Positions 1 through 64,000 of a DNA stretch of 64,000 nt are shown here, piece after piece. Both the position numbers and the translations under genes were made by a program. Location: IMG/VR virus record IMGVR_UViG_3300044646_001937, positions 124,001-188,000 of that record, one strand, 5' to 3'. Every line of letters starts with the position of its first letter. Positions within the stretch are counted from its first letter, which is position 1. The notes under the pieces are model-generated. The model was not told the DNA's origin. It was given only the letters and a program-made list of their open reading frames with translations, and ran no database searches.

Positions 1-2
1 GC

Positions 3-1232
3 GGGTATGGCTCCAAGCAATTTGCAAGAGCGCTAATGCCTCTACAGGTAGTAGAGGCAGACTGCGAAACAATGAACGGTATCAGTGTTTCTGTAGACGA
101 CAAAGAATCAGCAGGGTCCTATCTAGCCAAAGGAGTGTTAGACTATAATAGGAATAACGAAGTGACATTAAAAATGCTCAACGATCTTAGAAATAAGAAA
201 GTTGAGAAGATTGTTATTCGTACACCCATGACATGTCAGTCTAACAAAAAACATCACTCAGGTGGTTTGTGTCAGATGTGTGTAGGTAAAAGAGAAAAGG
301 GAATGGCAGCAATGGACAGCTATGTAGGTCTGGTGGCAGGTACGGCTGTAGCGGAACCATTAACAGAAAGCGCGATGAAGGCCAGACATTCAGGAGGCGC
401 AGCCACGTCACTAGGAGGACAATCAGGCTTTAAGCTAATCAATCAGCTGGCCAACGTACCTAAGACATTTGTAGGCAGAGCCCCCCTAGCTCAAGAGGAC
501 GGATTTGTTACTAAAGTAGAGAAAGCTGACGCTGGAGGTTACTTTATAACCGTGAATAATGAAGAGCATTATATTGGGATTGATCAGGAACCTAAAGTAC
601 AGCAAGGAGACAGAGTAGAACAGGGACAGGTATTAAGTACAGGTCTTGTAGATCCTAGAGAGGTTGTAAAATATAGAGGAATTGGAGACGGGCGTAAGTA
701 TTATATGGAGGCAATGAAGAAAGCATTCGACGACAGCAGTCTTCCTGTAAATCGCAGAAATTTTGAGCTGATTGCGAAAGCTGCTGTAGATCATGTCAAA
801 ATCACAGACCCCGAAGGTATAGGTAATTATCTTCCAGATCAGGTGGTGTCATACTCAGCTATTGAGAAAGACTATAACCCCAGAAGTAACTCTAAGATGC
901 TTAGGATAGATATGGCCTATGGTAAATATATGGAGAAACCTGAGCTTCACTACACCATTGGCACCAGAGTTACCTCCGCCGTAATCAGAGATCTCAAAGA
1001 ACATGAGATTGAATCTGTACTGGTTAACGATCAACCCCCCAACTTTGAACCAGTAATGGTACGTCTGGTGGACGTACCAGAGCATCATGAAGACTGGATG
1101 CATGTATTAAACAGCACCAACCTCGCAAAAAGGTTTGTAAATATGGTCAACAGAGGATCTACATCAGACACAAAAGGCCCTAGCCCTATACCTGGGTTAG
1201 CTATGGGTGTTGGGTTTGGACAGAAAGATTAA
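3..1232 (+). CDS. rpoC: Phage multisubunit RNA polymerase beta-prime-like subunit, C-terminal part (5' end outside the window)
   Basis: The frame is open from position 3 (GYGSKQFARALMPLQVVEADCET, cf. bridge-helix end SGYLTRRLVDV..V.E.DCGT). It has the Zn site IRTPMTC..GLCQMCVG, the trigger loop VGLVAGTAVAEPLTESAMKARHSGGAA (cf. [27 protein letters not shown]), the jaw-like KVQQGDRVEQGQVLSTG, and RNFELIAKA (cf. KHIEVIVRQ). Confidence 0.9.
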   Translation, partial: GYGSKQFARALMPLQVVEADCETMNGISVSVDDKESAGSYLAKGVLDYNRNNEVTLKMLNDLRNKKVEKIVIRTPMTCQSNKKHHSGGLCQMCVGKREKGMAAMDSYVGLVAGTAVAEPLTESAMKARHSGGAATSLGGQSGFKLINQLANVPKTFVGRAPLAQEDGFVTKVEKADAGGYFITVNNEEHYIGIDQEPKVQQGDRVEQGQVLSTGLVDPREVVKYRGIGDGRKYYMEAMKKAFDDSSLPVNRRNFELIAKAAVDHVKITDPEGIGNYLPDQVVSYSAIEKDYNPRSNSKMLRIDMAYGKYMEKPELHYTIGTRVTSAVIRDLKEHEIESVLVNDQPPNFEPVMVRLVDVPEHHEDWMHVLNSTNLAKRFVNMVNRGSTSDTKGPSPIPGLAMGVGFGQKD

Positions 1233-1255
1233 CCTGTTACGGAACAAGAAGGTTC

Positions 1256-1284
1256 TTGATATACAAGTAGAAAGTTTATAAAAT
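1256..1284 (+). promoter_or_regulatory. sigma70-type promoter TTGATA-N17-TAAAAT
   Basis: Near-consensus -35 and -10 hexamers with a 17-nt spacer, in the intergenic gap before 1310. Confidence 0.65.
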
Positions 1285-1309
1285 TGATTTAAATCTAAGA
1301 TAATTTACT

Positions 1310-3520
1310 ATGCGCAAAACAACTCTTAAAAAACAGGCAGCAGACGACCAGATCGAGGGAGCCTTTTTCCAGCTTGCCTACCAAAGACTGCAAGATACTC
1401 TTAAAAATCTTATTCCTTATCTTGTAGGATTTGAAATTGTTAAGAAAAACCCAGAGAATACAAAAGCCCTGGGCGTCTTTGGGTTTAGGTCAAAAAATGG
1501 ACAGATTTTGTTTGTACCTGCCTTTTTCATTAATGGTAAAGTAAAGAACCTGGATTTGCTTTATAGTAAGAACAATGAACAGTTCTACCCCCTAAACGAA
1601 GATTTTGCAGAAATGTTCATTAAAGATGAACTTTTGGGGTTGGGTGAAAACTCTAACGAAAACAGGACTTCAGTCATGCGCGATGCCTCCCAGGGAGACT
1701 ATCGTCAGATGGCTATTCCTCCCAGAACAGGTAGATATGCTATCGCCTCTGTTTTGGATTATGTGGAAAACTCAGATAACAAGACCAAGAAAGCTTTCAC
1801 AGAGCTTATTGAAAAAGACGCTGAGTTCTGTGAGTCACTGCTGAGATTTTACCCTCTTGAGAAAGTAGCAAAAGCTATTGCCCTTGAAGATGGTAAAGAG
1901 TATCGCAAATCAGACCAGGCCGCAAAGAAGATCGAACTGGTTAAGATGAAGGATAAGGAAAAGGTTAAAAAGTTAAACGATTCTCAAAAGTCCACCCTCA
2001 TGACCCAGGGATATGTAATCGTTGACGATAGAGACGCTGGTGAAAAATCCAGCTTTGGCGCTGTAGACTACCTCAAGAAGTTCATCAACCCTGTAGACTC
2101 TGGGTTCTATTCTTACGTAACCAAGATTGGTGGAATTCGCTACGGACTAGTTCTTGTACGCCCTAAGCAGCTTCAACAGGATTTCGCCACAGACGACGTA
2201 TTGGTTATTGACCTTGATTCTAAGGACGGAACTACCTACATAAAAGATCACAAGCAGGTCTTCGTTAAAGATCAGATCAAGGTACAGGACTATTCTACTG
2301 TGCACAAGATGATGGTGGACACTTCTGAAGGAAAGCCAGGATATTCTAATGTCTACGTTTTAATTAATGAAAATCTAAAAGCTACACAGCCATTTAGAAT
2401 TAACGCAAATTTCAAAGACGCTTCAGGCATTCGCAGGATTGCAGTAGAGCCGCACAGCATATGGACAGATTCCTGCTGTGACGAAAAGGGAGGCAAAAAA
2501 GACAGACCTGGTAGCATTCATGATTTACCTAGAGGCAATTTCTATAATCACCCAAAGAAAGCCAGAGAAGTGCATCTCGTCATGACCAAGAGACAGGGTG
2601 ATCGCCTAGACTATCAGGACAACACGATCTATGTTCCTGCAGGATTTAAATTACTAAAGATCTCCCCAGCATGCTGCTTCCCTGGATGGAGGGAGACAGG
2701 TTTCTCTGGTAATGAAAATGACGGAGACGCCAAGGCACACGAACAGAAAATTAAAGGCGAACCAGGAACTCCAGGCAAACTTCACGCTATGCTGGAAGAT
2801 AAGAACATCTTCCCAATGAGTGTTCATACTAACGGTAGCGAATACTTCGTAGACATCAATGGGGCGAAGAAGAAGTATGATGACGCAATCTCTGCAAAGA
2901 TTGCTATGGTGATGGACATTGGTCTTGATGAAAAAGTAGCCGTTGAGTTGATTGATAGCCTTGTGGAAGGCTTCTCCAAGAAAGGGCATATCAAGATGGC
3001 GTTTACAGGGGACATGTATCCAGCACCATTTGAAGAGCAGCCATACACCAATGAGTTTGGACAGCCTACAAGCGTTGGTGTTGGACAGGAAAACACACTA
3101 GCAGGCATGGATAGCTATGTAGGCAACCCTACACAGCAGGATCTCGGAACAAAAGCAGAAGTACAGGGAATTGACCCAAGATTTGTCCAGAACGCTATTC
3201 AGCTCGCTCAGACAGGCCAAAAAGAAATTTTTGACACGCACATGATTGGAGCTCTTGCAAAGTATGTGAGCGTTACCGATAAGGTTTCTGAATATGTCCC
3301 CTCTATGGTTGAAGCCATGGATAGGCTGGGAAGAATTCTATTCCTACTTCATTGGGAGACTGACAAGTTTAAAGAAATGTATGGTCGAGGAGATCTGCCT
3401 GAGCTTGTTGAATTGGTTACGAGCGTGTTCAAGAACCTTGGTGAACTTACAGTTTTCTTGAAGCGTAAATCTCCAGAGTTATCAATCAACATGAGTAAAG
3501 CTGACGGCCTAGACTTATAA
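1310..3520 (+). CDS. Large hypothetical head-module protein (736 aa)
   Basis: Long ORF and first gene of the head cluster. N-terminal LKKQAADD carries the K-x-A motif. No family recognised. Confidence 0.6.
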   Translation: MRKTTLKKQAADDQIEGAFFQLAYQRLQDTLKNLIPYLVGFEIVKKNPENTKALGVFGFRSKNGQILFVPAFFINGKVKNLDLLYSKNNEQFYPLNEDFAEMFIKDELLGLGENSNENRTSVMRDASQGDYRQMAIPPRTGRYAIASVLDYVENSDNKTKKAFTELIEKDAEFCESLLRFYPLEKVAKAIALEDGKEYRKSDQAAKKIELVKMKDKEKVKKLNDSQKSTLMTQGYVIVDDRDAGEKSSFGAVDYLKKFINPVDSGFYSYVTKIGGIRYGLVLVRPKQLQQDFATDDVLVIDLDSKDGTTYIKDHKQVFVKDQIKVQDYSTVHKMMVDTSEGKPGYSNVYVLINENLKATQPFRINANFKDASGIRRIAVEPHSIWTDSCCDEKGGKKDRPGSIHDLPRGNFYNHPKKAREVHLVMTKRQGDRLDYQDNTIYVPAGFKLLKISPACCFPGWRETGFSGNENDGDAKAHEQKIKGEPGTPGKLHAMLEDKNIFPMSVHTNGSEYFVDINGAKKKYDDAISAKIAMVMDIGLDEKVAVELIDSLVEGFSKKGHIKMAFTGDMYPAPFEEQPYTNEFGQPTSVGVGQENTLAGMDSYVGNPTQQDLGTKAEVQGIDPRFVQNAIQLAQTGQKEIFDTHMIGALAKYVSVTDKVSEYVPSMVEAMDRLGRILFLLHWETDKFKEMYGRGDLPELVELVTSVFKNLGELTVFLKRKSPELSINMSKADGLDL

Positions 3521-3537
3521 TCATTGAAAAATGCTAT

Positions 3538-4584
3538 ATGTCATTAGAGCCTCAGCAGAATCCTCAGGTTGAGGATACATCTTTTAAAGACAGACTGCTA
3601 GCGATGAAAATGCTTCGCGAGAACATGTTTCTCGCAGAGCCTGAAAGGTATGGCATGGCTGATGTTGCCGAGGATTTGCCAGGCTCATTAAGACCATTAG
3701 GAGACATTGTAAAAAATGTTCTACCGTCCAGAATGATCATATCTGAGGATCCTGCTCAAAGGAAAAAACAGATAGATGCAGCAATTCAAAGAATAAAAGA
3801 AACAAGGCAAGGAGGCAAAGACCTTGGAAAGGAAATGCTGAGTAGTGCAGGCAGCATGGGGATGCATAGTATCCTTCCCAGTTTTGCGTTTGCAGCTATA
3901 GCCAGACTAATGGGTGGCGGAGGTGGGCTTTCCAGACTACACAGATTGAGAGCATCTGGAAGGAGAGCATTATCAGGCACAGCCGCACAAAGAGCAATGC
4001 ACGGCAAGTCCCAGTTACCCAGCCTAAGCCCAACACCAGACAACTATAATAATAGCCTTAAAAGATTTCTACCTTCTTTTACAGGATTAAAAAGATTAGG
4101 AACGCACTGGAAGCCTTCTTTAAAACATGTCGCAAACGATACATTAACAAATGCAGTCATGGCGGCAACTACAGGAGCGGCAGTACCGTTACTCAGTAGA
4201 TATTCAAATGTTTCTGACGCCGCCCTAGAGCAGGCTAGAAAGATAATGGAAGAGCAGCCTTATATTACAAGTCTACCTACAAATGAAATGCTCAGTGTCA
4301 TCAAAGGCGAGAAAGACAACAGAGGAGACAACAAGGCAAGAAACTTTTTACTAGGAGGTTTGGTTGGTGCTGGCTCTGGAGCTGTAGGAGGAGCTGTACC
4401 TAGTTTATTTAGCGGTGGTGGAGCAGTACTTAAAAGTCTCGTTAAAGGCAAACCCTTATTGTCAGGGATTGATCGAAGAATGACTAGCAAGATGCTTGGC
4501 AACGTCAGAAACTCCGCAATGTTTGGAGGAGCTATCGGGGCCCTCACAGGCCCAGAAGTAGCCATGATGGGTGAAAACGAATAA
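3538..4584 (+). CDS. Glycine-zipper hydrophobic protein, putative internal virion/ejection protein
   Basis: Gly/Ala-rich hydrophobic segments (FLLGGLVGAGSGAVGGAVP, AMFGGAIGALTG). Lies in the head module. Confidence 0.45.
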   Translation: MSLEPQQNPQVEDTSFKDRLLAMKMLRENMFLAEPERYGMADVAEDLPGSLRPLGDIVKNVLPSRMIISEDPAQRKKQIDAAIQRIKETRQGGKDLGKEMLSSAGSMGMHSILPSFAFAAIARLMGGGGGLSRLHRLRASGRRALSGTAAQRAMHGKSQLPSLSPTPDNYNNSLKRFLPSFTGLKRLGTHWKPSLKHVANDTLTNAVMAATTGAAVPLLSRYSNVSDAALEQARKIMEEQPYITSLPTNEMLSVIKGEKDNRGDNKARNFLLGGLVGAGSGAVGGAVPSLFSGGGAVLKSLVKGKPLLSGIDRRMTSKMLGNVRNSAMFGGAIGALTGPEVAMMGENE

Positions 4585-4585
4585 T

Positions 4586-5677
4586 ATGCGCTCCAAGGCA
4601 CTCACTCCGATTAGATTTAACCAGATAGGCTCGTTTTATAACTTTCCTAATTGGAGATATCTTATTTATCTAGAACCTAGCAGAGCCAACTTAGCATACT
4701 GCAAAAGAAAGCCAAAAGATGGAGCTGGCTGTCTCTTAAGATACCTGAAAGAGCATGACGACATCTCAGATCGTTCTGTTGTCTCTTTTTCGTTAACCCC
4801 ATTCATATCCAGAAGCATCACCAAGCTGAGCTATTCAGAAAAAACAGCTTTCTATAAACTGTTTAATAAAAAACTTAAACTGCAAGGAGATAAGAAAATA
4901 TACACACCTACCTACAAGGAAGAACATGTAGAGGTTTGGAGCGCAAAATACATATCGCTAATTACTGACGAGCCTCTCAGGAATTTCTTATATCATGTAG
5001 CAAAGATTAAATACAATCATGATTACGACTTTGCGGTAAAGTTTAGAAACTCTGCAGAACATCAGCGCAACTTCTGCGTCATAGGTTATTGTATATTTGC
5101 CGGATTATCTGATGCAGTCATAGCCCATAGATACAAGCTTTTCCCAGGGCAGATACGAGCAATACGAGAATTGTTTTTTGATTTTAAAAACGCTCCAACA
5201 GATGTAGTAGCTAGGGCAGCATATTTTACACAACTTACAGACAATCAAATTATCAGTGATGTCGACAGAAGGTATTTTAAAATCATTGGCTCTCTTGGTG
5301 AGCTAGGATTAAAAGCAGACGCAGACCCATCAAGCCTGACCATAGAAGAAAAAGATAGGTTGAATAGCTATCTTGCCGATACAATGGTGGACAATGTGAC
5401 TTCCTTATATTTCAGTATTGAAGATAAGAAAGATGCACTAGCCTACAATACGGTTATTAACAACCTGGCCTCCTTCTTTATCAAGAAGGAAGAAATTAAT
5501 TATTACAGAGCCAAAGTTAGACATCTTGACGCCAGCACTACCAGGATTGTTAATGAACGCTCAGATTATGACACAAGTATGCAGGAAGAGGACAGATTGG
5601 CGATAGAAATGATCTCTCAGCTGGCTTTAAAGGAAAATCCTGCCCCTGAATATAAAGTAATTACTGAATTGAAATAA
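4586..5677 (+). CDS. Hypothetical protein, possible helix-turn-helix
   Basis: The likely start is the ATG at 4586 (TAA-T-ATG coupling) rather than the GTG at 4571. GLSDAVIAHRYKLFPGQIRAIRELFFD resembles an HTH. Confidence 0.5.
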   Translation: MRSKALTPIRFNQIGSFYNFPNWRYLIYLEPSRANLAYCKRKPKDGAGCLLRYLKEHDDISDRSVVSFSLTPFISRSITKLSYSEKTAFYKLFNKKLKLQGDKKIYTPTYKEEHVEVWSAKYISLITDEPLRNFLYHVAKIKYNHDYDFAVKFRNSAEHQRNFCVIGYCIFAGLSDAVIAHRYKLFPGQIRAIRELFFDFKNAPTDVVARAAYFTQLTDNQIISDVDRRYFKIIGSLGELGLKADADPSSLTIEEKDRLNSYLADTMVDNVTSLYFSIEDKKDALAYNTVINNLASFFIKKEEINYYRAKVRHLDASTTRIVNERSDYDTSMQEEDRLAIEMISQLALKENPAPEYKVITELK

Positions 5678-5697
5678 TCTAAAAATCATGCTATAAC
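5669..5697 (+). promoter_or_regulatory. sigma70-type promoter TTGAAA-N17-TATAAC with extended TG
   Basis: 17-nt spacer, TGc-TATAAC, 13 nt upstream of the ATG at 5711. Confidence 0.65.
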
Positions 5698-5710
5698 TGT
5701 AAACAATCAT

Positions 5711-7222
5711 ATGGACGAGCCAAACATTCTCATTAAATCAGCATTATCCGAAGCAGTTCAAAAGATCAACGGAGGCATGTCCCCTACGGCAGCTCTCAAG
5801 AAAGTTGCGTCTGATTTTGATCTAAACCCCAATTACATTCAGAGAACAGGGGAAGCTTTAAATGTGGCGCTGCATTATAAGCATTTCAAGACAGCCTCCG
5901 ATAGATCTGACGAATTTGAAATTGCAGACATCCCCAAGGCTATTGAAGAAGTTTTTACAGTGAATGAGAAGACCGCTTCAGAATATATCACTGAAACTTT
6001 TGGAAACAATGACGCTAATGAGACGGTGTTTAACTATAACCGCGCACTGTCCAACCCAATCTATAAGCGAGCATTTCTTGAGGTGGTAGGAGCTACGGAA
6101 ACAAATGATTCTTACCCTACCACGTTTAAGACAGTGTATGAAAAGTCTGCAAATTATATCAGCAAACTTGAAAAGTCGGCAGAGGCAGCGGAAGTTGCTA
6201 AGGTTGCAGCAGAGATTGAGTTAAACGACACCTTTTCCACATTGTCAGATTCTTTCAGGAAAGATGCATCCTACAGATCTACGTTTGAAGAATTTGAGTC
6301 ACAAGTATTTGCTAAACACGGAGAAGCAGCTGTTCCCTATATTGATCTACTACATAAAACAGCTTGTCCTAATGATGAGCGTGGAGTGCATGATGATAAA
6401 TACATGATGTTTTCGCAGAGCAAAGAGGCTCAGTTATTTGACCGCCTAATGACCGCAGCCGCTACACTTGTAGAGGCAGAAAAAACAGCAGAAATTAATG
6501 CTGAAAATCTGGCTTACGAAAAAGCCTTTTTAAAAGAGTGTCACCAAATGCTAGGCAAGCAAGCAGAAGAGGAGAAAGAAGAAGCCTCTGAAAAAGATGA
6601 AGTTGAGGAAAAGGGCGAGACTGAAGAGAAAGGCGAAGCGGAAGAAAAAGAGGAAGAAGACCCGGTTTTAGAACAGATTAAAAAAAAAGTCTTAAATCCT
6701 GACGAGAAACAGGCAGCAGCTCTTTCAGAAGATCCTGTCCTTGAACAGGCTATGGAAAAAGACGCTTTTTTAGGTGGGGCTATAAGGGCAGGTGCAGGAT
6801 TGTTAAATACTAGAAGCTTTGGAAAAATGCTGGCCGGCCCGCTAGCGGAGCTTGTAGGAGATCCTGTGACCGAAGCGTTCCATCACAACTTTAAATCTCC
6901 AGCAAAGGCAGTTAAGCCTAACCTTACACTGGATAATATGGAGCGTAGACTTTTATTGCAGGAGCTGATGCTTACTGACCCTATCCTGTCCAAGGTCAAC
7001 CCAGCAAAAGTAGCCAGAGCCTTTGAACAGCTTTTAAGATTATCGCCAGAAATATCCAAACAGAAAGAGGTAGTCAGGGCAGAATTGCGAGCAATGGTTT
7101 CCAGTCAGGCGCTTAGCAAGTTTGATGCGGACTTGCTAGCCAAGACAGATTTGGGTATGCTTAAAAGAAGAGTTGCTACCCAGCAATATAATATGGGAAT
7201 GTCCGATAACTTTAGAATGTAA
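5711..7222 (+). CDS. Putative prohead core/internal protein, K-x-A rich, with acidic tract
   Basis: 16 K-x-A motifs, an EK-rich acidic tract, a duplicated EDPVLEQ, and a C-terminal domain starting FLGGAIRAGAGLL. Confidence 0.55.
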   Translation: MDEPNILIKSALSEAVQKINGGMSPTAALKKVASDFDLNPNYIQRTGEALNVALHYKHFKTASDRSDEFEIADIPKAIEEVFTVNEKTASEYITETFGNNDANETVFNYNRALSNPIYKRAFLEVVGATETNDSYPTTFKTVYEKSANYISKLEKSAEAAEVAKVAAEIELNDTFSTLSDSFRKDASYRSTFEEFESQVFAKHGEAAVPYIDLLHKTACPNDERGVHDDKYMMFSQSKEAQLFDRLMTAAATLVEAEKTAEINAENLAYEKAFLKECHQMLGKQAEEEKEEASEKDEVEEKGETEEKGEAEEKEEEDPVLEQIKKKVLNPDEKQAAALSEDPVLEQAMEKDAFLGGAIRAGAGLLNTRSFGKMLAGPLAELVGDPVTEAFHHNFKSPAKAVKPNLTLDNMERRLLLQELMLTDPILSKVNPAKVARAFEQLLRLSPEISKQKEVVRAELRAMVSSQALSKFDADLLAKTDLGMLKRRVATQQYNMGMSDNFRM

Positions 7223-7227
7223 AATAT

Positions 7228-7605
7228 ATGCCAGCACTACTTAAAATTAAAAGAACTATAGAAAACGACGTCTTCAGAATTAATTTTTCTCTAGACCTTC
7301 TAACCTTATCCGAAGCAGATAAAGAACTTATCCGTAAGTTTGGAGAACCATCAATAAACATAGGAGGTGTTTACTTGGAAGACACTGAAAACGAGTACAC
7401 GCTGCCTGACAAATATCTGCGTGTGCGTACAGACTTACCATACACTCAAGAATTTGATGCTAAATCAAATGAGATTGGGTTTGTCTCTTCTAGAGCACAA
7501 GCCATGGCTTTTGAAGAAGCATTTGTGGTTAAATTTGAAGATGCTTTCACCGCACTTAGAAGCAATACAGATACCTTCACAGGAGAAAGAATTGTAAATA
7601 TTTAA
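7228..7605 (+). CDS. Hypothetical protein (125 aa)
   Basis: Clean ORF tightly packed in the operon, with a TATATG start context. Confidence 0.6.
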   Translation: MPALLKIKRTIENDVFRINFSLDLLTLSEADKELIRKFGEPSINIGGVYLEDTENEYTLPDKYLRVRTDLPYTQEFDAKSNEIGFVSSRAQAMAFEEAFVVKFEDAFTALRSNTDTFTGERIVNI

Positions 7606-7616
7606 CAAGACCTCTA

Positions 7617-9185
7617 ATGCCAGAGCATATCAAAAAAGGTAGTTTTGCTTTATTAAAACATCTACCGATGTTGGCGGGCAAAACCATGCCTGTGTTAGGC
7701 TCTGTACTTAGCGCAGGATCTGCGGTAAATAGGCTAGGCAGCGGAGATCTTTTAGGTGCAGGCCTGGATATAGGCTCAGCCATAACTTCTCCGTTTGCTC
7801 CAATGCTATCGTTACCTATTGATTTAATAAACACAGGTAGAGACATCATGAAAAGCAACGACAACACCAGCTCTACAGATGCTCTAAATGAAAAGCTTGA
7901 AAGAAAAAATTTTATGAAAAACGCTGCATCTCAATTTGCTCAAGATCTGGCTGACCCTCAAGCTGGATTAGATTCTGATTTATATCAGGCAATATCTCCC
8001 ATTATTTCCGCAGGCACGCAAGGACAGCAAAGTCCTGCGGAAGCAAAAAGATTAAGCGACCTACACAATCAGGTCAGGCAAGGGCTAGTAGGGCTGGAAT
8101 ACATGACAGGCTTGAAAAAGAATAAAGCCGAAACATTCTACGATGCACACCCTGTAGAAGCTACAGCAACTGACGCTTTATCTGGCTCTCTACCTGCCGC
8201 AGGAGTATTAGGACTTGCAGGTGTTGGTGAAAACTACAGACGTCAGTGGGCAAACATGAGGAAAACAGAGCCTGCGCAAATGGCTAGATCTGGTAATCCT
8301 GGGGTAGATGTGACTAATGCATCAGAGCTTCTAGAATCTGACAGACCAGACATTGCTAGGTTGTTTGGTACATTGAAAGATGATTCTGAGGGAATGCAGA
8401 AAAGATTGAAGCTGCTGGATAGACTGCAAAGACAACACGCCCCAGGCAGCCCTGAATCGTTTACAGGAAAATTGCAGGCTTATAATAAGGCTAAAGAAGA
8501 TGCAGTAGCAGCACACACAAGTAAGATAAACGAACTGCAAAGCAAACTGAACACAGGCGCTGTATCAGATAGAGGACAAGTTGAGAGCGTTAAAGCATTA
8601 ATGGCCTCACAGACAGCACAACACCAAAAAGAACTAGAAACACTCGAGGGAGTTAAAAAGAAATTGCTAGCCGAAGCAAGACAGAATCCATCTTCAGCAG
8701 CTTTGGAAAAATACGTAAACCTCCAAGAATCCTTAAGAAGAGGAAACATCAACGGAGGATTATCTTCAGCTATAGGCGAACAGGGTACACACATCCCAGG
8801 GCTTAAAGACCTAGCTCAAAAATATAATGTAACCGGAGCGCAGCAGCATTTTGATCCAGAGATACTGGCAGAGATAGCTAAAGAAAATTCTGGAGGTAAA
8901 TTCACAAGCGAACAGATTAAGAATATTGTTTCAGAGCTGGAAAATCCTGCAAATGCTACATCAGGCTTACGTAGATTTTGGTCTAAAGCAAAGATACCTA
9001 CAACCCGAGCAGCCATCGCTGGAGCTGGAGGGTTATCTCTGTATCATCTTCTTAAAATGATGCAGAATCAAAACTACTCAGGCAGCCAGATGAATGAGTG
9101 GAAGAAGAACTTGTTAAAATCCAGAGGAGATTTTGAAGCAGCTCAAGAATTAGAAAGCAGCCAACCTCAGCAACAACTAAGATAA
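7617..9185 (+). CDS. Putative internal virion/ejection protein with hydrophobic Gly-rich segments and a coiled coil
   Basis: Segments PVLGSVLSAGSAVNRLGSGDLLGAGLDIGSA, AAGVLGLAGVG and AAIAGAGGLSLYHLL. Central helical coiled coil. One KNA motif. Confidence 0.45.
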   Translation: MPEHIKKGSFALLKHLPMLAGKTMPVLGSVLSAGSAVNRLGSGDLLGAGLDIGSAITSPFAPMLSLPIDLINTGRDIMKSNDNTSSTDALNEKLERKNFMKNAASQFAQDLADPQAGLDSDLYQAISPIISAGTQGQQSPAEAKRLSDLHNQVRQGLVGLEYMTGLKKNKAETFYDAHPVEATATDALSGSLPAAGVLGLAGVGENYRRQWANMRKTEPAQMARSGNPGVDVTNASELLESDRPDIARLFGTLKDDSEGMQKRLKLLDRLQRQHAPGSPESFTGKLQAYNKAKEDAVAAHTSKINELQSKLNTGAVSDRGQVESVKALMASQTAQHQKELETLEGVKKKLLAEARQNPSSAALEKYVNLQESLRRGNINGGLSSAIGEQGTHIPGLKDLAQKYNVTGAQQHFDPEILAEIAKENSGGKFTSEQIKNIVSELENPANATSGLRRFWSKAKIPTTRAAIAGAGGLSLYHLLKMMQNQNYSGSQMNEWKKNLLKSRGDFEAAQELESSQPQQQLR

Positions 9186-9186
9186 T

Positions 9187-10629
9187 ATGTACAAGGGTCT
9201 AATTAAATTCAGCTCTACAGACGATTGGAATTGGGATGTCGATCCTGTTCAATTAATTCATAATGTAAATACACTCACAAAAGCAGGAGCAGATAACTCT
9301 GAGCTTAAGACAGAAAAGACAGCTGGGCAGACGGATGCTCTGGTAATTGCCCTTGGAGCTTACGAGGGTACAGGCGCAAACAGAAATGGAGATATTTTTA
9401 AAGAAGCAGAATGTTTAAAACATTACAAAACATTCATTAAATCAGGCAGTCGCAAGTCTGATGGATCATATGATGGAAGAGCTTTAAACAGACATCATAA
9501 GAACAAACCAACAGATCCTAAATACGGCAACATCAAAGCTGCGACGTACAATAATAAGATGAAGCGTATTGAGTTGGTTATTGGACTAGACAACGACAAG
9601 TGCGCAGAAGAAATTCAAAAGCTAGCAGAAGGAAAGCAGATCAATGTGAGCATGGCTGCCAAGGTTGCATATGATAAGTGCACATGGTGTGGACATGACG
9701 CTAAAACAGACAGCGATAGATGTAAGCACATCCCTAAAGATCTTGGTGAGATTAATAAGCGCGGAGAGATGTGTAGCATGGATAATATAGATCCTAAATG
9801 GTTCGAACTTTCTATTGTAGGAAGACCTGCAGACCGTATAGGTATGTCGCTAAAACTTGCTTCAGATAATAACTATATCAAGACAGCAAATGATTATAGA
9901 GACCTGTATCCAGGGTTTACAATTCCTGAAGAAGATAACACATTTCTAAACATCTCAAAATACGCAGATGAAAAAAGAAGCCTTGTCAAGAAACTCGCTG
10001 CAATTGAAAAGCATATTGACGGTGTGATGAAGTCTACGCCAGCAAACTCGAAAGATAAATACCTTAAAGAGCAGCGCTCTAAACTAAGCGAAGCAGATGG
10101 CATATCTGATGACACTATTGAGGAGCTTAGAAAGTTCGAACCATCAAAACTTTTAAAAGCACTAGCAGATCATGGCATTGTCTTCTCTCCAGAAGATTTC
10201 GTTAAATACTTATTTGGAGCAAAAGCTCTAGGGGCTAAGTCAGAAGATATGTTTAGTAAAATCAAGAAGCGCCTACCTTCGATGTTTTCAGACATGGACG
10301 AGTCAGGTGATGATGAAATGAACGATGATAAGTACGAACCTTCTGTGTCTGATATTATGCCTAAAGGTTTACTGAATATGGTCAAAGGACTTTTCGATGA
10401 TCATTCGCTATTTGACAAACCTTCCCATAATCGAATTATGAGAATTACTATTGTAAAAAAATCTCCAAAAGCTAGACTAGCTTTGAAAGAAGAGAATACA
10501 AAAGAGGCTGCAGTAGATGAATTATCTAGGCAATACAGTATATATAAATTGGCTGCATTACGCTATATCAACAGTCAAAACAAGCTAGATGAAGACACAA
10601 TCTTTAATGCTTTGATGCAAAACAGATAA
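9187..10629 (+). CDS. Prohead (capsid maturation) serine protease, HK97/assemblin-type fold, with Zn-finger insertion and C-terminal extension
   Basis: Motifs NRNGDIF, RHHKN (candidate catalytic His), VSMA (candidate catalytic Ser), CTWCGH..CKH, and FELSIVGRPAD (cf. L.EVS.V..PA of HK97-type proteases). Lies upstream of the scaffold and capsid genes. Confidence 0.8.
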   Translation: MYKGLIKFSSTDDWNWDVDPVQLIHNVNTLTKAGADNSELKTEKTAGQTDALVIALGAYEGTGANRNGDIFKEAECLKHYKTFIKSGSRKSDGSYDGRALNRHHKNKPTDPKYGNIKAATYNNKMKRIELVIGLDNDKCAEEIQKLAEGKQINVSMAAKVAYDKCTWCGHDAKTDSDRCKHIPKDLGEINKRGEMCSMDNIDPKWFELSIVGRPADRIGMSLKLASDNNYIKTANDYRDLYPGFTIPEEDNTFLNISKYADEKRSLVKKLAAIEKHIDGVMKSTPANSKDKYLKEQRSKLSEADGISDDTIEELRKFEPSKLLKALADHGIVFSPEDFVKYLFGAKALGAKSEDMFSKIKKRLPSMFSDMDESGDDEMNDDKYEPSVSDIMPKGLLNMVKGLFDDHSLFDKPSHNRIMRITIVKKSPKARLALKEENTKEAAVDELSRQYSIYKLAALRYINSQNKLDEDTIFNALMQNR

Positions 10630-10636
10630 AAAGTGC

Positions 10637-10665
10637 TTGGAACCTCCAACAAATTAAGATAACAT
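10637..10665 (+). promoter_or_regulatory. sigma70-type promoter TTGGAA-N17-TAACAT
   Basis: Intergenic, with a 17-nt spacer. Confidence 0.5.
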
Positions 10666-10686
10666 TTAAGAACAAATTAACCCACT

Positions 10687-11817
10687 ATGTTAAACAAAAT
10701 ACTATCAAAACTCGCTGCTGAACAACCAATTGATCCTGCGGCTGCACCACAAACCGAAGAGATGCATGAAGCTGCAGAAACCCCACAGATGGAAGCAGCT
10801 GAGCACGCTCCAGGCGGATATGAAGAAGCTGGAGAAGGCGGCGGAGATGAGCTTGCACAGATCGAGCAATTGATTTCACAACTTTCCCCAGAAGAAGTTC
10901 AACAGCTGATTCAAGAACTTGAGGGAGGAGGAGCTGGCGCAGGAGGCGACGATACAGCCAACCTCTCGCAAGCAATTGAAGGACATCTCGCAGAAACGCC
11001 TGAAGCCTCAGTCCCTGAAGCTCCAGAAGAAAAGCAGGCAGCTCTTTCTTTTGTTAAGTCTGCGTCATACATTCATGGGTTTTTAAAGTACGCAACCGAT
11101 CAGGGTGTCGATATTCATCAGGCAGTTGACCTGTATGACAGTGCACTATCTCAAGCCATTCACGATCTCAAAGTAGCCTCTTTGAAAGGTAATCAGACAA
11201 AGCTGGATGTTGATAAAGACGGCAAAATCGAAGCATCTGATTTGGCAAAATTGAGAGCAGGCAAAGGCAAGACCGTAAAAAAGGCAAACGTCGGCGACGC
11301 CTTCACCGCAGCAGGAAGAGCTCTTCGAGGAGGTCTTCCTGACAACGTGACAGAAACATTACAGGGGTTACCTCAGCAGGGCGCAGAAGCATTGCGTGGC
11401 GTTGCCGATAAATTAGACCCAGGATTTTTAGAGCAATTAAAAGCGCAAGCCGGCAATGCCGTTAGTGGTGCGGGTAACTTTATGCGAGAGCATGGCATTG
11501 ATCCAACAATCGCAGCAGCGCTTGGCGGAGGTGCTGCTTTAGGCGCTGGAGGCATGGGGCTATACAAACATCTTACTCGTCCAAAGCAAGAGGAAGAAAT
11601 GAAGATGGCTTCTTACTACGATGGATTATTTGAAAGAGCTTCGGAATATGGTCTCTCCCCAGATGAAACGATTAAGCTTGCTGGCTGGTGGGACACTATT
11701 AAAGAAAAAATGCCCCAAAGAGCAGGAATTCCTGGAGCTGTAGGAGGACCCGCACCAATTCCAGGAAGAATGCCTGAAGGCAAGCCTGTTACAGGCGGCA
11801 CAGCTAAAGCTAAATAA
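10687..11817 (+). CDS. Modular internal head protein (acidic region, EF-hand-like loop, glycine zipper)
   Basis: 8 K-x-A motifs, a DVDKDGKIEASD loop, AALGGGAALGAGGMGLY, and two copies of the Y..G...A...G module. Confidence 0.55.
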   Translation: MLNKILSKLAAEQPIDPAAAPQTEEMHEAAETPQMEAAEHAPGGYEEAGEGGGDELAQIEQLISQLSPEEVQQLIQELEGGGAGAGGDDTANLSQAIEGHLAETPEASVPEAPEEKQAALSFVKSASYIHGFLKYATDQGVDIHQAVDLYDSALSQAIHDLKVASLKGNQTKLDVDKDGKIEASDLAKLRAGKGKTVKKANVGDAFTAAGRALRGGLPDNVTETLQGLPQQGAEALRGVADKLDPGFLEQLKAQAGNAVSGAGNFMREHGIDPTIAAALGGGAALGAGGMGLYKHLTRPKQEEEMKMASYYDGLFERASEYGLSPDETIKLAGWWDTIKEKMPQRAGIPGAVGGPAPIPGRMPEGKPVTGGTAKAK

Positions 11818-11830
11818 CAAAAACAAACTA

Positions 11831-11859
11831 TTTACACTGTAATAAAAAAAGTATAAAAT
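11831..11859 (+). promoter_or_regulatory. sigma70-type promoter TTTACA-N17-TAAAAT
   Basis: Intergenic, 17-nt spacer, followed by an A/C-rich leader. Confidence 0.6.
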
Positions 11860-11881
11860 CAAACAATCAACAACCAAATAT

Positions 11882-12781
11882 ATGGCAAAACTAACAAAAC
11901 ACGCAGAAGTATTAAGTCAGCTCCACTCGATGGTTAAAAAGCAGGCAGAAGAAGCTCAGAAGAATATCTCCGGAGTTCCCGGTGGTGATGTTAAATCTGT
12001 AAGCGTTAGCGATCAGCATGAGTCGACTAACAAGAATTCTGTAGGTCCTGAAAATGTGGCGCAGGGTTATCACCAAAAGCCTTCCGAAGATTCCGCAGAG
12101 CCTCTCTCAGGGTCTAAGAGCGCTAGCGATCTTGGTGCAGAAATTCTGGACATCATCCGCAAGCAGGCAGATGCACAGGATTCCGTGACAGGTAAACCAG
12201 GTGACGTTAAGTCTGAAAGCGTTGGAGACGATCAGGAGAATGTTGATAAGAACAGCGTGAAACCCGAGAACAATAAGCAGGACTACAGCCAGAAAGGTTC
12301 AACTGACGACTCCAAGCCACTAGCCGGCGCCAAGAAGGCTGAAGTTGAAGAATTGGCCGCTAAGGTTGCCAGCTATGAATTAGGTCGTCAGTTTTGTGCA
12401 GCCCTTTTAAAGTCTGCATCTGACAGATTTGAACCTAACCAGGAAGAGCTTATGAAGGAAGCAGGTCGCCGTGATTTCGATCAGTTGATCGCGCAGGCTG
12501 CGTCTGAACTTGAAAGCACAGAAGAAGCCGAAAAGCAGGGAGCCGCACATTTTGATGAAATTACAAAGCAGGCCGCACTTAACAAGGCATTAGAAGAAAA
12601 TGCTCTGTTGACTCAGAAAATTGCTGAGTATGAAAACTATATCAAGACCGCCCAGGAGCAGTATCAAGCAGAAACAGCTGCAGCTGCAGCTCAAGAGCAG
12701 CAAGTCAAATTGGCTGAAGCTGTCGCCGATATTGTTTTGAGTAAGTTAAAGTCTGAAGTTGTCCCTGCTGCAGGAGAATAA
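11882..12781 (+). CDS. Putative capsid scaffolding/prohead core protein
   Basis: Acidic and helical with a C-terminal coiled coil. Has 12 K-x-A motifs and two ~60-aa internal repeats. Lies between the protease and capsid genes. Confidence 0.6.
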   Translation: MAKLTKHAEVLSQLHSMVKKQAEEAQKNISGVPGGDVKSVSVSDQHESTNKNSVGPENVAQGYHQKPSEDSAEPLSGSKSASDLGAEILDIIRKQADAQDSVTGKPGDVKSESVGDDQENVDKNSVKPENNKQDYSQKGSTDDSKPLAGAKKAEVEELAAKVASYELGRQFCAALLKSASDRFEPNQEELMKEAGRRDFDQLIAQAASELESTEEAEKQGAAHFDEITKQAALNKALEENALLTQKIAEYENYIKTAQEQYQAETAAAAAQEQQVKLAEAVADIVLSKLKSEVVPAAGE

Positions 12782-12796
12782 CTTTAGTTAGCGTTT

Positions 12797-12958
12797 ATGC
12801 CTGCTGACTCACAAACTAGTGATAGTATTGAGCAGCAGGCATTGAATGCTATAGCTCATTTACCTCCAGAGGATAAAAAGAAGATCCTCGAATATATCCA
12901 CAGCATCATTAATCTAGAAAAAGTTAAAAATGACCAAGGAAGCTCTACACAAGATTGA
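12797..12958 (+). CDS. Small unannotated protein (53 aa, MPADSQTSDSIEQQALNAIAHLPPEDKKKILEYIHS...)
   Basis: Not in the ORF track. Fills the gap, has a TTTATG start, and its helical LPPEDKKKILEYI resembles LSPEEVQQLIQEL in ORF 10687. Confidence 0.55.
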   Translation: MPADSQTSDSIEQQALNAIAHLPPEDKKKILEYIHSIINLEKVKNDQGSSTQD

Positions 12959-13322
12959 AGAATTTGTCAAAATAGCTCTACATGAGATTAATGACCTTAG
13001 GCAGCAGCTAGCTGCCCAAACTACAAAGATTGCATCAGAAGAGCTGCAGAAGGACAAAGAATTGGAAAGCGCTTTAAAGAAAGCTGCTGAAGCTATGTAC
13101 AACTCAGACTTTATTAACGACGAAGAGGAAAAATTCACGTTTGTTAAAAAGGCTAAAGAAGATTCTAAGTACCTAGCAAGAGTTGTTGAGCGTGTGTGTA
13201 ATGCAGCTGATGTAGCTTACATGGGCAAAACAGCCAAAGTAAAATCCTCCAATCACTCTGATGACCCTGTGGTAAGGAGAGCCTTTGGTTACGATAATAA
13301 CTACAGCCTTTTAGACGAATAA
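12930..13322 (+). CDS. Small coiled-coil head/scaffold-associated protein
   Basis: At least 6 K-x-A motifs in 130 aa, and a DDPVV motif like the EDPVL of ORF 5711. Confidence 0.55.
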   Translation: MTKEALHKIEEFVKIALHEINDLRQQLAAQTTKIASEELQKDKELESALKKAAEAMYNSDFINDEEEKFTFVKKAKEDSKYLARVVERVCNAADVAYMGKTAKVKSSNHSDDPVVRRAFGYDNNYSLLDE

Positions 13323-13326
13323 TATT

Positions 13327-13746
13327 ATGAACAACACTCAGCAAGCATATGTTAACGGATTTATTAAAAGGGCAGCTGAAAACGGTTATTCTGAAGACGA
13401 AGCACTTAATCTGCTTAAGCAAGCAGCCGATCCAGCTAATGATGTGCAACCTGGCACAGCTTCTTTAATCTCTCCTGTAGCAGGAGGTTTATTGGCAGCT
13501 CAAGGGTTAGGCGCAATGGTCGGGCATAATTATGCACCTATTAGCGACAAAGAATTACGTGAAGAAATGGCCTACTCTGAAGATCCATCAATCAGCAAAG
13601 CTCTTAAGTATCTTTTAGTTCCTGGCTATTTCGGCTATCGCCAAGCTAAGAACCAAAGACTTGAGTCTGCTTACGATAAATACAGAGATGCGCAGCGTCA
13701 GCAAAACCCGATGATGGGACAGCAATCACAAATACAGCAATATTAA
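13327..13746 (+). CDS. Putative internal head cargo protein with N-terminal leader module
   Basis: N-terminal AYVNGFIKRAAENGYS..LLKQA, followed by hydrophobic PVAGGLLAAQGLGAMVG. Confidence 0.5.
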   Translation: MNNTQQAYVNGFIKRAAENGYSEDEALNLLKQAADPANDVQPGTASLISPVAGGLLAAQGLGAMVGHNYAPISDKELREEMAYSEDPSISKALKYLLVPGYFGYRQAKNQRLESAYDKYRDAQRQQNPMMGQQSQIQQY

Positions 13747-13753
13747 AATATTG

Positions 13754-13782
13754 TTGACTATAGTAATTTTTTTTAACATAAT
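13754..13782 (+). promoter_or_regulatory. sigma70-type promoter TTGACT-N17-CATAAT for the decoration/capsid transcript
   Basis: Near-consensus hexamers with a 17-nt spacer, upstream of a ~110-nt leader. Confidence 0.65.
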
Positions 13783-13899
13783 ATTTGTATAACTTTGCAT
13801 TAGAACATTTCTAGAAAACCTTGATCGGTAGCTGGGGTGGGAAGGCGAAGCGACAAAAACAACAACAAACAACAAAAACAAAATAGGAGATAGATAAAT

Positions 13900-14397
13900 A
13901 TGATTAACTTCAAAAAAGGACCCGCTCTTAGCTTGCACCAAGTAAATTTCATTGGTAAAGCTGTGGACGGCGAAGACATTGAAGCAGGCCATGTGGTTCG
14001 TCTAAATGATAACGATGGAGTTGTTGAAGTTCTCAAGGGCGCTTCCAGTTCCAGTGTTTCCAAAGACGCAGTCTACGGGTTTGCTATTAACAACCAAGAC
14101 GCAGGAGACGTTATCGAATCAGGTGTTATCGGTGTGTATGCACTTGATGGCGCTTCGGTGATCGAAACAGATAAGTTGCCAGAAGGTACAGTACCTAGCG
14201 ATTACGCTCTTGGCGCACAGGTAACCACAAATACCGCAGGTGAAATTATCACACTGCCTGGTGGGTTTACCGGTAAGGTGCTTGGTCAGGTTGAAGGTTA
14301 TCGCGACCTTCCAAAAACCAAGGAAATTATCGTTGACGGCAAAAAGGTCAAAGTTCAGGGACTTGTTTCCTTCTTGGGCATCAAACTCGCTAGCTAA
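13900..14397 (+). CDS. Putative capsid decoration/cement protein
   Basis: 165 aa and beta-rich (IEAGHVV..VYGFA..G..V..G.V pattern). Immediately upstream of the MCP. Confidence 0.6.
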   Translation: MINFKKGPALSLHQVNFIGKAVDGEDIEAGHVVRLNDNDGVVEVLKGASSSSVSKDAVYGFAINNQDAGDVIESGVIGVYALDGASVIETDKLPEGTVPSDYALGAQVTTNTAGEIITLPGGFTGKVLGQVEGYRDLPKTKEIIVDGKKVKVQGLVSFLGIKLAS

Positions 14398-14425
14398 CCT
14401 TAACCAATAGATTAAAATAAAATAT

Positions 14426-15385
14426 ATGGAAAAAATCGCAAATCAAAGAGTGTTCAACGATACGTTCGTTGAAATGGTTAAAGCTGGCGAAGAAAAGAAG
14501 GCAGCAGTGTCTGCACAGTCTTTCACTCGCAACAAGCTTCGTGAAGAAAGCTTCACGGAAAAGATCATCACCCCTATCGACATCAGCAATGATGACCTCG
14601 ACAAGGCTGAGAATCCTGAGCTTCTTGTTAAGTGGAATGATCGTGAGCCTGATACTGCGCCTGCAGTGACAATCCCATTGGGTGTTGTTCCTGACATGTT
14701 CCAGTTCTCTGGTACTCGTTATCCTTCCTACTTCACTCGTATTACGAGTCCGAAGTTCAACAAGGACATCGACCAGCTCCGTAGCTATGATTACGACATC
14801 CGCGCAATCATGCTTGAGTTGAGCACCAAGGACATTGCAACCGAAATCGACACACGCTTTATGCAGCGCGTGGACAGCATCATCGGTCCAGTCAACGCAG
14901 CCAACACTCTCAACGGCATTGGGCTTCCACAGAATGTCACCATCAGCGGTGGTATTACTCGTGAAAACGTCGCAGAAGCATTCAAGGTCATTCAGCGCCT
15001 GAAGGTTCCATTTGGTCCCTCCCAGCCTGATGGCGGCGAAAGCAAGGGCGTTATGCTCATGAACAACGTCACTGCACAGGACTTCGTTAAGATGAGCCGC
15101 AGTGAAGTTGGTGGTGATCTTGCACAGGAAATGTGGGTGAATGGTCTCCCATCCAAGACTCTCTTGGGTGTTAAGCCGATCTACACAATCAAGCGTGACC
15201 TCGTCAAGGATGGCGAAATCTACTTGTTCTCTTCCGAAGAATTCTTCGGTAAGTACTACAGATTGCAGCCATTGACTGTGTTCATGAAGAACGAAGCATA
15301 CTTCTTGGAGTACTTCCAGTACATGAACCTCTCACTCGCAATCGGTAACGTGAAGGGTGTTGTGAAGGTCAGCTTCAACGCTTAA
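14426..15385 (+). CDS. Major capsid protein (HK97 fold)
   Basis: 319 aa. Strong C-ending codon bias (TTC, AAC, ATC, GAC) typical of a highly expressed gene. Spine-helix-like LSTKDIATEIDTRFM and C-terminal LAIGNVKGVVKV. Follows the protease and scaffold genes and is followed by a strong terminator. Confidence 0.85.
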   Translation: MEKIANQRVFNDTFVEMVKAGEEKKAAVSAQSFTRNKLREESFTEKIITPIDISNDDLDKAENPELLVKWNDREPDTAPAVTIPLGVVPDMFQFSGTRYPSYFTRITSPKFNKDIDQLRSYDYDIRAIMLELSTKDIATEIDTRFMQRVDSIIGPVNAANTLNGIGLPQNVTISGGITRENVAEAFKVIQRLKVPFGPSQPDGGESKGVMLMNNVTAQDFVKMSRSEVGGDLAQEMWVNGLPSKTLLGVKPIYTIKRDLVKDGEIYLFSSEEFFGKYYRLQPLTVFMKNEAYFLEYFQYMNLSLAIGNVKGVVKVSFNA

Positions 15386-15411
15386 GCGATACTAGAGTTA
15401 GTGATTTAATG

Positions 15412-15441
15412 AGGGGACCCTTTAACCAGGGTCCCCTTTTT
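15412..15441 (+). terminator. Intrinsic terminator after the MCP
   Basis: Stem-loop AGGGGACCCT-ttaacc-AGGGTCCCCT followed by a T run. Confidence 0.85.
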
Positions 15442-15447
15442 AATGCC

Positions 15448-15475
15448 TTGATATGATGTTTAAATGCATTATAAT
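15448..15475 (+). promoter_or_regulatory. sigma70-type promoter TTGATA-N16-TATAAT, probably giving a leaderless transcript
   Basis: The -10 box ends 6 nt before the ATG at 15482. Confidence 0.55.
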
Positions 15476-15481
15476 AATCTT

Positions 15482-15715
15482 ATGAATAACGAAAACATTC
15501 TAGCAGAGTTCGAAAGTTTCATTGAGAAATCAGCAATGGTGGCTCCTCAGCAATCTACAGGAACTAATATGCAGATGGAAGGATCTGAAGGCATTGCAAG
15601 CACACCAGCCATGGGTGCTCCACAACCAAGGATAATGCCTACAGGTAACTTCAATACAGGAGCGGGCGCACCTCCTCCACAAAAGGCTAAGGCATTAACC
15701 AACAAGCCTCAGTAA
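15482..15715 (+). CDS. Small low-complexity protein with a K-x-A-terminated N-terminal helix
   Basis: MNNENILAEFESFIEKSA followed by a Pro/Gly/Gln-rich tail. Start 15482 preferred because 15464 lies inside the predicted promoter. Confidence 0.55.
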   Translation: MNNENILAEFESFIEKSAMVAPQQSTGTNMQMEGSEGIASTPAMGAPQPRIMPTGNFNTGAGAPPPQKAKALTNKPQ

Positions 15716-15718
15716 TTC

Positions 15719-16165
15719 ATGGCTACACCAATACTCACAAGCGAGGAAGTGAGACTTTTCCTGCAGGACAGGGAAGAGTTAAATCCTCTTTTACTAGGAG
15801 TTAGATTTACTCCTGAAATGATCGAACAGGCAATGATCAACACAGTTGATTATTATAATCTAATGAACCCTCCCACAGGAGTAATGTATTCTCTAGAATC
15901 TTTTCCATACAGATCATTACTTCTATTAGGTACAGCTTCTTACCTCTTAAGATCAGGAGCCATCAATGAAGCTGCGAATCAGTTGTCCTATGCAGCAGAC
16001 GGTGTACAGGTTAACGACAAGGATAAAGCGCAAATATTCTCATCTTTAGCTCAGAGTTTACAAGCAGACTTTAAAGAACTGGGACAGCAGATTAAAATGA
16101 ATCAGAATATAGCTCAAATCTATGGAGTTAAGCATTCGGAATACATTTATCGTCGCAGATACTAA
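15719..16165 (+). CDS. Putative head-tail adaptor/neck protein
   Basis: 148-aa helical protein just after the capsid genes. Pattern EEVRLFLQD...IEQAM...LSYAADGVQV. Confidence 0.55.
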   Translation: MATPILTSEEVRLFLQDREELNPLLLGVRFTPEMIEQAMINTVDYYNLMNPPTGVMYSLESFPYRSLLLLGTASYLLRSGAINEAANQLSYAADGVQVNDKDKAQIFSSLAQSLQADFKELGQQIKMNQNIAQIYGVKHSEYIYRRRY

Positions 16166-16332
16166 TGAGCGATAAAACATTAAAGCAAGGCATAACCCAG
16201 ATAGGAGAAGCCGCAAAGATACTTCAGAATAGGATAGTAGCAGCCAAAGCTAATCCATTTCTGGGATTTAAGCTGTATGTGAAGATACTCATTAAAAAAG
16301 CTAAGAATTTCGTTGGCACAAATCAATACTAA
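16165..16332 (+). CDS. Small unannotated basic protein (55 aa, MSDKTLKQGITQIGEAAKILQNRIVAAKANPFLGFKLYVK...)
   Basis: Not in the ORF track. Overlaps the upstream gene by TAATG, and its stop abuts the ATG at 16333. Confidence 0.65.
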   Translation: MSDKTLKQGITQIGEAAKILQNRIVAAKANPFLGFKLYVKILIKKAKNFVGTNQY

Positions 16333-17151
16333 ATGATTGGAACTAAAAGAGTTTTTAAAAAAGTAGAGATTATCCCAGAGTGGGTTAATGGTCATTTCGT
16401 GCAATGGCAAATAGACCCTTTCTTTAAAGCCCCTCGACCATACAACTTTTCTTTACAGATATCTGAGACAGACAACTTTTCAGATATTTTGAGAGAGAAG
16501 ACAAATCTAGGAGATGTCTTTTTCACAGTAGATGATTTTAAATTGAAACAGTCTGCTGGAGGCTTCTACTACTATCGCATACAGCTAACAACTGGTGACG
16601 GTAAGAAATATAGCTCACAGCCGATAATGTTTGGTTATAGTATTCAAGAGCAGAGAAAGTATGCGATGGCCGCAGACGGTATTCGTAAAGAAATCCTATT
16701 GTGTAGATATGCAGGCACACAGGCTTGGCTATTACGCAGAAAGACATACAGCGCAGCTACCACAGTAACATCCAAGAACATAGACCCTGTGTCAGGAGTA
16801 CCCATAACAGATACACAGCATGAAGATTATGGTGTAGGTATAGATGGAGGATATTTTGATCCTGTGCCCTGCATGTACCATATAGAATCTAGCAGCCAAG
16901 ATAAACAGCTATCCCCTGACGGTATAGGTGTAAAAGAAACATACGCCTTTAACGTCAGAGCTCCGGGCTATCCTTTGTTTGAGATAAGAGATGTGTTGTG
17001 TGATATTAACGGAGGGCTTAGATATAGCATACAAGCCAGAAACTCTAAAAACTTCCCAGGAACGAGTATCACATTGTTTCAAAAAGCCACACTCATGCAG
17101 ATCCCAAGTACAGACACAATCTACTCAATTCCAATACCTGTAACCGTATAG
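16333..17151 (+). CDS. Putative neck/head-closure protein
   Basis: Lies between the adaptor and the tail completion gene. Beta-rich, with an FN3-like N-terminal part. Confidence 0.45.
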   Translation: MIGTKRVFKKVEIIPEWVNGHFVQWQIDPFFKAPRPYNFSLQISETDNFSDILREKTNLGDVFFTVDDFKLKQSAGGFYYYRIQLTTGDGKKYSSQPIMFGYSIQEQRKYAMAADGIRKEILLCRYAGTQAWLLRRKTYSAATTVTSKNIDPVSGVPITDTQHEDYGVGIDGGYFDPVPCMYHIESSSQDKQLSPDGIGVKETYAFNVRAPGYPLFEIRDVLCDINGGLRYSIQARNSKNFPGTSITLFQKATLMQIPSTDTIYSIPIPVTV

Positions 17152-17152
17152 T

Positions 17153-17851
17153 ATGAATACAGATAACACACAAGATTGTACAAATGATATAGGTTACGTA
17201 ACAGCATACGACAGGGAAGTTTACGCTAAAGATGAACGCGTAATGGTACTGACCCCATGGACAGTGCAAAACATTTGCTACGAAGTAATTAAAAACTATA
17301 TGATTGAAAACCCTCCCCAAGATGAAGGGTATAAATTTGCTCAAAAATATAGTCCTGATGATCTAGAGTCAGGAATATCTCTAGAGATAGCATATCATTA
17401 TAAAGATGCTGTAGTTCAAAAACGCCCTGGCATATACGTATCCAGAGGCGAAACCAATTTTGTATTTCCAACAATAAATCAGCTCATAGGTATAAACACA
17501 GCAGAATCAGAAAAGCAAAGATTTGCGATGCTTCAGATGCCTATAAATATTGCTGTAGTAGCTACAAACGTAGGTTTTGCAGAACAGTTGGCAGAGTATG
17601 TATTTAAAATTTTCCTAAGATATCAGGAGGTTATTAAACAGGACTTTTGCATTCGTCAATTTAAGCTGGCATCGCTAGGCGCTCCTCAGTTATACTTGGA
17701 AAGTAAAGATCATATCTTTGTAAACGTTACGCTTTTAGCTACATTTGATATGGGCGCATTGATTAAAGGAGATGATCTCAAGATTAAAACAATGTCTTAT
17801 GCGATTTTTACAAGCTGTGTAGATCAACCACTATCAACTAATCTTTTGTAG
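17153..17851 (+). CDS. Putative tail completion/terminator protein
   Basis: Directly upstream of the sheath. RPGIYVSRG..INIAVVA..AEQLAEYV is typical of tail terminators. Confidence 0.5.
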   Translation: MNTDNTQDCTNDIGYVTAYDREVYAKDERVMVLTPWTVQNICYEVIKNYMIENPPQDEGYKFAQKYSPDDLESGISLEIAYHYKDAVVQKRPGIYVSRGETNFVFPTINQLIGINTAESEKQRFAMLQMPINIAVVATNVGFAEQLAEYVFKIFLRYQEVIKQDFCIRQFKLASLGAPQLYLESKDHIFVNVTLLATFDMGALIKGDDLKIKTMSYAIFTSCVDQPLSTNLL

Positions 17852-17870
17852 TAAATTGTTTCAAAAATTA

Positions 17871-17899
17871 TTGCATTACCCCTCAGTTTCAACTAAACT
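17871..17899 (+). promoter_or_regulatory. sigma70-type promoter TTGCAT-N17-TAAACT for the sheath gene
   Basis: Intergenic, with a 17-nt spacer. Confidence 0.6.
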
Positions 17900-17943
17900 T
17901 AAACTAGTATAAATAAACATATACCGGAGAAATAACTAAACAT

Positions 17944-20769
17944 ATGTACATCACACCTAGAGTATTAATTCAGCAAGAATTCCTGCAGCTACCTGTCTAC
18001 AGTGAATTTCCATTACCTGCTTTCATCATCGGTCCTAACTATTCGCTGCTACGCTACAGCGAACCCAATGAAAAGAACCACACCGCAGCAACTACTAAAG
18101 ACGGCGTGTTACTGGCTACCGAAAACAATTATATTGCTGATGCAGATACTAGCTATGATTTTCCTAATGTTCCTGCAGGCGGAAACATAGACCCTACATA
18201 CACGAAAGTGTATGCTGAGTCTGTTGAAGCGCAATATTTCCCACTACTGTCTTTAGGTAGTGATTCGGGAGACGCCAATGTTGAGTTAGTACCCAGCGTT
18301 TCTGGCGGATACTACAGGAACAAGGTCAGGTTCACTAATCTTGTTATGAAGACCGCAAATAACTACGTCCGTAGCGAATTACTCTCAAATAGAGACGTTG
18401 CGGTGGGTGATGTTATCGAAATTTCCGATCTTGATAATCCTGGAGACACAGCATCTGTCGTACGTGCAAAGATCAAAGCTATTGAACCTGAAACGTACAT
18501 TATTAATGAAGATCTTGCCTCTTATGTCGAAGACATTTACAACAACGAATCTAATACAGCTAACCAGAGCCAAGACTATGGGCTTTCTGGATCTGCCACT
18601 GGCGTTACAGTAGACGTGAACGAAGACTTTGCATATATCGGATATGCAGGGAGAAAGATTGTTACAGATACCTACACAGTCACAGTAACTGTAGGCGGAA
18701 GTCTTACTGCAGCAAGGTTCTCGATTTCTTCAGATAATGGGGCATTTAAAACAAAGACCAATGTAGCATTATCTGCAGGCGTTCTCACGCTAGACGACGC
18801 TTCAGGCAATAATGTTAAACTTGAGTTTTCACTCGCAGAAGGAGTGACATTCACAGCCGCCACAGTGTGGACTTTGAACGTTGAAGCTGCAGTTACACAA
18901 GTCACTCCTACCGTTACAGGCACATACTCCGGAGAAGCAGACATAGTCTACACCCTCACGGTGGAGCGTGGTGGCGCATTCTATGATGGAACTAACTCTA
19001 CAACCTGCGCTAGGATTTTGGTTAAATCTTCTATCGTAGACACCGCCTCGTTAACTTTACCCAGGAAGGCTACACCTGTATTCCAATTGGGAGGCCTAGG
19101 CTTGTCGGCAGTGTTTTCTGCAGGTAGTGTTGGTGTCGGTACGGATTATGAAGGTCTTGTGGCAGGCGATGTGTACTATGTATCAGTTGTTGCAGCTAAG
19201 CACGGCGCAGTCACTATTGTGGAATTTGCTGAAACGTTACCTGATTCTTTATTTGACGCAGCAAATAAAACAGCCTCATTATTCTTGACTCAAAACTCAA
19301 TACAATTGAATGAAGTTAAGAACACACTAACAGACACCAGAAACTGGACACAGGACGAAGCTTACGTGACAGTAAACTCAGGCGCAACCACATCAGTCAG
19401 CTCTATTATCGTTGCAGGATCTCCTGCAGAATTACCTATCAAGAAAGCAAAATTGTTCATTGAATATAGAGCCTTGTTGCAAAACAATATTGTGGCAATT
19501 GACTCTGTGCGTAGTCAAGCAGATGTCCTTGCCAAACTTGGCACAATTCACCCTGACAACCCTCTTGCTCAGGGTGTAAATGACGCTGTCTTAAACGCAG
19601 CCAATCAGCTAGTGTACTTCATTGGTGTAGCTACAGATGATCTGGCTGGCTACCTAAACGCAATCAAAATCTCTGAAAAGAGCGACAAGGTTTACGGGTT
19701 TGTGCCACTTACCTTCGATCGCACAATTCAGGACGCTGTGGTTGCACACGTCAACGCATACAGCACTAGAGAAGTTGGACGCTGGAGAGTTGCATGGCTT
19801 TCCGTACAGGACAATAAAGAGCGCATGATCTATGATAGCGCCGAATACACCGCCACAGTTACCAACGACTTGCTCGGCAGAACAAGATTACTGACAATCG
19901 AAAATGCCAAGTTTATTGAGGATGGGGTACGCGCAAACGACTCAATCCGCATTAATTTTAGCGCTACATCGGACGGCAAGTTAACCTATGATGAGTATAT
20001 TGTTGACAGTGTACAGACCAATACTACACTGTTGTTGACCCATTCATTACCATATGCAATTACACCGAGCGGTGGAGCAAAAGTTCAGGTTGTAAGAAAC
20101 TACACCAAGAGTGAGCGTGCCTACAACCTAGCTAAGATAGGTGGAGACTATAACAATAGACGCGTTCGTTGCGTATTCCCTGATACCTTTAAGTATAAGG
20201 GCGTTACGAAGCAAGGCTATTTCGCCGCTGCAGGCTTGGCAGGTCTCAGGTCTGGTGTTGTTCCTCACCAGGGCTTAACCAACTCCGAATATCTCGGAGC
20301 AGACGACCTTAGCAAGGTTGTTATTGATTTCTCTCAGGATGAGCTGAATGTTATGGCTGAGCAGGGTATCTGGATCATTACACAGGAAGTTATTGGCTCA
20401 ACTCCATATGTGAGGCATCAATTGACCACTGATGAGCGCAGCTTGAACACGTCGGAAGACTCTATCACTACGAACGTAGATAGTATTAGCTACGCTCTCA
20501 AGAAAGTCTTGTCACCGTTTATCGGTAGGTTCAATATTAATCCTGATAACGTGGCTGTTATTAGAGCTGCCGTCGTGGCAGAACTTACATTTAGGTCATC
20601 CAACACATACACTGCCCGCGCAGGAAACCAGTTGGTGTCATTCACTCCAGCAACCGACATCATCAAGCTTGAAGCAAATCCAACATTCAAGGACATGATT
20701 GATATTGAAGTGCGCTTGAATGTGCCTTACCCAATCAACTACATTAACCTGAAATTGATTGTTGGCTAA
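17944..20769 (+). CDS. Contractile tail sheath protein (941 aa)
   Basis: N-terminal YITPRVLIQQ..PAFIIG. C-terminal AAAGLAG..LTN, VRHQLTT, and IDIEVRLNVPYPINYINLKL, typical of sheath C-termini. Confidence 0.85.
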   Translation: MYITPRVLIQQEFLQLPVYSEFPLPAFIIGPNYSLLRYSEPNEKNHTAATTKDGVLLATENNYIADADTSYDFPNVPAGGNIDPTYTKVYAESVEAQYFPLLSLGSDSGDANVELVPSVSGGYYRNKVRFTNLVMKTANNYVRSELLSNRDVAVGDVIEISDLDNPGDTASVVRAKIKAIEPETYIINEDLASYVEDIYNNESNTANQSQDYGLSGSATGVTVDVNEDFAYIGYAGRKIVTDTYTVTVTVGGSLTAARFSISSDNGAFKTKTNVALSAGVLTLDDASGNNVKLEFSLAEGVTFTAATVWTLNVEAAVTQVTPTVTGTYSGEADIVYTLTVERGGAFYDGTNSTTCARILVKSSIVDTASLTLPRKATPVFQLGGLGLSAVFSAGSVGVGTDYEGLVAGDVYYVSVVAAKHGAVTIVEFAETLPDSLFDAANKTASLFLTQNSIQLNEVKNTLTDTRNWTQDEAYVTVNSGATTSVSSIIVAGSPAELPIKKAKLFIEYRALLQNNIVAIDSVRSQADVLAKLGTIHPDNPLAQGVNDAVLNAANQLVYFIGVATDDLAGYLNAIKISEKSDKVYGFVPLTFDRTIQDAVVAHVNAYSTREVGRWRVAWLSVQDNKERMIYDSAEYTATVTNDLLGRTRLLTIENAKFIEDGVRANDSIRINFSATSDGKLTYDEYIVDSVQTNTTLLLTHSLPYAITPSGGAKVQVVRNYTKSERAYNLAKIGGDYNNRRVRCVFPDTFKYKGVTKQGYFAAAGLAGLRSGVVPHQGLTNSEYLGADDLSKVVIDFSQDELNVMAEQGIWIITQEVIGSTPYVRHQLTTDERSLNTSEDSITTNVDSISYALKKVLSPFIGRFNINPDNVAVIRAAVVAELTFRSSNTYTARAGNQLVSFTPATDIIKLEANPTFKDMIDIEVRLNVPYPINYINLKLIVG

Positions 20770-20775
20770 CCTATC

Positions 20776-21015
20776 ATGACTTCGTTTGAAGTAGGATTCA
20801 TTAAATACGCTGAAGAATGTGGGTTATCCAATGAAAGGATAGCCCACATTCTTAAAAGAGCCGCAGATTATCCTGAAGTATCCAGCTTATTCAAACAACT
20901 TCCAGAAGCAGAAGAAGAATCTCCAGAGCATCTCGACGATATGAATAATCTTATGCAGCAGGATTTAATCGACAGACAAATGCTTGAAGACGCACAAAAA
21001 CTGAAAATGCAATGA
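20776..21015 (+). CDS. Small acidic protein carrying the head leader module
   Basis: MTSFEVGFIKYAEECGLSNERIAHILKRA matches the module in ORFs 10687 and 13327. Confidence 0.6.
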   Translation: MTSFEVGFIKYAEECGLSNERIAHILKRAADYPEVSSLFKQLPEAEEESPEHLDDMNNLMQQDLIDRQMLEDAQKLKMQ

Positions 21016-21215
21016 AAGTTGTAGTAACAGGAGATTTTAGAGAACCTACATTATTAAATACAGATAAAGCTACAGGTGTACTAATATATTCTGATGACGG
21101 TAGACCTAACGTAATATTCAGGATGATTGGTAACGGTAAAGGATGGATCAGATACACTAAAGGAGAAGATGCAAATTTTGATGAAATTGCACAATCTCTA
21201 GGCCTCATAAAATAA
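21012..21215 (+). CDS. Hypothetical protein (67 aa)
   Basis: ATGA overlap with the upstream gene. Confidence 0.6.
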   Translation: MKVVVTGDFREPTLLNTDKATGVLIYSDDGRPNVIFRMIGNGKGWIRYTKGEDANFDEIAQSLGLIK

Positions 21216-21227
21216 GACAATCAACGC

Positions 21228-21256
21228 TTGCGATAACTCTACAAATTAGCTATAAT
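21228..21256 (+). promoter_or_regulatory. sigma70-type promoter TTGCGA-N17-TATAAT for the tail tube
   Basis: Perfect -10 box with a 17-nt spacer. Confidence 0.7.
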
Positions 21257-21285
21257 AATAACAGAAACAATTAACTTAAAAATAT

Positions 21286-21708
21286 ATGGCAGACTTATTT
21301 CAATTTGAAACACCAGCAGCAAGAGCTCCATTAACAGCCGACAAGGCCACCATCCAGTGGGGTGGAGTTATTGCAGGCGCGATTCAGGTAAGCATCACCT
21401 ATGCACAGCAGATTAACCGTCGCCGCACAATTGGCAACAAGTCCGCAGCAATCTGGGGATCCCAGCCCAGCGGACAGGTTAACATCCAAAGACTTCTAAC
21501 CTCCGACGCTGGAGCACTCACCAGCGCCCCAGGCTGGAGCGGCTGTAACCCAGGCACAGTAACCCTGTCACTTGGCGGATGCGCTGGCGGAGGCCCAACC
21601 TACACAGCTACCAGTGCAGTTGTTTCTCAATTCTCAGTGTCCGCTGAAGCAGAAAGCCTCACAGTCATGGACAATGTGGTGATCGAGTTCATGCAGTTGT
21701 CTGCTTAA
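21286..21708 (+). CDS. Tail tube protein
   Basis: 140-aa beta-rich protein near the sheath, with its own promoter, a downstream hairpin and C-ending codon bias. C-terminal VMDNVVIEF. Confidence 0.7.
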   Translation: MADLFQFETPAARAPLTADKATIQWGGVIAGAIQVSITYAQQINRRRTIGNKSAAIWGSQPSGQVNIQRLLTSDAGALTSAPGWSGCNPGTVTLSLGGCAGGGPTYTATSAVVSQFSVSAEAESLTVMDNVVIEFMQLSA

Positions 21709-21729
21709 TTATATTAAACTGCTTGCTTA

Positions 21730-21768
21730 TTTGAGCCTCTGTCTTATATATTAAGGCAGAGGCTCAAA
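21730..21768 (+). terminator. 17-bp RNA hairpin after the tube gene (terminator, stabiliser or processing site)
   Basis: TTTGAGCCTCTGTCTTA-tatat-TAAGGCAGAGGCTCAAA, with one U.G pair and no clear U tail. Confidence 0.6.
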
Positions 21769-21802
21769 CTATTTATGCTGTGAGCTATAAAATAAAACAC
21801 AC

Positions 21803-24298
21803 ATGAGTATCAGGCAAAACCCATTACCTTCAGATCATCCAAATTTTAATACTCCGTCTAAAGTATTTGTAGGTGAAATCATTACATCATGCTCAGGCTC
21901 GCACGCCATCACAGTAGCAAGATCTAAGCACGGCGGAGCAAAATCAGCCGACGGCGGATACATGATGCAGGGAACATTGGCCACGTCAGTAATGGCTTCT
22001 ATATTTGGATTTAGAGAGTCAGCACCTCCACAACCAGGAACACAGGTTGTATGCTTAGAAGAGTCTGCAAGTCATTGCTATATTTTAGGTATGCTACCCA
22101 AGCAAAACCCCAACCTGGACAATATGCCCAATAGGGCCGCTCTTGGGGCAGGTAACGCCCTAGAAGACAGCGCCAATAGGAAGGGACATGAAAAATATAC
22201 ACCAAGGATATATGACAACAGAAGACCTACAGACGCGGTAGATGGTGAGCATGTTGTCAGTAATGAGTTTGGGGTTTTGCTTGGGCTGTATCAGCAGTTA
22301 GCTAATCTGAAAGCATCAGAGCTAGCGCAAGTGCAGTGCTTCCTTTTGGATGATCTTGTGCGTGTGATCAGTCATAATTTTCAACACTATACAGCTCTTG
22401 GCGAATATAATATATATCATGACGGTAAAGCATTAATGGCCGAATTTGGAGCCACACACAAGACCTCAGAAGCATATGGAAAACCCGCTGTAAACTCAGA
22501 CTCCTCTTCTGCAACATTCACGAAAACAGGAACGCATACTGCAGATGATGAAAATGACTTTTATAAAATCTCAGGAGATGAGCGAATAAAAGCAATTGAG
22601 CGCTTTAAATGGTTTCTTGGTACTGTGGGAGATTTTTTGCATGTATTCATGGTTAGACCTGATCCGCAAGAATCAAGAGTTTTAGATCCGACTAAAAAAC
22701 CAAACAAACCAGACACAGGGTTATGTGATTTGCATATAGGTACTGACGGAGGACTGCATTTACGTAGTGTAAAAGAAGTATTTATTGAAAAAACTAATTG
22801 GATTAGGGTACCGCTGAGAGTGGCTGCTCCGGATGATGAAGCTGGAGACGACGCAGCTAAAATAAAGTATAAAGAGAAAGAGCTTTTTAAGTTTGATAAT
22901 GAAATTATTGCAACACATAACCCTATTAGGTACGCGTTACAGATAAGGGACTATGTAGCTTATGTAAACGAGAAGCTTAATTATGAGAATTTTAAAAAAC
23001 ATGAAAAAGATTTTTATGTAAACGATGAATTAAGCAAAGAAGAAGCACTTAATAGGATAGGTAAAGTAGATCAAGAAACTTCTCTTAAGCTGAGCGATTA
23101 TAAACTTAGAACTGCTGGAATATATCTAATGCCAAATGGAGGCATAACAATTAGAGATGCATGGAATTCAGCAATAATTATGGAGGGTGGTAACGTTTAT
23201 ATACAGCCAGCAAAAGATCTTATAACTCAACCTTTAAGAAGTATGGTTGTAAAGGCAGGCAAAAACATAAACATGTCTTGCCGCAAACATATAGATCTCT
23301 CCTCAAGCGATGAAGGAATGAGAATCAAGACACACAAGTCTCAATATCTATATAGTCATGAAGGAGGCGTTATTCTTGAAGCAAATGCTGAAAAAGACGT
23401 AGCCTATGCGCCTATACCCTCAAAAGGCGCCTTACAGCAAGTTGGAGGAATCGTACTTAAATCTAGTTTGGGTATATACAACTATGCTGAAAAAAACATA
23501 GTGAACTTTGCTAAAGGAAAAATGCTGCTCCAGTCCTTAGACAATATGGATATCACTGCAGGTTTTGAGGATGATAAAGCCAACAAAACCGCTAATAAGC
23601 CCATCAAACCCAAAAAAAATAACTCTAAGGAATCTTTAGCTACAGACAAAAAAGATGAATCTTCAACTACAAACAAAAAAGCCGCAACTCGAAAAAAACA
23701 AGCAAGCATCACAGTATATAGCCAGAACAATATGACAGTTCTGGCGGACAAGTCTATGCTCCTACACTCAAAGGAATTAGCCACCATGGTATCAGACAAG
23801 CAAATGATATTGGCCGGCGCAGCCGCAACACTGCTTGGAGAGAAAGGCGATTCAATTTCTACTGAAGGCGTTATAGAAACTGAAAAGATGGTAAAAGATA
23901 TATTTAAAAAACCAAGAGAGATTAAAAAAGAATTACTCAAACAAACAGTATTTGAAAAAGCCACTAATTTTGAAGCACTAGAGTTTAAGTTTCTTAACTC
24001 TAAAGAATACGGTAGTGACATAGACAAAGAAAAAGACCCGTTTCCTATTACATTAGCGCAGCAGGATAATTTGTTGACAAACTTATATAAACTAGAAGAA
24101 TGGAAAGAGGAAAAGATTAACGAGTCATATCCGTATCCTGGTAAAGATTTGTTTGAAAAGTTTTATTATATTACTCAAAAACCTAACAATTTACAGAAGC
24201 ATCCCATTGATAAAGATTCACATAGTAAAGCAGACCCGCAGAATATTCCCGCAACTATAACCCTGACATCACTAAGCAAATACAAAGTATTAAAATAA
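21803..24298 (+). CDS. Baseplate spike/hub protein, gp5/VgrG-like
   Basis: OB-fold-like PPQPGTQVVCL near the N-terminus. Short periodic beta-helix-like repeats (GGITIRD..IIMEGGNVYIQPAKDL..VKAGKNINMS). Confidence 0.6.
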   Translation: MSIRQNPLPSDHPNFNTPSKVFVGEIITSCSGSHAITVARSKHGGAKSADGGYMMQGTLATSVMASIFGFRESAPPQPGTQVVCLEESASHCYILGMLPKQNPNLDNMPNRAALGAGNALEDSANRKGHEKYTPRIYDNRRPTDAVDGEHVVSNEFGVLLGLYQQLANLKASELAQVQCFLLDDLVRVISHNFQHYTALGEYNIYHDGKALMAEFGATHKTSEAYGKPAVNSDSSSATFTKTGTHTADDENDFYKISGDERIKAIERFKWFLGTVGDFLHVFMVRPDPQESRVLDPTKKPNKPDTGLCDLHIGTDGGLHLRSVKEVFIEKTNWIRVPLRVAAPDDEAGDDAAKIKYKEKELFKFDNEIIATHNPIRYALQIRDYVAYVNEKLNYENFKKHEKDFYVNDELSKEEALNRIGKVDQETSLKLSDYKLRTAGIYLMPNGGITIRDAWNSAIIMEGGNVYIQPAKDLITQPLRSMVVKAGKNINMSCRKHIDLSSSDEGMRIKTHKSQYLYSHEGGVILEANAEKDVAYAPIPSKGALQQVGGIVLKSSLGIYNYAEKNIVNFAKGKMLLQSLDNMDITAGFEDDKANKTANKPIKPKKNNSKESLATDKKDESSTTNKKAATRKKQASITVYSQNNMTVLADKSMLLHSKELATMVSDKQMILAGAAATLLGEKGDSISTEGVIETEKMVKDIFKKPREIKKELLKQTVFEKATNFEALEFKFLNSKEYGSDIDKEKDPFPITLAQQDNLLTNLYKLEEWKEEKINESYPYPGKDLFEKFYYITQKPNNLQKHPIDKDSHSKADPQNIPATITLTSLSKYKVLK

Positions 24299-24303
24299 AT
24301 TAT

Positions 24304-24819
24304 ATGGAACCTCCACAACCCTTCAACACGTCAATTGAAATGAATAACGAAAAGCCTAAAAATTTGGAAATTACAGATAAAGAAAAAGAGCGGTTTTTCA
24401 AAAGTATTCTAGCCGATAAGCCCCACGAAGAAACTGTAACTTTGTTTGACAATAAATTAAGTGTAACCTTCAGATCGCTTACCGTCCAAGAAAACACTGA
24501 CGTCGTTAATCAAATTATTAGAGATAAGGAAAACGGCATCGCTGTAGACAACGATACATATTACATAACCATATCAGTATATCGTTTGGCACTATCCATG
24601 GTATCTGTAGACGGCAACACCTTTAGTTCAATAGTTAAGGAAGGGTTTTCGCCATCGTTTGAAAAAGATACGTATGTACTAGCTAGGTCTAGACCAATTC
24701 TTGCCTGGGGTACTCCAAAACTATCGGTGTTTCTTGATGCGTTTCAAACATTTGAAAACAAAGCAATCAAGCTAGCCAGCGAGGTTCAAAACGCAAATTT
24801 TTGGAAAGCCAGCACGTAA
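24304..24819 (+). CDS. Tail assembly chaperone (gpG-like)
   Basis: Upstream of the tape measure. Contains VTFRSLT and ends in a slippery site overlapping the next frame. Confidence 0.7.
   Translation: MEPPQPFNTSIEMNNEKPKNLEITDKEKERFFKSILADKPHEETVTLFDNKLSVTFRSLTVQENTDVVNQIIRDKENGIAVDNDTYYITISVYRLALSMVSVDGNTFSSIVKEGFSPSFEKDTYVLARSRPILAWGTPKLSVFLDAFQTFENKAIKLASEVQNANFWKAST
24795..24801 (+). other. -1 ribosomal frameshift heptamer A_AAT_TTT
   Basis: Fits X_XXY_YYZ in the frame of ORF 24304. A -1 shift enters ORF 24801, which has only a TTG start. Confidence 0.75.
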
Positions 24820-25151
24820 AATTGCTAACTTCAGGCTATTTACGTGGCTGGCTTAATTTTGACTACATGCTTCCTTCGTCAAGACTGAGGGAAGAAATCA
24901 TCCTAGCGCATCTACAGGATGAGTATATCTATGAACTGTTGAAGAGTAGGCTTTTCATAGAGACAGTATTGAGGGCTACCTTGGACCAGCGTACATCCTC
25001 AACGCTTGATCCTATATTTGAAGTATCTAGGCAGTTGATTGGATTAAAATTGCCTTCAGCTCTTCCAAAAGATACAATAAAAGAAGAAAAGTTATCAAAA
25101 AATGACCTTAAAGAATGGAAAGAGTTTCTAGATAAAGTAAACAAGAAGTAG
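24801..25151 (+). CDS. Tail assembly chaperone, frameshifted C-terminal part (gpT-like)
   Basis: In the -1 frame relative to 24304, and directly precedes the tape measure. Confidence 0.7.
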   Translation: MESQHVKLLTSGYLRGWLNFDYMLPSSRLREEIILAHLQDEYIYELLKSRLFIETVLRATLDQRTSSTLDPIFEVSRQLIGLKLPSALPKDTIKEEKLSKNDLKEWKEFLDKVNKK

Positions 25152-25154
25152 TAT

Positions 25155-28100
25155 ATGGCTGACCCAGGCAATTTTGACCCTTATGAGATGTACTCAAATT
25201 TTTCCCATATGGGGAGAAATTTTGGCAATCCATTGCTTAATTCTCTAGCCATGATGGCGTTTGGGCATAATTATATGCCAGACACAGAGGAGAGTGGTCA
25301 GGACATGCATGAGGCTTTATTGCAGAGAGAAAGATCTGCAAATTTCATGCAGCTGCAGAGATCATCCTTTGCAAACAATGCACTTTTCCAGAAAATGGGT
25401 ATATCTGGAAATATGGCAACAAGTGTCATGGCTGGTGTTATGTCATCACCAGATAGCGCAGCATCTAAAATGATGTCAGGCGTTTTGGGCGGAAATCCCA
25501 TGGCCGCATCTGCAAAAATATACTCAGGACTCACAGGCGCAAACGTGATGGGGGCCTTTGGCAGGACAGGGAACATCACAGCTGAAGAAACCGAAAGCGT
25601 GATGCAGTCTCTAGCCAAAAACTTCTACACCTCTCAAAACTATGAAGGACCTGAAGGCGTAAAAGAAGACATTAAAAAGAAAAGCAGACAATATATTACT
25701 GATCTAGCTGAACGAAAAGGAGGCTCTGGGCTTATTGAGTTAAAGGAAAAGGCTGGTATAGATTTAACTGACGGGAAAGGAGGTCTGGCCAAAGATTATA
25801 AAGAAAAAATTGCGAAGTTCGATATCACTGAAGGAGATGATGAGCGGGCTGTAAGACACTCTGCAAGTGATTTAAGAACTAAAAGCAACACACTTTCAGA
25901 TAAAATAAGCAAGGCAACTAAAGAGGGTGATGAGAAGCTAAAAAAGAAACTTGAAGAATCTATAGAAAAAGATCTCAAGGATAACTTTAAAATGGCTAAG
26001 GATGAAATTGATAAGCAGTACAAAAAGAATGGAAAGCTGGATTTATCAAAACTAGAAAAAGATGCAAAAGATTCTTTTTCGCAAACATCCCCGCTTGAAG
26101 GTATGCGTAAAGAGGCGGAAGCGGCCAAAACAGCTGGATCTAGAATTACTGGATTTGATTTTGCGAAATCTAGAGGGTTTAAACTAGAAGACATTACCTC
26201 AGGTTTTACAAAAGCCGCAGAACTCAGAATGCTTGGAGATAGTAGAAGCATGACTCCGACCCAGGCAATGGACAAGTTTTCCAAAAACGCAGGAGGGGCA
26301 ATGGATGCAGCTAGAGGTATATTTGGAAACAGGTCAGGCGGAGAATTAATGGAAAAGATTTCGCAATTTGCAGGATCAAATGTGGATTTAAGCACAAAAG
26401 GAGGCAGCGCCGAGATTGAGGGACTATTACGAAAAACAAATGCTACAGCTAGGGTAGCCGGAGTCAGTATAAAAACAATGTTGGCTATCATTGATTCTGC
26501 AAAACAATTGGCCGCAAATAATCCAGCACTGCAACATATGAGCAGCTCAGCAGCTGTAGAAACGTCACTACAGGCAGTCAAGGGTGCTGCTCAGATGGGT
26601 AAGATGATGACTGGTACGGAATTCAGGCAGGCAGGAGGAACACAGGGGCTATCCTCACAAGCAATCCAAGAGTCGCAAGCTTTTTCACAGTCTGAGTTAG
26701 GACAGAGTACATACGCCTTATTAGCGGCATCAAAAGGTACAGATGCTGAAGACTTCGTTAAGGACCTGGTTAAGAATGGTAAACTCACTGCCCAATATTT
26801 AAATAATGGAGGTATTGCTGAGATCGCCAAGAAAATGGGTAAATCGGAAATGGAAGTTATAAATCTTTCGCAGAACAGGCTGCTGTCAGAGTCGGGCATG
26901 AAAGATGACGACAATACTAAAATTGTTTCTGAAGGCGCAGGAAAGACAGGCGTAGAATCTATGTTTGACTATCTGGCTAAATATGGAAAAGGATACTCCA
27001 AAGAAGATTTAGAAAAAAAATATAAAGAAGAGTATTTGGCTAAAGGTAAATCTGTGAGTGATTTTAAAAGAGAAGTGTTGATGCCTAAGCTTGGAAGAAC
27101 TAAACAAGGTATGGAGCTGGCGCGTACATACGATTTCAGTATCACCAAACACATGCTCGAGTCTGCTATGACTCCTGAGGAAAAAGCAGCAATGGACAAA
27201 GAAATCAAGCAGGAGACAGCTAAATCTGCGGAAGTAGCCAAACAGAATGCAGGTAGAAATGCTCCAATGCTTACGCAAATTATGCAGGGTATAGCTGCTG
27301 GAGATAAAAAATTTGATAAGTATGATATAGATGCAGCCAGGGAAGAAATGTCGAAAATTTTTGCAACAGGAGGCAAAAAGCGAGACGATGTGACTGCCGC
27401 AGCAATGCTTAAAGCTGAAGACGCTGGCGAGGTATTAGTGAAGGAGATTTCAAGCGACCAAAGAATGCCTATGAAGAGATCCGCCCAGCTACTGAGTATA
27501 GTGATGGCAGGCAAAAAGCGTGAACTTGAAAGTCAGGGAGACACCGAAGAGGCCGCAAAGCTGGACACTAATATTACAGAACAAGATATTTCAGAGCTTA
27601 GAAAACAAGGATCTGCAGGTAAGTATAATAACAACAACCAAGCCATGAGTGCTCTTGAGCGCCTTGAAGCTAAACCTGACAACGAATTAACTCAACCTGA
27701 GCGTGAAGAAAAAACAAAACTGCAGAGATTGCGTAAAACAGGGATATTGCAAAACGCCGAAGCTTATGAACATCTAAAAAAGGGCGACACCTCTGCAGCC
27801 ATTAGGTCTGTTGGTCAAGCGGCTGTAGAAGATAATCAAAAAGCAAAAGCCAAAGACGATCTTGTTCCTAAAAATCAATCACCTCAATTACAGGCTTCTA
27901 TGAAAGAAGCTGCAGAGGCTGGTAAAAAAATAATAGATCAGACCACCAAAAAGGGAGGCATTCTAAGTTTTGAGGAAGAAAAAATAGCTGAAGATGTTAA
28001 TAAAGTAACTGAAGCGAACAGAAAGTCACTGATTGAGGCTGGTAGAGTAGATGAAGCCAGAGGACTTGGTAAAGTAACCAACCAGGAGCTGGAAGACCTA

Positions 28101-28766
28101 ACTAAACGCGGCAAAGATGTTCTGGGCGGCATGACTGCTGTGGAGGCGGAAAATGAGTTAGAAAAACTAGAGCACGACGACGCAAAAGGTAAGTTGGACG
28201 AAGCATCTAAAGAAAAATTAAAATTGCTGAGAACAACCAGAAAGATGGGAGGTTTCTCAAGTCAAAAGGCCTTTGAGGGAATGACTTCAGGCAAACGTGA
28301 GCAGGTGGCGATGGGTAGCCTAGAGGCATCAAAAGCTATTCAAAACAAAGTTGCTTTTGATAGTCAAAAAGCAAACATAGACGAAAAGCTATCAAAAGAT
28401 TTAGATAAGTACGAACAAAGCAAAGGCATCAGCGCCGAAGGAAAGGCAGCAATAGCTGAAGCTCGACAGGCCTATACTGTAAATGGCAAGATTGACTTTG
28501 ACAAGATGCGCAAAGATCAGGCTTCTGGAGAAGGGATTTTTAAAGGAAATCAAAAGAAATTTGAAGCTCTTGGAGGGTTGCTCCAAGGATCATCAAAACA
28601 AATTGAAGAAGCCAAAGCGCAAACCATCGCTAAAAACGAGCAGACTGGAGCTGACCCCATGAAACAGGCTCTGGACGCTTTAAAAGAAATGATAGGTTTG
28701 CTAAAAAGCGGCGGAGGTATAGGTGACAAATTAAGCGATTTAGCAAAAGCAATAGCACACATATAA
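25155..28766 (+). CDS. Tape measure protein (1203 aa)
   Basis: Long, helical and K/A/E/G-rich. Follows the G/GT pair and has an internal duplication. Confidence 0.8.
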   Translation: MADPGNFDPYEMYSNFSHMGRNFGNPLLNSLAMMAFGHNYMPDTEESGQDMHEALLQRERSANFMQLQRSSFANNALFQKMGISGNMATSVMAGVMSSPDSAASKMMSGVLGGNPMAASAKIYSGLTGANVMGAFGRTGNITAEETESVMQSLAKNFYTSQNYEGPEGVKEDIKKKSRQYITDLAERKGGSGLIELKEKAGIDLTDGKGGLAKDYKEKIAKFDITEGDDERAVRHSASDLRTKSNTLSDKISKATKEGDEKLKKKLEESIEKDLKDNFKMAKDEIDKQYKKNGKLDLSKLEKDAKDSFSQTSPLEGMRKEAEAAKTAGSRITGFDFAKSRGFKLEDITSGFTKAAELRMLGDSRSMTPTQAMDKFSKNAGGAMDAARGIFGNRSGGELMEKISQFAGSNVDLSTKGGSAEIEGLLRKTNATARVAGVSIKTMLAIIDSAKQLAANNPALQHMSSSAAVETSLQAVKGAAQMGKMMTGTEFRQAGGTQGLSSQAIQESQAFSQSELGQSTYALLAASKGTDAEDFVKDLVKNGKLTAQYLNNGGIAEIAKKMGKSEMEVINLSQNRLLSESGMKDDDNTKIVSEGAGKTGVESMFDYLAKYGKGYSKEDLEKKYKEEYLAKGKSVSDFKREVLMPKLGRTKQGMELARTYDFSITKHMLESAMTPEEKAAMDKEIKQETAKSAEVAKQNAGRNAPMLTQIMQGIAAGDKKFDKYDIDAAREEMSKIFATGGKKRDDVTAAAMLKAEDAGEVLVKEISSDQRMPMKRSAQLLSIVMAGKKRELESQGDTEEAAKLDTNITEQDISELRKQGSAGKYNNNNQAMSALERLEAKPDNELTQPEREEKTKLQRLRKTGILQNAEAYEHLKKGDTSAAIRSVGQAAVEDNQKAKAKDDLVPKNQSPQLQASMKEAAEAGKKIIDQTTKKGGILSFEEEKIAEDVNKVTEANRKSLIEAGRVDEARGLGKVTNQELEDLTKRGKDVLGGMTAVEAENELEKLEHDDAKGKLDEASKEKLKLLRTTRKMGGFSSQKAFEGMTSGKREQVAMGSLEASKAIQNKVAFDSQKANIDEKLSKDLDKYEQSKGISAEGKAAIAEARQAYTVNGKIDFDKMRKDQASGEGIFKGNQKKFEALGGLLQGSSKQIEEAKAQTIAKNEQTGADPMKQALDALKEMIGLLKSGGGIGDKLSDLAKAIAHI

Positions 28767-28773
28767 TAAGCAT

Positions 28774-29211
28774 ATGCCAGCATCACTAGTAACTTTAGGA
28801 GGAGGAGATCTATTTAAAAGCGGAGGAGGAGCCGACTCGCTTGTAAACATACCAATGGTTAATAGCGTCATAGGACCTGGCGGACTAGCTGTGTATGACA
28901 GCGTTAGCGCGCAAGTGGCAGAAACTCTTCAGTTTTTTATTACGTTTGACGACGTAATTAAGTTCATCCATTTTGGAAAAGGTCTTGGTAATGTCACAGC
29001 TCAAGGTACTTTATTTTGTGATTGCAGCGGAGATCTACCAGGAGCCGGCCAAATAGCCGGAGCCATCAAAGGGCTTAGAGGCTCAAAGCAACAGTTATCA
29101 GTAGGAAAACTGCAATGTACTGGAGTAATGACAAGCGCATCAATTACTGTAACAGGTGGAGATGACACCATGGGAATATTTAACTTTCAATTTGCTATAG
29201 TGAACTATTAA
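28774..29211 (+). CDS. Putative tube-initiator/tube-like baseplate protein
   Basis: 145 aa, beta-rich, immediately after the tape measure, with composition similar to the tube. Confidence 0.45.
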   Translation: MPASLVTLGGGDLFKSGGGADSLVNIPMVNSVIGPGGLAVYDSVSAQVAETLQFFITFDDVIKFIHFGKGLGNVTAQGTLFCDCSGDLPGAGQIAGAIKGLRGSKQQLSVGKLQCTGVMTSASITVTGGDDTMGIFNFQFAIVNY

Positions 29212-29213
29212 TT

Positions 29214-30176
29214 ATGTTTAATCATTTCGCAACACTGCTTAGCAACATTGATTTACTGCAACTAGAACCTACAGCAAATAGGTTTTTACTAGCCGCAGGA
29301 AAAGACAAGCTACTAGATGTAACTAATAACAGTGTTCTTAAACTGACAGATACTTATACAACTTTAAAAATAGATAGAATATATTCAGATCTATTAAACA
29401 GAAATTATCACAGGATCGAACTGCCTACACAGCTAGAGGGGGTTTATAATCTTCTTTTTCCTGAAGGCAGTTCTGCATATCATAAGCAGTTTCTATTGTA
29501 CTGCTATTTACGTGTAATTTCAGGAACAGATAAAGCGGAGCATGTTAAAAACTATGACAATAGGATAACTTATAGTCTAAACGAAGTGTCGGAGTATTTT
29601 AAATTTAATAAACTCACAAGAACACTTTATAGTGATAGAGGTTTTGAGTTGCTTGTCTCAGGCAGCCTAAAGCCGCAGAATACTTTAACAAATTCATCCT
29701 CAGTGTTTATCATAAGCCAAGAGAAAGATACCTCTAACGTTTATGTCTATAACGCCACACAAAGAGAATATTACAAAGCAGGAAAAGCCTCCACAAACAA
29801 TCCGCAGGGCATGTCAACCGCTTTAGAGTTCAGCTCACTAGGTCAAACTACATCTAAACCTATAGGTCTAGGAGATACAGGACTAACCATAACTCTCACA
29901 GGAGATTTTAATAACCTTACTACAGGATTCACAAAGTCCAGTAATAAGCGCTGGTCATTCATCGCAGAAGCTCCTTTTGTATTCAGTCTTTCTGAAAAAA
30001 TGAATGACTTGAACTTAAAATATCGTTATATTGAGAGTATGTTTGAATACAATAGAAATGCCTGTAATTTAACGTATGAGAATATGTGGAACCAGCACTT
30101 CAATGATGCATATAAACTTACAGGATTACTTTTAGCCTATGTTGAAAGGGTGCATTTGTTATGGCAGGAGATGTAA
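29214..30176 (+). CDS. Hypothetical baseplate-module protein
   Basis: Packed ORF in the baseplate operon. Confidence 0.5.
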   Translation: MFNHFATLLSNIDLLQLEPTANRFLLAAGKDKLLDVTNNSVLKLTDTYTTLKIDRIYSDLLNRNYHRIELPTQLEGVYNLLFPEGSSAYHKQFLLYCYLRVISGTDKAEHVKNYDNRITYSLNEVSEYFKFNKLTRTLYSDRGFELLVSGSLKPQNTLTNSSSVFIISQEKDTSNVYVYNATQREYYKAGKASTNNPQGMSTALEFSSLGQTTSKPIGLGDTGLTITLTGDFNNLTTGFTKSSNKRWSFIAEAPFVFSLSEKMNDLNLKYRYIESMFEYNRNACNLTYENMWNQHFNDAYKLTGLLLAYVERVHLLWQEM

Positions 30177-31744
30177 AAATAAGTACAAGTATAGGTACAG
30201 CGATAGGAGCAACAATTGTGTATCCTATGGGAGGAATACCCTACGCCGCTGTCGACATTATACCGTCAGGAGGGATTAAAATATCTCAAGGAGGACTACC
30301 TGATATAGATTCTCAAAAACGCCAGGAGGCATCTGTGTCAGTGTCAGTGAAGTCAAATGGAGGCAGGGGAGGTAGTTTAAATTTTAAAGGAGTGATCGAC
30401 GGCATGAGTGTAAACAATATGGTCGGGCAGAGCTCGTACCAAGCAATTATTAAAAACGCCGGCGTATGTCTACTTGAAGCCACAACACTAATGCCTGGTC
30501 TCATTCCCTCAGGTATTAATGTTTACAAAATGCCCAACTTTGGGGCCACTCATAACTCACAAGGAGGAGACGACGACAATTTGGAACATTTTGTAGATAT
30601 GCAGGATGTAGATCTGAAAAAATCTCCAATAGAGGTTTACACAGAAATTCTTAAAAAAATATTACAAATGCAAGTCGATGGCTCGTGGGAGAAAAAAGTA
30701 GGGCTTGAAGAGATGGTTTCAGGAGGACAGCCTTTTGAAAAAATATTCAATGGTTCAGCCTACAAAAAAACAGCAACGAACGCATTAAAGTATATATCTA
30801 CCGTAGATTTAAGCGCAGTTACCTCAGGCGCAGCATCCAAGGTAGGCATGAGCGATGACGCACTGGTGACTAGTTTGATGAGAATTTTTAAACTAGGCCC
30901 CCAGGTAGTGCTTGAGAATTATCTAAACTTCTTAAGATTGTTAGGGTGTACAGTAATATTCAGTAACAGTAAAATGTATGTTGTACCGGAAAACTCTACA
31001 CTTAAACAAGGAGGAAAAGGAATAAACAGCGCTACTCCTAATGACTATAATGCTTATTCATATAACGATAATGGTTATAGAGATATAGGTAGCTGTATAG
31101 TACTGACAGATGGAAGTATGGGAGGATTCAACTTAGCTAGCAAGGGGTTTGATTCAGGCACAATAGGCTGCTTTGAAGACGCGAAAGTATCTAAAGCCGG
31201 AGGAACCCTCATAGTTTCAGCAAACCCATTCATGGCCGCATCAGCAAACGCGCCGGCAGCATCAGACAGTAAAAAAATAGCTCAAAAGATGGACAATCCA
31301 GGAGATCCGTTACTAAAATCTCCAGCTACCGCAGCCGAGCAGGGTAAGGCTCAATCAGGCGCAGCCGCACTAGCCAGCGGAATGAAAAATAGATTTAAGA
31401 AAGTCGGATCAGTGCTAGACAATTATGCACAGTCTGTACTATATCAGGCCAGATATGGAGACAGAACAGGCTCTGTGACTATGGAGTTTAATCCGAATTG
31501 GGTACCAGGAACAGGCGGCTCTATATTTATTAAGCAAACAAATACGTATATACATTTTAATGTAACCACTGTAACGCACATGATTAGTACTGCAGCGCCA
31601 ACCACCGGAACAGCCATAACAACAGTGAGCTTCAACTGTGGAAGAGTAGGTCAAAGTCCTGCAGGACTGGATAGCTATAAATATTTTGGATACGACAGCG
31701 GTAAGGAAAAAGGTATTCAAGGGTCATATATAGGAGATTCTTAA
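30161..31744 (+). CDS. Putative baseplate hub (gp27/gpD-like)
   Basis: Motifs FKGVIDG and GSVTMEFNPNWVPG..VTTVTHMI..TTVSF, typical of hub proteins. Confidence 0.55.
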   Translation: MAGDVKISTSIGTAIGATIVYPMGGIPYAAVDIIPSGGIKISQGGLPDIDSQKRQEASVSVSVKSNGGRGGSLNFKGVIDGMSVNNMVGQSSYQAIIKNAGVCLLEATTLMPGLIPSGINVYKMPNFGATHNSQGGDDDNLEHFVDMQDVDLKKSPIEVYTEILKKILQMQVDGSWEKKVGLEEMVSGGQPFEKIFNGSAYKKTATNALKYISTVDLSAVTSGAASKVGMSDDALVTSLMRIFKLGPQVVLENYLNFLRLLGCTVIFSNSKMYVVPENSTLKQGGKGINSATPNDYNAYSYNDNGYRDIGSCIVLTDGSMGGFNLASKGFDSGTIGCFEDAKVSKAGGTLIVSANPFMAASANAPAASDSKKIAQKMDNPGDPLLKSPATAAEQGKAQSGAAALASGMKNRFKKVGSVLDNYAQSVLYQARYGDRTGSVTMEFNPNWVPGTGGSIFIKQTNTYIHFNVTTVTHMISTAAPTTGTAITTVSFNCGRVGQSPAGLDSYKYFGYDSGKEKGIQGSYIGDS

Positions 31745-31746
31745 TT

Positions 31747-32379
31747 ATGAATGACGTAGAACAGATGATTAAGGACAACAAGAAGTTGATTGAACTGGAA
31801 GTGAGTAGATATGCTACTAACCTACCGAAGATAACTGTACAGCTAGAAGCCTATAAGCTAGCCAGAGAGGCAGCCAAAACATATAGCCCCGCCTCTGGAT
31901 TTAAATTTAGCACGCATCTAGTGAACAGTCTTAAAAAACTATCAAGACTTTCCACGCAATATGGTAACGTAGTGAGAATTCCTGAGAATACTCAGTTTGG
32001 TATAAATAAACTGCAGAAACTTGAAAAGGATCTGGAGCACACTCTAGGTAGAGCACCAACCACAGATGAGCTAAGCCATCACTCAGGAATGTCCATGAAC
32101 GCTATAGTTAATACGCTAGGCAGCAAAAAGATAAGCTCAGGTATATCCTCTCTTTTTGAAAGCCCTACACTGTTTGACAGTAACAATGACGAATGGGTGC
32201 ATTTCGTATATCACGATCTGAGCGACAAAGATAAATTAATTTTTGAACATAAGACAGGATTTGGTGGAAAGCCTGTGATGGACAATTCGTCACTGGCCAA
32301 GAAATTAAATTTGTCTACCAGTACTTTAAGTAATAGAATTAAGATGATAAATAATACATTAGCGAAAGGATGGAAATAA
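31747..32379 (+). CDS. Phage sigma70-family sigma factor (regions 2, 3 and 4)
   Basis: YSPASGFKFSTH (cf. FDPERGFKFSTY). Region 3: VRIP..INKL..LEHTLGRAPTTDELS. Region 4 HTH: LSDKDKLIF..LAKKLNLSTSTLSNRI. Confidence 0.85.
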   Translation: MNDVEQMIKDNKKLIELEVSRYATNLPKITVQLEAYKLAREAAKTYSPASGFKFSTHLVNSLKKLSRLSTQYGNVVRIPENTQFGINKLQKLEKDLEHTLGRAPTTDELSHHSGMSMNAIVNTLGSKKISSGISSLFESPTLFDSNNDEWVHFVYHDLSDKDKLIFEHKTGFGGKPVMDNSSLAKKLNLSTSTLSNRIKMINNTLAKGWK

Positions 32380-32796
32380 ATGGCAGTTTTCTCAAAACTT
32401 AAAAGACTTGTAGAGAAGTTCGATACTTGGATGCAAAAAATCCCCACAGCCCGTTTGGGTAATGATGTGGAGGGCAGAGCTTGGTTTGCTAAGAGTATAG
32501 AATATACAAACCCTTTTAAGCTTCAAAACCTGCGAAATATTACAGACAGGGAAGATCTAAATAGTGATTATTCTGCTAAATATGACGTAAAAGACCCTAA
32601 AGGCAGAAAAGGCATAAGTGGTATTAAAGTTGAAATCTCTGCGCTGTACAGTTTTCAAAAATGTTTTGTGCAGAGGTATAAAGGTAGAATGCACTACTAC
32701 AGGGATGACCTCTCACAAAAGGGAGCTAGAAATATGGGTACAGTAAACCAGTCTCTAGGTATACTTGAAGAGTTTAAAAATAACCTTAAAAATTAA
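32380..32796 (+). CDS. Hypothetical basic protein
   Basis: Abuts the sigma stop codon (TAA-ATG). Confidence 0.55.
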   Translation: MAVFSKLKRLVEKFDTWMQKIPTARLGNDVEGRAWFAKSIEYTNPFKLQNLRNITDREDLNSDYSAKYDVKDPKGRKGISGIKVEISALYSFQKCFVQRYKGRMHYYRDDLSQKGARNMGTVNQSLGILEEFKNNLKN

Positions 32797-32798
32797 CC

Positions 32799-33278
32799 AT
32801 GCCGATCAGCTCTATCACCTCAAATTACATAGACAGAAAAAAAGACATTAGTATATTTCAATATCCTAATGCTCTAGCTATTGGAGAGCAGACAGTGGCA
32901 CCTAAGTTTGGTAAAATTTCCAGATACTGTACTGGAGTACAAAAGCTGATCCAAAATTATGCTGTGATGCTTCTCACCAATATAGGTTCTCAACCAAATT
33001 ACCCCACCTTTGGCACAAATTTAATGGGCAAACTTAATGCAGGAATTTCACCTGTAGACAAACTTGCAGCATCTCAGCTTTTTGAATTAGCTAGTTATGA
33101 GACAGTATCAGCGTTAAAAAGCTACCAGCATTATCGCACAGACATTCCAGACGATGAGCTCATTGTTGACGCCACATTGACTGATATAGCTCTCCAGGGA
33201 GGCTTTGCAGCTTTCGAAGTAACAATAACAACCCAAGCCGGTGATGCGGTTGAGTTCGTAGTCCCATTACCTAAATAA
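32799..33278 (+). CDS. Baseplate wedge/sheath initiator, gp25-like
   Basis: GVQKLIQ..LLTNIGS..YPTFGTNL matches the gp25/W pattern. Directly before the J-like gene. Confidence 0.7.
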   Translation: MPISSITSNYIDRKKDISIFQYPNALAIGEQTVAPKFGKISRYCTGVQKLIQNYAVMLLTNIGSQPNYPTFGTNLMGKLNAGISPVDKLAASQLFELASYETVSALKSYQHYRTDIPDDELIVDATLTDIALQGGFAAFEVTITTQAGDAVEFVVPLPK

Positions 33279-33283
33279 ATATT

Positions 33284-34906
33284 ATGGCCGAAAACATAGA
33301 AGCAACAGTAGAGCGCCTCACAGCCTTCATAGAGCAGAACTACGCCGACGTAGAAGCAGGACCAGGGTCAGTCATCAGCGAGCTACTAATAAAGTTGGCT
33401 GCTACATTACACAATGAGCAGTACAATCTTATTACACAACTAGAACAGGGAAATACATTTTTAAAAGTAGCCGAATCGACTGAAGACACATATTCCCCGA
33501 TAATTGACCAGCTGGCGTCAAACTATAACACAGCCAGAAACGCAGGTATTAAGGTCAAAGGCAGAATCAAGGTAACTATTGACGATGATAATGAATACAA
33601 TTTTACAGCACGTCAGATCCAGTTTATTCAACCCAGCTTAAACCTTAGATATTTCCTGACAACAGATGCTCGTGTAAGATTATCTCCATCTCCAACACTA
33701 GCTGAAACGCAGTTGTATCGCGATAACGGTCTTTACTATTTTATATTAGATGTAGAGGCAGAGTATGCAGGCGAGCAGTATCAGGCGTCTTCAGGAACTT
33801 TGTTTACTGTCGGAGAAAACAATTTTATCGATGGTTTTGTAAAAGCAGAAGCTTATGGTAATTTCTCATCAGGTTTGTCACCAGAAACAGATAAAGAGTT
33901 GGTAGCTAAAATAAAATATAATTTAGGTAACACCAGGTTTGATTCGCCTGCAGGTATAGCAAACAGGTTCAGCAGGGAATTTCCAGGCTTTCAATATCTC
34001 TCTGTATGTGGCGCAAACGATATAGAGATGACTAGGTCTAAACAAAACGCGCTAGGCATATCAACATTCGGTAAGGCTGACGTGTATGTAAGGTCAAGCA
34101 TTGGGCCGCAAGTAATGCACCTTAAGAAGCAGGCCACAAAAACTGCAGAAAACACATGGACTATTGATATGTTGAATCATGAAGTTCCAGGCTTTTACAA
34201 TATTGTTAGTATTATTCCTGATGTGGTAGACATGTCACTGGGTGGAACATTGCTACAGAAAACGCCTATAGCCTACAGTTACGCATACTATCCTGAAAAA
34301 AGAAATAACGAGTTGTATAGTGTCATAGATGCAAGGTTTACAAAATATCAAACAGCAACCGTCACACTTGATTATGCCGACCCTGGTAATGCAGAAATAG
34401 GAAGCAATGCTTATTTCTTACTGCAGGTTAACTATCAACCTAATATTGCGGAAATGCAAGACCTGCTATTGTCTGACACTGAAAGATTAGCTTGCGCAGA
34501 CTATCTTGTAAAAGCAGTGATTCCATGTATGGTTTCACTGAATATTCAGCTACTTAAGAAAAGACCAACAGACACGTTTGAGTCACTGAATATTCAGCAG
34601 CTTAAAAAAGATATTTTCTTATATATTAACACAATTCCATTTGGAGAAGAATTGCATGCATCTAGAATAGTAGATATATGTCATAATTACGACATCAGAC
34701 GAGTAGATCTACCGATAAGCATGAAGGGTGTCATCCTATGTCCAGACGGAACCAGCCTACCTATTTCAGGCAATGACGCGCTAACCATCCCAAATAATCT
34801 GGCTAAGGGGGTAACTCCAAAAACAACAGCTTATTTCATAGACTATTACAGAACAGAAAACGGGCAGATCAACCCTATTGATAACATAGGCTTAAATATT
34901 GTTTAA
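33284..34906 (+). CDS. Baseplate J-like wedge protein
   Basis: Motifs GPGSVISELL, IDQLASNY..R..G, ETDKELVAK and GKADVYV. Confidence 0.8.
   Translation: MAENIEATVERLTAFIEQNYADVEAGPGSVISELLIKLAATLHNEQYNLITQLEQGNTFLKVAESTEDTYSPIIDQLASNYNTARNAGIKVKGRIKVTIDDDNEYNFTARQIQFIQPSLNLRYFLTTDARVRLSPSPTLAETQLYRDNGLYYFILDVEAEYAGEQYQASSGTLFTVGENNFIDGFVKAEAYGNFSSGLSPETDKELVAKIKYNLGNTRFDSPAGIANRFSREFPGFQYLSVCGANDIEMTRSKQNALGISTFGKADVYVRSSIGPQVMHLKKQATKTAENTWTIDMLNHEVPGFYNIVSIIPDVVDMSLGGTLLQKTPIAYSYAYYPEKRNNELYSVIDARFTKYQTATVTLDYADPGNAEIGSNAYFLLQVNYQPNIAEMQDLLLSDTERLACADYLVKAVIPCMVSLNIQLLKKRPTDTFESLNIQQLKKDIFLYINTIPFGEELHASRIVDICHNYDIRRVDLPISMKGVILCPDGTSLPISGNDALTIPNNLAKGVTPKTTAYFIDYYRTENGQINPIDNIGLNIV
34535..34598. 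repeat. Direct repeat TCACTGAATATTCAGC, two copies 48 bp apart, each containing the palindrome CTGAATATTCAG
   Basis: Copies at 34535-34550 and 34583-34598, encoding SLNIQ twice. Confidence 0.8.
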
Positions 34907-34907
34907 A

Positions 34908-36722
34908 ATGGATATTAAATTTTTATCTGAAGCGTATCCATCCAATGACCTCACTGACGGACAATATTTATACAGGTCTTTAGGTTCTTTTTGGACACAC
35001 ATATTTCAGGATAAAAAGGCACTGCAAGGCTACACACTAGGCCAAGCGGAAGAATTAACGCAGTCATATTTAAAGCTGGCTGAAATAATTAATACATACA
35101 GCGTCAAAAATATTCCATTGTACGCCAAAGAAAAATGGAAACCGCTGCTCATTAAAAAATCAGCAGCCAACAAAGCTTCTTTTAAGTTTGAAAATACTGG
35201 AGCAGTGTTTGGGGTACAACCGCAAGATGACCCATACTACGCTAATAGACTGTTTAGGTTCGGTTTTCCGAAAGAAACAGGAGATTCTGTTTACGGTTAT
35301 GAGGTAGGTAACAATATTAAAGACTTTGGACTGCTGGCTAACAGAGTAATAGCGCCGTCTTTAGTTTTATTACCTGGAGTCGACTTTACGTTAAGTAATG
35401 GTGTATTGTACTTTAACAAAGATATATTTAATTCAGATTATCTACCTAAATCAAAAATACTTGGAGAGTTTGGCAGCGTGGTACAATTCAAAGACGCATC
35501 AGGCGAGCTAGTTGATGATGAATTAATTATCCTATGGATGCACGATGCTAGTATAGATGTAGACTATCTATACAAAAACTTTGGGATACTTTTTGACTTT
35601 AGATTGAGTACATCTCAAAACTACAAAGATATACTTAAATCTTTTATGCAGCTTGCGGTAGACGGACCTTCAATCGAAGCAATCACACTAGCACTCTCCG
35701 CGTTCTGCGGGCTACCAACAGTTATAGAGCCTACTGAAACAGTTGAGGATATTTTTACAAACTCCAACCATACCCACAGGATTGTAGTCACAGACAAGCA
35801 GGTATACAGATTGCCCATAGATCAAGAACTAGCGAGAAATGTACAAGTAGGTAAAAAGATATACTTAGGACAATGCATTGGAGCTGGGCTTGAAGTCATA
35901 GATGCAGTCATAACACCTGACTGGTGGATAAATAGTATCAAAACAAAGAAGTTAGGTTTACCGGCCCACTTGTTTGCAGCTAATGTAAAACATCAACTGT
36001 TTTTTGAATCTGACGTTACCTTGATTACAAAAACAAATGGCGATATATATTTTCCTGTAACTGGAAACCCCAGGGACGTGCAGGCTTTTCAGGCATATAT
36101 TAACGAACCAGCAAACAAAACAATTATTTCCGAAAAGCTGGGGTTGCTCGATGACAACTCCACAGGATTATACAGCTCTCCTTTGGATTTTGTATTTTCA
36201 AATTTTTTAAAAAACAATACGCTTTTAATTAAGCTGTCGTTTCATTCCGACAAACAACTAAAATTGTTTTTTGATCTGCTGCCTACTATCAAGGATTATT
36301 TACCTGCGCATGTGTGCCTGCTTACATATGTCACCTTAACATTACAGAGCGAAATATTAGGAGGGCTTAATAATGCTCTAAGTATTTCTGATTACCCTAA
36401 TGAATATTTCAGTATGGATGGTTCGGATCCTTTCACAGGCAGTCGTCCAGGCAGCGTGGAAGAATCTGTATACTATAAAGATTATGCAAATAGGTTATTC
36501 TGTATATCTGTAGGACCATATAGGGACGGAAAGCCTTTACATGATGAAGATAACCTGGATACTATTATGATTGATAATGGTACCACAAAGAACACCAGCT
36601 TTTCAGGCATAAAATCAGGACTTTTAAGAACAGAAATACCTGAAATTGTGATACCTCCAGGCGATGCGGCTAGAGGGCCATCTACCAGAGAGGTGCAAAC
36701 TATCTTATTAATCGACTTTTAA
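34908..36722 (+). CDS. Baseplate wedge protein (gpI/gp7-like)
   Basis: Follows J. Motifs LYKNFG..YKDILK..GPSIEAI..L and IKDYLPAHV. ATG 34908 preferred over TTG 34899. Confidence 0.6.
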   Translation: MDIKFLSEAYPSNDLTDGQYLYRSLGSFWTHIFQDKKALQGYTLGQAEELTQSYLKLAEIINTYSVKNIPLYAKEKWKPLLIKKSAANKASFKFENTGAVFGVQPQDDPYYANRLFRFGFPKETGDSVYGYEVGNNIKDFGLLANRVIAPSLVLLPGVDFTLSNGVLYFNKDIFNSDYLPKSKILGEFGSVVQFKDASGELVDDELIILWMHDASIDVDYLYKNFGILFDFRLSTSQNYKDILKSFMQLAVDGPSIEAITLALSAFCGLPTVIEPTETVEDIFTNSNHTHRIVVTDKQVYRLPIDQELARNVQVGKKIYLGQCIGAGLEVIDAVITPDWWINSIKTKKLGLPAHLFAANVKHQLFFESDVTLITKTNGDIYFPVTGNPRDVQAFQAYINEPANKTIISEKLGLLDDNSTGLYSSPLDFVFSNFLKNNTLLIKLSFHSDKQLKLFFDLLPTIKDYLPAHVCLLTYVTLTLQSEILGGLNNALSISDYPNEYFSMDGSDPFTGSRPGSVEESVYYKDYANRLFCISVGPYRDGKPLHDEDNLDTIMIDNGTTKNTSFSGIKSGLLRTEIPEIVIPPGDAARGPSTREVQTILLIDF

Positions 36723-36747
36723 AATAAAACCAATATAATAATAATCT

Positions 36748-37314
36748 ATGCTAACAACAGAAACATTAACTGCCAACAAAGCACTTGCAGGGTTTGTTAA
36801 GATTTGGAGATCTTGCAAAGCTACAGGCAACGTGGATTTGCTTGTAGATAAACAGAACATGATATTGAAGGGTGGTGCAAGGCTTGTGGCTCAAGCACTT
36901 GGAGGAAAACCAGAGGCCAAGATATGGGGCATGTATATCGGGTACAATAATCTTGAATCGTTTAATCCCCCAGCAATTACAGTTGATTACGCAAATCCTT
37001 TTGCAGAGTTTAACGAAGTTAACGGTTTTGGTTATCTCAGAGAGCCACTAACATTCACGCCATCGTACATGTCCTCTGAAGGCTACACAGACAACACAGT
37101 GTTGTTTTCCACAATGATCACATCCGCCACTAACGCCGGCGGCGCAGAGTTTAATACGGATAGTAGAATTTACGAAGTTGCACTTGTGGCTGCAGGAGAT
37201 CCTGATGACAGTACGGAAGATACAGTATTTTCTAGAACTAATTTTACTCCCGTAAAATATGATTCAAGCTACAACTTCACAATAACATGGGGAGTTAGAA
37301 TTTTATTACCCTAA
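36748..37314 (+). CDS. Baseplate/tail-fibre attachment protein
   Basis: NMILKGG..LVA..IYEVALVA..VFSRTNF.P.K..ITW is a common pattern in myophage fibre-collar proteins. Confidence 0.55.
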   Translation: MLTTETLTANKALAGFVKIWRSCKATGNVDLLVDKQNMILKGGARLVAQALGGKPEAKIWGMYIGYNNLESFNPPAITVDYANPFAEFNEVNGFGYLREPLTFTPSYMSSEGYTDNTVLFSTMITSATNAGGAEFNTDSRIYEVALVAAGDPDDSTEDTVFSRTNFTPVKYDSSYNFTITWGVRILLP

Positions 37315-37317
37315 TAT

Positions 37318-39351
37318 ATGAGCGTAACTCCCTGGCTACCTACAGTTAGAAGAATTAAAGACGGAGAGACGGTAGAGCAAACAACCGTAAATCTACCTAT
37401 AGACCAACTTACTCAAAGAGATCAGCATCTTTATGAGAAGTTTGAAGAAATGGCGGGCAAGTCTGTACTGATCACTTTTGGACAGCCTATACATCCTAAT
37501 GAAACATTGCAGGTAGGCGAGCTAAGTCTGGTATATTACAAAAGCGACGCATCTGGGGCTGGTGTAGCAAAAGGAACCACAGGGTTCTCATCAGCCTTTT
37601 CTTCGATGTTCACTCCAAACAATTCAAACTATACGTTTGGGTTGGTGAAGACTGTCTACCCATCAAACAATACAGTAGATCTTTACACTGAAGGCTTCTG
37701 CGATCTTCCGGTGGATTTAGATCATGCAATTTACGGACTAATTCAAAAAGATTCCGCAGGTGTCGTTGAAGAGTTTAGTGTAGGTCCATACTACTTGTCC
37801 ACAAAAACTCCAGGCAAAATAACTAAAGACCCCTCTGGTATACCTGTGTACGTTGGCTACGCTGTCAGTAAAAGACACTTTTTACTGCATACCAATGTTG
37901 ATGAATTTTCACAATTTTTTATAAATTATAGATATCATTTACTAGATAGAGTGGCTGGAGTACCAGCACTCTCAAATGCCACTTGGACTATAGCGTCCTC
38001 TGATATCACAAAACTAGGTTGGATATCAGCTGCAGCGGCAGTAAGTTCAGGAGTAGTTGCACCAGAAGGAGCAGTATTCTATTACAATATACCAGCTCCT
38101 TCAGTTATTGTCACAGACACGTACATCACTGACACAGAAAAAGAGGAAGCCTCACAACTAACTAAATATCTTCCTCCCATACCTGCCAATTTCATACAGC
38201 TCTACGTCAACGGCACCCTAGCCAGATACAATGACATTTATGATACTGCTGGAGATTTTTCAGTAAATGAGTATGGTTTATGGTGGCATAAAAATACCGC
38301 TGGTTTGCAACCCTGGTCCGCAGCCTACCCACAAACAGCCCCCACAGGTAGCCCATCGAACTGGAGTACATTAAAAGCTACCACTATAAGCAGCTCTAGA
38401 AAAAATATCTTTATAAGCTTTTCTAAATTTAACCCCGCCCTCAGAACACAGCTTGTAAGTTCGCTAAGACCTTTTAATACCCTAGGTACAGATTACTCAT
38501 CTAATTTTATAAAATTTTACAGCGTTGATGATTTAGGGGCAGAGTCGCGTACAGGAGATTTAATTGTATCTATAGATCCTAAAACGAACTATGTAGGATA
38601 TAAAACATCGTTTACATCTTCTGACATAAATACGCTTACCGATAATTTTTCATATCCTGCAGTAAGATCTTCATCGTTTTCAGCCAATAGGGCAGTTGCG
38701 GCCATAAAATACGTCAAAGAGGAAGGGTTGTTTAAAGCGGCCCTGACTCCAGTTGTATCGAAGTTAGTGGGCAGCGGGGGAATTAATGTCACTGAAGAAG
38801 AAAATACTGGCGTATGGACTGTAGATTACCTATCTCAAGGACAGACAGGACAGGTAGATTCCATAGAACCAATCAACGCCAGACTGGAGTTCATGGACCT
38901 TACATCTTACATCAAGTTACCAGTTCCTGGCGCCACACCGTTTGGCTTGATAGGTAAAATTGTACTACCCAAAGGCACTTCAAACGATAAAGACCTGAGA
39001 ATTATTTTTCATCTGTTTGGAGATACAACATCCCTTGATACCTCGGTTGCTTTTACTTTTGAATACTCTAGTGTGACCGCAAGCAATAGCGCAGCTAGCT
39101 CAGACTACACTACCGTAAATGCATTGAAGTATACAGCCCCTGAAAATCCGGCAGTGTTCGATTTAGCTGAAGGCCAGTATGTAGCGTACACATCCATAAG
39201 ATTATCGAATGATAATTTTGTGATACCTAAAGCACACATCAGAGAAGACTCTGTAATTAATTTTAAAATACTCAGATTTACTACAGACACCGAAACCAGC
39301 TATTCCGGTAATGTAGGCATCTTGGGTATTTATTGGGAAACTTTAACATAG
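37318..39351 (+). CDS. Putative tail fibre/baseplate structural protein
   Basis: N-terminal VNLPIDQLTQRDQHL (cf. the N.P..QLA.RT.YL fibre anchor). Beta-rich body. Confidence 0.55.
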   Translation: MSVTPWLPTVRRIKDGETVEQTTVNLPIDQLTQRDQHLYEKFEEMAGKSVLITFGQPIHPNETLQVGELSLVYYKSDASGAGVAKGTTGFSSAFSSMFTPNNSNYTFGLVKTVYPSNNTVDLYTEGFCDLPVDLDHAIYGLIQKDSAGVVEEFSVGPYYLSTKTPGKITKDPSGIPVYVGYAVSKRHFLLHTNVDEFSQFFINYRYHLLDRVAGVPALSNATWTIASSDITKLGWISAAAAVSSGVVAPEGAVFYYNIPAPSVIVTDTYITDTEKEEASQLTKYLPPIPANFIQLYVNGTLARYNDIYDTAGDFSVNEYGLWWHKNTAGLQPWSAAYPQTAPTGSPSNWSTLKATTISSSRKNIFISFSKFNPALRTQLVSSLRPFNTLGTDYSSNFIKFYSVDDLGAESRTGDLIVSIDPKTNYVGYKTSFTSSDINTLTDNFSYPAVRSSSFSANRAVAAIKYVKEEGLFKAALTPVVSKLVGSGGINVTEEENTGVWTVDYLSQGQTGQVDSIEPINARLEFMDLTSYIKLPVPGATPFGLIGKIVLPKGTSNDKDLRIIFHLFGDTTSLDTSVAFTFEYSSVTASNSAASSDYTTVNALKYTAPENPAVFDLAEGQYVAYTSIRLSNDNFVIPKAHIREDSVINFKILRFTTDTETSYSGNVGILGIYWETLT

Positions 39352-39360
39352 TATTAGATT

Positions 39361-40239
39361 ATGCCATGGGTAGATAGTTTAGACTGGTTATCATTAAACG
39401 CGTTAAGAAAATACCCAATAAGGGAAGGTCTTAGCGCGTCTAGTGATGACGGTCTATTTTCTATACCAGACACATTGATTGTAGATTTTTCACTTTGTGC
39501 ATCGTCAGATGTGGCAAAAAGATTCTATATATCCAACATATTCAATAAACTTACAGCCATAGTAATCACCATATCAGATGATGAAGATGTTGTTGTAGGT
39601 ACGTTTGAAGCAACCGCACAAGAAGAAGATCTTACATATTATTTAAACGCTACAGCCGCCTATGCTAGAGCCAACGGAAAACTCACTATAGGCTCTTTTA
39701 AAGATTTGCAATATCAGCCATCAGGTAGCTTCACCTTTTCCATAACGGCTACAGAATTTGAACCAAGAACAATTATTCCAGGACTAAAAGGCATTGATCG
39801 TATCAGTTTTACAGATAACATAAACGGCGAACAATCACTAACAGGTAGTGTGCTGCTTACATCCAGAAATAACTTAATTTTTTCATACGCCGACAATAGA
39901 GTGTATATGGATGCTGGTGGAGATATAGGGTTAAATAAGCCATGTGCCACAGGAAATTGTGTTAAGAGTATAAACGGTGTAAAACCTGATCCTTTAACAG
40001 GAGATGTCGGACTTATAGGTATAGACTGCTTGAGTATATTTAGCGATAAAGCACATACTTTAAAGATAGAAGACCTTTGCTGTGTGCCCTGTGCGGGCTG
40101 TAATGATCTGGAAGAATTGACTGCCAGGACGATTGAATTAGAGAATAAACTTTTAGATTTAAGAGATCTCTACAATCAAGCAAACGCCCAATTACAGACT
40201 TATTTAAATACTATAAACTCCAATTGCGCATGTCCTTAG
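39361..40239 (+). CDS. Structural protein with Cys-rich C-terminus and coiled coil, paralogue of the 40264 N-terminus and of 63293
   Basis: Motifs NALRKYPI, CVKSINGVKP, CCVPCAGC followed by a heptad coil and CACP. Confidence 0.55.
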   Translation: MPWVDSLDWLSLNALRKYPIREGLSASSDDGLFSIPDTLIVDFSLCASSDVAKRFYISNIFNKLTAIVITISDDEDVVVGTFEATAQEEDLTYYLNATAAYARANGKLTIGSFKDLQYQPSGSFTFSITATEFEPRTIIPGLKGIDRISFTDNINGEQSLTGSVLLTSRNNLIFSYADNRVYMDAGGDIGLNKPCATGNCVKSINGVKPDPLTGDVGLIGIDCLSIFSDKAHTLKIEDLCCVPCAGCNDLEELTARTIELENKLLDLRDLYNQANAQLQTYLNTINSNCACP

Positions 40240-40263
40240 TTGCTGTTAAAATAACAAAATATT

Positions 40264-43200
40264 ATGGCAGCGCTGGAGTACCTAACGCAGAATAGTCTAA
40301 CATCACATCCTTTTAAAAATTCTTATGGGCTTGAAGAGGGGACAGGTGCTGTCGACGGTTGGTTTTACGACATTCTATTTGTTTCGTATGACGACTCTAT
40401 TCGTAGAGTATACCTCCAAAAAATAGAAAAAAAGGAAAACGGCAGTTTAGAGATAGGGATCAATAACGCTGAAACGCTAGCTAGGCTGCCTGAGGGTCTA
40501 ATAACTATAGCCGCTGAAGATGTTGTAGATCATTATGCCAATAAAATAAAAAGTTTTGTAGGCGTAGCCAAATCAAAGTTTGCTATTAAGTTTGTGATTG
40601 GTCCAACTTTGGCGGCTAAAGAAGCTTTTTCAGAAAATTACCTACCTGCAGTAACCGAACTTTCAAGCGATGTAACAGTATTAAACACTGTCAGGGTGAA
40701 TTCTATTACATTTGAGGCTTATGACGGACCAATTTTAAACACTGTAAAGCTATATACTGGAGAAGAAATAGCCCTAGTCGAGCCCAGATATAATTCAACA
40801 TTTACACTAACAGACACAAGCTCCGGCGAGTTGAGTGTCTCCGCAGGTAGCGGCGCTGGACTGTATGACAATTGTCCAACCCCAGGAAGTATAACCGATG
40901 TTCATACTTTAAATGAAATACCACCAAACTCAGAAGGAACTTTATTTCTACATGCCACAGAGTGTCATTCATTAAATTTATTAACAACTAATGACGAACT
41001 TATATATGGTGATCAATTAGACACCTACAGATCATTTACTTCACCTGGTAATACAGAACCGTTCAATGCAGTTAATCCAGAACACACTATAACTTTAGAG
41101 AATTTTTGCAGCGTTAAGTGTCCCCATGAAAACGTAAAAGCTTTAGCGTATTATATTAATCGTATAACTGACGGAGCTTCTGGACTAGCTGACATAGCGG
41201 TTAGAAATACAGAAACTAGAGGTATAGGTAGTGCTGAAGGAACAGAATTTCATGTAGATAATGCAGATTTCTGTGATGCTGCTGCGAACATATTCTTAAA
41301 ATGCCCTGTAGATAGTGAAGCATTCATTCCATGCAATCAGGGTTTTATTAAATATTTGCACGAAGGACGCACATTGCAGGTGTCCTACGATAACGCCACA
41401 ATTACAAATTACACAATTGTTTCTGTGATTAATGAGAATACTGTATTACTAGACGGCGCTCCGTCTGGAATAATGGGCAAAATCCCATTTAGGGTAATTG
41501 ATAGTGGTGTTATAAGTAATATCAATTGCGCTAGCAGTCTTTATAACAAACAAAATGACGATAAATTAAAACCATACTTTAAAGTAAGATACAGTACCAG
41601 TGAAGCATTCAATTCGGATTTTGAGTATGTCACATACGCAGCAATATCTGTAGGTGTATTTAATCCAGGTCCAGAACCTGTGCGACTCAATATAGCCTTT
41701 AATCCAAATGGACTAGGACAACAAGGCAGTTTTAAAATAAGAAAAACAGATTCAATCTACGTTTCCAGCGAAAGTGTAGTTGACTTAGATTGTAAAGAGC
41801 ACGCATTTGTAGAAGCAGTCTACTATATCAAGTGCGGAGAACCTGCCAGCAATTTTAGTATATTGGTAACAAACATTACAGCCAACCCAGATGAGATATT
41901 AGGAGATGGAGCATATTACCTACCTCCGTTAGTTGGTGTGAGTTGTCCAGGAGACATAGCCGGAGCAATAAACACCGTGCAAATTGTAAAGCAAGACACG
42001 GACACATTTAGCCAAATCATTGGCGTTGATCCGTTAGTTCAAGATGTTAAAATTTATGGAACACTTCCTGATTGGTTGACTATAACATTTCAGCCAGCAC
42101 AATCAGGACAGCCCAGCTCTTCACTAGTGCTTACAGGTACAAAAATATCTACAAATAATTATAATACGGAATATAATTTGTATGCAAGATACACAGGCAT
42201 TGCAATACCTGTGGTATCGCAGCTAGTTATTCAGTATGTGGCTCCGCCCATATTTATATATCCTACAGAGAAGTATTTTACTCAGGAAAAACCTCTAGTT
42301 ATTGACCCGCTCATAATTTATACCGAAGAAAATCCACTAACGCAGCTTACTGTGAAAAACATGGATAAGCCGCTTAGCTGGAACGGTGACAATTTTAGTT
42401 CTTATGGAGTTGACGTAATTGCTGAACGCGAGCTACCTCAGGGACTAACGCTAGACACGGTTACAGGAAAAATAACAGGAAGGTTGTTAGAGGGGGTAAC
42501 GGACGAAGGATACTGGAAAATAGCTTTAACAGCTACAAATCCTGCAGGTATAGTTTCTCAAAATCTTTATCTGGGGGTATCCAAAAGAGCCATCCCTGTA
42601 ATTTCTTTTTTACAGCAGTTACCTACAGTCATAGATAACTACACCCAATATACGATTGAGGAGCCTTTGTGTTCGTTTAAAGCCACAAATGATCCTATCC
42701 TTCTATATCAGACGACAGATAAATTACCGTCAGGACTTAGACTGGACACCACCAAAGGCGTTATATATGGCAAGATTACTGAAACAGCAGCAGGAACCAA
42801 AACAATCAATGTTTACGCTAGGAATTTTTATGGAAAATCCATACTTCCGCTAGAAGTAACGATCTCATATACCATATATAAACAACCAGAAATTCAAGCG
42901 CCTACACAGTTTGCAAGATTTAATGGTGAGGACGGCTCCACACTAGAAGAGCCACTATGTACAATAGTTGCAACACAAGCCTATGGAGGGCTTAATAATT
43001 TTGATCCGCTACTTACAGACGCCACACGCAATCATTACACAGCCACAAATCTACCTCCTGGTTTTTCAGTAGATCTTTATACCGGTAAAGTCTATGGAAT
43101 CCTAGATACTTCTGAAGGTTTTTCAAGAGCCTATGCGGTAACATTAAAAGCCTCTAATCTAGTTAATACCGCAACTGTACAAATTTACATTACATTTCCA

Positions 43201-46200
43201 AATGTAAAATTGCCTGTAATTACAAATTTGGCGAGTGGTAGTTTGTTTAAAGTTACTAGGAACCTAGAGTATTCCGTAGAAGCTGGCCCACTGGCGTCAA
43301 TATATGCGATCTATTTAGACCCTATAATTATCGCCACAGGTTTACCTGCAGGATTAACCTGCCTACCTACCGGAGAAGTAGTAGGTATGGTAGACTCTTT
43401 GCTACCCGCCGGAGATTATACCGTTTCATTTAGGGCACAAAATAGATATGGAGTATCCACCCCAGCTATTGTATGTATCGTACGAGTGGGGATTGAGCTA
43501 CTTAGCCCACTACCTAACTCAATGTTAAACTTATCTGTGAATGCACAGATTACACCAATACAAATTACAACAAGCCAGGGTGTGCCAGTAACACTTACAG
43601 TCAGGAATTTACCGGCAGGGCTAACATTTAATAATTCACAAATATACGGCACACCGGTTACAGTCGGCAGATCTAAAATATACATAACCGCGTCGGCTGG
43701 AGTCTTCGGTATAATAAAAGCCGTCATAAACGTATCCGTGTCAATTCCCACATATAGTCTTTCAGGTGCAGTTGTGGGTGTCGACTTAGCAGCGGCAACA
43801 AATGTTTTTTTAACCATAACCAGTGTAGAAACTGGCGCTATATACACAATAAAAACTACAAGCACGGGCACATACCAACTTAATGGGCTGTATGCAGGGA
43901 TATACAACGTATCCGCCCGTAAGGATCGATTTGAAATAGAGCCAATCACAAGAACAATTACAATTGTAAATACGGATGTTGCATTGCAGAGTTTTTTAAT
44001 TACAGGACCATACAGACTTATAGTCGGTACAGTAACCAACGCAATTAATAAAAGCGGTGTAGAGAACGTGGCGATAATTACATTTAATAGGACTGTGTAC
44101 ACAGATACAGCAGGCAGGTTTTTTATAAATTTATTACAGAACGAAGAAATCACAATTACTGCGGATGCTGTTTCTTATGTGTTTAATCCAAAAACAATAG
44201 ATATACCGATTAGTAATGAAGACTCAGGAGGTTATTCGTTTAAAGCCACTCCCTCGCACAATATTTCAGGAACTATAGTTTCTAAAAACATTGAAGTTCC
44301 TGCAAATATTGGAGTTCTGATAGACAATCAGAACACTGGAGAAAAATATTACGATATAGCACCTGCAGGCAGCATTTCAGTGCAGGCACTTGACGGAAAA
44401 TACAAAATATATCCTAACCCTGAAGCATCAGATTATTATAATAGTATATGGCAATTTAAGCCAAAGTATATACCTGTAGAGGTGAATGGTCTGTCGATTC
44501 AACTAGCGAAATCGTTTAACATATTTTCAGGTAAAACAATATCAGGAAGAGTTATTGCTCCGATATATGAAACAGAAATTGGTCTACCTATTCCTGTTGC
44601 TGGTGTGGCGATTACTGCCGCAAATATTACTCTAGATCAGACAAGGTTTATTTGGCTGAAGTTGGATGCAAACAATCCACCGACTATAAAGCTAGATCTA
44701 AAAACAATTAGAGCTGCCGCAGCATCCACTGAAAACATTCCTGTGACGGTTGATTTTACAACAGGATTTTTTAATCTAAGAGGTACAACAGCAGGACAGC
44801 TTTCAATGGATGGATACACTGCGTCAGTAGAAGAAATAATTCTTCTGAAAGATCAATTTTATCCTGAGTTAAACGGAATATATACAATTGTAAACCCAGG
44901 CTCTGCAACAGAGACGTTCCATCTCGTCAGAAGTACTGAAGCAAACTACAATGAATCTTTAAAAGTTGGTGCAGCAATATATGTAATTGGAGGCATCACA
45001 AACAGCGCTGCTACATATTATTTAACTACTGAAGATCAAGTTACAGCAATTTCAGATATAGATGGAAATTTCACACTGACAAACGTCTACCCAGACACTT
45101 ACAACCTATACGCTCATAAAGAAGGTGTTGGTATATTAAGTATTCCTCAAGTCAACGTATCCACGAATAATGCAACCAATCTAGTAATCGTGCCTAATAC
45201 ATATCAAATCACTGGCACGATACAGTATAGAGCGAATTATTTAAGCACGACGAAGACTCCGCTGACAGATGTTCGCATCAGTCTTTATAGAGCAAAAGAT
45301 TTATTCTTACTTAAAAAAAGCGAGAAATCAAAAGCAGACGGCTCATGGATATTTAGATCTGTACCTGACGGAGACTATATATTGAAAGCTGAATTTAGAG
45401 GAATGACACCTACAGTAGTTGAACAAAAAATTACTGTAGATGATGGCGATGTTAATCTGGTTGCCATGGAAGTGTATATAGCTGTTTTTACAGCACCATC
45501 CGCACCTATAGTAAATAACATACAGGGTGGTTATAGGTCACTAAAGGTGACAGTGAGCGAAAACCCAGAAGACATAGGTACAGAAATCCGCTATTACGAA
45601 TATTCGCTAGACTCAGGCACAACATGGGCAACTGCAGTGAAAACTTCAGACAGCGAGATATTGATCCCCGATCTCCCTCCAGCAGAAAAAACTATCTTTA
45701 AATTAAGAGCCAGAAACTTATGGTCGTATGGACCTGAGGTTGAGCTGCAGGGTGTTGCATTTGACCGCCCTGGCGCACCTACAATTACAAGTATAGCGCG
45801 CAAAAATAAAGAGCTGTTGGTAAATTTTTCACCACCACTATTTTCAGGCGGGCTATACATAGACAACTATGCATATTCCACAGACGGAGGTATCACTTTT
45901 TTACCTATTACTCCAGCAAACATAACTGGCTCATTTAGTATACTTAAAAGATCAAATAATGGGTTGGATTTGGTGAATGGTGAAAAATATCAAATAGTCC
46001 TTCACGCGCTAGCTGGAGAAGCTGCAGGTTTAGACTCAGAGCCGGAAATAACATTCCCTGTAGGTACTCCTGGACCGTCGAGACTTCTGAGTGTTGTCGG
46101 CGGAAGATTGAATGAGCTAGATATAAGCTTTGAACCTCCAGAAATAACCAATGGTGCACCTGTGGCAGATTATGCATATTCTTTAAATGGAGGTCCATTT

Positions 46201-46977
46201 ACACCATTAGGTACAGTTAACAGTCCCGCAACAATAACAAATTTACTCAACGGTACAATCTATAGCGTGAGAGTCGCCGCAATCAATTCTGAAGGCGTCG
46301 GTGATGCCTCTAATTCAATTCAGGCAAGAGTTGGTGTAACTGCTGACGCTCCAACTATATTTAAGGCAGAGCACGCAGGAGGAGGCAAACTAAGAATTTA
46401 CATACAGCCTGGCGCTAATGGATTTTCACCAATAACAGGCTACGTTTATTACATTGATTCCCCTGAAGGGGGCACAGAAAACAGCAACACAGCCACACCA
46501 TTAGGCGGCCTTACACCTGACAACACTGCAATAGTGTATAGTAAACTTGATGGGCAGGGCGGAACAATTGGGACTATGTTTGAAGAGTCAAGATTGTACA
46601 CAATCAGCATAGCTGCCGTTAATGAGTTTGGAACTAGTACAGCTTCTGAAAAAATATCTTTTTTTGTAGTATATACAGCACCTCGCGCGCTAATAGTTAA
46701 TTCGTATATAGAAGAGCATGATAGAGTCATATTCAACTTATCTTTTGAAAACAATGACACAGGAGGCGCTGGAGGATATGTTACAATAACCAGTATAATT
46801 AGAGACTCTGATGGAAATATAATTACGGATACGTATGGAAATCCCTTGGATAATCTTCAAACATACTATAATGTTTTCACTCGTTCAGAGTATACCTATA
46901 CTGTAGCTGGGTTGACTGCAGGGGTTACGTATGATATCACAATTTTAACATCAAATGCTGCAGGCACAGGAGCTTAG
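40264..46977 (+). CDS. Giant Ig-like fibre/adhesin (2237 aa): He_PIG-type Ig repeats, carboxypeptidase-regulatory-like repeats and FN3 repeats
   Basis: About five LP.GL.L...TG.I.G repeats, ISG.V...T...G.Y/F repeats, and Y.YS.D.G / L.NG..Y.V.V.A.N..G.G FN3 repeats. Confidence 0.8.
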   Translation: MAALEYLTQNSLTSHPFKNSYGLEEGTGAVDGWFYDILFVSYDDSIRRVYLQKIEKKENGSLEIGINNAETLARLPEGLITIAAEDVVDHYANKIKSFVGVAKSKFAIKFVIGPTLAAKEAFSENYLPAVTELSSDVTVLNTVRVNSITFEAYDGPILNTVKLYTGEEIALVEPRYNSTFTLTDTSSGELSVSAGSGAGLYDNCPTPGSITDVHTLNEIPPNSEGTLFLHATECHSLNLLTTNDELIYGDQLDTYRSFTSPGNTEPFNAVNPEHTITLENFCSVKCPHENVKALAYYINRITDGASGLADIAVRNTETRGIGSAEGTEFHVDNADFCDAAANIFLKCPVDSEAFIPCNQGFIKYLHEGRTLQVSYDNATITNYTIVSVINENTVLLDGAPSGIMGKIPFRVIDSGVISNINCASSLYNKQNDDKLKPYFKVRYSTSEAFNSDFEYVTYAAISVGVFNPGPEPVRLNIAFNPNGLGQQGSFKIRKTDSIYVSSESVVDLDCKEHAFVEAVYYIKCGEPASNFSILVTNITANPDEILGDGAYYLPPLVGVSCPGDIAGAINTVQIVKQDTDTFSQIIGVDPLVQDVKIYGTLPDWLTITFQPAQSGQPSSSLVLTGTKISTNNYNTEYNLYARYTGIAIPVVSQLVIQYVAPPIFIYPTEKYFTQEKPLVIDPLIIYTEENPLTQLTVKNMDKPLSWNGDNFSSYGVDVIAERELPQGLTLDTVTGKITGRLLEGVTDEGYWKIALTATNPAGIVSQNLYLGVSKRAIPVISFLQQLPTVIDNYTQYTIEEPLCSFKATNDPILLYQTTDKLPSGLRLDTTKGVIYGKITETAAGTKTINVYARNFYGKSILPLEVTISYTIYKQPEIQAPTQFARFNGEDGSTLEEPLCTIVATQAYGGLNNFDPLLTDATRNHYTATNLPPGFSVDLYTGKVYGILDTSEGFSRAYAVTLKASNLVNTATVQIYITFPNVKLPVITNLASGSLFKVTRNLEYSVEAGPLASIYAIYLDPIIIATGLPAGLTCLPTGEVVGMVDSLLPAGDYTVSFRAQNRYGVSTPAIVCIVRVGIELLSPLPNSMLNLSVNAQITPIQITTSQGVPVTLTVRNLPAGLTFNNSQIYGTPVTVGRSKIYITASAGVFGIIKAVINVSVSIPTYSLSGAVVGVDLAAATNVFLTITSVETGAIYTIKTTSTGTYQLNGLYAGIYNVSARKDRFEIEPITRTITIVNTDVALQSFLITGPYRLIVGTVTNAINKSGVENVAIITFNRTVYTDTAGRFFINLLQNEEITITADAVSYVFNPKTIDIPISNEDSGGYSFKATPSHNISGTIVSKNIEVPANIGVLIDNQNTGEKYYDIAPAGSISVQALDGKYKIYPNPEASDYYNSIWQFKPKYIPVEVNGLSIQLAKSFNIFSGKTISGRVIAPIYETEIGLPIPVAGVAITAANITLDQTRFIWLKLDANNPPTIKLDLKTIRAAAASTENIPVTVDFTTGFFNLRGTTAGQLSMDGYTASVEEIILLKDQFYPELNGIYTIVNPGSATETFHLVRSTEANYNESLKVGAAIYVIGGITNSAATYYLTTEDQVTAISDIDGNFTLTNVYPDTYNLYAHKEGVGILSIPQVNVSTNNATNLVIVPNTYQITGTIQYRANYLSTTKTPLTDVRISLYRAKDLFLLKKSEKSKADGSWIFRSVPDGDYILKAEFRGMTPTVVEQKITVDDGDVNLVAMEVYIAVFTAPSAPIVNNIQGGYRSLKVTVSENPEDIGTEIRYYEYSLDSGTTWATAVKTSDSEILIPDLPPAEKTIFKLRARNLWSYGPEVELQGVAFDRPGAPTITSIARKNKELLVNFSPPLFSGGLYIDNYAYSTDGGITFLPITPANITGSFSILKRSNNGLDLVNGEKYQIVLHALAGEAAGLDSEPEITFPVGTPGPSRLLSVVGGRLNELDISFEPPEITNGAPVADYAYSLNGGPFTPLGTVNSPATITNLLNGTIYSVRVAAINSEGVGDASNSIQARVGVTADAPTIFKAEHAGGGKLRIYIQPGANGFSPITGYVYYIDSPEGGTENSNTATPLGGLTPDNTAIVYSKLDGQGGTIGTMFEESRLYTISIAAVNEFGTSTASEKISFFVVYTAPRALIVNSYIEEHDRVIFNLSFENNDTGGAGGYVTITSIIRDSDGNIITDTYGNPLDNLQTYYNVFTRSEYTYTVAGLTAGVTYDITILTSNAAGTGA

Positions 46978-47001
46978 TAGTAAATTAATATTTAAAGCCG
47001 T

Positions 47002-50000
47002 ATGATAATCAAAGTTACTCCAAAATTTACAGCTCCCAAGGGATTGTTTGTAACGCATCAATACGGTAACAGCCAATACCCATTAAACATATATAATTAC
47101 CCAGACAGTGGCAGCGCTGGGCTATTAATTTATGTAAAAGTTGCAACCACGGGCGGACAACCAGTAACAGGATATACGCTTGAAGCATCAGCCTTAGGGA
47201 TACCTACTATAAATAGAGACATCACTTGGATCACCCCTGAAGAGGCGGAGCAGTCATCTATCGGTGAGTATCTTTTAAAAATTACAAATCTCACACCCGA
47301 AAAACAATACACATTAAAAATAGCCTTAAAAAATAGTGTAGGTGCAAGTGAAATTGTAACAATACCTGGAAGTTCATTAACAATTCCGAAAGTTCGCCCT
47401 ACCATACCCAGTGCGGAATTTTATAATTACCAACCTACTGACGCTCGCGTACAATTAAAGGTAACAATAAGCCCTCAAGAATCCTTTGAAAACCTTATAG
47501 TTTTTGGATATTTAAGATACGATGGAGAGCCTCCGTCTGATGAAACTCTTTTAAATGACCTGCGTAACACTCGCACAGACATGGCAGGAGCCGGCGAAAT
47601 TTACACAAGATTCCCACTTGAGTCAGTGCAAAGTTACTCATACAATCAAATATCTGGAATATGTGATCAAAATTTTGGTTCGCCTTATGATCTATATAAT
47701 CTTTGTATGAGATGCTTATGGGGAGCTCCCTACAATTTCTCAGGCTTTGTGCGAAGGACTGTTCCCCTATACCCGCTAATAACCACTCCTGGGGATAAAT
47801 ATTTCTGGATACCTAGCGGGGAAAATACCTATGAGGGAGGTATAACAAAAAACACCACTACGATTGTTTATCCGTTACTGCTACGCAGCGAAGGCGCGTA
47901 TTATTATGGAGAAAATCTTACCTCCACCCCGCAAGCCTATGCAGAATCGGCTGGGCTTTCTAATGTATTTAATATATTCTCATATTTTACAGGAATTCCT
48001 GACCGCATAGATAGTGTACTTGAGCATGGCTGGGAGTATACTTCTAATGGCTGGCGATATGTACTGTCCTTTTACCCTCCGGCAGATGGCGGATTAAGCA
48101 TAACAGAATATGGTTATTATTTTGACCGAACTGCCTACGACAATAATGCATATGCTCCTCCGTATATTCCAAACATAGATTCGGACGATCTGACGTATGT
48201 TAATACTTTTGAGCAACGCTATGACTCTGATTGGATGTCATACATAGCCCTGATTATAGATCCCCCTAGATTCTATCCATCAGGCTCTCAAGACTTAATT
48301 TCTTATCGTATAAGGGTAACAATAGCTGCAAAAAATGCTAACGGAGCAGCACCTGTAGCTCCCGCGACAGAGATAGTCAGAAATACTGGAGGGTATTTCT
48401 ATAATTATTACCTTGGTAATTTTAATATATTAGCCATAGGTATTGTTGACCACTCTGTCACTCTAGAAACAATAGGTGGTCAGCAATATCAAAACATTCA
48501 AATCCTTGAGTATCCTTATTTGAAAGTTTACTACGAAATCGATAGAAACAATCCGGATTACGTAGCCAGAATGAATCATATACTAGCCGACCCTAACTAT
48601 GGCGGCTTGTTTAGCCCACGCTATAAAACATCAGCTTTTAATGGTTGGTTGATGTTTGATAGCGTGGATGAAGATTCTTTTGGTTTTTTTGCGACTAGTA
48701 ATTTTTTATACGAGCTTGCGCCTCAAACTACGTATGATTACACCATGAAACTTGATACGCAGGATTATGTGTACTCTCCTGAAACAAATTTCACATTTAC
48801 CACAGGAGCTATTGTCCAAGTTGTAAGCCTTGTAGCCAAATCACACTACAGCGGAAATGTTGTGTTAGCATATACCGGCGAAACTTACGCATTACTGTCC
48901 AGGCAAATTAATTGGTATTATAAAGAGTTTGGAAGTGAAATTATTAACATAGGCGGAGCAATATACAAAACATTTGATAAAGTATTTATGGTCAATTCTC
49001 CTGCTCTTATAGCAGGAAAATCCTATTACTTTTATATTAAAGTGACTAATATTTTTGGACAGTCGGAATATTCCCCTGCGTCTAACCTAGTCTCAATCAC
49101 ACTACTAACAACACCAGCACTAGCCCCAAGGGTGACAGTAATTCCTTCAGACTCGATGATTACAGTTTATGTGGACAAATTGTCTAATGCTTTAGCTGGA
49201 GGTTTGCCTGTGACAAACTACCAGATGATGTTTTCACCCACCGACGACCCAGATTACCAGTTTACGAGCTTTAACCCACCGAGATCACAATCATCATTAT
49301 ATCCAGCATTTTATTACCCTCCAGGGTCATTTGGAAACCCTTTAGCGGTAATTGATGGACTGGCCAATGGTCGTGAATATATGATATCGGTGAGCGCAAT
49401 TAACGATAAAGGAGTAGGTCAACAATCACCTATTGTGAAAGCTACTCCACTAGGTGTACCTAATTTTCCTAGAGTATTAGCTACCGTAGGAGACAGAAGT
49501 GTTACGGTCGCTTTTATCCCCCCTTTGGATACCGGAGGGTCACCCATACTAAAATACCAGTATTCTACAGATGCTGGGCAAACCTGGTTAGACGCTTTTG
49601 TAGCAGGAACCACGAATTACGATTTAACTAGTCCTATAGTTATAACCAAACATAGCGTAAATAACCAATCTCTCAACAACGGACAGTTATACCAAGTTAG
49701 ATTGCGCGCAGTTAACGCACAAGGACCAGGAGATGCCTCCATAACAATACAAGCCACTCCTGTGGGCCCACCTTCGCCGCCCGTTATAGATGAAATCGTT
49801 TCATCTGATAAACAATTAGTTGTCAAGTTTACCCCTCCTATAGCTCAAAATGCTGACACACCTGTACTGGGTTATAAATACTCTCTAGATGACGACTATG
49901 AGAATTTTAATAAAGACACATATATCACAGTTGTGCCAACAAACAACCAGTTCACAATATCTGGAGCAACTATCCCAGTTGGACTAGCTCCAAATATAAA

Positions 50001-52323
50001 TTTACGCAACAACAGTACATATACTATAAGATTAAAAGCATACAACGTTTTAGGTGATGGAGAGCCGTATGTTGCAACAGGAACTCCTATGCCATTACCT
50101 CCAGCATTAGAAATAACCCGTATAGTTCCTAGAAGTAAAAAACTAGACGTGTATTTTGTTCGTAATTATGTGATTGGAGGACCTGAAGTAGGTAATATTG
50201 ATAGAATATGGTATACTTTGAACGGAGGAGAAAAGCTTACAGAAACAACTTTAGATTTGGTAAGCCCGTTAACCATTACCGGCGGAGATCCAAGCTCGAC
50301 TGGACTGCTTACAAATAATGTTCCATACACTATAAGACTTTATGGTAAGAACACTGCAGGTTTTGGAGCAGCATATAATGCAGTAACAGGAATACCTACA
50401 GCCACATTACCAACAGCTCCCACCATCACAAGCCTGGTAAGCAACAATCAATCAGGGCAGCTTGTAGTGTCATTTAATCCCCCCACAGACATTGGAGGGA
50501 CAAGCATTATCGACTACGAGTACATAGCCTACACCAGCGGGCAAGAGACATCCGCCATTGCAGTCTCATCTAATAAAACCAGTAGTCCTATAGTTATAAA
50601 CAAGCTAACTAACGGTGAAGTGTACTTTGTCAAAGTGCGTGCTGTTAACGCTGTTGGTGCCGGTCCGTTTTCTAATTATTTATATAGAAGACCGCTCACT
50701 TCTCCTTTGTTTGAGATAACCAGAATAGACCCTGTGGCTACTGATCTGGTATCGCCACAGCTTCAAGTAACATATGATGTACTAGAAGATGGAGGTTATG
50801 GGTTATATAGTAACCCTGAAGGACCCTTCACTATACAGTACAAAGTAAGCAAATTTGCAAATTTTAGCGGAGCCGCGTGGCAGTCGTATAGAACAACTGG
50901 AAACTTATTCAAGTATGTTACAAATCCATTTTATATAGATGTGCCATTGGAGTACGACACTGAGTATTACGTTAAAATAAAAGCAGATCTAGACGTCAAT
51001 CAGACAGAAAATGCAGGTAATTTTATAGAATCAGAGCCTTTTGCTGTCACACCCCAAAAAACAATACCACCGTCAGCGCCAATAATCACGCAAATGCTTG
51101 CCCCAGAGAGAGGCACTGTACATATTTATTTTACACCAGGGCCAGCCAACGGAACAACCGGCACGCTGATTGGCTATAAATGGGTAGATATGAAAGCAGG
51201 CGGTACTACACATTTATTTTCCACAGCCTCAACGTCCCCCCTAGTAATATCCGGATTAGCTGATGCATATTACGTTAATTTAAAACTAGTTGCGTACAAT
51301 GAATACGGAGATAGCGCACCCTCCAACGAGGGTGCGGTGGTTACACCTGGCCTACCTTTTGCACCTACAATATTAAACTCAAAATTTACACAAGAAACAG
51401 GGGTACTTTTGGTAAATTTTATACCACCATACTATGTTATTCCAGAAAACCATAGACCTGTAATAAACTACGCGTACACTGTTACTCAAGAAGGCCTTCC
51501 ATATCCAAATGCAACCGTACTAGCCACACCCACAACAACATCACCTCTGTCGATTAGTGTTAGCGGAATTGTTGGAGACGGTAGTAGATATCTAGTCAGA
51601 TTGGCCGCAATAAACGAAATAGGTGTTGGCGCATTTTCTGCTGTTAACATATTTACGCCACCACTGGGGCCTGAACCACCTGAAATACTGGGATTTGTAC
51701 CAGGACTTAACTCAATAACTGTTAACTACAAAGCACCAGAAAAAAGCGGTTCAGGTAATCTGATAGGGTATACGTGTAAATACTCAAATAACGCTGAACC
51801 ATTTACGTTCAGCTCTACTGGCGAGGCTACTGGAAGTTTTACAATACCAAATTTAACTGTTAATACGTATTATGTACTTATATTGAGGGCAGTGAATGCC
51901 TTAAATGTTGCAGGATTACCGTCAAAAGCAGCTACAGCACATACAGCAATTGCACCAAGCATACAGCAGGTAGGATACGACACACAGACATCCGACATAT
52001 TCTTAATACCTACAGGGTCCACCGGAGCCACCGGAGCATCTACACCCGTTGACGGCAGTTTCTTGTTTATCTCATCTCGTCTATATAGATACGGCTCGTA
52101 CGCCTATTCCGACCAGCTTAAATACGTAAATGGTAAAGCATACAGGCCGTACACAGGATGGTATGACACTACCAGCGATCAGATAATACAAGGTGCTCCC
52201 GGCAAATATTATACTGACGGTGTAGCAGATACAAATTCTCAAGATTTATTAAACGCTAAACCGCTTACAGGTGCAGGGTGGGTCGATTCTTCAACATTGG
52301 TCATTGGAGCTACAGGAGGCTAG
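47002..52323 (+). CDS. Giant FN3-repeat fibre protein (1773 aa)
   Basis: Many P.AP.I....V.F.PP...GG..I..Y.YS...L.NG..Y.V.LRAVN..G.G repeats. Confidence 0.8.
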   Translation: MIIKVTPKFTAPKGLFVTHQYGNSQYPLNIYNYPDSGSAGLLIYVKVATTGGQPVTGYTLEASALGIPTINRDITWITPEEAEQSSIGEYLLKITNLTPEKQYTLKIALKNSVGASEIVTIPGSSLTIPKVRPTIPSAEFYNYQPTDARVQLKVTISPQESFENLIVFGYLRYDGEPPSDETLLNDLRNTRTDMAGAGEIYTRFPLESVQSYSYNQISGICDQNFGSPYDLYNLCMRCLWGAPYNFSGFVRRTVPLYPLITTPGDKYFWIPSGENTYEGGITKNTTTIVYPLLLRSEGAYYYGENLTSTPQAYAESAGLSNVFNIFSYFTGIPDRIDSVLEHGWEYTSNGWRYVLSFYPPADGGLSITEYGYYFDRTAYDNNAYAPPYIPNIDSDDLTYVNTFEQRYDSDWMSYIALIIDPPRFYPSGSQDLISYRIRVTIAAKNANGAAPVAPATEIVRNTGGYFYNYYLGNFNILAIGIVDHSVTLETIGGQQYQNIQILEYPYLKVYYEIDRNNPDYVARMNHILADPNYGGLFSPRYKTSAFNGWLMFDSVDEDSFGFFATSNFLYELAPQTTYDYTMKLDTQDYVYSPETNFTFTTGAIVQVVSLVAKSHYSGNVVLAYTGETYALLSRQINWYYKEFGSEIINIGGAIYKTFDKVFMVNSPALIAGKSYYFYIKVTNIFGQSEYSPASNLVSITLLTTPALAPRVTVIPSDSMITVYVDKLSNALAGGLPVTNYQMMFSPTDDPDYQFTSFNPPRSQSSLYPAFYYPPGSFGNPLAVIDGLANGREYMISVSAINDKGVGQQSPIVKATPLGVPNFPRVLATVGDRSVTVAFIPPLDTGGSPILKYQYSTDAGQTWLDAFVAGTTNYDLTSPIVITKHSVNNQSLNNGQLYQVRLRAVNAQGPGDASITIQATPVGPPSPPVIDEIVSSDKQLVVKFTPPIAQNADTPVLGYKYSLDDDYENFNKDTYITVVPTNNQFTISGATIPVGLAPNINLRNNSTYTIRLKAYNVLGDGEPYVATGTPMPLPPALEITRIVPRSKKLDVYFVRNYVIGGPEVGNIDRIWYTLNGGEKLTETTLDLVSPLTITGGDPSSTGLLTNNVPYTIRLYGKNTAGFGAAYNAVTGIPTATLPTAPTITSLVSNNQSGQLVVSFNPPTDIGGTSIIDYEYIAYTSGQETSAIAVSSNKTSSPIVINKLTNGEVYFVKVRAVNAVGAGPFSNYLYRRPLTSPLFEITRIDPVATDLVSPQLQVTYDVLEDGGYGLYSNPEGPFTIQYKVSKFANFSGAAWQSYRTTGNLFKYVTNPFYIDVPLEYDTEYYVKIKADLDVNQTENAGNFIESEPFAVTPQKTIPPSAPIITQMLAPERGTVHIYFTPGPANGTTGTLIGYKWVDMKAGGTTHLFSTASTSPLVISGLADAYYVNLKLVAYNEYGDSAPSNEGAVVTPGLPFAPTILNSKFTQETGVLLVNFIPPYYVIPENHRPVINYAYTVTQEGLPYPNATVLATPTTTSPLSISVSGIVGDGSRYLVRLAAINEIGVGAFSAVNIFTPPLGPEPPEILGFVPGLNSITVNYKAPEKSGSGNLIGYTCKYSNNAEPFTFSSTGEATGSFTIPNLTVNTYYVLILRAVNALNVAGLPSKAATAHTAIAPSIQQVGYDTQTSDIFLIPTGSTGATGASTPVDGSFLFISSRLYRYGSYAYSDQLKYVNGKAYRPYTGWYDTTSDQIIQGAPGKYYTDGVADTNSQDLLNAKPLTGAGWVDSSTLVIGATGG

Positions 52324-52391
52324 TGTTACTTATCTGGTTAAATGATTGCAAGAAGAGGAGCTATGGCTTATTATCTGTATGATATAGCTGT

Positions 52392-55300
52392 ATGGAAAAA
52401 ACATCATTAATTGAATATAAGCTTAAATCTTATCTTGGCGGGGTATTAGCAAAATTAAAGTATGTGAATTCGCCTTTAACTCCCTTAACTAAGGTAGAAT
52501 ATTCTTTTGATGGTGTTACATGGACCGAACTAAGCTCTCAAGCTTTTTCTAATACTATTATAGCTCAAGATCCGGTTACTCCATATATTTATACTATTGA
52601 AAGAATTTTTGTACCTCTGGCTGAATATAGAGACTATTTAATCTCATTCAGATTGACAAATACTGTAGCTACTGGAGCACAATCTATTCCTGGAATAGGG
52701 CGTAGAGGAGGACCACCTGAAGCTCTTGTGGTAAAACCCACGTTGACACGCTTACCATACATGAATCGGTACACCAACGTAGCTTTCAGCGTTTTTTCAA
52801 CTCTGTCGAGCACCGTGGTAGGAAAAATGATTGTGACATTTGAATATGACCCAATGCTTGATGGTGGTAGCGGATCAACGCCCATAACGGATGTACTCAT
52901 CTCTCTAGATAGTCGGCAAACATGGCTGCAACCGGACACACTTGAAGTGTTCAAAACAACCAAACAAAGCAACGTTGTTGAAACCTATGTTGCTGGTGAT
53001 ACAAATAGGACGTTTTCAGGTATTGGTACTTTTGTAAGAGTTTCTTACACTTTACCTCAAGGTGGAGATTTTACGTATCTGCAAGACTCTCCAATATATT
53101 ACAAAACTATTAATTTCGCAGGAGAATCTCCGGCAATTAAAATAGTGACAAAATTACCTCTAGTAATTGTAACATCCCCAAACAACCCGGACTATCCTAT
53201 ACTAAATAAAATTGAATCTTCCGATTGGTATTTTGGCAGCAACCAAGAAGTCCGCAGAGACCTGCAGGTGTATTTGGAATTACCAGAATCTACAGGTTTT
53301 GGAGAGCCGTACCAATTGCAATCCACGCAATTACTAGATTTAGCTGAGCTTACCCCTGTAAGCGTTACACCGCCAGAAGGGCAGCAGGCTTTAAAAAACA
53401 TAGACCTTACAGTGACTACAGTGGGCGACACATTCAGAAGGGGTGAGCGCTTAAAAATATACAGTCAGGCAAACCCATCTAAAATATGGTTTATAGCTCA
53501 AGTAACAAGTAATTCCAGAGTAAATCCTGTTTTATCTTTAGATATTTTAGAAAAATACGCTGTGACACCTTATAGCATAAGTGTAAATAGCTTCGCTAAT
53601 GGGGCCGATGAATTCCATAAAAATACCCCTTTGTGGAATATACATAATCACCCTATAAACTACCCGCTTTTAGATTTGTATGTTGGTGATCAGTTAAGAG
53701 ATGACGATGTTTTTGTTAGTGGTAGAACTTTATCTTTTTTTAGAAAAGATATAAGTTTTAACGATATATACTTCTATGCAACAATCATAAGCAAAGATAT
53801 AAATATTGGAAAATTAACCATTAAAATAACATCTAAAAGCGATTGCTTGCAGAACAATTGTCACAACAATCAATCTTTCTTAACTTCATGGGAAATAACA
53901 CCGATTATGACTTCTGCGGATACTTTCCCAACAGAAGCAAATGACTGGGTAATTGAGCCGTTATACCCTGTATTAGAGGCAAGATACAACTTAGCTGAAG
54001 CAAGCAATCCGAATTCTATAATTGAAAAAGGTACAGCAGGATTAACCATAATTAAAGACGACAACAACATTCCAACTTTGGGATATTTTACAATACGAGG
54101 CATTTCTGATATTGAAACGTATGCATTAAATATGACCTATGGTCCTGCGGGCGCTGAATTTTTGTCGCGATTATCCCCAACGTCAACAATTCAATGCAGC
54201 CTCTTAAGTATAGCTCAGAAAGTTACTTTTTTACCGATACGTACATACACTGAAGCCGTATACACTAACGAGTTTGTATCTTGGTGGTACTTATCAAAGC
54301 TTACACCGCTAGTGTCACAAACTGAAATAAAATTTAAATTACCTTTAGCTCCAAACGACAATTCCACTATAGCTGTAGCGTATAGAAAAATAGTTCGAAC
54401 TGAAATTGAAAATATCGAAGGAATAACTACCCCAAGTAGCTTGTATGAAGGGCGTGTAGTAGGTGAGTTGAATTTTGTTGCTTTACAGTCCACACCAACA
54501 ACTGACGCACTTAGAGAGATTACATTTCCTATAGATGAGGCTACACATTTAAACAATGAAGGCCGCCGCGTTGAGATAAGTTACGAGATAAGCTTTTTAA
54601 AAATTATTAGAAATTTAACCTCAAATAACGAGGAGCTTCTAACTGAACTAAATAAATTAAAAGATAAAATTCCAGGAGATATTGTAAAAACTACAATTAG
54701 TATTCCTGGAGCGCAGCCAATAGATTTTGTGCTAGGAAGAGAACTGCTGAACCCCACCGCAATAGGATTAACATTAGTCTACAATGATCAGCTTCCAGGC
54801 TACGAATATCTGGATTTTAAAGACACTCAAGCGCAAGATATTACATTAAAGCAGACAGATTTTTACCGCAGTACGATCGAATACTCCACCAACCAAGGCG
54901 GGAGCTGGAGACATGTACTAAAACCTGGAATTCCTGCATATGATGAAAAATTTTCTCAAGTAAATACCACGTATTATCAAAACATCGGGGCTGACATTAT
55001 TACTTTTACAGAAGAAAATTACAATGTATACCCAGCCGGGACTCTTCTATCTGGAGAAACAATTCAGGACTATACCTATGTCGTAGAAGCGCTGGATGCG
55101 TTTAGTGTTAGGATAAGCAAACCGCAAAAAGCATCAGCATTTAGTCCAGCAGTTAAAAGTTCCGTGCTCGCAAAGTATACAGGCACATCTACTACATACA
55201 CTAGATTTCAAAAAGGTACTGCAATCATGTATGTAGATAAGTATCTAGACTACACGACAGACCTGCCAGTCAAGATAGCAAACACCACATTGACCGGCGC

Positions 55301-58300
55301 GGCCAATATAATAGCGCAAAGACCATACATGCTCGGAAATGTAAAAAATTACAATCAATCTACAGGCAGGCTTGAAATTGTTATTACAAGTATCACAACT
55401 TCACCAGTTTCTGGTGCACTTGATAATTTGAGTAGTTGGGAAATAACGCACGCGTTAAGGAAAAAAACATATATAGATAAATTTATTAGTATCCTATACG
55501 GTTACACTAATAATTATTTTAGCTCAGCGAGCAACACAAAAAGACCCACAATTTATGTTGGCAATCTTGCCGAAGCTCAGGCATACAGTATATGGTTACG
55601 TACCAGTAATACACTTTATGGTAAAGGTCCCATAATTAAGCTAAGCGGAACCACAACAGCCTTACCCAGTAGCCCGCCCACAGTTGATGTAAAGCTGACA
55701 ATAGCAGGATTTGATATAGATATTAGTCCAGGATTTGCGGAAAAAGCATGGATACAAGCGCCACAGGCAGCTATTCAAGGTTATGAATATGCAATAATAA
55801 GCGGAAACGTATGGTATGACGTTGATGTAACTCCAACATGGAACACATTAAACAATGGTGTAATTACGGGGTTGACTCAAAATGCCGAATACATGCTCAG
55901 TTTTAGATCTGTTTCGGCTAATGGAGCGGGTCCAGCTACAGTGCCTAAAGTGTATAAAACAGCCTCTTTGCCTCTTAAAATAACCAGTCTGACAGGATTC
56001 ATGCCTTTGATCGGTATTACCGAAATAGTTCTTCCTTCAGAAATAGTTTTATCGGCAATCCCCTACACTATTGAATATGAATTGGAGCAAGGGTATTACG
56101 ATAAATTAGGTAGATATATAGATGACCCTACTTTAGCTGGTAAAACCGGCATTTTAGCAGATAACTCGCTATTGAATCTGTACACAGATTTAACTGCAAC
56201 AGCAATATTCAATGAAACGCAAATTAACAGTATCCGCACGTATTTTGTAAAACTTAGATGTGTTAATGAGGTGGGACAAGGACCTTGGTCCGATACATTC
56301 ATATTATCAGTACTTTCACCAGAAATTAGACCTGTTAAAGTAAAGTGGTCTCCGGGTCCTTCATGCATACTTATTGATGAGATAGGTTTGATGGATACTG
56401 AGCTAAAGTTGAACTTAACTAGAGGTACAAGACCCGCAGAAATAAAGACACTTAATTCTGCGGTAAGATGGCAATACGCAAAAGTAGTAACCGTCGCCCC
56501 CAGAATACTTACAGACAACCGCATATATTACACAGGTAACGAGCAAAAATATACTGATGCAGGGCAAGAAGAGCCCGTCATTCATTTAAAAAATGCCCTA
56601 GCGGCAGTTGAGTGGCAGAATATCGTATCAAACACAATACCCATGGAAGACGAGCAAAGCGTTATACTACTCTTCAGAGCAGCTAACGCAGCCGGAGGTA
56701 TCGAGATGACTGATGTGTTAGGCTATGACGGCGCTTATAGTAGATTTACTTACAATCCCATAGAACCGTACGGATTTGCGTCAAAGTATTTTCAAGACGG
56801 TCCAGAGTTTGATACCTACCATAGAACTAAAAGCATTTATCAGTACGACACTGATCGCCCCAACCGTTGCTATGGAGCTTTATTTAAAAAAACCAGCTTC
56901 TCAGCAAACTGCCCATTACCACGACTTGCCTATAACAAGTATGGTAGATATATCAAATATCAAGAAGAGTTATTTTCACCTTTCTTTAACCTTGAAGAAA
57001 GGACAATTAAGACGCAACCATTTTTGGATTTTGAATTATCTTACGTTAAAAACTATGAGCAACTCGGAGGAATTAACGATACAGTATACACCTCTCCCAT
57101 GCTTACCTGTACAGAATTACCTTGCGAGCTAGGTGTAAGCTCATCTGTGCAGGTTAGTGCAGCAACTGAAGACATTTTGGCCCCCAATGATTTTGTTATT
57201 ATCACCGACTCATTAACTGGAGGGGTTGCTCACCGTTACGCATTAGCTTACGTTAAAAGCGTTGATGAAATTGACGAATCCAACAAAACTAAAAGCGGAT
57301 ATAAAATTTTCTGGCTCAATGAAGAGACGACTGCAGCAGCATTAGGTAGTGGGTTTATGTCACCATGGCCTGAAGGCTTACCCACATCAGTGTATAACGT
57401 TGTGGATAGCTCTTCATTCCGCCTACACACATTAAGTGAACTTCAGCCAAAATTTGCAAAAGATCCATGGACCATAACTTCAGGGTATCTCCCTGTATCT
57501 AACACACCAGGGATAATTGCCGCATTTAAAACTACATCTAATTTATTTTCAGGAGCATTACCTTTTCGTGATGCTGACGGTAAAGACTTTTGGAGCGTAA
57601 CATTAAACATGAGTATGACCAATTATTTTGAAAATACTTATGTAGGTATAAAAGTTTACAAATATAATAATAACCCAAACCAATATGCAACAAACACTTT
57701 AACTTTACTTGGAGAATCTAGGTTTTTCAGATCAGAAGAACCTGATATTAATGTTTTCGCGCAATACAACGCAGTGTTTTTTATACCTGAAGAAGGTATT
57801 ATTTTTGACATATATGACGAGATCTATCTTGAAATATTTGCATGCATTAAGCCAAACACACTTACACATCCCCCCGGTACATTAAGCACGCAACATACAG
57901 TTACAATTAAATTTGATAGCAGTTCTTATTTAAGTACAACGATACCTAAAGATTTTAAATACAGAGATCAAATGGTAACGTTCGACGTTTTAAGGATTGG
58001 TCGACTAATACCGTCTAATAGAGCATTTTATACACCTTCAGCAGGTGCCCGCTCATACATAAATAAGTACGCTGCGAGTGTAGGTTTTCTTATACAAGGA
58101 AACGTTAACTGGGCGTCTCTTCGACAAAGTCTTGAGCAGATGCTGCCTGTATATAGACCATATGATTTATTTCCAGCACAGTCACCCATAGCAATCGAGC
58201 AAGGCCTTGTCGGCGATTCTTGGTCTCAAGGAAATTCCTATGAGCTAGTGACTCTTGTACCTAGTAGGTATTACACTGACCCTTTAACTCCATCGATAGT

Positions 58301-61300
58301 TAATGGTTCAGTTTTTAAGGTAAATGGAAATACTCCGGCAGAGTACTCGTTATTCTCTGACGGGAAATTAACTAGTGTCCCTGCATTAAAAATAATTACA
58401 CCAATATCTACAGCTATAAGTGACAAGTATAGTGTATCGGAATGGTTGCACGGCTATCTAGAAAACAACACATTCAAAGGAGCATCTACGCGTACTGAAA
58501 AAGTTTATCGCGCTACGTACGTAGACCAATTTAATAATGTTACGGAAGAAGGCTATGATGGTATCCCTACATATAAATACGCTAAAGACGATGTAGTTAT
58601 ACATTATATTGATGTTTACGATACGCAAAATCAGCATTCAAGAGAATCAGTACTTTATAAGTCTAAAGTAGACAACAACGACAATCCTATATATGACACA
58701 GACTATTGGGAGCCTATAACATTACCAGGAGTCAGTAAAGTGGACGGTCAACATCCTATACTGCCTGTCCCAGTGATTACCTACTCAATACAACCACCTG
58801 ACCCACCTATAGTCGTAGACATTATTGAAGAGCATAACCGCATAGGTTTTGTAATTAAGCCCCCATATTTTAAAAAATATAAAAATAATTCAACCCAAAT
58901 AGATGACTTTTTGAGTGCGAATTATTATGACGGAGGAATGGCAAAAGACAGTCCACTGGTATTTAGAGCCAATAAATCAATAGGTCTCACAAATCACAAA
59001 TCACCAGAAGCTCAAGGAATAAGCCTTGAATCAATGCTGCCCACCCTGCGCTTTAAGTACCCCGCAGCAGGTATAAGCACTGTACAATTTAATAGAAATA
59101 ATTCAAGTACTTTATTTGCATTTGATAAATACATTGTAGCTGGAGATAACTTATATATAAATGCACCTGGCCAACTTCCAGCTTTATCTAAAGGCTATAC
59201 TATAAAAAGTATTAGTACGTTGCAGAACGGTTTGTGTGTAATTGAATATTATGATGATTTTGCCACGGCGGATAAAAGCTCTTTTGAATTTAACTTTATA
59301 TTTGGTGGAGGTCATAGCGTATATGTGACTCACAATCCTATAAATGACCACGTATTGGTGCCAGACACTACAAAATCAAGATATGAGACAAACACATATT
59401 GGTTAAATAACTGTCTTGAAGACGAAGAGTACCTCATAACTATAAGACTAGATAATGGCTGGAAACCTAAATTGCAAAAAATAGAAAACACCTACACTAA
59501 GGTATATAGAGTTAGAACAAAGAAAATAACGCCACCAGCGCCAGCAATTGATAGTATTCAATATGACGGTAGTGTATTTAAATTAAATTTTACTTACGGC
59601 AGCAGTCCTGTACCCTTGTATTACAATTGGCAAGAGTTGTCCGCTAACGATTATACAGAACTGTCGACCACTGTAAGACAATTACCATTCTACTACGGTA
59701 TTTCGTTTGCAACCGTAAACGAAACAGTTCTCGCAGGAGGGGAGGCAACCATCACAAGGACTAGGTACCGCACAGGATCCTTGGCCCCCATATACAAAGA
59801 TTATGCAACAAATTACTGGCAGCAGTTGCTGGATATGCGTCAGGACATTACATTTTCTGCATATAGATGGCCTACAGACGCAGAATTACAGGATATTGAA
59901 AGTCAATATAGTCCTGCCGTCTGGCCTACAGGTAAAGAAAGTTATTTGAATGATCGAGCTGATAAATGGTTTAGTAGATACAAAATACCTATAGATGCCT
60001 ACGCGAATAAATCTACGCCAGGCAGCGTGACTGATGTAAAATACTACACCCCAAATGCGTCATATCCTTATGATGAACAAGGGGTAATGGCGTTATCTAC
60101 ACAAACAGACATTTACTCAAGCAATCCTATGCTCTTGTCTCCTGTAGGTATTAAAAACGATCCTAGAGGGCGAGCGTATTTAACAGCATACCGAAGATAC
60201 TGGGATGATGAGAATTATAAAATTCCCTCTGACGCAATTAGCTCGCTATCTAGTAATACTGATACATTTGGAGAAAGACCCACACATATACCCATATATT
60301 CTCCAACAGGTAAGACATTGCGTGACGATAATAAAGTTTGCGGTTTATTGTACACTTCTGACGAGTATTTTAACAAACATCCCTATTATCAAGATTATGC
60401 CGATTCAATATACCTCTCAATATATAGGGCACCGTTTAGACGAAAAGCTGCCAACAATGCCGTAAATAACATACATGCAGATATAGATTCATCTGGGTAT
60501 AGCTACAGTCATATTAACTTTCCTGTACGCGCAACACTCGGAAGCTCAAAATATACTAACAATCAACAGATTACTTTAAACTCAAATGGTTTTTATAGTG
60601 TACCCTCGATTTCCTCGATCCCCAACTCAGATACTACATACTACAGCTCTTCCTATGTAGACACATATTTTGGTATACCTGCTGCGATTAATTATTTTTT
60701 AACTACAAACATTGAAGATTACATTCCGTTATATAGAGAAACAGCCGTGGTTAGATCAAATTTAAGTGAGGACCTACTGGAGTCTCAACGTGTACTAGCT
60801 GTAGTTAAATATGATAACTCTCCTTACACAGAAATTATATCCACAGCTTTTCCTGGGCTAGCCTTCAATAGACGTAAAGATTACGAAGCTTCAGAAATAG
60901 ATGTACCCATCACAGATAATTTAAATTTATTTTCAGAAATAGCTGCAAACTACTACACGGATTGGTTTGCAAATGACCTCTATGTACCACCCAAGAAAAA
61001 ATATTCAAACTTTGAAACCTTTTCTGCTATAGAGCAAGAGGAGTTTCACGCTGTGTCAGATTTTGCGGTACTTAAATCTTATAATAGAAATATTCCCACA
61101 TATGCAGTTTATGTCTGCCAGTCCCAGAATATTTGCTGTGTGATGTCTTCAGGCAATTTAAACGGTATAAGTAAGAACGAAAACGACAATCCGTCAGATA
61201 CCTTTTCGTCGCTGCTGCCTTTTGAGCATAGACCTTATATCAGTAATCAGACACCCTTTGTTGAGTGGGGATTTAGGCGTAACTACTTTCAAACTCTTGA

Positions 61301-63242
61301 CTATGGCTATAGTAAAAGCTTTCTTGACTACGACAGGTACGTTTGGCCCGTTCTATCTGAAGGAAATATCAAAGATCCCAATAGGACAGGAGCTGCTCCA
61401 ACATACCCAGCGTCACACATGTCACCCATCGAATTGTCAGGGGCATACGACGCATCATGGTCCGCCAGAAACACCATACAGCTAAACAAGAATATTTCAG
61501 GAGATATGGTTGGGGAAAACATTAAAAATTTAAAAATGTCTCAACCTACCCATGTAGCAATTGACGGGCAAGGTAACATATATATTTCTGATACTGGAAA
61601 TAAAAAGATTAAATTACTCACCAGATCAGAAACAATTAAAGACCCCAACCTGCACGAGAGTGATATTAAAAATTTAATTAATTATACTTCGGCAAGAACG
61701 ATAAGTACTTTAGATGAGTTTCCTGGACAGCTTGAAGTTAGTGACGACGGAAACACCATCACCTTCCTAGCTGGCGGAAAACTATACCGCAGAATCAAGG
61801 GTGTAAATTATTTAATTACAGGTGAAAATTTAAATACCACCAATAAAACACCTGCAAAAAATTATCAATGGCCTGTGTACAGTGCCGCATGGGGTAGGTC
61901 TCTACCGGAAGACTACGGTAAAGAATTTATATCTAGCTTTATTCAGACAACTAATGGAAGTACAATATTCTTCAGTAACGGTAGAGGCAAGGTTGTAAAA
62001 ATTAATTGCATGACTAATTTAGACAAAATTGCTTATGTAGAATACTCTTTTGACAACATAACATTTACGAAATATTCCGAAACCACAGGCATCCCAGTAC
62101 CTAATGTGCAGTTAGGTACAGCTATACCTATGTATTTTAGGACTGTGTCTACGGATAATGTACGAAGCACTACAGTACAATTAACTACAGATCCGTATTT
62201 AAAGGCAAACGAAAGTGTAGCCGTATCCTCAGTGACAGCGGCCCTGCAATTTAAAGCAACCGATTATTTTACGCATAAAGACGGGACTACACAACGCAGG
62301 GCAAGATATCTAGTTACACCACCATCAATAGTTACATCACTTTCCGAAGGGGAAAATTTTCCTAAAAATATAATAACGCTCGTGCAATCAACTAGAGTTA
62401 CATCTGTAAATAATAGCGCATTTGTTATCGCCGAAGCTAAACAAAGATTAAACTATGTACAAAAAATAATGCGGCTAAAATCTACTACAGCAGCAGATCT
62501 AGTTAAACTTAAAAAAGAAGAAGAGTTGGCTCTTAAATTAATTGCAAGCCCTTCACTGGATGTAAGAACCTCCGATGCATGGAGATTCAGAAATGTTTCT
62601 TCTGCCCCTATATCTGGAATTTCTAAATATGATTTCCTCGAAATGGATGTAACGATTAAATTTACGGCAAGCAGGAATACCGGTATCACCTCAATAAACC
62701 CAACGCCAATACCCTACACCGATTACATCGTAATCATCAAAAATATTACAAAGAATAGGGTTTTTGAAATAACAGGCGACGCAACTAAATATAAATATAT
62801 TAAATCAAAAGAAATAGATCCTGCGTCCGGGGTTATAACATACGTTGTCAGATTCTACAACGACACCTACGTTACCGAGAGTAATCCAAGATTTAAACAT
62901 TGGAGAACACGCCCGATATTCACAGATTCAGAGCCTCCAGCGTACGAGTACCATAGAGTGCCTAGACAATTAAAAAAATTCGGCAATTACACCAGTCCAA
63001 TAAATCTAGGCCAATCTTACATTAGACCGGCAGACGCAGCGCTTGATAGAGGTTGGTATTCTAATGAGTATGTGGAGTTTTCAGGTCCTGATTTTTCTAA
63101 AGGAGACACTTTAGAAATATATATTGTTCCGGACAAAACAAAATACTCTAAGCGAGCAAGTTACACACCATATACTATAACTATGAGTGACGCAACTAAC
63201 CTGCAGCTTACTGGAGCTAAAGGACAATCAGTGGTTTACTAG
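52392..63242 (+). CDS. Giant mosaic fibre/adhesin (3616 aa) with FN3-like, NHL-like and phage fibre repeat modules
   Basis: Degenerate FN3 units, an NHL-like QPTHVAIDGQGNIYISDTGNKKI, and repeated G.L.I.IT...SWEIT modules. Confidence 0.7.
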   Translation: MEKTSLIEYKLKSYLGGVLAKLKYVNSPLTPLTKVEYSFDGVTWTELSSQAFSNTIIAQDPVTPYIYTIERIFVPLAEYRDYLISFRLTNTVATGAQSIPGIGRRGGPPEALVVKPTLTRLPYMNRYTNVAFSVFSTLSSTVVGKMIVTFEYDPMLDGGSGSTPITDVLISLDSRQTWLQPDTLEVFKTTKQSNVVETYVAGDTNRTFSGIGTFVRVSYTLPQGGDFTYLQDSPIYYKTINFAGESPAIKIVTKLPLVIVTSPNNPDYPILNKIESSDWYFGSNQEVRRDLQVYLELPESTGFGEPYQLQSTQLLDLAELTPVSVTPPEGQQALKNIDLTVTTVGDTFRRGERLKIYSQANPSKIWFIAQVTSNSRVNPVLSLDILEKYAVTPYSISVNSFANGADEFHKNTPLWNIHNHPINYPLLDLYVGDQLRDDDVFVSGRTLSFFRKDISFNDIYFYATIISKDINIGKLTIKITSKSDCLQNNCHNNQSFLTSWEITPIMTSADTFPTEANDWVIEPLYPVLEARYNLAEASNPNSIIEKGTAGLTIIKDDNNIPTLGYFTIRGISDIETYALNMTYGPAGAEFLSRLSPTSTIQCSLLSIAQKVTFLPIRTYTEAVYTNEFVSWWYLSKLTPLVSQTEIKFKLPLAPNDNSTIAVAYRKIVRTEIENIEGITTPSSLYEGRVVGELNFVALQSTPTTDALREITFPIDEATHLNNEGRRVEISYEISFLKIIRNLTSNNEELLTELNKLKDKIPGDIVKTTISIPGAQPIDFVLGRELLNPTAIGLTLVYNDQLPGYEYLDFKDTQAQDITLKQTDFYRSTIEYSTNQGGSWRHVLKPGIPAYDEKFSQVNTTYYQNIGADIITFTEENYNVYPAGTLLSGETIQDYTYVVEALDAFSVRISKPQKASAFSPAVKSSVLAKYTGTSTTYTRFQKGTAIMYVDKYLDYTTDLPVKIANTTLTGAANIIAQRPYMLGNVKNYNQSTGRLEIVITSITTSPVSGALDNLSSWEITHALRKKTYIDKFISILYGYTNNYFSSASNTKRPTIYVGNLAEAQAYSIWLRTSNTLYGKGPIIKLSGTTTALPSSPPTVDVKLTIAGFDIDISPGFAEKAWIQAPQAAIQGYEYAIISGNVWYDVDVTPTWNTLNNGVITGLTQNAEYMLSFRSVSANGAGPATVPKVYKTASLPLKITSLTGFMPLIGITEIVLPSEIVLSAIPYTIEYELEQGYYDKLGRYIDDPTLAGKTGILADNSLLNLYTDLTATAIFNETQINSIRTYFVKLRCVNEVGQGPWSDTFILSVLSPEIRPVKVKWSPGPSCILIDEIGLMDTELKLNLTRGTRPAEIKTLNSAVRWQYAKVVTVAPRILTDNRIYYTGNEQKYTDAGQEEPVIHLKNALAAVEWQNIVSNTIPMEDEQSVILLFRAANAAGGIEMTDVLGYDGAYSRFTYNPIEPYGFASKYFQDGPEFDTYHRTKSIYQYDTDRPNRCYGALFKKTSFSANCPLPRLAYNKYGRYIKYQEELFSPFFNLEERTIKTQPFLDFELSYVKNYEQLGGINDTVYTSPMLTCTELPCELGVSSSVQVSAATEDILAPNDFVIITDSLTGGVAHRYALAYVKSVDEIDESNKTKSGYKIFWLNEETTAAALGSGFMSPWPEGLPTSVYNVVDSSSFRLHTLSELQPKFAKDPWTITSGYLPVSNTPGIIAAFKTTSNLFSGALPFRDADGKDFWSVTLNMSMTNYFENTYVGIKVYKYNNNPNQYATNTLTLLGESRFFRSEEPDINVFAQYNAVFFIPEEGIIFDIYDEIYLEIFACIKPNTLTHPPGTLSTQHTVTIKFDSSSYLSTTIPKDFKYRDQMVTFDVLRIGRLIPSNRAFYTPSAGARSYINKYAASVGFLIQGNVNWASLRQSLEQMLPVYRPYDLFPAQSPIAIEQGLVGDSWSQGNSYELVTLVPSRYYTDPLTPSIVNGSVFKVNGNTPAEYSLFSDGKLTSVPALKIITPISTAISDKYSVSEWLHGYLENNTFKGASTRTEKVYRATYVDQFNNVTEEGYDGIPTYKYAKDDVVIHYIDVYDTQNQHSRESVLYKSKVDNNDNPIYDTDYWEPITLPGVSKVDGQHPILPVPVITYSIQPPDPPIVVDIIEEHNRIGFVIKPPYFKKYKNNSTQIDDFLSANYYDGGMAKDSPLVFRANKSIGLTNHKSPEAQGISLESMLPTLRFKYPAAGISTVQFNRNNSSTLFAFDKYIVAGDNLYINAPGQLPALSKGYTIKSISTLQNGLCVIEYYDDFATADKSSFEFNFIFGGGHSVYVTHNPINDHVLVPDTTKSRYETNTYWLNNCLEDEEYLITIRLDNGWKPKLQKIENTYTKVYRVRTKKITPPAPAIDSIQYDGSVFKLNFTYGSSPVPLYYNWQELSANDYTELSTTVRQLPFYYGISFATVNETVLAGGEATITRTRYRTGSLAPIYKDYATNYWQQLLDMRQDITFSAYRWPTDAELQDIESQYSPAVWPTGKESYLNDRADKWFSRYKIPIDAYANKSTPGSVTDVKYYTPNASYPYDEQGVMALSTQTDIYSSNPMLLSPVGIKNDPRGRAYLTAYRRYWDDENYKIPSDAISSLSSNTDTFGERPTHIPIYSPTGKTLRDDNKVCGLLYTSDEYFNKHPYYQDYADSIYLSIYRAPFRRKAANNAVNNIHADIDSSGYSYSHINFPVRATLGSSKYTNNQQITLNSNGFYSVPSISSIPNSDTTYYSSSYVDTYFGIPAAINYFLTTNIEDYIPLYRETAVVRSNLSEDLLESQRVLAVVKYDNSPYTEIISTAFPGLAFNRRKDYEASEIDVPITDNLNLFSEIAANYYTDWFANDLYVPPKKKYSNFETFSAIEQEEFHAVSDFAVLKSYNRNIPTYAVYVCQSQNICCVMSSGNLNGISKNENDNPSDTFSSLLPFEHRPYISNQTPFVEWGFRRNYFQTLDYGYSKSFLDYDRYVWPVLSEGNIKDPNRTGAAPTYPASHMSPIELSGAYDASWSARNTIQLNKNISGDMVGENIKNLKMSQPTHVAIDGQGNIYISDTGNKKIKLLTRSETIKDPNLHESDIKNLINYTSARTISTLDEFPGQLEVSDDGNTITFLAGGKLYRRIKGVNYLITGENLNTTNKTPAKNYQWPVYSAAWGRSLPEDYGKEFISSFIQTTNGSTIFFSNGRGKVVKINCMTNLDKIAYVEYSFDNITFTKYSETTGIPVPNVQLGTAIPMYFRTVSTDNVRSTTVQLTTDPYLKANESVAVSSVTAALQFKATDYFTHKDGTTQRRARYLVTPPSIVTSLSEGENFPKNIITLVQSTRVTSVNNSAFVIAEAKQRLNYVQKIMRLKSTTAADLVKLKKEEELALKLIASPSLDVRTSDAWRFRNVSSAPISGISKYDFLEMDVTIKFTASRNTGITSINPTPIPYTDYIVIIKNITKNRVFEITGDATKYKYIKSKEIDPASGVITYVVRFYNDTYVTESNPRFKHWRTRPIFTDSEPPAYEYHRVPRQLKKFGNYTSPINLGQSYIRPADAALDRGWYSNEYVEFSGPDFSKGDTLEIYIVPDKTKYSKRASYTPYTITMSDATNLQLTGAKGQSVVY

Positions 63243-63276
63243 TATTATTTATTCATGTTTTAATTTAGAGTATTGC

Positions 63277-63285
63277 TGATATAAT
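63277..63285 (+). promoter_or_regulatory. Extended -10 promoter TGaTATAAT, probably giving a leaderless transcript
   Basis: Ends 7 nt before the ATG at 63293. Confidence 0.5.
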
Positions 63286-63292
63286 TTAATCT

Positions 63293-64000
63293 ATGTCGAT
63301 AGTCGCCTTAACTCACAACAATAAAAACCAGTACAGGAAGTATCCATTCAAACAAGGAGCTTCACTTAAAACTGTACAAGGGCGCACATTATCGGATGCA
63401 GTAATTGTCAACATATCTCTCACAAGCACTTACGGAAGACACAGGGTTTATGTAAAACAAGTTTTTTACAAAGACAGCACCATGACTGTAACAATAGCTT
63501 CAGTCTTTGATGATACTGTGTTAGGGGCATTTTACGGGGACGTTACAGAAGATTTTACAACATTATCGCTAATACCCTTTGTAAGGTTTGTCAGCGGGAA
63601 TATCACACTAGGATCATTAAACGCACTAGATTCAATTACTGCGATATTGAATTTTACAGCAGCCAATAGTGAATTGGAAGAATCTACGATATTTTGCTAT
63701 AAGGTACCAGGAGTAACCAGTATAAATGACTCAAAGAAAAACCAGGTTAGAGGTAATGTTAATTTCGGTAATTTGACAAATCTAGATAAAGCAACTTCAA
63801 CTGGTAGCGTGCTGTTTACTGTGGTAAACACCACAAGTATTCAAAACACTTCAGATAGGTCTTCTTATTTTGGAAACTGTGCCACGCCAATAATAAAAAC
63901 AATTAACGGCGTCTACCCTATGAGCGCTGTAGAAAACACCCCTACAGACAACGATGGCAATCTGTATCTTGTAGGAGTGAAGCCTGTAGTTTTTTATGGT
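63293..64000 (+). CDS. Structural protein, paralogue of 39361 (3' end outside the window)
   Basis: Not in the ORF track. Open from the ATG at 63293 to the window end: MSIVALTHNNKNQYRKYPFKQG...CATPIIKTINGVYP...GNLYLVG. Confidence 0.75.
   Translation, partial: MSIVALTHNNKNQYRKYPFKQGASLKTVQGRTLSDAVIVNISLTSTYGRHRVYVKQVFYKDSTMTVTIASVFDDTVLGAFYGDVTEDFTTLSLIPFVRFVSGNITLGSLNALDSITAILNFTAANSELEESTIFCYKVPGVTSINDSKKNQVRGNVNFGNLTNLDKATSTGSVLFTVVNTTSIQNTSDRSSYFGNCATPIIKTINGVYPMSAVENTPTDNDGNLYLVGVKPVVFYG

What the first reader, a model, noticed from the sequence alone, without database searches (positions are those of the whole stretch)
3..1232. Phage-encoded RNAP beta-prime with a rewired trigger loop, placed directly before the head genes
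Seen: bacterial-type beta-prime motifs (Zn site, trigger helices, jaw) are present. The trigger loop reads EPLTESAMKARH against the bacterial [12 protein letters not shown], so the His and Met are kept but Gln becomes Glu and Phe becomes Arg. Known: phiKZ- and AR9-like jumbo phages encode multisubunit RNAPs, including virion-packaged ones. Inference: adjacency to the head module fits a virion-packaged enzyme, and the substitutions may change NTP selection or inhibitor sensitivity.
Basis: partly seen in the sequence, partly recalled or inferred. Interest (0 to 1): 0.62.

Follow-up and report, generated by a model that had tools for sequence, protein, structure and literature searches.

The report
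Split phage RNA polymerase, altered active site
The stretch encodes the back half of the largest subunit of a bacterial-type RNA polymerase carried by a 204-kb freshwater phage; three residues that cellular polymerases use to tell RNA building blocks from DNA ones are replaced in it, and it may travel inside the virus particle.

Summary
Window 3-1232 is the last 409 codons of a 616-aa gene that starts 618 bases upstream of the window. The protein is the C-terminal half of an RNA polymerase beta-prime subunit, with bridge helix, four-Cys zinc site, trigger loop and jaw. The trigger loop reads EPLTESAMKARH (window 354-389).

The window lies in a complete 204,454-bp phage genome.
- a 1001-aa fusion of the beta C-terminal half and the beta-prime N-terminal half;
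- two small genes for the beta N-terminal part;
- one sigma-like factor.

Only one polymerase set was found. It is not phiKZ- or AR9-like. Its nearest isolates are Vibrio phage D69 and Salmonella phage Arash, and it lies outside the bacterial rpoC clade.

The Phe-to-Arg/Lys change occurs across the whole clade. The Gln-to-Glu change is limited to the close subclade. The partner protein adds more: the catalytic loop reads GGDSDGD instead of NADFDGD, and Arg425 is Lys. All three sugar-selecting residues are therefore changed.

Virion packaging is plausible. Arash's homologues were among the strongest signals in particle mass spectrometry, and the link to virion genes is conserved. It is not shown for this phage.

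The parts
3..1232 (+). Last 409 codons plus stop of the beta-prime C-terminal gene. The full gene is 616 aa at genome 123382-125232 and starts 618 bases before the window; the protein is P0001.
   Evidence: ORF list and translation. Pfam Rpb1_5, with weaker Rpb1_3 and Rpb1_4. PDB phmmer E 1e-35 to Thermus beta-prime. Foldseek.
63..281 (+). Second zinc site of beta-prime: Cys228, Cys285, Cys297 and Cys300 at window 63-65, 234-236, 270-272 and 279-281.
   Evidence: Translation. Aligned to the Thermus Cys cluster. Invariant in 26 relatives.
354..389 (+). Trigger-loop motif EPLTESAMKARH (residues 325-336). Met932 and His936 equivalents are kept. Gln929 is Glu, Arg933 is Lys, Phe935 is Arg.
   Evidence: Translation. 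HMMER alignment to Thermus. Family counts.
1310..3520 (+). 736-aa gene directly downstream; homologue of Arash gp218, which was detected in virions. The adjacency to the beta-prime C-terminal gene is conserved.
   Evidence: blastp/tblastn to Arash gp218 and the D69 0266 region. The same order is seen in 19 related IMG/VR contigs.
9187..10629 (+). 480-aa head-maturation-protease-like gene; homologue of Arash gp222.
   Evidence: phrog_18299 at E 2.4e-9. blastp to Arash gp222 at E 3e-28.
14426..15385 (+). Major capsid protein, 319 aa.
   Evidence: blastp to Arash gp226, annotated as major capsid protein, E 1.5e-31.
31747..32379 (+). 210-aa sigma-70-family factor; the likely initiation factor of the phage polymerase. 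It lies among baseplate genes.
   Evidence: phrog_351 at E 2e-11. Pfam Sigma70_r3 at 30 bits, above the cut-off. Homologue of Arash gp10. It is the only sigma hit in the genome.

Best explanation
The ORF encodes the C-terminal half of beta-prime (funnel, bridge helix, second zinc site, trigger loop, jaw) of a phage-encoded, bacterial-type two-barrel RNA polymerase.

Shown: the enzyme is encoded in four pieces.
- Beta N-terminal piece 1: 218 aa, genome 109692-110348, minus strand.
- Beta N-terminal piece 2: 230 aa, genome 101825-102517, plus strand.
- A fusion of the beta C-terminal half and the beta-prime N-terminal half: 1001 aa, genome 118825-121830.
- This protein.

Shown: the three catalytic Asp, the two beta Lys, the bridge helix and the trigger-loop Met and His are kept. 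The enzyme is therefore most likely active.

Inferred: it uses the phage's own sigma-family factor for initiation.

Inferred: it is made late together with virion proteins, packaged, and injected to start transcription without the host polymerase. This rests on conserved gene order and on mass spectrometry of the distant relative Arash.

Shown: the sugar-selecting residues of cellular polymerases are all replaced. Arg425 is Lys, Asn458 is Gly and Gln929 is Glu. Arg933 is Lys and Phe935 is Arg as well.

Inferred from E. coli mutant data: the pocket that distinguishes NTPs from 2'-dNTPs works differently, probably with weaker discrimination.

The confidence given is for the whole statement. Identity as an active phage polymerase subunit is near certain. 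Packaging is about even odds or a little better. Altered sugar selection is about one in three.
For: Identity.

Phage origin: the window is part of a 204,454-bp IMG/VR record with terminal repeats, rated 100% complete. Terminase, portal, capsid and baseplate genes are present.

Partners:
- Pfam Rpb2_6 (E 1.7e-46), Rpb1_1 and Rpb1_2 all hit one 1001-aa protein.
- Arash gp206 (1525 aa) maps in three parts onto the 218-aa, 230-aa and 1001-aa proteins.
- The 230-aa piece hits Pfam Rpb2_3 above its cut-off.

Single set.

Active site:
- The catalytic loop reads GYGGDSDGDQ, and GDK and GAKG are present in the beta part.
- It aligns with E. coli, Arash, D69 and RP13.
- The pattern is the same in 14 related contigs.
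- His336 is invariant in 26 relatives.

Constraint: more than 200 homologues share the same motifs. In relatives, inteins sit exactly at the trigger-loop His and in the bridge helix.

Sigma.

Packaging: in Arash, gp206 gave the most spectra of all proteins, gp216 was in the top five, and sigma gp10 was also detected. The beta-prime C-terminal gene is followed by the gp218-like virion gene in this family, in Arash and in D69.

Sugar selection: in E. coli, R425K lowers discrimination against 2'-dGTP about 17-fold at binding and 25-fold at incorporation. Q929M lowers it 30-fold at binding and N458S 4-fold (PMC7862312).
Against: - No data from particles of this phage exist.
- The Arash proteome listed 116 of 252 proteins, including ribonucleotide reductases and a kinase. 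Carry-over from lysate is therefore real, and the authors say so themselves.
- With one polymerase set, the enzyme must also serve after injection, or the host enzyme must take part.
- Promoter-like TGGTATAAT elements that a host sigma-70 holoenzyme could read occur in the genome.
- The effect of the substitutions is extrapolated from single E. coli mutants. Glu was never tested at position 929, and compensating changes are possible.
- No alpha or omega homologue was looked for.
- RNA-library contigs were too sparse to show expression or co-transcription.
Confidence: 0.6

Rival explanations
1. It is the same active phage polymerase but is not packaged. It is made after infection and transcribes middle and late genes. 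Host polymerase reads the early genes, possibly from the TGGTATAAT-type promoters.
For: The Arash particle proteome is contaminated with metabolic enzymes, and its authors offer carry-over as an alternative. About nine extended -10-like elements lie outside the structural block. The genome has only one polymerase set.
Against: In Arash the two polymerase subunits gave 128 and 40 unique peptides, against 11 for ribonucleotide reductase. Sigma was detected as well. The polymerase genes lie within or beside virion gene blocks in three lineages that share only about 28-30% identity.
Confidence: 0.3
2. It is a phiKZ- or AR9-type jumbo-phage polymerase subunit, virion or non-virion.
For: The genome is over 200 kb. 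Beta-prime is split into N- and C-terminal halves. PHROG families of phage polymerase subunits match weakly.
Against: There is one set, not two. A sigma factor is present, whereas reviews report none in phiKZ-type phages (PMC7824862). The profile E-value is 5e-15 for a phiKZ-like subunit (Klebsiella phage N1M2) and 6e-12 for an AR9-like one, against 1e-46 to 1e-53 for bacteria. tblastn with the whole protein found no phiKZ-like phage at E 1e-5 or better.
Confidence: 0.03
3. It is a recently captured or mis-assembled host rpoC fragment with no role of its own.
For: The best solved-structure matches are bacterial beta-prime. Several relatives sit in bins labelled as bacteria.
Against: Identity to bacterial beta-prime is only about 24%. 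Bacteria form their own clade with 99/99 support, excluding the family. The split-and-fused architecture is conserved in phage contigs of 130-226 kb. The 'bacterial' bins hold their own ordinary rpoC elsewhere.
Confidence: 0.02
4. It is a catalytically dead polymerase relic kept as a structural or DNA-binding virion protein.
For: The otherwise invariant NADFDGD reads GGDSDGD. Arg425, Gln929, Arg933 and Phe935 are all replaced.
Against: The three Asp, both beta Lys, the trigger-loop His and Met, the bridge helix and the zinc site are kept across relatives of 45-100% identity. In relatives, inteins sit at the trigger loop and bridge helix.
Confidence: 0.03

Closest known systems
RNA polymerase of Salmonella phage Arash (gp206 + gp216; PMC10585845) and of Vibrio phages D69, D181 and D148
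   Same: These are the nearest isolates: 27-30% identity and profile E 1e-96 to 1e-106. Shared features are a C-terminal beta-prime protein of about 610 aa encoded on its own, the beta-prime N-terminal half fused behind beta, a Lys or Arg before the trigger-loop His, Asn458 lost, no N-terminal zinc ribbon, a gp218-like virion gene downstream, and a gp10-like sigma.
   Different: In Arash and D69 the whole of beta is in the fusion (1525 and 1527 aa). Here the beta N-terminal part is two separate small genes on different strands, 8.5 and 16 kb upstream of the fusion gene. Arash keeps Arg425 and Gln929; this phage has Lys and Glu. The portal gene is next to the polymerase in Arash but about 75 kb away here. 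No analysis of architecture or active site appears in the Arash paper.
mReC, the multisubunit-RNAP-encoding Caudovirales (Weinheimer & Aylward 2020, PMC7481178)
   Same: Tailed phages, some over 200 kb, from aquatic metagenomes. They carry beta and beta-prime that are recognisably similar to cellular ones yet lie outside the cellular clades.
   Different: That study kept only beta-prime hits of at least 800 aa carrying NADxDGD. This family has a split beta-prime and reads GGDSDGD, so it fails both filters. Isolates with the canonical motif (RP13) or a bacterial-like trigger loop (Carin-5) fall on the other side of the tree.
phiKZ and AR9 virion and non-virion polymerases
   Same: Phage-encoded two-barrel polymerases with split subunits. 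One of the two sets is packaged and injected.
   Different: Those phages have two paralogous sets, no sigma homologue and far more divergent sequences.
Cyanobacterial and chloroplast rpoC1/rpoC2 split; Helicobacter-type rpoB-rpoC fusion (the fusion is recalled, not tested here)
   Same: Cyanobacterial rpoC2 chains align from about their residue 11 to residue 24 of this protein. The beta-prime split is therefore at nearly the same point. Beta joined head-to-tail to beta-prime is known in some bacteria.
   Different: Here the split and the fusion occur together, the beta N-terminal part is further cut into two, and there is no trigger-loop insertion.

Membership tests
Multisubunit (two-barrel) RNA polymerase, beta-prime subunit | Sequence match to the Rpb1 domain models and to solved beta-prime chains | tested here: met
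   Pfam Rpb1_5 at 52.7 bits, above the 28.5 cut-off. PDB phmmer E 1e-35. Foldseek E 9e-22.
Multisubunit (two-barrel) RNA polymerase, beta-prime subunit | Bridge helix, and a trigger loop with the catalytic His and the base-stacking Met | tested here: met
   Alignment to Thermus. His336 is invariant in 26 relatives. The model has a helix at 183-218 and helices flanking the loop.
Multisubunit (two-barrel) RNA polymerase, beta-prime subunit | The strict NADFDGD motif in the Mg-binding loop | tested here: not met
   The partner protein reads GGDSDGD. The three Asp are kept, Asn is Gly and Phe is Ser. The catalytic triad itself is met.
Multisubunit (two-barrel) RNA polymerase, beta-prime subunit | A beta partner with the second barrel and its two Lys, in the same genome | tested here: met
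   Rpb2_6 at E 1.7e-46 in the 1001-aa fusion. GDK and GAKG are present.
mReC clade (PMC7481178) | Beta-prime hit of at least 800 aa carrying NADxDGD (the study's inclusion filter) | tested here: not met
   Beta-prime is split between the 1001-aa fusion and the 616-aa protein, and the motif reads GGDSDGD.
mReC clade (PMC7481178) | Capsid and terminase clustering with mReC members | not tested
   No mReC reference sequences were on hand.
phiKZ/AR9-type jumbo-phage polymerases | Two paralogous sets (virion and non-virion) | tested here: not met
   Each Pfam and PHROG polymerase model hits a single locus.
phiKZ/AR9-type jumbo-phage polymerases | No sigma-family factor in the genome | tested here: not met
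   A sigma-like gene lies at window 31747-32379.
phiKZ/AR9-type jumbo-phage polymerases | Closest sequence relatives are phiKZ/AR9 subunits | tested here: not met
   Profile E 5e-15 and 6e-12, against 1e-46 to 1e-53 for bacteria. Tree.
Arash/D69-like phage polymerase | Beta-prime N-terminal half fused behind beta, a separate C-terminal beta-prime protein of about 610 aa, a basic residue before the trigger-loop His, and Asn458 lost | tested here: met
Arash/D69-like phage polymerase | Subunits present in purified virions | not testable with these tools
   Known only for Arash, from a broad particle proteome.

The most novel reading that the evidence does not exclude
A widespread freshwater jumbo-phage lineage runs its whole transcription programme with one injected, sigma-dependent polymerase. 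That polymerase is built from four polypeptides. Its sugar-selection triad (Arg425, Asn458, Gln929) has been replaced by Lys, Gly and Glu. The enzyme therefore either discriminates poorly against 2'-dNTPs or selects ribose by a mechanism not seen in cellular polymerases.
Probability: 0.2. Interest if true: 0.75.

Novelty: new variant of a known kind. Interest (0 to 1): 0.55.

Why it matters
NADFDGD and Arg425 are treated as invariant in cellular RNA polymerases, and Arg425 is the main experimentally defined gate against 2'-dNTPs. A natural, abundant enzyme family carries Lys, Gly and Glu at the three sugar-contacting positions while keeping the catalytic residues. Inteins in some relatives mark the same sites. 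The family is thus a ready-made test of how sugar selection can be built differently.

The family also widens the known range of phage polymerases:
- it resembles the bacterial enzyme in sequence;
- it has a sigma factor;
- it combines a split and a fusion of subunits;
- it probably escaped the one systematic survey, whose filters required a long beta-prime with NADxDGD.

If the enzyme is packaged, it would be a second, independent solution to host-independent early transcription, beside phiKZ-type and N4-type virion polymerases.

Tried and rejected
- Megablast of window 1-6000 against isolated phages found no match.
- I tested whether the three same-frame ORFs (fusion, 296-aa ORF, this gene) form one gene broken by an intron or intein. 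A tool line had given an open frame of 2146 aa. The frame holds many stops. No Rfam family, group I or II introns included, was found in the block. The two ORFs in between are conserved genes in relatives. Rejected.
- The genome search 'relatives' is not available for a virus record.
- The one genome-contig scan used family-specific patterns. It returned only phage relatives binned as bacteria, not a broad rpoC sample. I recovered three bacterial rpoC genes from those bins and one from E. coli. The bacterial sampling in the tree is therefore thin: four sequences from three phyla.
- The sigma-70 promoter and terminator scan of the polymerase block gave counts at chance level.
- RNA libraries, with 3,600 letters laid: only contigs of 150-313 bases. 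True metatranscriptomes touched only the downstream 736-aa gene, and none bridged the gene junction. This is no evidence for or against expression or co-transcription.
- The AF2 model of the isolated subunit is of modest quality (mean pLDDT 62; bridge helix and trigger loop below 50). I used it only for fold assignment.
- The large representative search and complex prediction were not used. The protein was not left open by the family scans, and assembly follows from homology.
- One call failed on a mistyped reference and was repeated correctly.

Full report
**1. What is at the coordinates**

A frame that is open at its 5' end runs over window 3-1232. The window is bases 124001-188000 of a 204,454-bp IMG/VR virus record with a 127-bp terminal repeat, rated complete. 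In the genome the ORF starts at 123382 and encodes 616 aa, kept as P0001. Its ATG overlaps the stop of the preceding 136-aa ORF as TAATG.

The fragment matches Pfam RNA_pol_Rpb1_5. The whole protein also gives weaker hits to Rpb1_3 and Rpb1_4. The best PDB sequence matches are Thermus and other bacterial beta-prime chains at E 1e-35. The alignments cover the bridge helix, the four-Cys zinc site, the trigger loop and the jaw. An AF2 model has a mean pLDDT of 62, low in the bridge helix and trigger loop as expected for an isolated subunit. It finds the same chains over about 610 columns.

The trigger loop is at window 354-389 and reads EPLTESAMKARH, against [12 protein letters not shown] in bacteria.

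**2. The rest of the enzyme**

Both are present.

- A 1001-aa protein (genome 118825-121830) matches Rpb2_6 at E 1.7e-46, and also Rpb1_1 and Rpb1_2. It is a fusion of the beta C-terminal half with the beta-prime N-terminal half.
- The 1525-aa gp206 of Salmonella phage Arash maps in three consecutive parts onto three proteins here. These are a 218-aa protein (109692-110348, minus strand), a 230-aa protein (101825-102517, plus strand, Pfam Rpb2_3) and the fusion.

The polymerase is therefore encoded in four pieces.

Cyanobacterial rpoC2 chains align from about their residue 11 to residue 24 of P0001. The beta-prime split is thus close to the cyanobacterial one.

Every Pfam and PHROG polymerase model hits one locus only, so there is a single set.

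One sigma-70-family gene lies at window 31747-32379 among baseplate genes. It is homologous to Arash gp10.

**3. Relatives and placement**

More than 200 metagenomic homologues exist. Many lie on contigs of 130-226 kb, and some of those contigs are binned as bacteria. Runs that hold the sequence are mostly lake and other freshwater metagenomes, from 15 studies.

The nearest isolates are Vibrio phages D69, D181 and D148 and Salmonella phage Arash, at 27-30% identity. A family profile scores as follows:

| Target | Profile E-value |
|---|---|
| Arash and D69 | 1e-96 to 1e-106 |
| Bacterial beta-prime | 1e-46 to 1e-53 |
| Other phage polymerases (RP13, Acinetobacter 3098, IME392, Carin-5, Rhizobium Y65) | 1e-29 to 3e-31 |
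| A phiKZ-like subunit (Klebsiella phage N1M2) | 5e-15 |
| An AR9-like subunit (Staphylococcus phage Madawaska) | 6e-12 |

In a maximum-likelihood tree of 28 rows and 513 columns, the four bacterial sequences form a clade with 99/99 support that excludes the family. The branch that separates the family and Arash/D69 from bacteria plus the other phage polymerases has 85/93 support. Bacterial sampling is thin, so this rules out recent capture but does not date the origin.

**4. The active site**

The basic residue before the trigger-loop His (Phe935 in E. coli numbering) is found across the whole clade. It also occurs in RP13 and in Acinetobacter phage 3098. Carin-5 keeps Phe. Gln929 to Glu is limited to the subclade at 67% identity or more. 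More distant members, Arash and D69 keep Gln. His336 is invariant.

The larger departure is in the partner protein.
- The Mg loop reads GYGGDSDGDQ where E. coli has AYNADFDGDQ. The three Asp are kept, Asn458 is Gly and Phe461 is Ser.
- The LHR motif reads LSK, so Arg425 is Lys.
- The same pattern holds in 14 related contigs. Arash has AADYDGD with Arg kept, and D69 has Lys.
- The N-terminal zinc ribbon of beta-prime is absent.

In E. coli, Arg425 is the main determinant of selection against 2'-dNTPs. R425K lowers selectivity about 17-fold at binding and 25-fold at incorporation. Q929M lowers it 30-fold at binding and N458S 4-fold (PMC7862312). All three positions are changed here.

It follows by inference only that sugar selection is relaxed or achieved differently.

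The survey that defined mReC kept only beta-prime hits of at least 800 aa with NADxDGD. It would therefore have missed this family.

**5. Is the enzyme functional?**

The catalytic Asp triad, the two beta Lys, the bridge helix, the zinc site and the trigger-loop Met and His persist over relatives of 45-100% identity. In some relatives, inteins of about 385-397 aa sit right after the trigger-loop His (residue 336/337) and in the bridge helix (residue 211). Both facts argue for an active, essential enzyme.

**6. Is it packaged?**

Downstream, on the same strand, lie these genes:
- a homologue of Arash gp218 at window 1310-3520;
- a prohead-protease-like gene at window 9187-10629;
- the major capsid protein at window 14426-15385;
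- further on, baseplate genes and giant tail-like proteins.

The order fusion, Q/P-rich ORF, 136-aa ORF, beta-prime C-terminal gene, 736-aa gene is conserved in the family. The beta-prime C-terminal gene is followed closely by the gp218-like gene in Arash and D69 too.

In Arash, particle mass spectrometry gave the most spectra for gp206 (3516, with 128 unique peptides). It gave 1210 spectra for gp216 and also detected sigma gp10. However, 116 of 252 proteins were reported, including ribonucleotide reductases, and the authors mention carry-over.

Packaging is therefore plausible, at perhaps even odds or a little better, and is unproven for this phage.

**7.

No other genetic code was used.

**8. 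Verdict**

The feature is real. The finding is a new variant of a known kind, the phage multisubunit polymerases. Its closest kin is the scarcely analysed Arash/D69 type. The most interesting aspect is not the trigger loop alone but the joint replacement of the whole sugar-selection triad, together with the four-piece split-and-fusion architecture.

Noticed in passing
Relatives P0046, P0055 and P0105 (insert after residue 336/337 of P0001, window about 389/390); P0060, P0066, P0068 and P0104 (insert at residue 211, window about 12-14): Some relatives of about 1000 aa carry inteins (Pfam LAGLIDADG_3, Hom_end_hint, Hint). One site is exactly after the trigger-loop His; the other is inside the bridge helix (GGYG|S). 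This phage has neither.
   Followed up: partly
Outside the window: genome 109692-110348 (minus strand; L008:1692-2348) and 101825-102517 (plus strand; L010:1165-1857): The beta N-terminal part is encoded by two small separate genes on different strands, 8.5 and 16 kb upstream of the main polymerase (fusion) gene. In Arash and D69 the same segments are part of one 1525-aa protein.
   Followed up: yes
Outside the window: L008:14071-14961 and L008:14972-15382 (genome 122071-122961 and 122972-123382): A 296-aa, extremely Gln/Pro/Ala-rich protein and an acidic 136-aa protein sit between the two large polymerase genes. Both are conserved in related contigs. The 136-aa ORF overlaps the start of the beta-prime C-terminal gene (TAATG), which suggests translational coupling. 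They may be accessory subunits. No family matched either.
   Followed up: partly
window 31747-32379: The only sigma-family gene of the genome lies among baseplate genes. Its Arash homologue gp10 sits among virion-detected genes and was itself found in particles.
   Followed up: partly
window 40264-46977, 47002-52323 and 52392-63242: Three consecutive giant ORFs of 2237, 1773 and 3616 aa. The first two carry Ig-like, fn3 and CarboxypepD_reg domains and hit minor-tail PHROGs. The 3616-aa protein matches no Pfam or PHROG family.
   Followed up: partly
Outside the window: genome 38876, 48649, 51106, 53392, 92778, 98504, 191269 and 191780 (all plus strand): A repeated promoter-like element, TGGTATA[A/G]TATATTGA (an extended -10 plus a conserved downstream part), lies upstream of small genes and is often preceded by a C-rich hairpin. 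No good copy (two mismatches or fewer) occurs in the polymerase and structural block; two three-mismatch matches lie at genome 186807 and 188282 on the minus strand. Which polymerase reads it is unknown.
   Followed up: partly
L027 (G001:C12, a 0.7-Mb bin labelled Gammaproteobacteria): This bin's own full-length rpoC has Lys at both the Arg425 and the Phe935 positions (LHK; [12 protein letters not shown]) while keeping NADFDGD. These substitutions are therefore not confined to phages.
   Followed up: no
L021 (226.5-kb contig, bin labelled Dependentiae); L023 (211-kb contig, bin labelled Sediminibacterium); G003 with three phage-type copies: Whole phage genomes of this family are filed inside bacterial metagenome bins in public genome collections.
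   Followed up: partly
window 1256-1284: The best sigma-70-like match of the block (TTGATA, 17 bases, TAAAAT; 10 of 12) lies in the 77-base gap between the beta-prime C-terminal gene and the next gene. Overall counts in the block are at chance level.
   Followed up: no

What the first reader, a model, noticed from the sequence alone, without database searches (positions are those of the whole stretch)
1310..15715. K-x-A processing code across the head module: predicted substrate signature of the phage protease
Seen (counted by eye): 16 K-x-A motifs in ORF 5711, 11 in the protease, 8 in 10687, 12 in 11882, at least 6 in 12930 and 2 in 13327, plus N-terminal single sites in 1310 (KKQAA) and 15482 (EKSA). 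In the major capsid protein they occur only in the first ~27 residues (MEKIAN, EEKKAA). The 941-aa sheath has only about three. They are often preceded by a hydrophobic or acidic residue and followed by S, A or E. Known: T4 gp21 and phiKZ gp175 cut many head proteins after Glu motifs, and herpesvirus assemblins, which share the fold, cut after Ala (x-x-A/S). Inference: this phage uses an Ala-specific K-x-A|(S/A/E) protease that shreds scaffolds, trims the capsid N-terminus and releases cargo domains from polyprotein-like precursors. Caveat: K and A are abundant here and the tape measure also has several such motifs, so enrichment needs a formal test.
Basis: partly seen in the sequence, partly recalled or inferred. 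Interest (0 to 1): 0.85.

Follow-up and report, generated by a model that had tools for sequence, protein, structure and literature searches.

The report
Lys-x-Ala head-protein processing code
The head proteins of this large uncultured phage, and of its distant cultured relatives, carry a strongly over-represented and conserved Lys-x-Ala motif that is most likely the cutting signal of the phage's own capsid-maturation protease, a specificity not described before for phage head proteases.

Summary
In the head module (1310-15715) K-x-A occurs 77 times against 37.6 expected. It is the top outlier of 1,565 gapped residue pairs (z 6.4-7.4, also after local shuffling). The 25 non-head genes of the window are neutral (68 vs 67.6).

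All the excess lies in an extended motif: hydrophobic P5, Lys P3, free P2, Ala P1, small or Glu P1'. [LIVMF]-x-K-x-A-[SAGE] occurs 23 times against 3.0.

Motif Lys and Ala are conserved in orthologues (0.88 and 0.85, against 0.67 and 0.62 for other Lys and Ala). The middle residue drifts freely.

The motif defined on the window replicates in two ~27%-identical cultured phages. In Salmonella phage Arash it occurs 24 times against 1.6, and genome-wide it is confined to the head module. In Vibrio phage D69 it occurs 23 times against 1.6.

129 of 136 diverse capsid-protein representatives keep one K-x-A just before the HK97-fold body. The protease keeps sites in its disordered linker, even in Bacillus phage G.

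The same scan on T4 recovers its known I/L-x-E code.

Cleavage itself is inferred, not shown. I rate it a new specificity variant of a known mechanism.

The parts
9187..10629 (+). Capsid-maturation (prohead) serine protease, 480 aa. It has an N-terminal beta-rich protease domain (about residues 48-211), a disordered linker (216-252) and a helical scaffold-like C-terminal domain (260-480). It carries 12 K-x-A against 4.5 expected.
   Evidence: phrog_18299 'head maturation protease', E 2.4e-9. AF2 model with pLDDT 69. Foldseek against BFVD gives 37 hits at E<1e-3, many of them named prohead protease. K-x-A counts.
9496..9498 (+). His104 codon, candidate catalytic His.
   Evidence: Invariant in 26 clade members and in Arash gp222, D69 and phage G gp19. 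Coordinates checked.
9649..9651 (+). Ser155 codon (the VSMA motif), candidate catalytic Ser.
   Evidence: Invariant. Coordinates checked.
9853..9966 (+). Three K-x-A sites just after the protease domain, predicted self-release sites: K223-L-A|S, K232-T-A|N and K258-Y-A|D.
   Evidence: They lie in or at the edge of the pLDDT<50 linker. L222-x-K-x-A-(S/N) and K258-x-A260 are conserved across the window phage, L011, Arash, D69 and Bacillus phage G. They are conserved in 6-8 of 8 orthologues.
10501..10554 (+). [quoted passage not shown] They lie 39 and 24 residues from the end, in an 'M-site-like' position.
   Evidence: Conserved 7/8 and 8/8. Y453, K454, A456 and A457 are invariant in 26 sequences.
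14426..15385 (+). Major capsid protein, HK97 fold, 319 aa. K-x-A occurs only in residues 3-27.
   Evidence: AF2 model with pLDDT 87 and pTM 0.81, with residues 1-30 at low confidence. Foldseek against PDB gives 366 hits at E<1e-3, including HK97, T5 and D3 capsids. A sequence profile hits phage G gp27, PDB 6WKK, at E 1.7e-14.
14495..14503 (+). K24-K-A26 of the capsid protein. This is the predicted maturation site; the mature N-terminus is predicted at Ala27.
   Evidence: 129 of 136 representatives at 27-61% identity have K-x-A in this aligned segment. The K24 and A26 columns are 82-83% conserved and among the roughly 22 best of 319 columns, whereas P2 is 24%. Arash has GLVKEA|G and D69 has GLTKEA|G at residue 27.
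5711..7222 (+). Internal head protein of 503 aa with the densest motif load: 16 K-x-A against 5.4 expected. Fifteen of them fall in the first 352 residues, at spacings of 9-50 residues.
   Evidence: Orthologues at 35-67% identity keep 13-21 sites. Most positions are conserved in 5-8 of 8 orthologues.
11882..12781 (+). Scaffold-like protein of 299 aa, rich in Ala, Glu and Lys, lying between the protease and the capsid gene. It has 12 K-x-A against 4.3 expected. The scaffold role is inferred from position and composition.
   Evidence: Eleven of the 12 sites are conserved in 7-8 of 8 orthologues. Predicted fragments are 8-59 residues long.
12930..13322 (+). Small head protein of 130 aa with 7 K-x-A against 1.9 expected.
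10687..11817 (+). Fast-evolving head protein of 376 aa with 8 K-x-A against 3.9 expected, including an N-terminal leader ending K8-L-A10|A.
1310..3520 (+). Head protein of 736 aa, homologue of the Arash virion protein gp218. It has a conserved N-terminal leader ending K8-Q-A10|A (nt 1331-1339), plus 8 further K-x-A that mostly lack the flanking features.
   Evidence: the site at residue 8 is conserved 8/8 with P2 = I/A/Y/Q/K/S. Site classes.
13327..13746 (+). Protein of 139 aa. Its N-terminus is a module of about 30 residues bounded by two K-x-A: GFIKRA|A ... LLKQA|A.
15464..15715 (+). Protein of 83 aa with a single site, I-E-K22-S-A24|M.
20776..21015 (+). Protein of 79 aa outside the reported range, lying among the tail genes. 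It carries the same two-site N-terminal module: GFIKYA|E ... ILKRA|A.
   Evidence: (2 sites against 0.4 expected).
7617..9185 (+). Head-module protein of 522 aa just upstream of the protease. It is depleted in K-x-A (1 against 4.2 expected), as if avoiding the motif.
   Evidence: Orthologues give 0 vs 3.1, 0 vs 2.5 and 1 vs 3.3. The grouping was made post hoc.

Best explanation
K-x-A is the core of the recognition site of the phage's own prohead serine protease (ORF 9187, His104/Ser155). More fully the site is hydrophobic(P5)-x-Lys(P3)-x(P2)-Ala(P1), followed by Ser, Ala, Gly or Glu (P1').

Proposed course of events (all inferred):
1. The protease enters the procapsid through its helical C-terminal domain.
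2. Once concentrated there it cuts after Ala.
3. It frees itself at the linker sites (residues 223-260) and near its C-terminus (439/454).
4. It removes a 26-residue propeptide from the capsid protein, cutting K24-K-A26|A27.
5. It clips leaders of 8-11 residues from ORFs 1310, 5711, 10687 and 11882.
6. It cuts the scaffold-like protein 11882 and the internal proteins 5711 and 12930 into peptides of about 10-60 residues that can leave the shell.

Shown here:
- the motif, its head-specific enrichment and its conservation;
- its replication in distant phages;
- its placement at domain boundaries;
- the protease assignment.

Inferred: that the sites are cut, and that the scissile bond follows Ala. 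The register rests on two points. The constrained positions alternate (P5, P3, P1), as expected for a substrate strand docked on the enzyme. And the same P3-x-P1 register, with a small P1', is seen in T4 (I/L-x-E), in SPN3US (A-x-E followed by Ser, PMC10052503) and in herpesvirus assemblin (x-A followed by Ser, from my own knowledge).
For: 1. Enrichment. 77 against 37.6, top of 1,565 pairs. z is 7 after local shuffles. The excess lies only in flanked sites: K.A[SAGE] 45 vs 12.2, [LIVMF].K.A[SAGE] 23 vs 3.0, and unflanked sites 17 vs 18.8.
2. Head specificity. Non-head window genes give 68 vs 67.6. The Lys/Ala/Glu-rich helical tape measure gives 15 vs 16.1. In the whole Arash genome the strict motif is 29 vs 2.0 in the head module and 25 vs 19.1 elsewhere. 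The one strong outlier elsewhere is gp242, which the Arash authors' mass spectrometry lists as a structural protein (PMC10585845).
3. Conservation. Motif Lys 0.88 against 0.67 for other Lys; motif Ala 0.85 against 0.62. The site-level Mann-Whitney p values are 5e-7 and 3e-6. P2 is unconstrained.
4. Independent replication of the window-derived motif: Arash z 18.5, D69 z 17, with their non-head controls neutral. K-x-A is also top or second in relatives L010, L011 and L012.
5. Capsid-protein N-terminal site kept in 129 of 136 representatives at 27-61% identity. It lies at the border between the low-confidence N-terminus and the HK97 body.
6. Protease linker sites conserved as far as phage G, in a disordered segment.
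7. Positive control: the same scan on T4 gp67/68/21/22/23/24 ranks I-x-E first and L-x-E eighth.
8. It is not a DNA-level signal, because codon usage at motif residues equals that elsewhere. It is not due to internal repeats, because flanks of the sites are no more alike than random positions.
9. K-x-A falls within the first 12 residues in 6 of 14 head proteins against 1 of 25 others, Fisher p 0.005.
Against: - There is no biochemical or mass-spectrometric evidence of cleavage for any member of this clade. The Arash virion proteomics paper reports no peptide-level or N-terminal data. It also lists 100% coverage for the motif-rich gp223, although 116 proteins were detected, so the preparation was probably not pure.
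- Some conserved K-x-A lie inside beta strands of the protease domain (residues 117 and 159) and are probably structural.
- Part of the signal in Arash and D69 comes from repeated helix-turn modules bounded by K-x-A. These could be binding modules.
- The protease has no detectable sequence link to a biochemically characterised protease: no Pfam family, and hhalign against T4 gp21 gives probability 0.05. The solved-structure search found nothing.
- The extended motif was defined on the same window data. This is offset by the replication in Arash and D69.
Confidence: 0.72

Rival explanations
1. K-x-A is a short binding motif, not a cleavage site. Under this reading it serves capsid targeting, scaffold-shell attachment or protease docking. 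Multiple copies in internal proteins would mediate multivalent contacts inside the procapsid. The Lys and Ala would be contact or packing residues of small helix-turn modules.
For: - A recurrent module of about 30 residues, GF[ILM]KxA..G..[LV][LV]KxA, sits at the N-terminus of several unrelated small proteins in the window (13327, 20776) and in relatives.
- The scaffold-like proteins of Arash and D69 contain repeated units bounded by K-x-A.
- Enrichment and conservation alone cannot tell binding from cutting.
Against: - In the window the flanks of the sites are not similar to one another, so most sites are not in modules.
- The motif also marks the capsid-protein N-terminus and the disordered protease linker, which are classic cleavage positions.
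- The constraint pattern (P5/P3/P1 plus a small P1', with P2 free) and the T4 control match a protease code.
- Binding and cleavage are not exclusive: capsid-targeting leaders in T4 end in a cleavage site (my own knowledge).
Confidence: 0.13
2. The protease does use the motif but cuts at another bond. One possibility is after Lys (Lys = P1, Ala = P2'), as HK97 gp4 cuts after Lys103 (my own knowledge).
For: Sequence statistics do not locate the scissile bond. Lys is as conserved as Ala.
Against: - With Lys as P1, the constrained positions would be P3, P1, P2' and P3'. That pattern is less usual than P5/P3/P1/P1'.
- Arg does not replace Lys in the window (R-x-A ratio 0.86), which is unusual for a basic S1 pocket.
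- Relatives with known codes share the P3-x-P1 register with a small P1' (PMC10052503).
Confidence: 0.1
3. The enrichment is a by-product of composition, helical periodicity, internal duplication or a DNA-level signal, with no specific function.
For: The enriched proteins are rich in Lys, Ala and Glu and probably helical.
Against: - Local block shuffles keep z at 7.
- Other spacings and the reversed order are not enriched.
- The compositionally similar tape measure is neutral.
- Flanks are not repeated.
- Codon usage is unchanged.
- Motif residues are conserved above the same residue types elsewhere, while P2 drifts.
- The signal replicates in genomes of different G+C content: Arash is 53% (PMC10585845), and the window is about 38-45%.
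Confidence: 0.03

Closest known systems
T4 gp21 prohead protease and its I/L-x-E processing code
   Same: - One protease encoded in the head module.
- A P3-x-P1 motif with a free P2.
- Many sites in the scaffold and internal proteins, and one N-terminal site in the capsid protein.
- Self-processing of the protease.
- Short N-terminal leaders ending in the motif (from my own knowledge of T4 internal proteins).
- The same statistical footprint in the same scan: I-x-E ranks first.
   Different: - P1 is Ala and P3 is Lys instead of Glu and Ile/Leu. [LI]-x-E is not enriched here (z 1.7).
- There is no detectable sequence similarity to gp21.
- The capsid propeptide is 26 residues. In T4 it is about 65 (my own knowledge).
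phiKZ gp175 / SPN3US gp245 proteases with the S/A/G-x-E code
   Same: - A large myovirus with virion-type multisubunit RNA polymerase genes next to the head genes (PMC10585845).
- Extensive processing of many head proteins.
- A preference for Ser at P1' (PMC10052503).
   Different: - [SAG]-x-E is not enriched here (z 0.3).
- The P1 residue differs: Ala here, Glu there.
- The capsid protein and protease belong to a different sequence lineage. The nearest solved relative of the capsid protein is phage G gp27, PDB 6WKK.
Herpesvirus assemblin (protease-scaffold precursor with R and M sites; cuts after Ala, before Ser)
   Same: - Predicted P1 Ala with a small P1' (Ser or Ala).
- The same precursor layout: protease domain, linker, then a helical scaffold-like C-terminal part.
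- Conserved sites right after the protease domain (R-like) and about 24-39 residues from the C-terminus (M-like). The R/M architecture is described in PMC4498786 and PMC8537868.
   Different: - P3 is Lys here. A hydrophobic P3, [VLI]-x-A, is not enriched (z -1.8).
- Dozens of sites are spread over many proteins rather than a handful.
- There is no detectable sequence or solved-structure match.
- The herpes consensus itself is taken from my own knowledge and was not checked here.
Salmonella phage Arash gp222, Vibrio phage D69 VPHD69_0270 and Bacillus phage G gp19 (uncharacterised homologues)
   Same: - Homologous protease domain with the same invariant His, Ser and Cys/His cluster, and the same post-domain L-x-K-x-A-S site.
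- Arash and D69 show the same head-specific motif enrichment.
   Different: - Only about 27-32% identity.
- In phage G the enrichment is weak (25 vs 14.7, z 2.7), and its capsid protein has no K-x-A.
- None of these proteins has been studied for processing.

Membership tests
Assemblin-fold prohead serine proteases (herpes S21, T4 gp21, HK97 gp4, phiKZ gp175 lineages) | Fold similarity to known prohead proteases | tested here: inconclusive
   Foldseek of the AF2 model (pLDDT 69) against BFVD gives 37 hits at E<1e-3. Many are named prohead, head-maturation or capsid-maturation protease. Against solved structures in the PDB there is no hit at E<1e-3. The TM-scores are low because the model has several domains.
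Assemblin-fold prohead serine proteases (herpes S21, T4 gp21, HK97 gp4, phiKZ gp175 lineages) | Conserved catalytic Ser and His | tested here: met
   His104 and Ser155 are invariant in 26 clade members and in Arash, D69 and phage G homologues at 26-30% identity. A catalytic role is inferred from this conservation only.
Assemblin-fold prohead serine proteases (herpes S21, T4 gp21, HK97 gp4, phiKZ gp175 lineages) | Sequence membership in a curated protease family | tested here: not met
   No Pfam family for the window protein or for four homologues. hhalign against T4 gp21 gives probability 0.05. A PDB sequence profile search finds nothing. The only match is PHROG 18299, 'head maturation protease', at E 2.4e-9.
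Assemblin-fold prohead serine proteases (herpes S21, T4 gp21, HK97 gp4, phiKZ gp175 lineages) | Gene sits in the head module, upstream of scaffold-like and major capsid genes | tested here: met
   The gene order is 9187 (protease), 10687, 11882 (scaffold-like) ... 14426 (HK97-fold capsid protein). The same order is found in Arash and D69.
Assemblin-fold prohead serine proteases (herpes S21, T4 gp21, HK97 gp4, phiKZ gp175 lineages) | Demonstrated cleavage of head proteins | not testable with these tools
   This needs virion N-terminomics or co-expression assays. The Arash proteomics paper has no peptide-level data.
Glu-specific phage head processing codes (T4 I/L-x-E; phiKZ/SPN3US S/A/G-x-E) | P1 Glu motif over-represented in head proteins | tested here: not met
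   [LI].E gives 58 vs 47.9 (z 1.7) and [SAG].E gives 87 vs 84.3 (z 0.3) in the window head module. Neither is enriched in Arash or D69. The T4 control does show I-x-E at rank 1.
Glu-specific phage head processing codes (T4 I/L-x-E; phiKZ/SPN3US S/A/G-x-E) | P3-x-P1 register with an unconstrained P2, and many sites in scaffold and internal proteins | tested here: met
   P2 conservation is 0.62 against 0.68 background, not significant. There are 12-16 sites in ORFs 11882 and 5711. The constraints fall at P5, P3, P1 and P1'.
Herpesvirus assemblin specificity and precursor layout | P1 Ala with P1' Ser | tested here: inconclusive
   Ala is fixed by the definition of the motif. P1' is Ser, Ala or Gly in 42-61% of sites against a 24-26% background. 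That Ala is P1 is inferred, not shown.
Herpesvirus assemblin specificity and precursor layout | Hydrophobic P3 (Val/Leu/Ile) | tested here: not met
   [VLI].A gives 70 vs 83.7 (z -1.8). The position is Lys here.
Herpesvirus assemblin specificity and precursor layout | Protease fused to a scaffold-like C-terminal part, with a release site after the protease domain and a site near the C-terminus | tested here: met
   The AF2 domain layout is beta domain 48-211, disordered 216-252, helical 260-480. Conserved K-x-A sites lie at 223, 232 and 258 and at 439 and 454. This concerns sequence placement only; no cleavage was tested.
HK97-fold major capsid proteins | HK97 fold | tested here: met
   AF2 model with pLDDT 87 and pTM 0.81. 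There are 366 PDB matches at E<1e-3, including HK97, T5, D3 and phage capsids generally. A profile hits phage G gp27, PDB 6WKK, at E 1.7e-14.

The most novel reading that the evidence does not exclude
Lys-x-Ala followed by a small residue is a third specificity class of phage prohead proteases, alongside the Glu-specific T4 and phiKZ codes.
- It would be used by a very large, mostly uncultured clade of ~180-215 kb myoviruses that encode their own multisubunit RNA polymerase. The clade spans 674 capsid-protein clusters at 50% identity and has Arash and the Vibrio D69 group as its cultured members.
- It would share P1 Ala and a small P1' with herpesvirus assemblin.
- Motif density could then be used genome-wide to list the internal or ejected head proteins of any member. 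Short N-terminal leaders and the GFxKxA...LLKxA module would be the clade's cleavable capsid-targeting signals.
Probability: 0.6. Interest if true: 0.7.

Novelty: new variant of a known kind. Interest (0 to 1): 0.62.

Why it matters
Proteolytic maturation codes are known experimentally for only a few phage lineages: T4, the phiKZ/SPN3US group and HK97. This finding gives a specific, testable code for a large and almost unstudied clade that has two cultured representatives.

If it holds:
- It predicts mature N-termini. For example, the Arash capsid protein would start at Gly30 and the window capsid protein at Ala27.
- It identifies which head proteins are shredded, which are trimmed and which are protected.
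- It offers a sequence-only way to find internal or ejected proteins encoded outside the head module, such as Arash gp242.
- It shows that the P1 pocket of this protease fold has switched between Glu and Ala within tailed phages. This bears on the evolutionary link to herpesvirus assemblin.

Tried and rejected
- Pfam on 18 head-module proteins gave nothing above threshold. PHROGs matched only the protease and the RNA polymerase fragment.
- Foldseek of the protease model against the PDB gave no significant hit. A PDB sequence profile search for the protease gave none. hhalign against T4 gp21 found no similarity.
- The Arash supplements hold gene and protein sequences but no peptide lists. The published mass spectrometry therefore cannot confirm or refute cleavage.
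- Literature searches for a K-x-A or Lys-x-Ala prohead protease motif found nothing. One paper look-up failed because the paper is not held, and one search was malformed.
- Explanations rejected:
  - Local composition.
  - Internal repeats in the window proteins.
  - A DNA-level motif.
  - A general property of helical Lys/Ala-rich proteins, since the tape measure is neutral.
- I considered extending the code to phage G and to actinophages with homologous proteases. The signals there are weak: phage G K-x-A z 2.7, and Rhodococcus phage Finch R-x-A z 3.2 with K-x-A 31 vs 19.3. I left these as leads.
- The 'avoidance' of K-x-A by ORFs 3538, 7228, 7617 and the capsid body (1 vs 8.2) was grouped after seeing the data and is only suggestive.

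Full report
**Setting**

The window is one strand-uniform stretch of a large myovirus genome. It is 100% identical over the protease to a 204-kb IMG/VR contig. The genes run in this order:
- 36-1232: a fragment related to the RNA polymerase largest subunit.
- 1310-15715: the head module.
- Further downstream: tail genes and three giant ORFs.

Only two proteins in the head region matched PHROGs:
- ORF 36-1232 (RNA polymerase).
- ORF 9187-10629 ('head maturation protease', E 2.4e-9).

Pfam recognises none of the head proteins.

The nearest cultured relatives are Salmonella phage Arash and the Vibrio phages D69, D181 and D148, at about 27-32% protein identity for the protease and capsid protein. 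Metagenomes hold hundreds of closer relatives on contigs of 180-215 kb.

Yes.

Per-ORF composition shuffles give:

| ORF | Observed | Expected |
|---|---|---|
| 5711 | 16 | 5.4 |
| 9187 | 12 | 4.5 |
| 11882 | 12 | 4.3 |
| 12930 | 7 | 1.9 |
| 10687 | 8 | 3.9 |
| 1310 | 9 | 4.6 |

No tail or other gene is enriched. The sheath gives 3 vs 3.6 and the tape measure 15 vs 16.1.

I then removed the choice of motif from the test. I scanned all residue pairs a-x(0-4)-b with enough expected counts.
- In the head module K-x-A is the single top outlier of 1,565 pairs: 77 vs 37.5, z 6.4, p 1e-8.
- In the other 25 genes it is unremarkable, at 68 vs 67.6.
- Shuffling only within 10, 20 or 40-residue blocks leaves z at 7.0-7.4, so local composition is not the cause.
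- The signal is specific for order, spacing and residue. Observed/expected ratios are A-x-K 0.64, KA 0.98, K-xx-A 1.22, K-xxx-A 0.90, R-x-A 0.86, K-x-S 0.67 and K-x-G 0.75.

**The motif is longer than K-x-A**

Around the head-module sites:
- The residue two before Lys is hydrophobic in 49% of sites (background 26%).
- The residue before Lys is often acidic.
- The residue after Ala is Ser, Ala or Gly in 42% of sites (background 24%), and Glu is also frequent.
- The middle residue is unbiased.

All of the excess sits in flanked sites:

| Pattern | Observed | Expected | z |
|---|---|---|---|
| K.A[SAGE] | 45 | 12.2 | 9.8 |
| [LIVMF].K.A | 38 | 9.2 | 9.4 |
| [LIVMF].K.A[SAGE] | 23 | 3.0 | 11.4 |
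| K.A[^SAGE] | 32 | 25.1 | 1.5 |
| Sites with neither flank | 17 | 18.8 | -0.4 |

Roughly 35-40 of the 77 sites therefore carry the signal, and the rest are chance occurrences.

**Conservation**

I aligned each head protein with its orthologues from eight related contigs at 48-86% identity.
- Lys in the motif is conserved at 0.88, against 0.67 for other Lys of the same proteins.
- Ala in the motif is conserved at 0.85, against 0.62 for other Ala. The site-level Mann-Whitney p values are 5e-7 and 3e-6.
- The middle residue (0.62) is no more conserved than average (0.68). The N-terminal site of ORF 1310, for example, reads KQA, KIA, KAA, KYA, KKA and KSA in different relatives.
- The fast-evolving 5711 family keeps 13-21 sites at 35-67% identity.

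**Independent replication**

In Arash, K-x-A is again the top pair in the head module (46 vs 21.1), with L-x-K second. In D69 it is also the top pair (51 vs 22.4), while nine tail genes have 4 vs 10.0.

The motif [LIVMF].K.A[SAE], defined on the window alone, scores 24 vs 1.6 (z 18.5) in Arash head proteins and 23 vs 1.6 (z 17) in D69. Their non-head controls are neutral.

Across all 246 ORFs of the Arash genome:
- K-x-A is 46 vs 21.5 in the head module and 210 vs 244.6 elsewhere.
- The strict motif is 29 vs 2.0 in the head module and 25 vs 19.1 elsewhere.
- There is one clear outlier outside the module, gp242 (6 vs 0.34). The Arash authors' virion mass spectrometry lists it as a structural protein (PMC10585845).

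**Placement of the sites**

*Capsid protein.* ORF 14426 folds as an HK97-type capsid protein. The model has pLDDT 87, and 366 PDB matches include HK97, T5 and D3. A sequence profile links it to phage G gp27, PDB 6WKK.
- Its only K-x-A sites are in residues 3-27. This is the low-confidence N-terminal segment that precedes the confidently folded body.
- A full search of 1.84 billion cluster representatives found 674 related clusters.
- Of 136 full-length representatives at 27-61% identity, 129 have K-x-A in the aligned segment.
- The K24 and A26 columns are 82-83% conserved, among the best ~22 of 319 columns. Position 25 is 24% conserved and the neighbouring positions about 20%.
- The site in the window protein is therefore K24-K-A26, with Ala27 following it. 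Arash and D69 have GL(V/T)KEA followed by G at residue 27.

*Protease.* The protease model has three parts:
- a beta-rich domain (48-211);
- a disordered linker (216-252);
- a helical C-terminal domain.

Sites K223-L-A, K232-T-A and K258-Y-A lie in or at the edge of the linker. L222-x-K-x-A-(S/N) and K258-x-A260 are conserved in the window phage, L011, Arash, D69 and even Bacillus phage G gp19. Two more invariant sites lie 39 and 24 residues from the C-terminus.

*N-terminal leaders.* Six of 14 head proteins, against 1 of 25 others, have K-x-A within the first 12 residues (p 0.005). This gives predicted leaders of 8-11 residues on ORFs 1310, 5711, 10687 and 11882.

**Is ORF 9187 a protease?**

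- The model matches 37 predicted viral structures at E<1e-3, many annotated as prohead or capsid-maturation proteases.
- It has no Pfam family, no PDB match and no detectable similarity to T4 gp21.

It is therefore best described as an uncurated lineage of prohead serine protease, not a member of a named family.

**Controls for the inference**

- *Positive control.* The same unbiased scan on T4 gp67, gp68, gp21, gp22, gp23 and gp24 ranks I-x-E first (23 vs 10.4), L-x-E eighth and K-x-A 81st. The method therefore recovers a code that is known experimentally. The signal in this window is stronger than T4's.
- *Other codes.* The T4-type, phiKZ-type and herpes-type motifs are not enriched here (z 1.7, 0.3 and -1.8).
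- *Protein level.* Codon usage at motif Lys and Ala equals that elsewhere, so the constraint acts on the protein.
- *Repeats.* Flanks of sites within a protein are no more alike than random positions, so internal repeats do not explain the window's counts.

**Mechanism**

The best-supported reading is that the protease recognises hydrophobic-x-Lys-x-Ala and cuts after Ala, before a small residue or Glu. This would:
- release the protease from its own C-terminal domain;
- trim 26 residues from the capsid protein;
- clip short leaders;
- reduce the scaffold-like protein 11882 and the internal proteins 5711 and 12930 to short peptides.

The register (Ala as P1) is inferred from two points:
- The constrained positions alternate.
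- The P3-x-P1 register with a small P1' is shared with T4, SPN3US (A-x-E with Ser at P1'; PMC10052503) and, from my own knowledge, herpesvirus assemblin. The R-site/M-site precursor layout of assemblin (PMC4498786, PMC8537868) resembles that of ORF 9187.

No cleavage has been observed for any member of the clade. The Arash paper gives only coverage values, from a preparation in which 116 proteins were detected.

**Rivals**

- *Binding motif.* This is the main rival. A module of about 30 residues bounded by two K-x-A recurs at the N-terminus of several small proteins (window 13327 and 20776; relatives). Arash and D69 scaffold-like proteins contain repeated units with the motif. This does not account for the capsid and linker sites, and it is compatible with cleavable targeting signals.
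- *Cleavage at another bond of the same motif.* This cannot be excluded from sequence.
- *Compositional artefact.* This is effectively excluded.

**Novelty**

Full-text searches found no report of a Lys-x-Ala prohead protease code. The Arash paper does not discuss processing.

The mechanism is the known one: a prohead protease with a short P3-x-P1 code. The specificity and the lineage are new. The clade is large, at 674 capsid clusters at 50% identity.

Weak (K/R)-x-Ala signals in phage G and Rhodococcus phage Finch, which have homologous proteases, hint that the code may reach further. I do not claim this.

Noticed in passing
window 9679-9729 (protease residues 165-181): The protease domain contains a cluster C165-x2-C168 ... 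C179-x-H181. It is invariant in 26 clade members and in Arash gp222, D69 and Bacillus phage G gp19. It looks like a metal (zinc) site inserted in a prohead protease.
   Followed up: partly
window 13327-13746 and 20776-21015; L010:8240, L011:6137/13024/13884/17318/18052, L012:8105: A module of about 30 residues, GF[ILM]KxA..G..(8-16)..[LV][LV]KxA, recurs mostly at the N-terminus of otherwise unrelated proteins. One of them is encoded among the tail genes (20776). It has no Pfam family. It may be a cleavable capsid-targeting module.
   Followed up: partly
window 36-1232: This ORF resembles part of the largest subunit of a multisubunit RNA polymerase (PHROG RNA polymerase beta families; PF04998 in the orthologues). 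It lies directly upstream of the head module. The arrangement is the same in Arash, where RNA polymerase subunits were the most abundant proteins in virion preparations. K-x-A is not enriched in it (2 vs 2.0).
   Followed up: partly
window 7617-9185 and 3538-4584: Two head-module proteins have almost no K-x-A (1 vs 4.2 and 0 vs 2.1). The 7617 family is also depleted in relatives (0 vs 3.1, 0 vs 2.5, 1 vs 3.3). This could be motif avoidance by proteins that must survive the protease. The grouping was made post hoc.
   Followed up: partly
L018:34466-35335 (Arash gp242, record 174466-175335): This is the only ORF outside the Arash head module with a strong load of the strict motif (6 vs 0.34). 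It is listed as a structural protein by the authors' mass spectrometry. It is a candidate internal head protein encoded far from the head genes.
   Followed up: no
L011 (whole locus, 21 kb around the protease): In this 51%-identity relative the head region has extra genes. GxxxG is the top residue pair (94 vs 44.7). The precomputed Pfam hits include a faint glycine-zipper family and faint-to-weak CXXCH cytochrome-type families. These proteins may be membrane-active or haem-binding cargo.
   Followed up: no
window 40264-63242: Three consecutive giant ORFs of 2,237, 1,773 and 3,616 aa lie at the end of the tail region. Their K-x-A counts are at expectation. Their functions were not examined.
   Followed up: no
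L013 (Bacillus phage G gp14-gp28) and L014 (Rhodococcus phage Finch gp13-gp19): Both phages have homologous proteases and show weak signals of the same kind. Phage G has K-x-A 25 vs 14.7, concentrated in gp19 and gp21. Finch has R-x-A 35 vs 20.4 and K-x-A 31 vs 19.3. This suggests a wider basic-x-Ala code, with Arg replacing Lys in high-G+C hosts.
   Followed up: partly
window 9280-9290 (protease residues 30-35): Relatives have L-T-K-x-A-S/A at protease residues 30-35 (the clade consensus, Arash, D69 and phage G). The window phage reads LTKAGA, so it has lost the K-x-A register at this otherwise conserved N-terminal site. The next site, K44-T-A|G, is retained.
   Followed up: no

What the first reader, a model, noticed from the sequence alone, without database searches (positions are those of the whole stretch)
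3538..13746. Set of glycine-zipper, membrane-active candidates among the head genes, several unmasked by K-x-A cleavage
Seen: GxxxG-rich hydrophobic stretches occur in 3538 (LLGGLVGAGSGAVGG), 7617, 10687 (AALGGGAALGAGGMGLY) and 13327 (VAGGLLAAQGLGAMVG). Predicted cuts would create hydrophobic or amphipathic N-termini: MEKDA|FLGGAIRAGAGLL in 5711, VKKA|NVGDAFTAAGRAL and IKLA|GWWDTIK in 10687. ORF 3538 itself has no K-x-A. Inference: these are packaged, protease-activated ejection proteins that form a trans-envelope conduit or an early membrane compartment, conceptually like cleavage-exposed fusion peptides.
Basis: inference. Interest (0 to 1): 0.66.

Follow-up and report, generated by a model that had tools for sequence, protein, structure and literature searches.

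The report
Glycine-rich internal head proteins of a jumbo phage
Several fast-evolving genes beside the capsid gene of an uncultured 204-kb phage carry glycine/alanine-rich greasy helices. They probably encode proteins that are loaded into the head, trimmed at a K-x-A motif and injected, but membrane activity remains an inference.

Summary
The quoted strings are all present at the stated coordinates. In the single sequences GxxxG is not above composition. Across families the charge-free Gly/Ala-rich segments keep their positions, despite only 28-48% identity while neighbours are 60-96% identical. Gly-Gly spacing is periodic at i+2, i+4 and i+6.

K-x-A is a real signal: 76 observed against 36 expected in head-module ORFs, and 316 against 315 elsewhere. 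Its lysines are conserved 92% against 71.5% for other lysines. The motif is invariant in the capsid protein N-arm of three distant lineages.

New here: 13327 and 10687 carry a 33-residue helical-hairpin leader ending LLK-x-A. Eight ORFs of this genome have it, as do at least 598 protein clusters in public data. It is nearly always N-terminal, on hypervariable cargo, and a third of that cargo has Gly/Ala-rich segments. This parallels the T4 capsid-targeting sequence.

The same segment metric picks out the known membrane-inserting regions of T7 gp16 and all three P22 ejection proteins.

Cleavage "unmasking" is supported for 5711 and the 13327 family. It is not supported for the two 10687 cuts, and it is not significant genome-wide. 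Packaging and processing are likely. Membrane insertion is plausible but untested. A trans-envelope conduit is doubtful for a contractile-tailed phage.

The parts
3538..4584 (+). ORF 3538 (348 aa). It has a conserved N-terminal domain, four Gly/Ala-rich charge-free helices and no K-x-A.
   Evidence: Its family has 18 proteins, all metagenomic.
3847..3930 (+). 3538 segment 1 (residues 104-131).
   Evidence: AF2 models it as a helix with pLDDT about 65-70.
4141..4197 (+). 3538 segment 2 (residues 202-220; G213 invariant).
4342..4431 (+). 3538 segment 3 (residues 269-298; G273 invariant).
   Evidence: Sub-threshold Bacteriocin_IIc match.
4516..4557 (+). 3538 segment 4 (residues about 327-340; G334 and G338 invariant).
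5711..7222 (+). ORF 5711 (503 aa). It is acidic and scaffold-like, with 16 K-x-A sites that are mostly conserved.
6758..6862 (+). 5711 K350-D-A352, followed by F353 and a Gly/Ala stretch of variable length.
7617..9185 (+). ORF 7617 (522 aa) with one K-x-A.
   Evidence: In the AF2 model the central helical part 230-450 is confident and the Gly/Ala parts are not.
7671..7874 (+). 7617 N-terminal Gly-rich module (residues 19-86, with a GD-x-LGAG-x-D core).
   Evidence: A paralogous copy lies in the 826-aa ORF at genome 114565-117045, minus strand (hmmsearch 1.1e-09). Some homologues lack the module.
7917..7925 (+). 7617 K101-N-A103, the boundary after the N-terminal module.
8982..9071 (+). 7617 C-terminal conserved Gly/Ala stretch ending G-L-Y-H-L-L-K. 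About 20 uncharged residues sit between basic residues in the family.
9187..10629 (+). Prohead protease candidate (480 aa), itself carrying 12 conserved K-x-A sites.
   Evidence: phrog_18299 at 2.4e-09. tblastn matches to Arash gp222, Vibrio phage D69 and Bacillus phage G gp19..
10687..11817 (+). ORF 10687 (376 aa). It has an acidic N-terminus, two leader-type mini-domains, an EF-hand-like loop and one Gly/Ala-Tyr stretch.
11053..11148 (+). 10687 mini-domain copy 1 (residues 123-154), preceded by K-S-A.
   Evidence: 2.9e-13.
11503..11565 (+). 10687 Gly/Ala stretch ending G-L-Y-K (residues 273-293).
   Evidence: Similar stretches lie 10-40 residues before the last mini-domain in 10687-like proteins.
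11599..11691 (+). 10687 mini-domain copy 2 (residues 305-335), preceded by K-M-A.
   Evidence: 4e-13.
13327..13746 (+). ORF 13327 (139 aa), built as leader, K-x-A, Gly/Ala stretch and a conserved C-terminal domain.
13336..13428 (+). 13327 N-terminal leader (residues 4-34), ending L-L-K31-Q-A33.
   Evidence: 4.3e-17.
13444..13524 (+). 13327 Gly/Ala-rich hydrophobic stretch (residues 40-66; KD19 maximum 1.56).
14495..14503 (+). Capsid protein K24-K-A26, invariant in the window, Arash gp226 and the D69 capsid protein. It is a likely maturation site.

Best explanation
The window comes from a complete 204-kb virus record with terminal repeats, probably a contractile-tailed phage, whose virion analogue in Arash carries an RNA polymerase.

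ORFs 3538, 7617, 10687 and 13327 (and in part 5711) are internal head proteins. They are built into the prohead core and trimmed by the prohead protease (9187) at K-x-A.

Two of them, 13327 and 10687, use a 33-residue helix-turn-helix leader that ends in LLK-x-A. The same leader tags hundreds of hypervariable small proteins in this phage clade. It therefore acts like the T4 capsid-targeting sequence: it loads cargo into the scaffold core, which displays copies of the same mini-domain, and is then cut off.

The Gly/Ala-rich, charge-free helices are a recurrent cargo module. They are too weakly hydrophobic to be inserted into the membrane during synthesis, so the proteins stay soluble and can be packaged. 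After ejection through the tail they are proposed to insert into the host inner membrane as helical hairpins. These would pack through small-residue faces and help open or hold the passage for DNA and virion proteins.

Shown: the segments and their conservation, the K-x-A enrichment and conservation, and the leader and its distribution.
Inferred: cleavage, packaging, ejection and membrane insertion.

The confidence of 0.45 is for the whole chain. Packaging plus processing alone is about 0.75, and a membrane role after ejection about 0.4.
For: Context:
- The window is G000:C1:124001-188000 of a 204,454-bp record with direct terminal repeats.
- The protease matches phrog_18299.
- The capsid protein matches Arash gp226 and phrog_2522.
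- A baseplate wedge match lies at 33284.

K-x-A:
- 76 observed vs 36.2 expected in head-module ORFs, and 316 vs 314.9 in the rest. K-x-A-[SAG] is 32 vs 8.7.
- It is also enriched in the Arash and D69 head modules.
- K-x-A lysines are conserved in 287/313 comparisons, other lysines in 843/1179 (odds ratio 4.4).
- It is invariant at capsid protein residues 24-26 in three lineages.

Leader:
- Eight ORFs of this genome carry it, at 1e-8 to 1e-17.
- 598 clusters match at E<=1e-3 among 1.84 billion representatives.
- 114 of the best 150 have it at residue 1, on cargo of 49-799 aa, and all of these have K-x-[AS] at its end.
- Cargo includes an R2K ATP-grasp, MazG and HExxH proteins.

Gly/Ala segments:
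- They are conserved in position while the proteins diverge fastest in the module.
- Their spacing is periodic.
- 48/150 leader proteins carry them, against 39/224 genome ORFs; that is 2.37 vs 0.84 segments per 1000 residues.
- The same metric finds P22 gp7, gp20 and gp16, and T7 gp16 residues 319-413 and 1132-1270. Those T7 stretches are the regions a review names as the putative membrane-crossing parts of a protein that purifies soluble (PMC8954989).

Virion evidence: Arash gp220-225, the positional analogues, were found in virions by mass spectrometry.

T4 precedent: diverse internal proteins share only a capsid-targeting sequence (PMC3012670).
Against: - There is no direct evidence of cleavage, packaging or membrane binding for any of these proteins.
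- Hydrophobicity is below the classical transmembrane threshold.
- Pfam glycine-zipper models match only below threshold.
- The AF2 models give low confidence for the segments. No fold match was found.
- The Arash proteome lists 116 proteins, including metabolic enzymes, so detection there is not specific.
- K-x-A sites are not preferentially followed by such segments in this genome.
- 3538 has neither a leader nor K-x-A, so its route into the head is unknown.
- The Gly/Ala stretches in 5711 and 10687 are not well conserved among close relatives.
- A contractile tail already spans the outer envelope, which removes the need for a full conduit.
Confidence: 0.45

Rival explanations
1. Core or scaffold role only. 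The Gly/Ala-rich helices are self-association surfaces that hold the prohead core together. The proteins are chopped at K-x-A and leave the head before DNA packaging, so nothing acts on membranes.
For: - 5711, 10687, 11882 and the ORF at genome 193591 (15 sites in 353 aa) are dense in K-x-A, as expected for scaffolds degraded to peptides.
- 10687 carries mini-domain repeats flanked by K-x-A, as do Arash gp223 and D69_0271.
- Small-residue helix packing works equally well in soluble bundles.
Against: - 3538 has no K-x-A and 7617 has one, so they would survive maturation.
- The classical scaffolds P22 gp8 and T7 gp9 lack such segments, whereas the ejection proteins have them.
- The Arash analogues gp221 and gp224 were recovered from virions with full coverage.
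- The leader-tagged Gly/Ala hairpin proteins are hypervariable, which is unlike structural core parts.
Confidence: 0.22
2. The proteins act in the producing cell as weak membrane anchors. They might tether prohead initiation to the inner membrane, as reported for T4, or serve lysis or exclusion functions. They would not be ejected cargo.
For: - The 7617 family has a C-terminal stretch of about 20 uncharged residues with a Tyr and basic flank, which looks like a tail anchor.
- Genuine small transmembrane proteins sit among the leader genes at genome 58622 and 59368.
- Proteolysis is proposed to release SPN3US proheads from the inner membrane (PMC10052503).
Against: - Hydrophobicity is marginal.
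- No signal peptides were seen.
- The leader with K-x-A processing, and the position inside the head module, argue for incorporation into proheads.
- Roughly ten such proteins is more than an anchor role would need.
Confidence: 0.1
3. The segments are low-complexity Gly/Ala linkers of fast-evolving, largely disordered internal proteins. These proteins have other roles, for example anti-defence, and the segments have no specific function.
For: - Single-sequence GxxxG counts are at the composition level.
- AF2 confidence is low.
- Most leader cargo is low-complexity and matches no Pfam family.
- The i+2 spacing is as enriched as i+4.
Against: - Glycines are invariant and positions conserved at 28-48% identity.
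- The segments are charge-free and among the most hydrophobic stretches of the proteome, which is unlike typical disordered linkers.
- The same signature marks the functional membrane regions of known ejection proteins.
Confidence: 0.12

Closest known systems
T4 internal proteins with the capsid-targeting sequence, cut by the gp21 prohead protease
   Same: A short conserved N-terminal leader sits on highly diverse cargo. It ends at the consensus motif that is also found in the capsid and scaffold proteins. The cargo genes are hypervariable.
   Different: The leader is about 33 residues and a predicted helical hairpin, not about 10 residues. The motif is K-x-A rather than L/I-x-E. The protease belongs to another family (phrog_18299). 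Leader copies also occur inside a scaffold-like protein and at a C-terminus. A third of the cargo carries Gly/Ala-rich hydrophobic helices. No cleavage or packaging data exist.
Podovirus ejection proteins (T7 gp14, gp15, gp16; P22 gp7, gp20, gp16)
   Same: Both are head-internal, fast-diverging, alpha-helical proteins. Both have marginally hydrophobic Gly/Ala-rich stretches in otherwise soluble proteins, which refold to enter membranes. One metric detects both sets.
   Different: No sequence or profile similarity was found. The host phage has a contractile-tail baseplate, so no periplasm-spanning tube should be needed. Many members here are small leader-tagged hairpins. Ejection has not been shown.
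Giant-phage head proteolysis (phiKZ, SPN3US; A-x-E motif, ejection-protein bolus, virion RNA polymerase)
   Same: Both are large phages with a virion RNA polymerase analogue and many internal head proteins. In both, a three-residue motif is repeated within propeptides, and propeptides are cut into pieces.
   Different: The motif, the protease family and the small 319-aa capsid protein all differ. No homology to phiKZ-type head proteins was found in the searches run here.
Pfam glycine-zipper membrane hairpins (Gly-zipper_YMGG, Gly-zipper_Omp, Rick_17kDa_Anti, Mic10/DUF543, C19orf12, class IIc bacteriocins)
   Same: Both have paired Gly-rich helices with i+4 small-residue spacing. Weak profile matches fall in exactly these stretches.
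   Different: All matches lie below the curated thresholds. There is no lipobox or signal peptide. The context is a phage head module.

Membership tests
Pfam glycine-zipper families (PF13441, PF13488, PF13436, PF05433) | Profile match at or above the gathering score | tested here: not met
   The window ORFs give no hit at E<=0.01. Family members and paralogues reach only 12-16 bits against cut-offs of 24-29. Two homologues of 3538 carry a precomputed PF13441 flag.
Pfam glycine-zipper families (PF13441, PF13488, PF13436, PF05433) | Repeated small-xxx-small spacing in a hydrophobic helix | tested here: met
   Across 162 family segments, Gly-Gly at i+4 has z 6.7 and small-small at i+4 has z 10.5. 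Gly-Gly at i+2 is equally enriched. The spacing is not significant in the single window sequences.
T4-type capsid-targeting leader and internal-protein system | One conserved short leader on many unrelated cargo proteins | tested here: met
   Eight ORFs in this genome carry it. 598 clusters match in the library. 114 of the best 150 have it at residue 1, on cargo of 49-799 aa.
T4-type capsid-targeting leader and internal-protein system | The leader is removed by the prohead protease at the motif shared with capsid and scaffold proteins | tested here: inconclusive
   K-x-[AS] ends all 114 leaders. The motif is enriched, conserved and present in the capsid protein N-arm. There is no protein-level evidence of cutting.
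T4-type capsid-targeting leader and internal-protein system | The cargo is present inside mature heads and is injected | not testable with these tools
   The only evidence is the low-specificity virion proteome of the distant relative Arash.
T4-type capsid-targeting leader and internal-protein system | Sequence homology to the T4 leader or gp21 | not tested
   The protease matches phrog_18299, not a named T4 family. No direct comparison with T4 sequences was run.
Podovirus ejection proteins (T7 gp14-16, P22 gp7/20/16) | Homology to a known ejection-protein family | tested here: not met
   The PHROGs and Pfam scans returned nothing for 3538, 5711, 7617, 10687 or 13327.
Podovirus ejection proteins (T7 gp14-16, P22 gp7/20/16) | Marginally hydrophobic Gly/Ala-rich putative membrane regions in a soluble internal protein | tested here: met
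   The same metric detects T7 gp16 residues 319-413 and 1132-1270 and P22 gp7, gp20 and gp16, but not the scaffolds. The regions are named in PMC8954989.
Podovirus ejection proteins (T7 gp14-16, P22 gp7/20/16) | Ejection, and assembly of a channel in the envelope | not testable with these tools
   The homo-oligomer prediction for 13327 gave no answer.
Phage prohead (head maturation) protease | Profile match, and a position between the portal-side genes and the scaffold and capsid genes | tested here: met
   phrog_18299 at 2.4e-09 over residues 64-215. There is synteny with Arash gp222 and D69_0270. Catalytic residues were not examined.

The most novel reading that the evidence does not exclude
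An uncultured jumbo-phage clade runs a leader-directed capsid-loading system. A 33-residue hairpin leader ending LLK-x-A is cut by the prohead protease, and the system stocks the head with a hypervariable arsenal. About a third of that arsenal consists of small glycine-zipper helical hairpins. These would be delivered through a contractile tail and form or remodel the inner-membrane entry site for DNA and the virion RNA polymerase. That would make them a missing protein component of inner-membrane passage in large myoviruses.
Probability: 0.25. Interest if true: 0.8.

Novelty: new variant of a known kind. Interest (0 to 1): 0.6.

Why it matters
How contractile-tailed and giant phages get DNA and bulky virion proteins across the inner membrane is poorly understood. 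The proteins responsible are mostly unnamed.

This locus offers concrete candidates. It also offers a simple, testable grammar of leader, K-x-A site and cargo for which proteins enter the head in a whole uncultured clade.

If the leader works like the T4 targeting sequence, it marks hundreds of injected proteins of unknown function. It could also be used to load foreign proteins into these capsids.

If the segments turn out to be only core-packing elements, the K-x-A and leader result would still define a new maturation motif and substrate set.

Tried and rejected
- PHROGs and Pfam scans of all ten ORFs between 1310 and 13746 found only the protease, plus a weak EF-hand/dockerin loop in 10687.
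- Megablast of the region against isolated phages found nothing. The only cultured relatives are Arash and Vibrio phages D69, D148 and D181, at 27-31% identity.
- AF2 of 3538 gave mean pLDDT 54.6, all helical, and is not fit for fold search.
- AF2 of 7617 gave 65.7, with only the central helices confident. Foldseek against the PDB gave no match at E<=0.001.
- The four-copy complex prediction for 13327 returned no verdict. It counts neither for nor against self-association.
- ESM Atlas searches gave leads only: PT-TG and LPD22 clusters at 0.77-0.81 for 3538, and nothing for 13327. No member of the 3538 family matched PT-TG in Pfam.
- The leader profile against PDB sequences hit only designed helical repeats, meaning a generic helix-Gly-helix.
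- phmmer of 1310 and of the protease against the PDB found nothing. I therefore do not call 1310 a portal. Its Arash homologue gp218 is listed only as a 'structural protein', and Arash annotates gp204 as the portal.
- A profile of the 7617 C-terminal stretch did not retrieve the look-alike stretches in 10687 or 61760, so that resemblance is compositional.
- The idea that K-x-A generally sits right before a Gly/Ala stretch was tested and rejected for this genome.
- An encapsulin-type cargo-peptide reading of the G-L-Y-basic stretches was considered. It was dropped because the segments are long, multiple per protein and not terminal.
- The reads tools and alternative genetic codes were not needed and were not used.


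Full report
**Setting.** The window is bases 124001-188000 of a 204,454-bp virus record with direct terminal repeats, rated complete. The + strand reads as follows:
- the end of an RNA polymerase beta-prime-like gene;
- a 736-aa gene (1310) homologous to Arash gp218;
- 3538, 4571, 5711, 7228 and 7617;
- a prohead protease candidate, 9187 (phrog_18299, 2.4e-09);
- 10687, 11882, 12797, 12930, 13327 and 13900;
- a 319-aa capsid protein, 14426 (28% identical to Arash gp226; weak phrog_2522 match).

A baseplate wedge match lies downstream. The only cultured relatives are Salmonella phage Arash, a myovirus, and three Vibrio phages, at 27-31% identity. Five metagenomic relatives with about 77% identical proteases gave syntenic loci L003 and L005-L008.

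**The observation.** Every quoted peptide is present.
- In the single sequences GxxxG is not more frequent than shuffling predicts.
- The stretches fall below the usual Kyte-Doolittle transmembrane cut, at 1.13-1.56.
- What stands out is their kind. They are charge-free Gly/Ala/Leu stretches in the top 0.2-1.5% of hydrophobicity for this proteome, and they are not amphipathic.
- They also persist. The 3538, 7617, 10687 and 13327 orthologues are only 28-48% identical, while neighbours are 60-96% identical, yet the stretches stay in place.
- Wider families from the word search show four conserved stretches with invariant glycines in 3538.
- They show an N-terminal Gly-rich module and a strongly conserved C-terminal stretch in 7617.
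- They show a conserved stretch in 13327.
- Over 162 distinct family segments, glycine spacing is enriched at i+2, i+4 and i+6.

**K-x-A.**
- Head-module ORFs hold 76 K-x-A against 36.2 expected from per-protein shuffles. The other 211 ORFs hold 316 against 314.9. With a small residue after the motif the head-module figures are 32 against 8.7.
- The Arash and D69 head modules show the same excess.
- In orthologue alignments, lysines inside K-x-A are kept in 92% of comparisons, against 71.5% for other lysines.
- K24-x-A26 of the capsid protein is invariant in all three lineages.
- This is the pattern known for L/I-x-E in T4 and A-x-E in SPN3US. Cleavage itself has not been shown.

**A shared leader.** The N-terminus of 13327 and two internal units of 10687 are copies of one 30-33-residue mini-domain, built as helix, Gly turn, helix.
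- A profile finds it in eight ORFs of this genome. Six of these lie in a cluster at 57-63 kb. Five of those start with nearly the same residues and then diverge completely. The sixth is an R2K ATP-grasp-like enzyme that carries the mini-domain at its C-terminus, after a Gly/Ala stretch and K-L-A.
- Against 1.84 billion cluster representatives the profile finds 598 clusters at E<=1e-3 and 129 at E<=1e-10. Of the best 150, 114 have a single copy at residue 1 on cargo of 49-799 residues. Every one of these ends the leader with K-x-A or K-x-S.
- Almost no cargo matches Pfam.
- This matches the description of the T4 internal proteins: diverse proteins that share only a capsid-targeting sequence (PMC3012670).
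- Arash gp223 and D69_0271 hold three repeats of an analogous unit, bounded on both sides by K-x-A.

**Link between leader and Gly/Ala stretches.**
- 48 of the 150 leader proteins carry such stretches, against 39 of 224 ORFs in this genome. That is 2.37 against 0.84 segments per 1000 residues.
- Many are small proteins made of the leader plus two stretches.
- In the 13327 family, and in small leader ORFs of relatives, the stretch starts at or just after the leader's K-x-A.
- A K-[DE]-A-F plus Gly/Ala element recurs in 5711, in ORF 51707 of this genome, in Arash gp220 and in D69_0268.
- Taken genome-wide, however, K-x-A is not preferentially followed by such a stretch.
- The two proposed cuts in 10687 are not conserved.

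**Comparison with proven ejection proteins.**
- Applied to P22, the same metric marks gp7, gp20 and gp16, plus the holin and two others of 61 ORFs.
- Applied to the T7 late region, it marks gp16 only, at residues 319-413 and 1132-1270.
- It marks neither scaffold.
- A review names those gp16 regions as the putative membrane helices of a protein that purifies soluble and refolds to cross the inner membrane (PMC8954989).
- This is the main support for 'works like an ejection protein'. It is not homology: no profile links the families.

**What failed.** Structure prediction gave helical but low-confidence models and no fold match. The oligomer test gave no verdict. The Pfam glycine-zipper models stay below threshold.

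**Verdict.**
- Packaging into the prohead and processing at K-x-A are likely, about 0.75.
- A membrane role after ejection is plausible, about 0.4.
- A complete trans-envelope conduit is unlikely for a contractile-tailed phage.
- The early-compartment idea was not tested.
- The finding is best described as a new variant of the known internal-protein and ejection-protein theme, with a new leader and a new protease motif.

Noticed in passing
L010:7322-13001 (genome 57321-63000): A cluster of six leader-bearing genes with unrelated cargo. It includes a 65-aa Cys-containing protein and a 286-aa Ser/Pro/Gln-rich protein, and looks like a hypervariable internal-protein locus.
   Followed up: partly
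L010:7322-8575: A 417-aa protein with an R2K-clade ATP-grasp match (25.6 bits; cut-off 26.2). It is followed by a Gly/Ala-Tyr stretch, K-L-A and a C-terminal copy of the leader mini-domain.
   Followed up: partly
L012:1092-2153 (genome 193591-194652, outside the window): A 353-aa ORF with 15 K-x-A motifs, the densest in the genome. It is probably another protease substrate, encoded far from the head module.
   Followed up: partly
window 11179-11253: An EF-hand or dockerin-like calcium-binding loop (D-x-D-x-D-G-x-I pattern) in 10687. The same loop follows the leader in unrelated cargo proteins P0109 and P0114.
   Followed up: no
L010:8623-8991 and L010:9369-9725: Two small proteins with genuine hydrophobic transmembrane-type helices and near-identical Lys/Thr/Pro-rich basic C-termini, interleaved with the leader genes.
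   Followed up: no
L008:8399-10957: In one relative the protease gene is an 852-aa ORF. The match to 9187 is split after about residue 165 by an in-frame insert of about 365 residues, possibly an intein or a homing element.
   Followed up: no
L011:4566-7046 (genome 114565-117045, minus strand): An 826-aa Pro/Gln/Ala-rich protein with a paralogous copy of the 7617 N-terminal Gly-rich module. It has K-x-A sites and mini-domain-like units at both ends.
   Followed up: partly
L001:13833-15308 and L009:11980-13395: The Arash and D69 proteases carry a strongly hydrophobic helix near the C-terminus (KD19 of 1.83 and 2.14). The window's protease lacks it.
   Followed up: no
L007:6074-7465: A 463-aa ORF with four repeats of a very hydrophobic Thr/Ser/Ala/Ile-rich unit, at the position of the 125-aa ORF 7228.
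   Followed up: no
L017:41-862 and L015:8512-8919: Genes next to leader-bearing genes carry DUF3008 and DUF5661. One protein combines DUF3008, K-K-A, the leader, K-Q-A and an HExxH peptidase-like domain.
   Followed up: no
window 40264-63242: Three very large + strand ORFs of 2237, 1773 and 3616 aa downstream of the baseplate region. They were not examined.
   Followed up: no
genome 64958-74570 (outside the window): Several 540-815-aa ORFs with collagen-like G-x-T repeats, probably fibres. The strict segment filter picks them up but they are unrelated to the finding.
   Followed up: no
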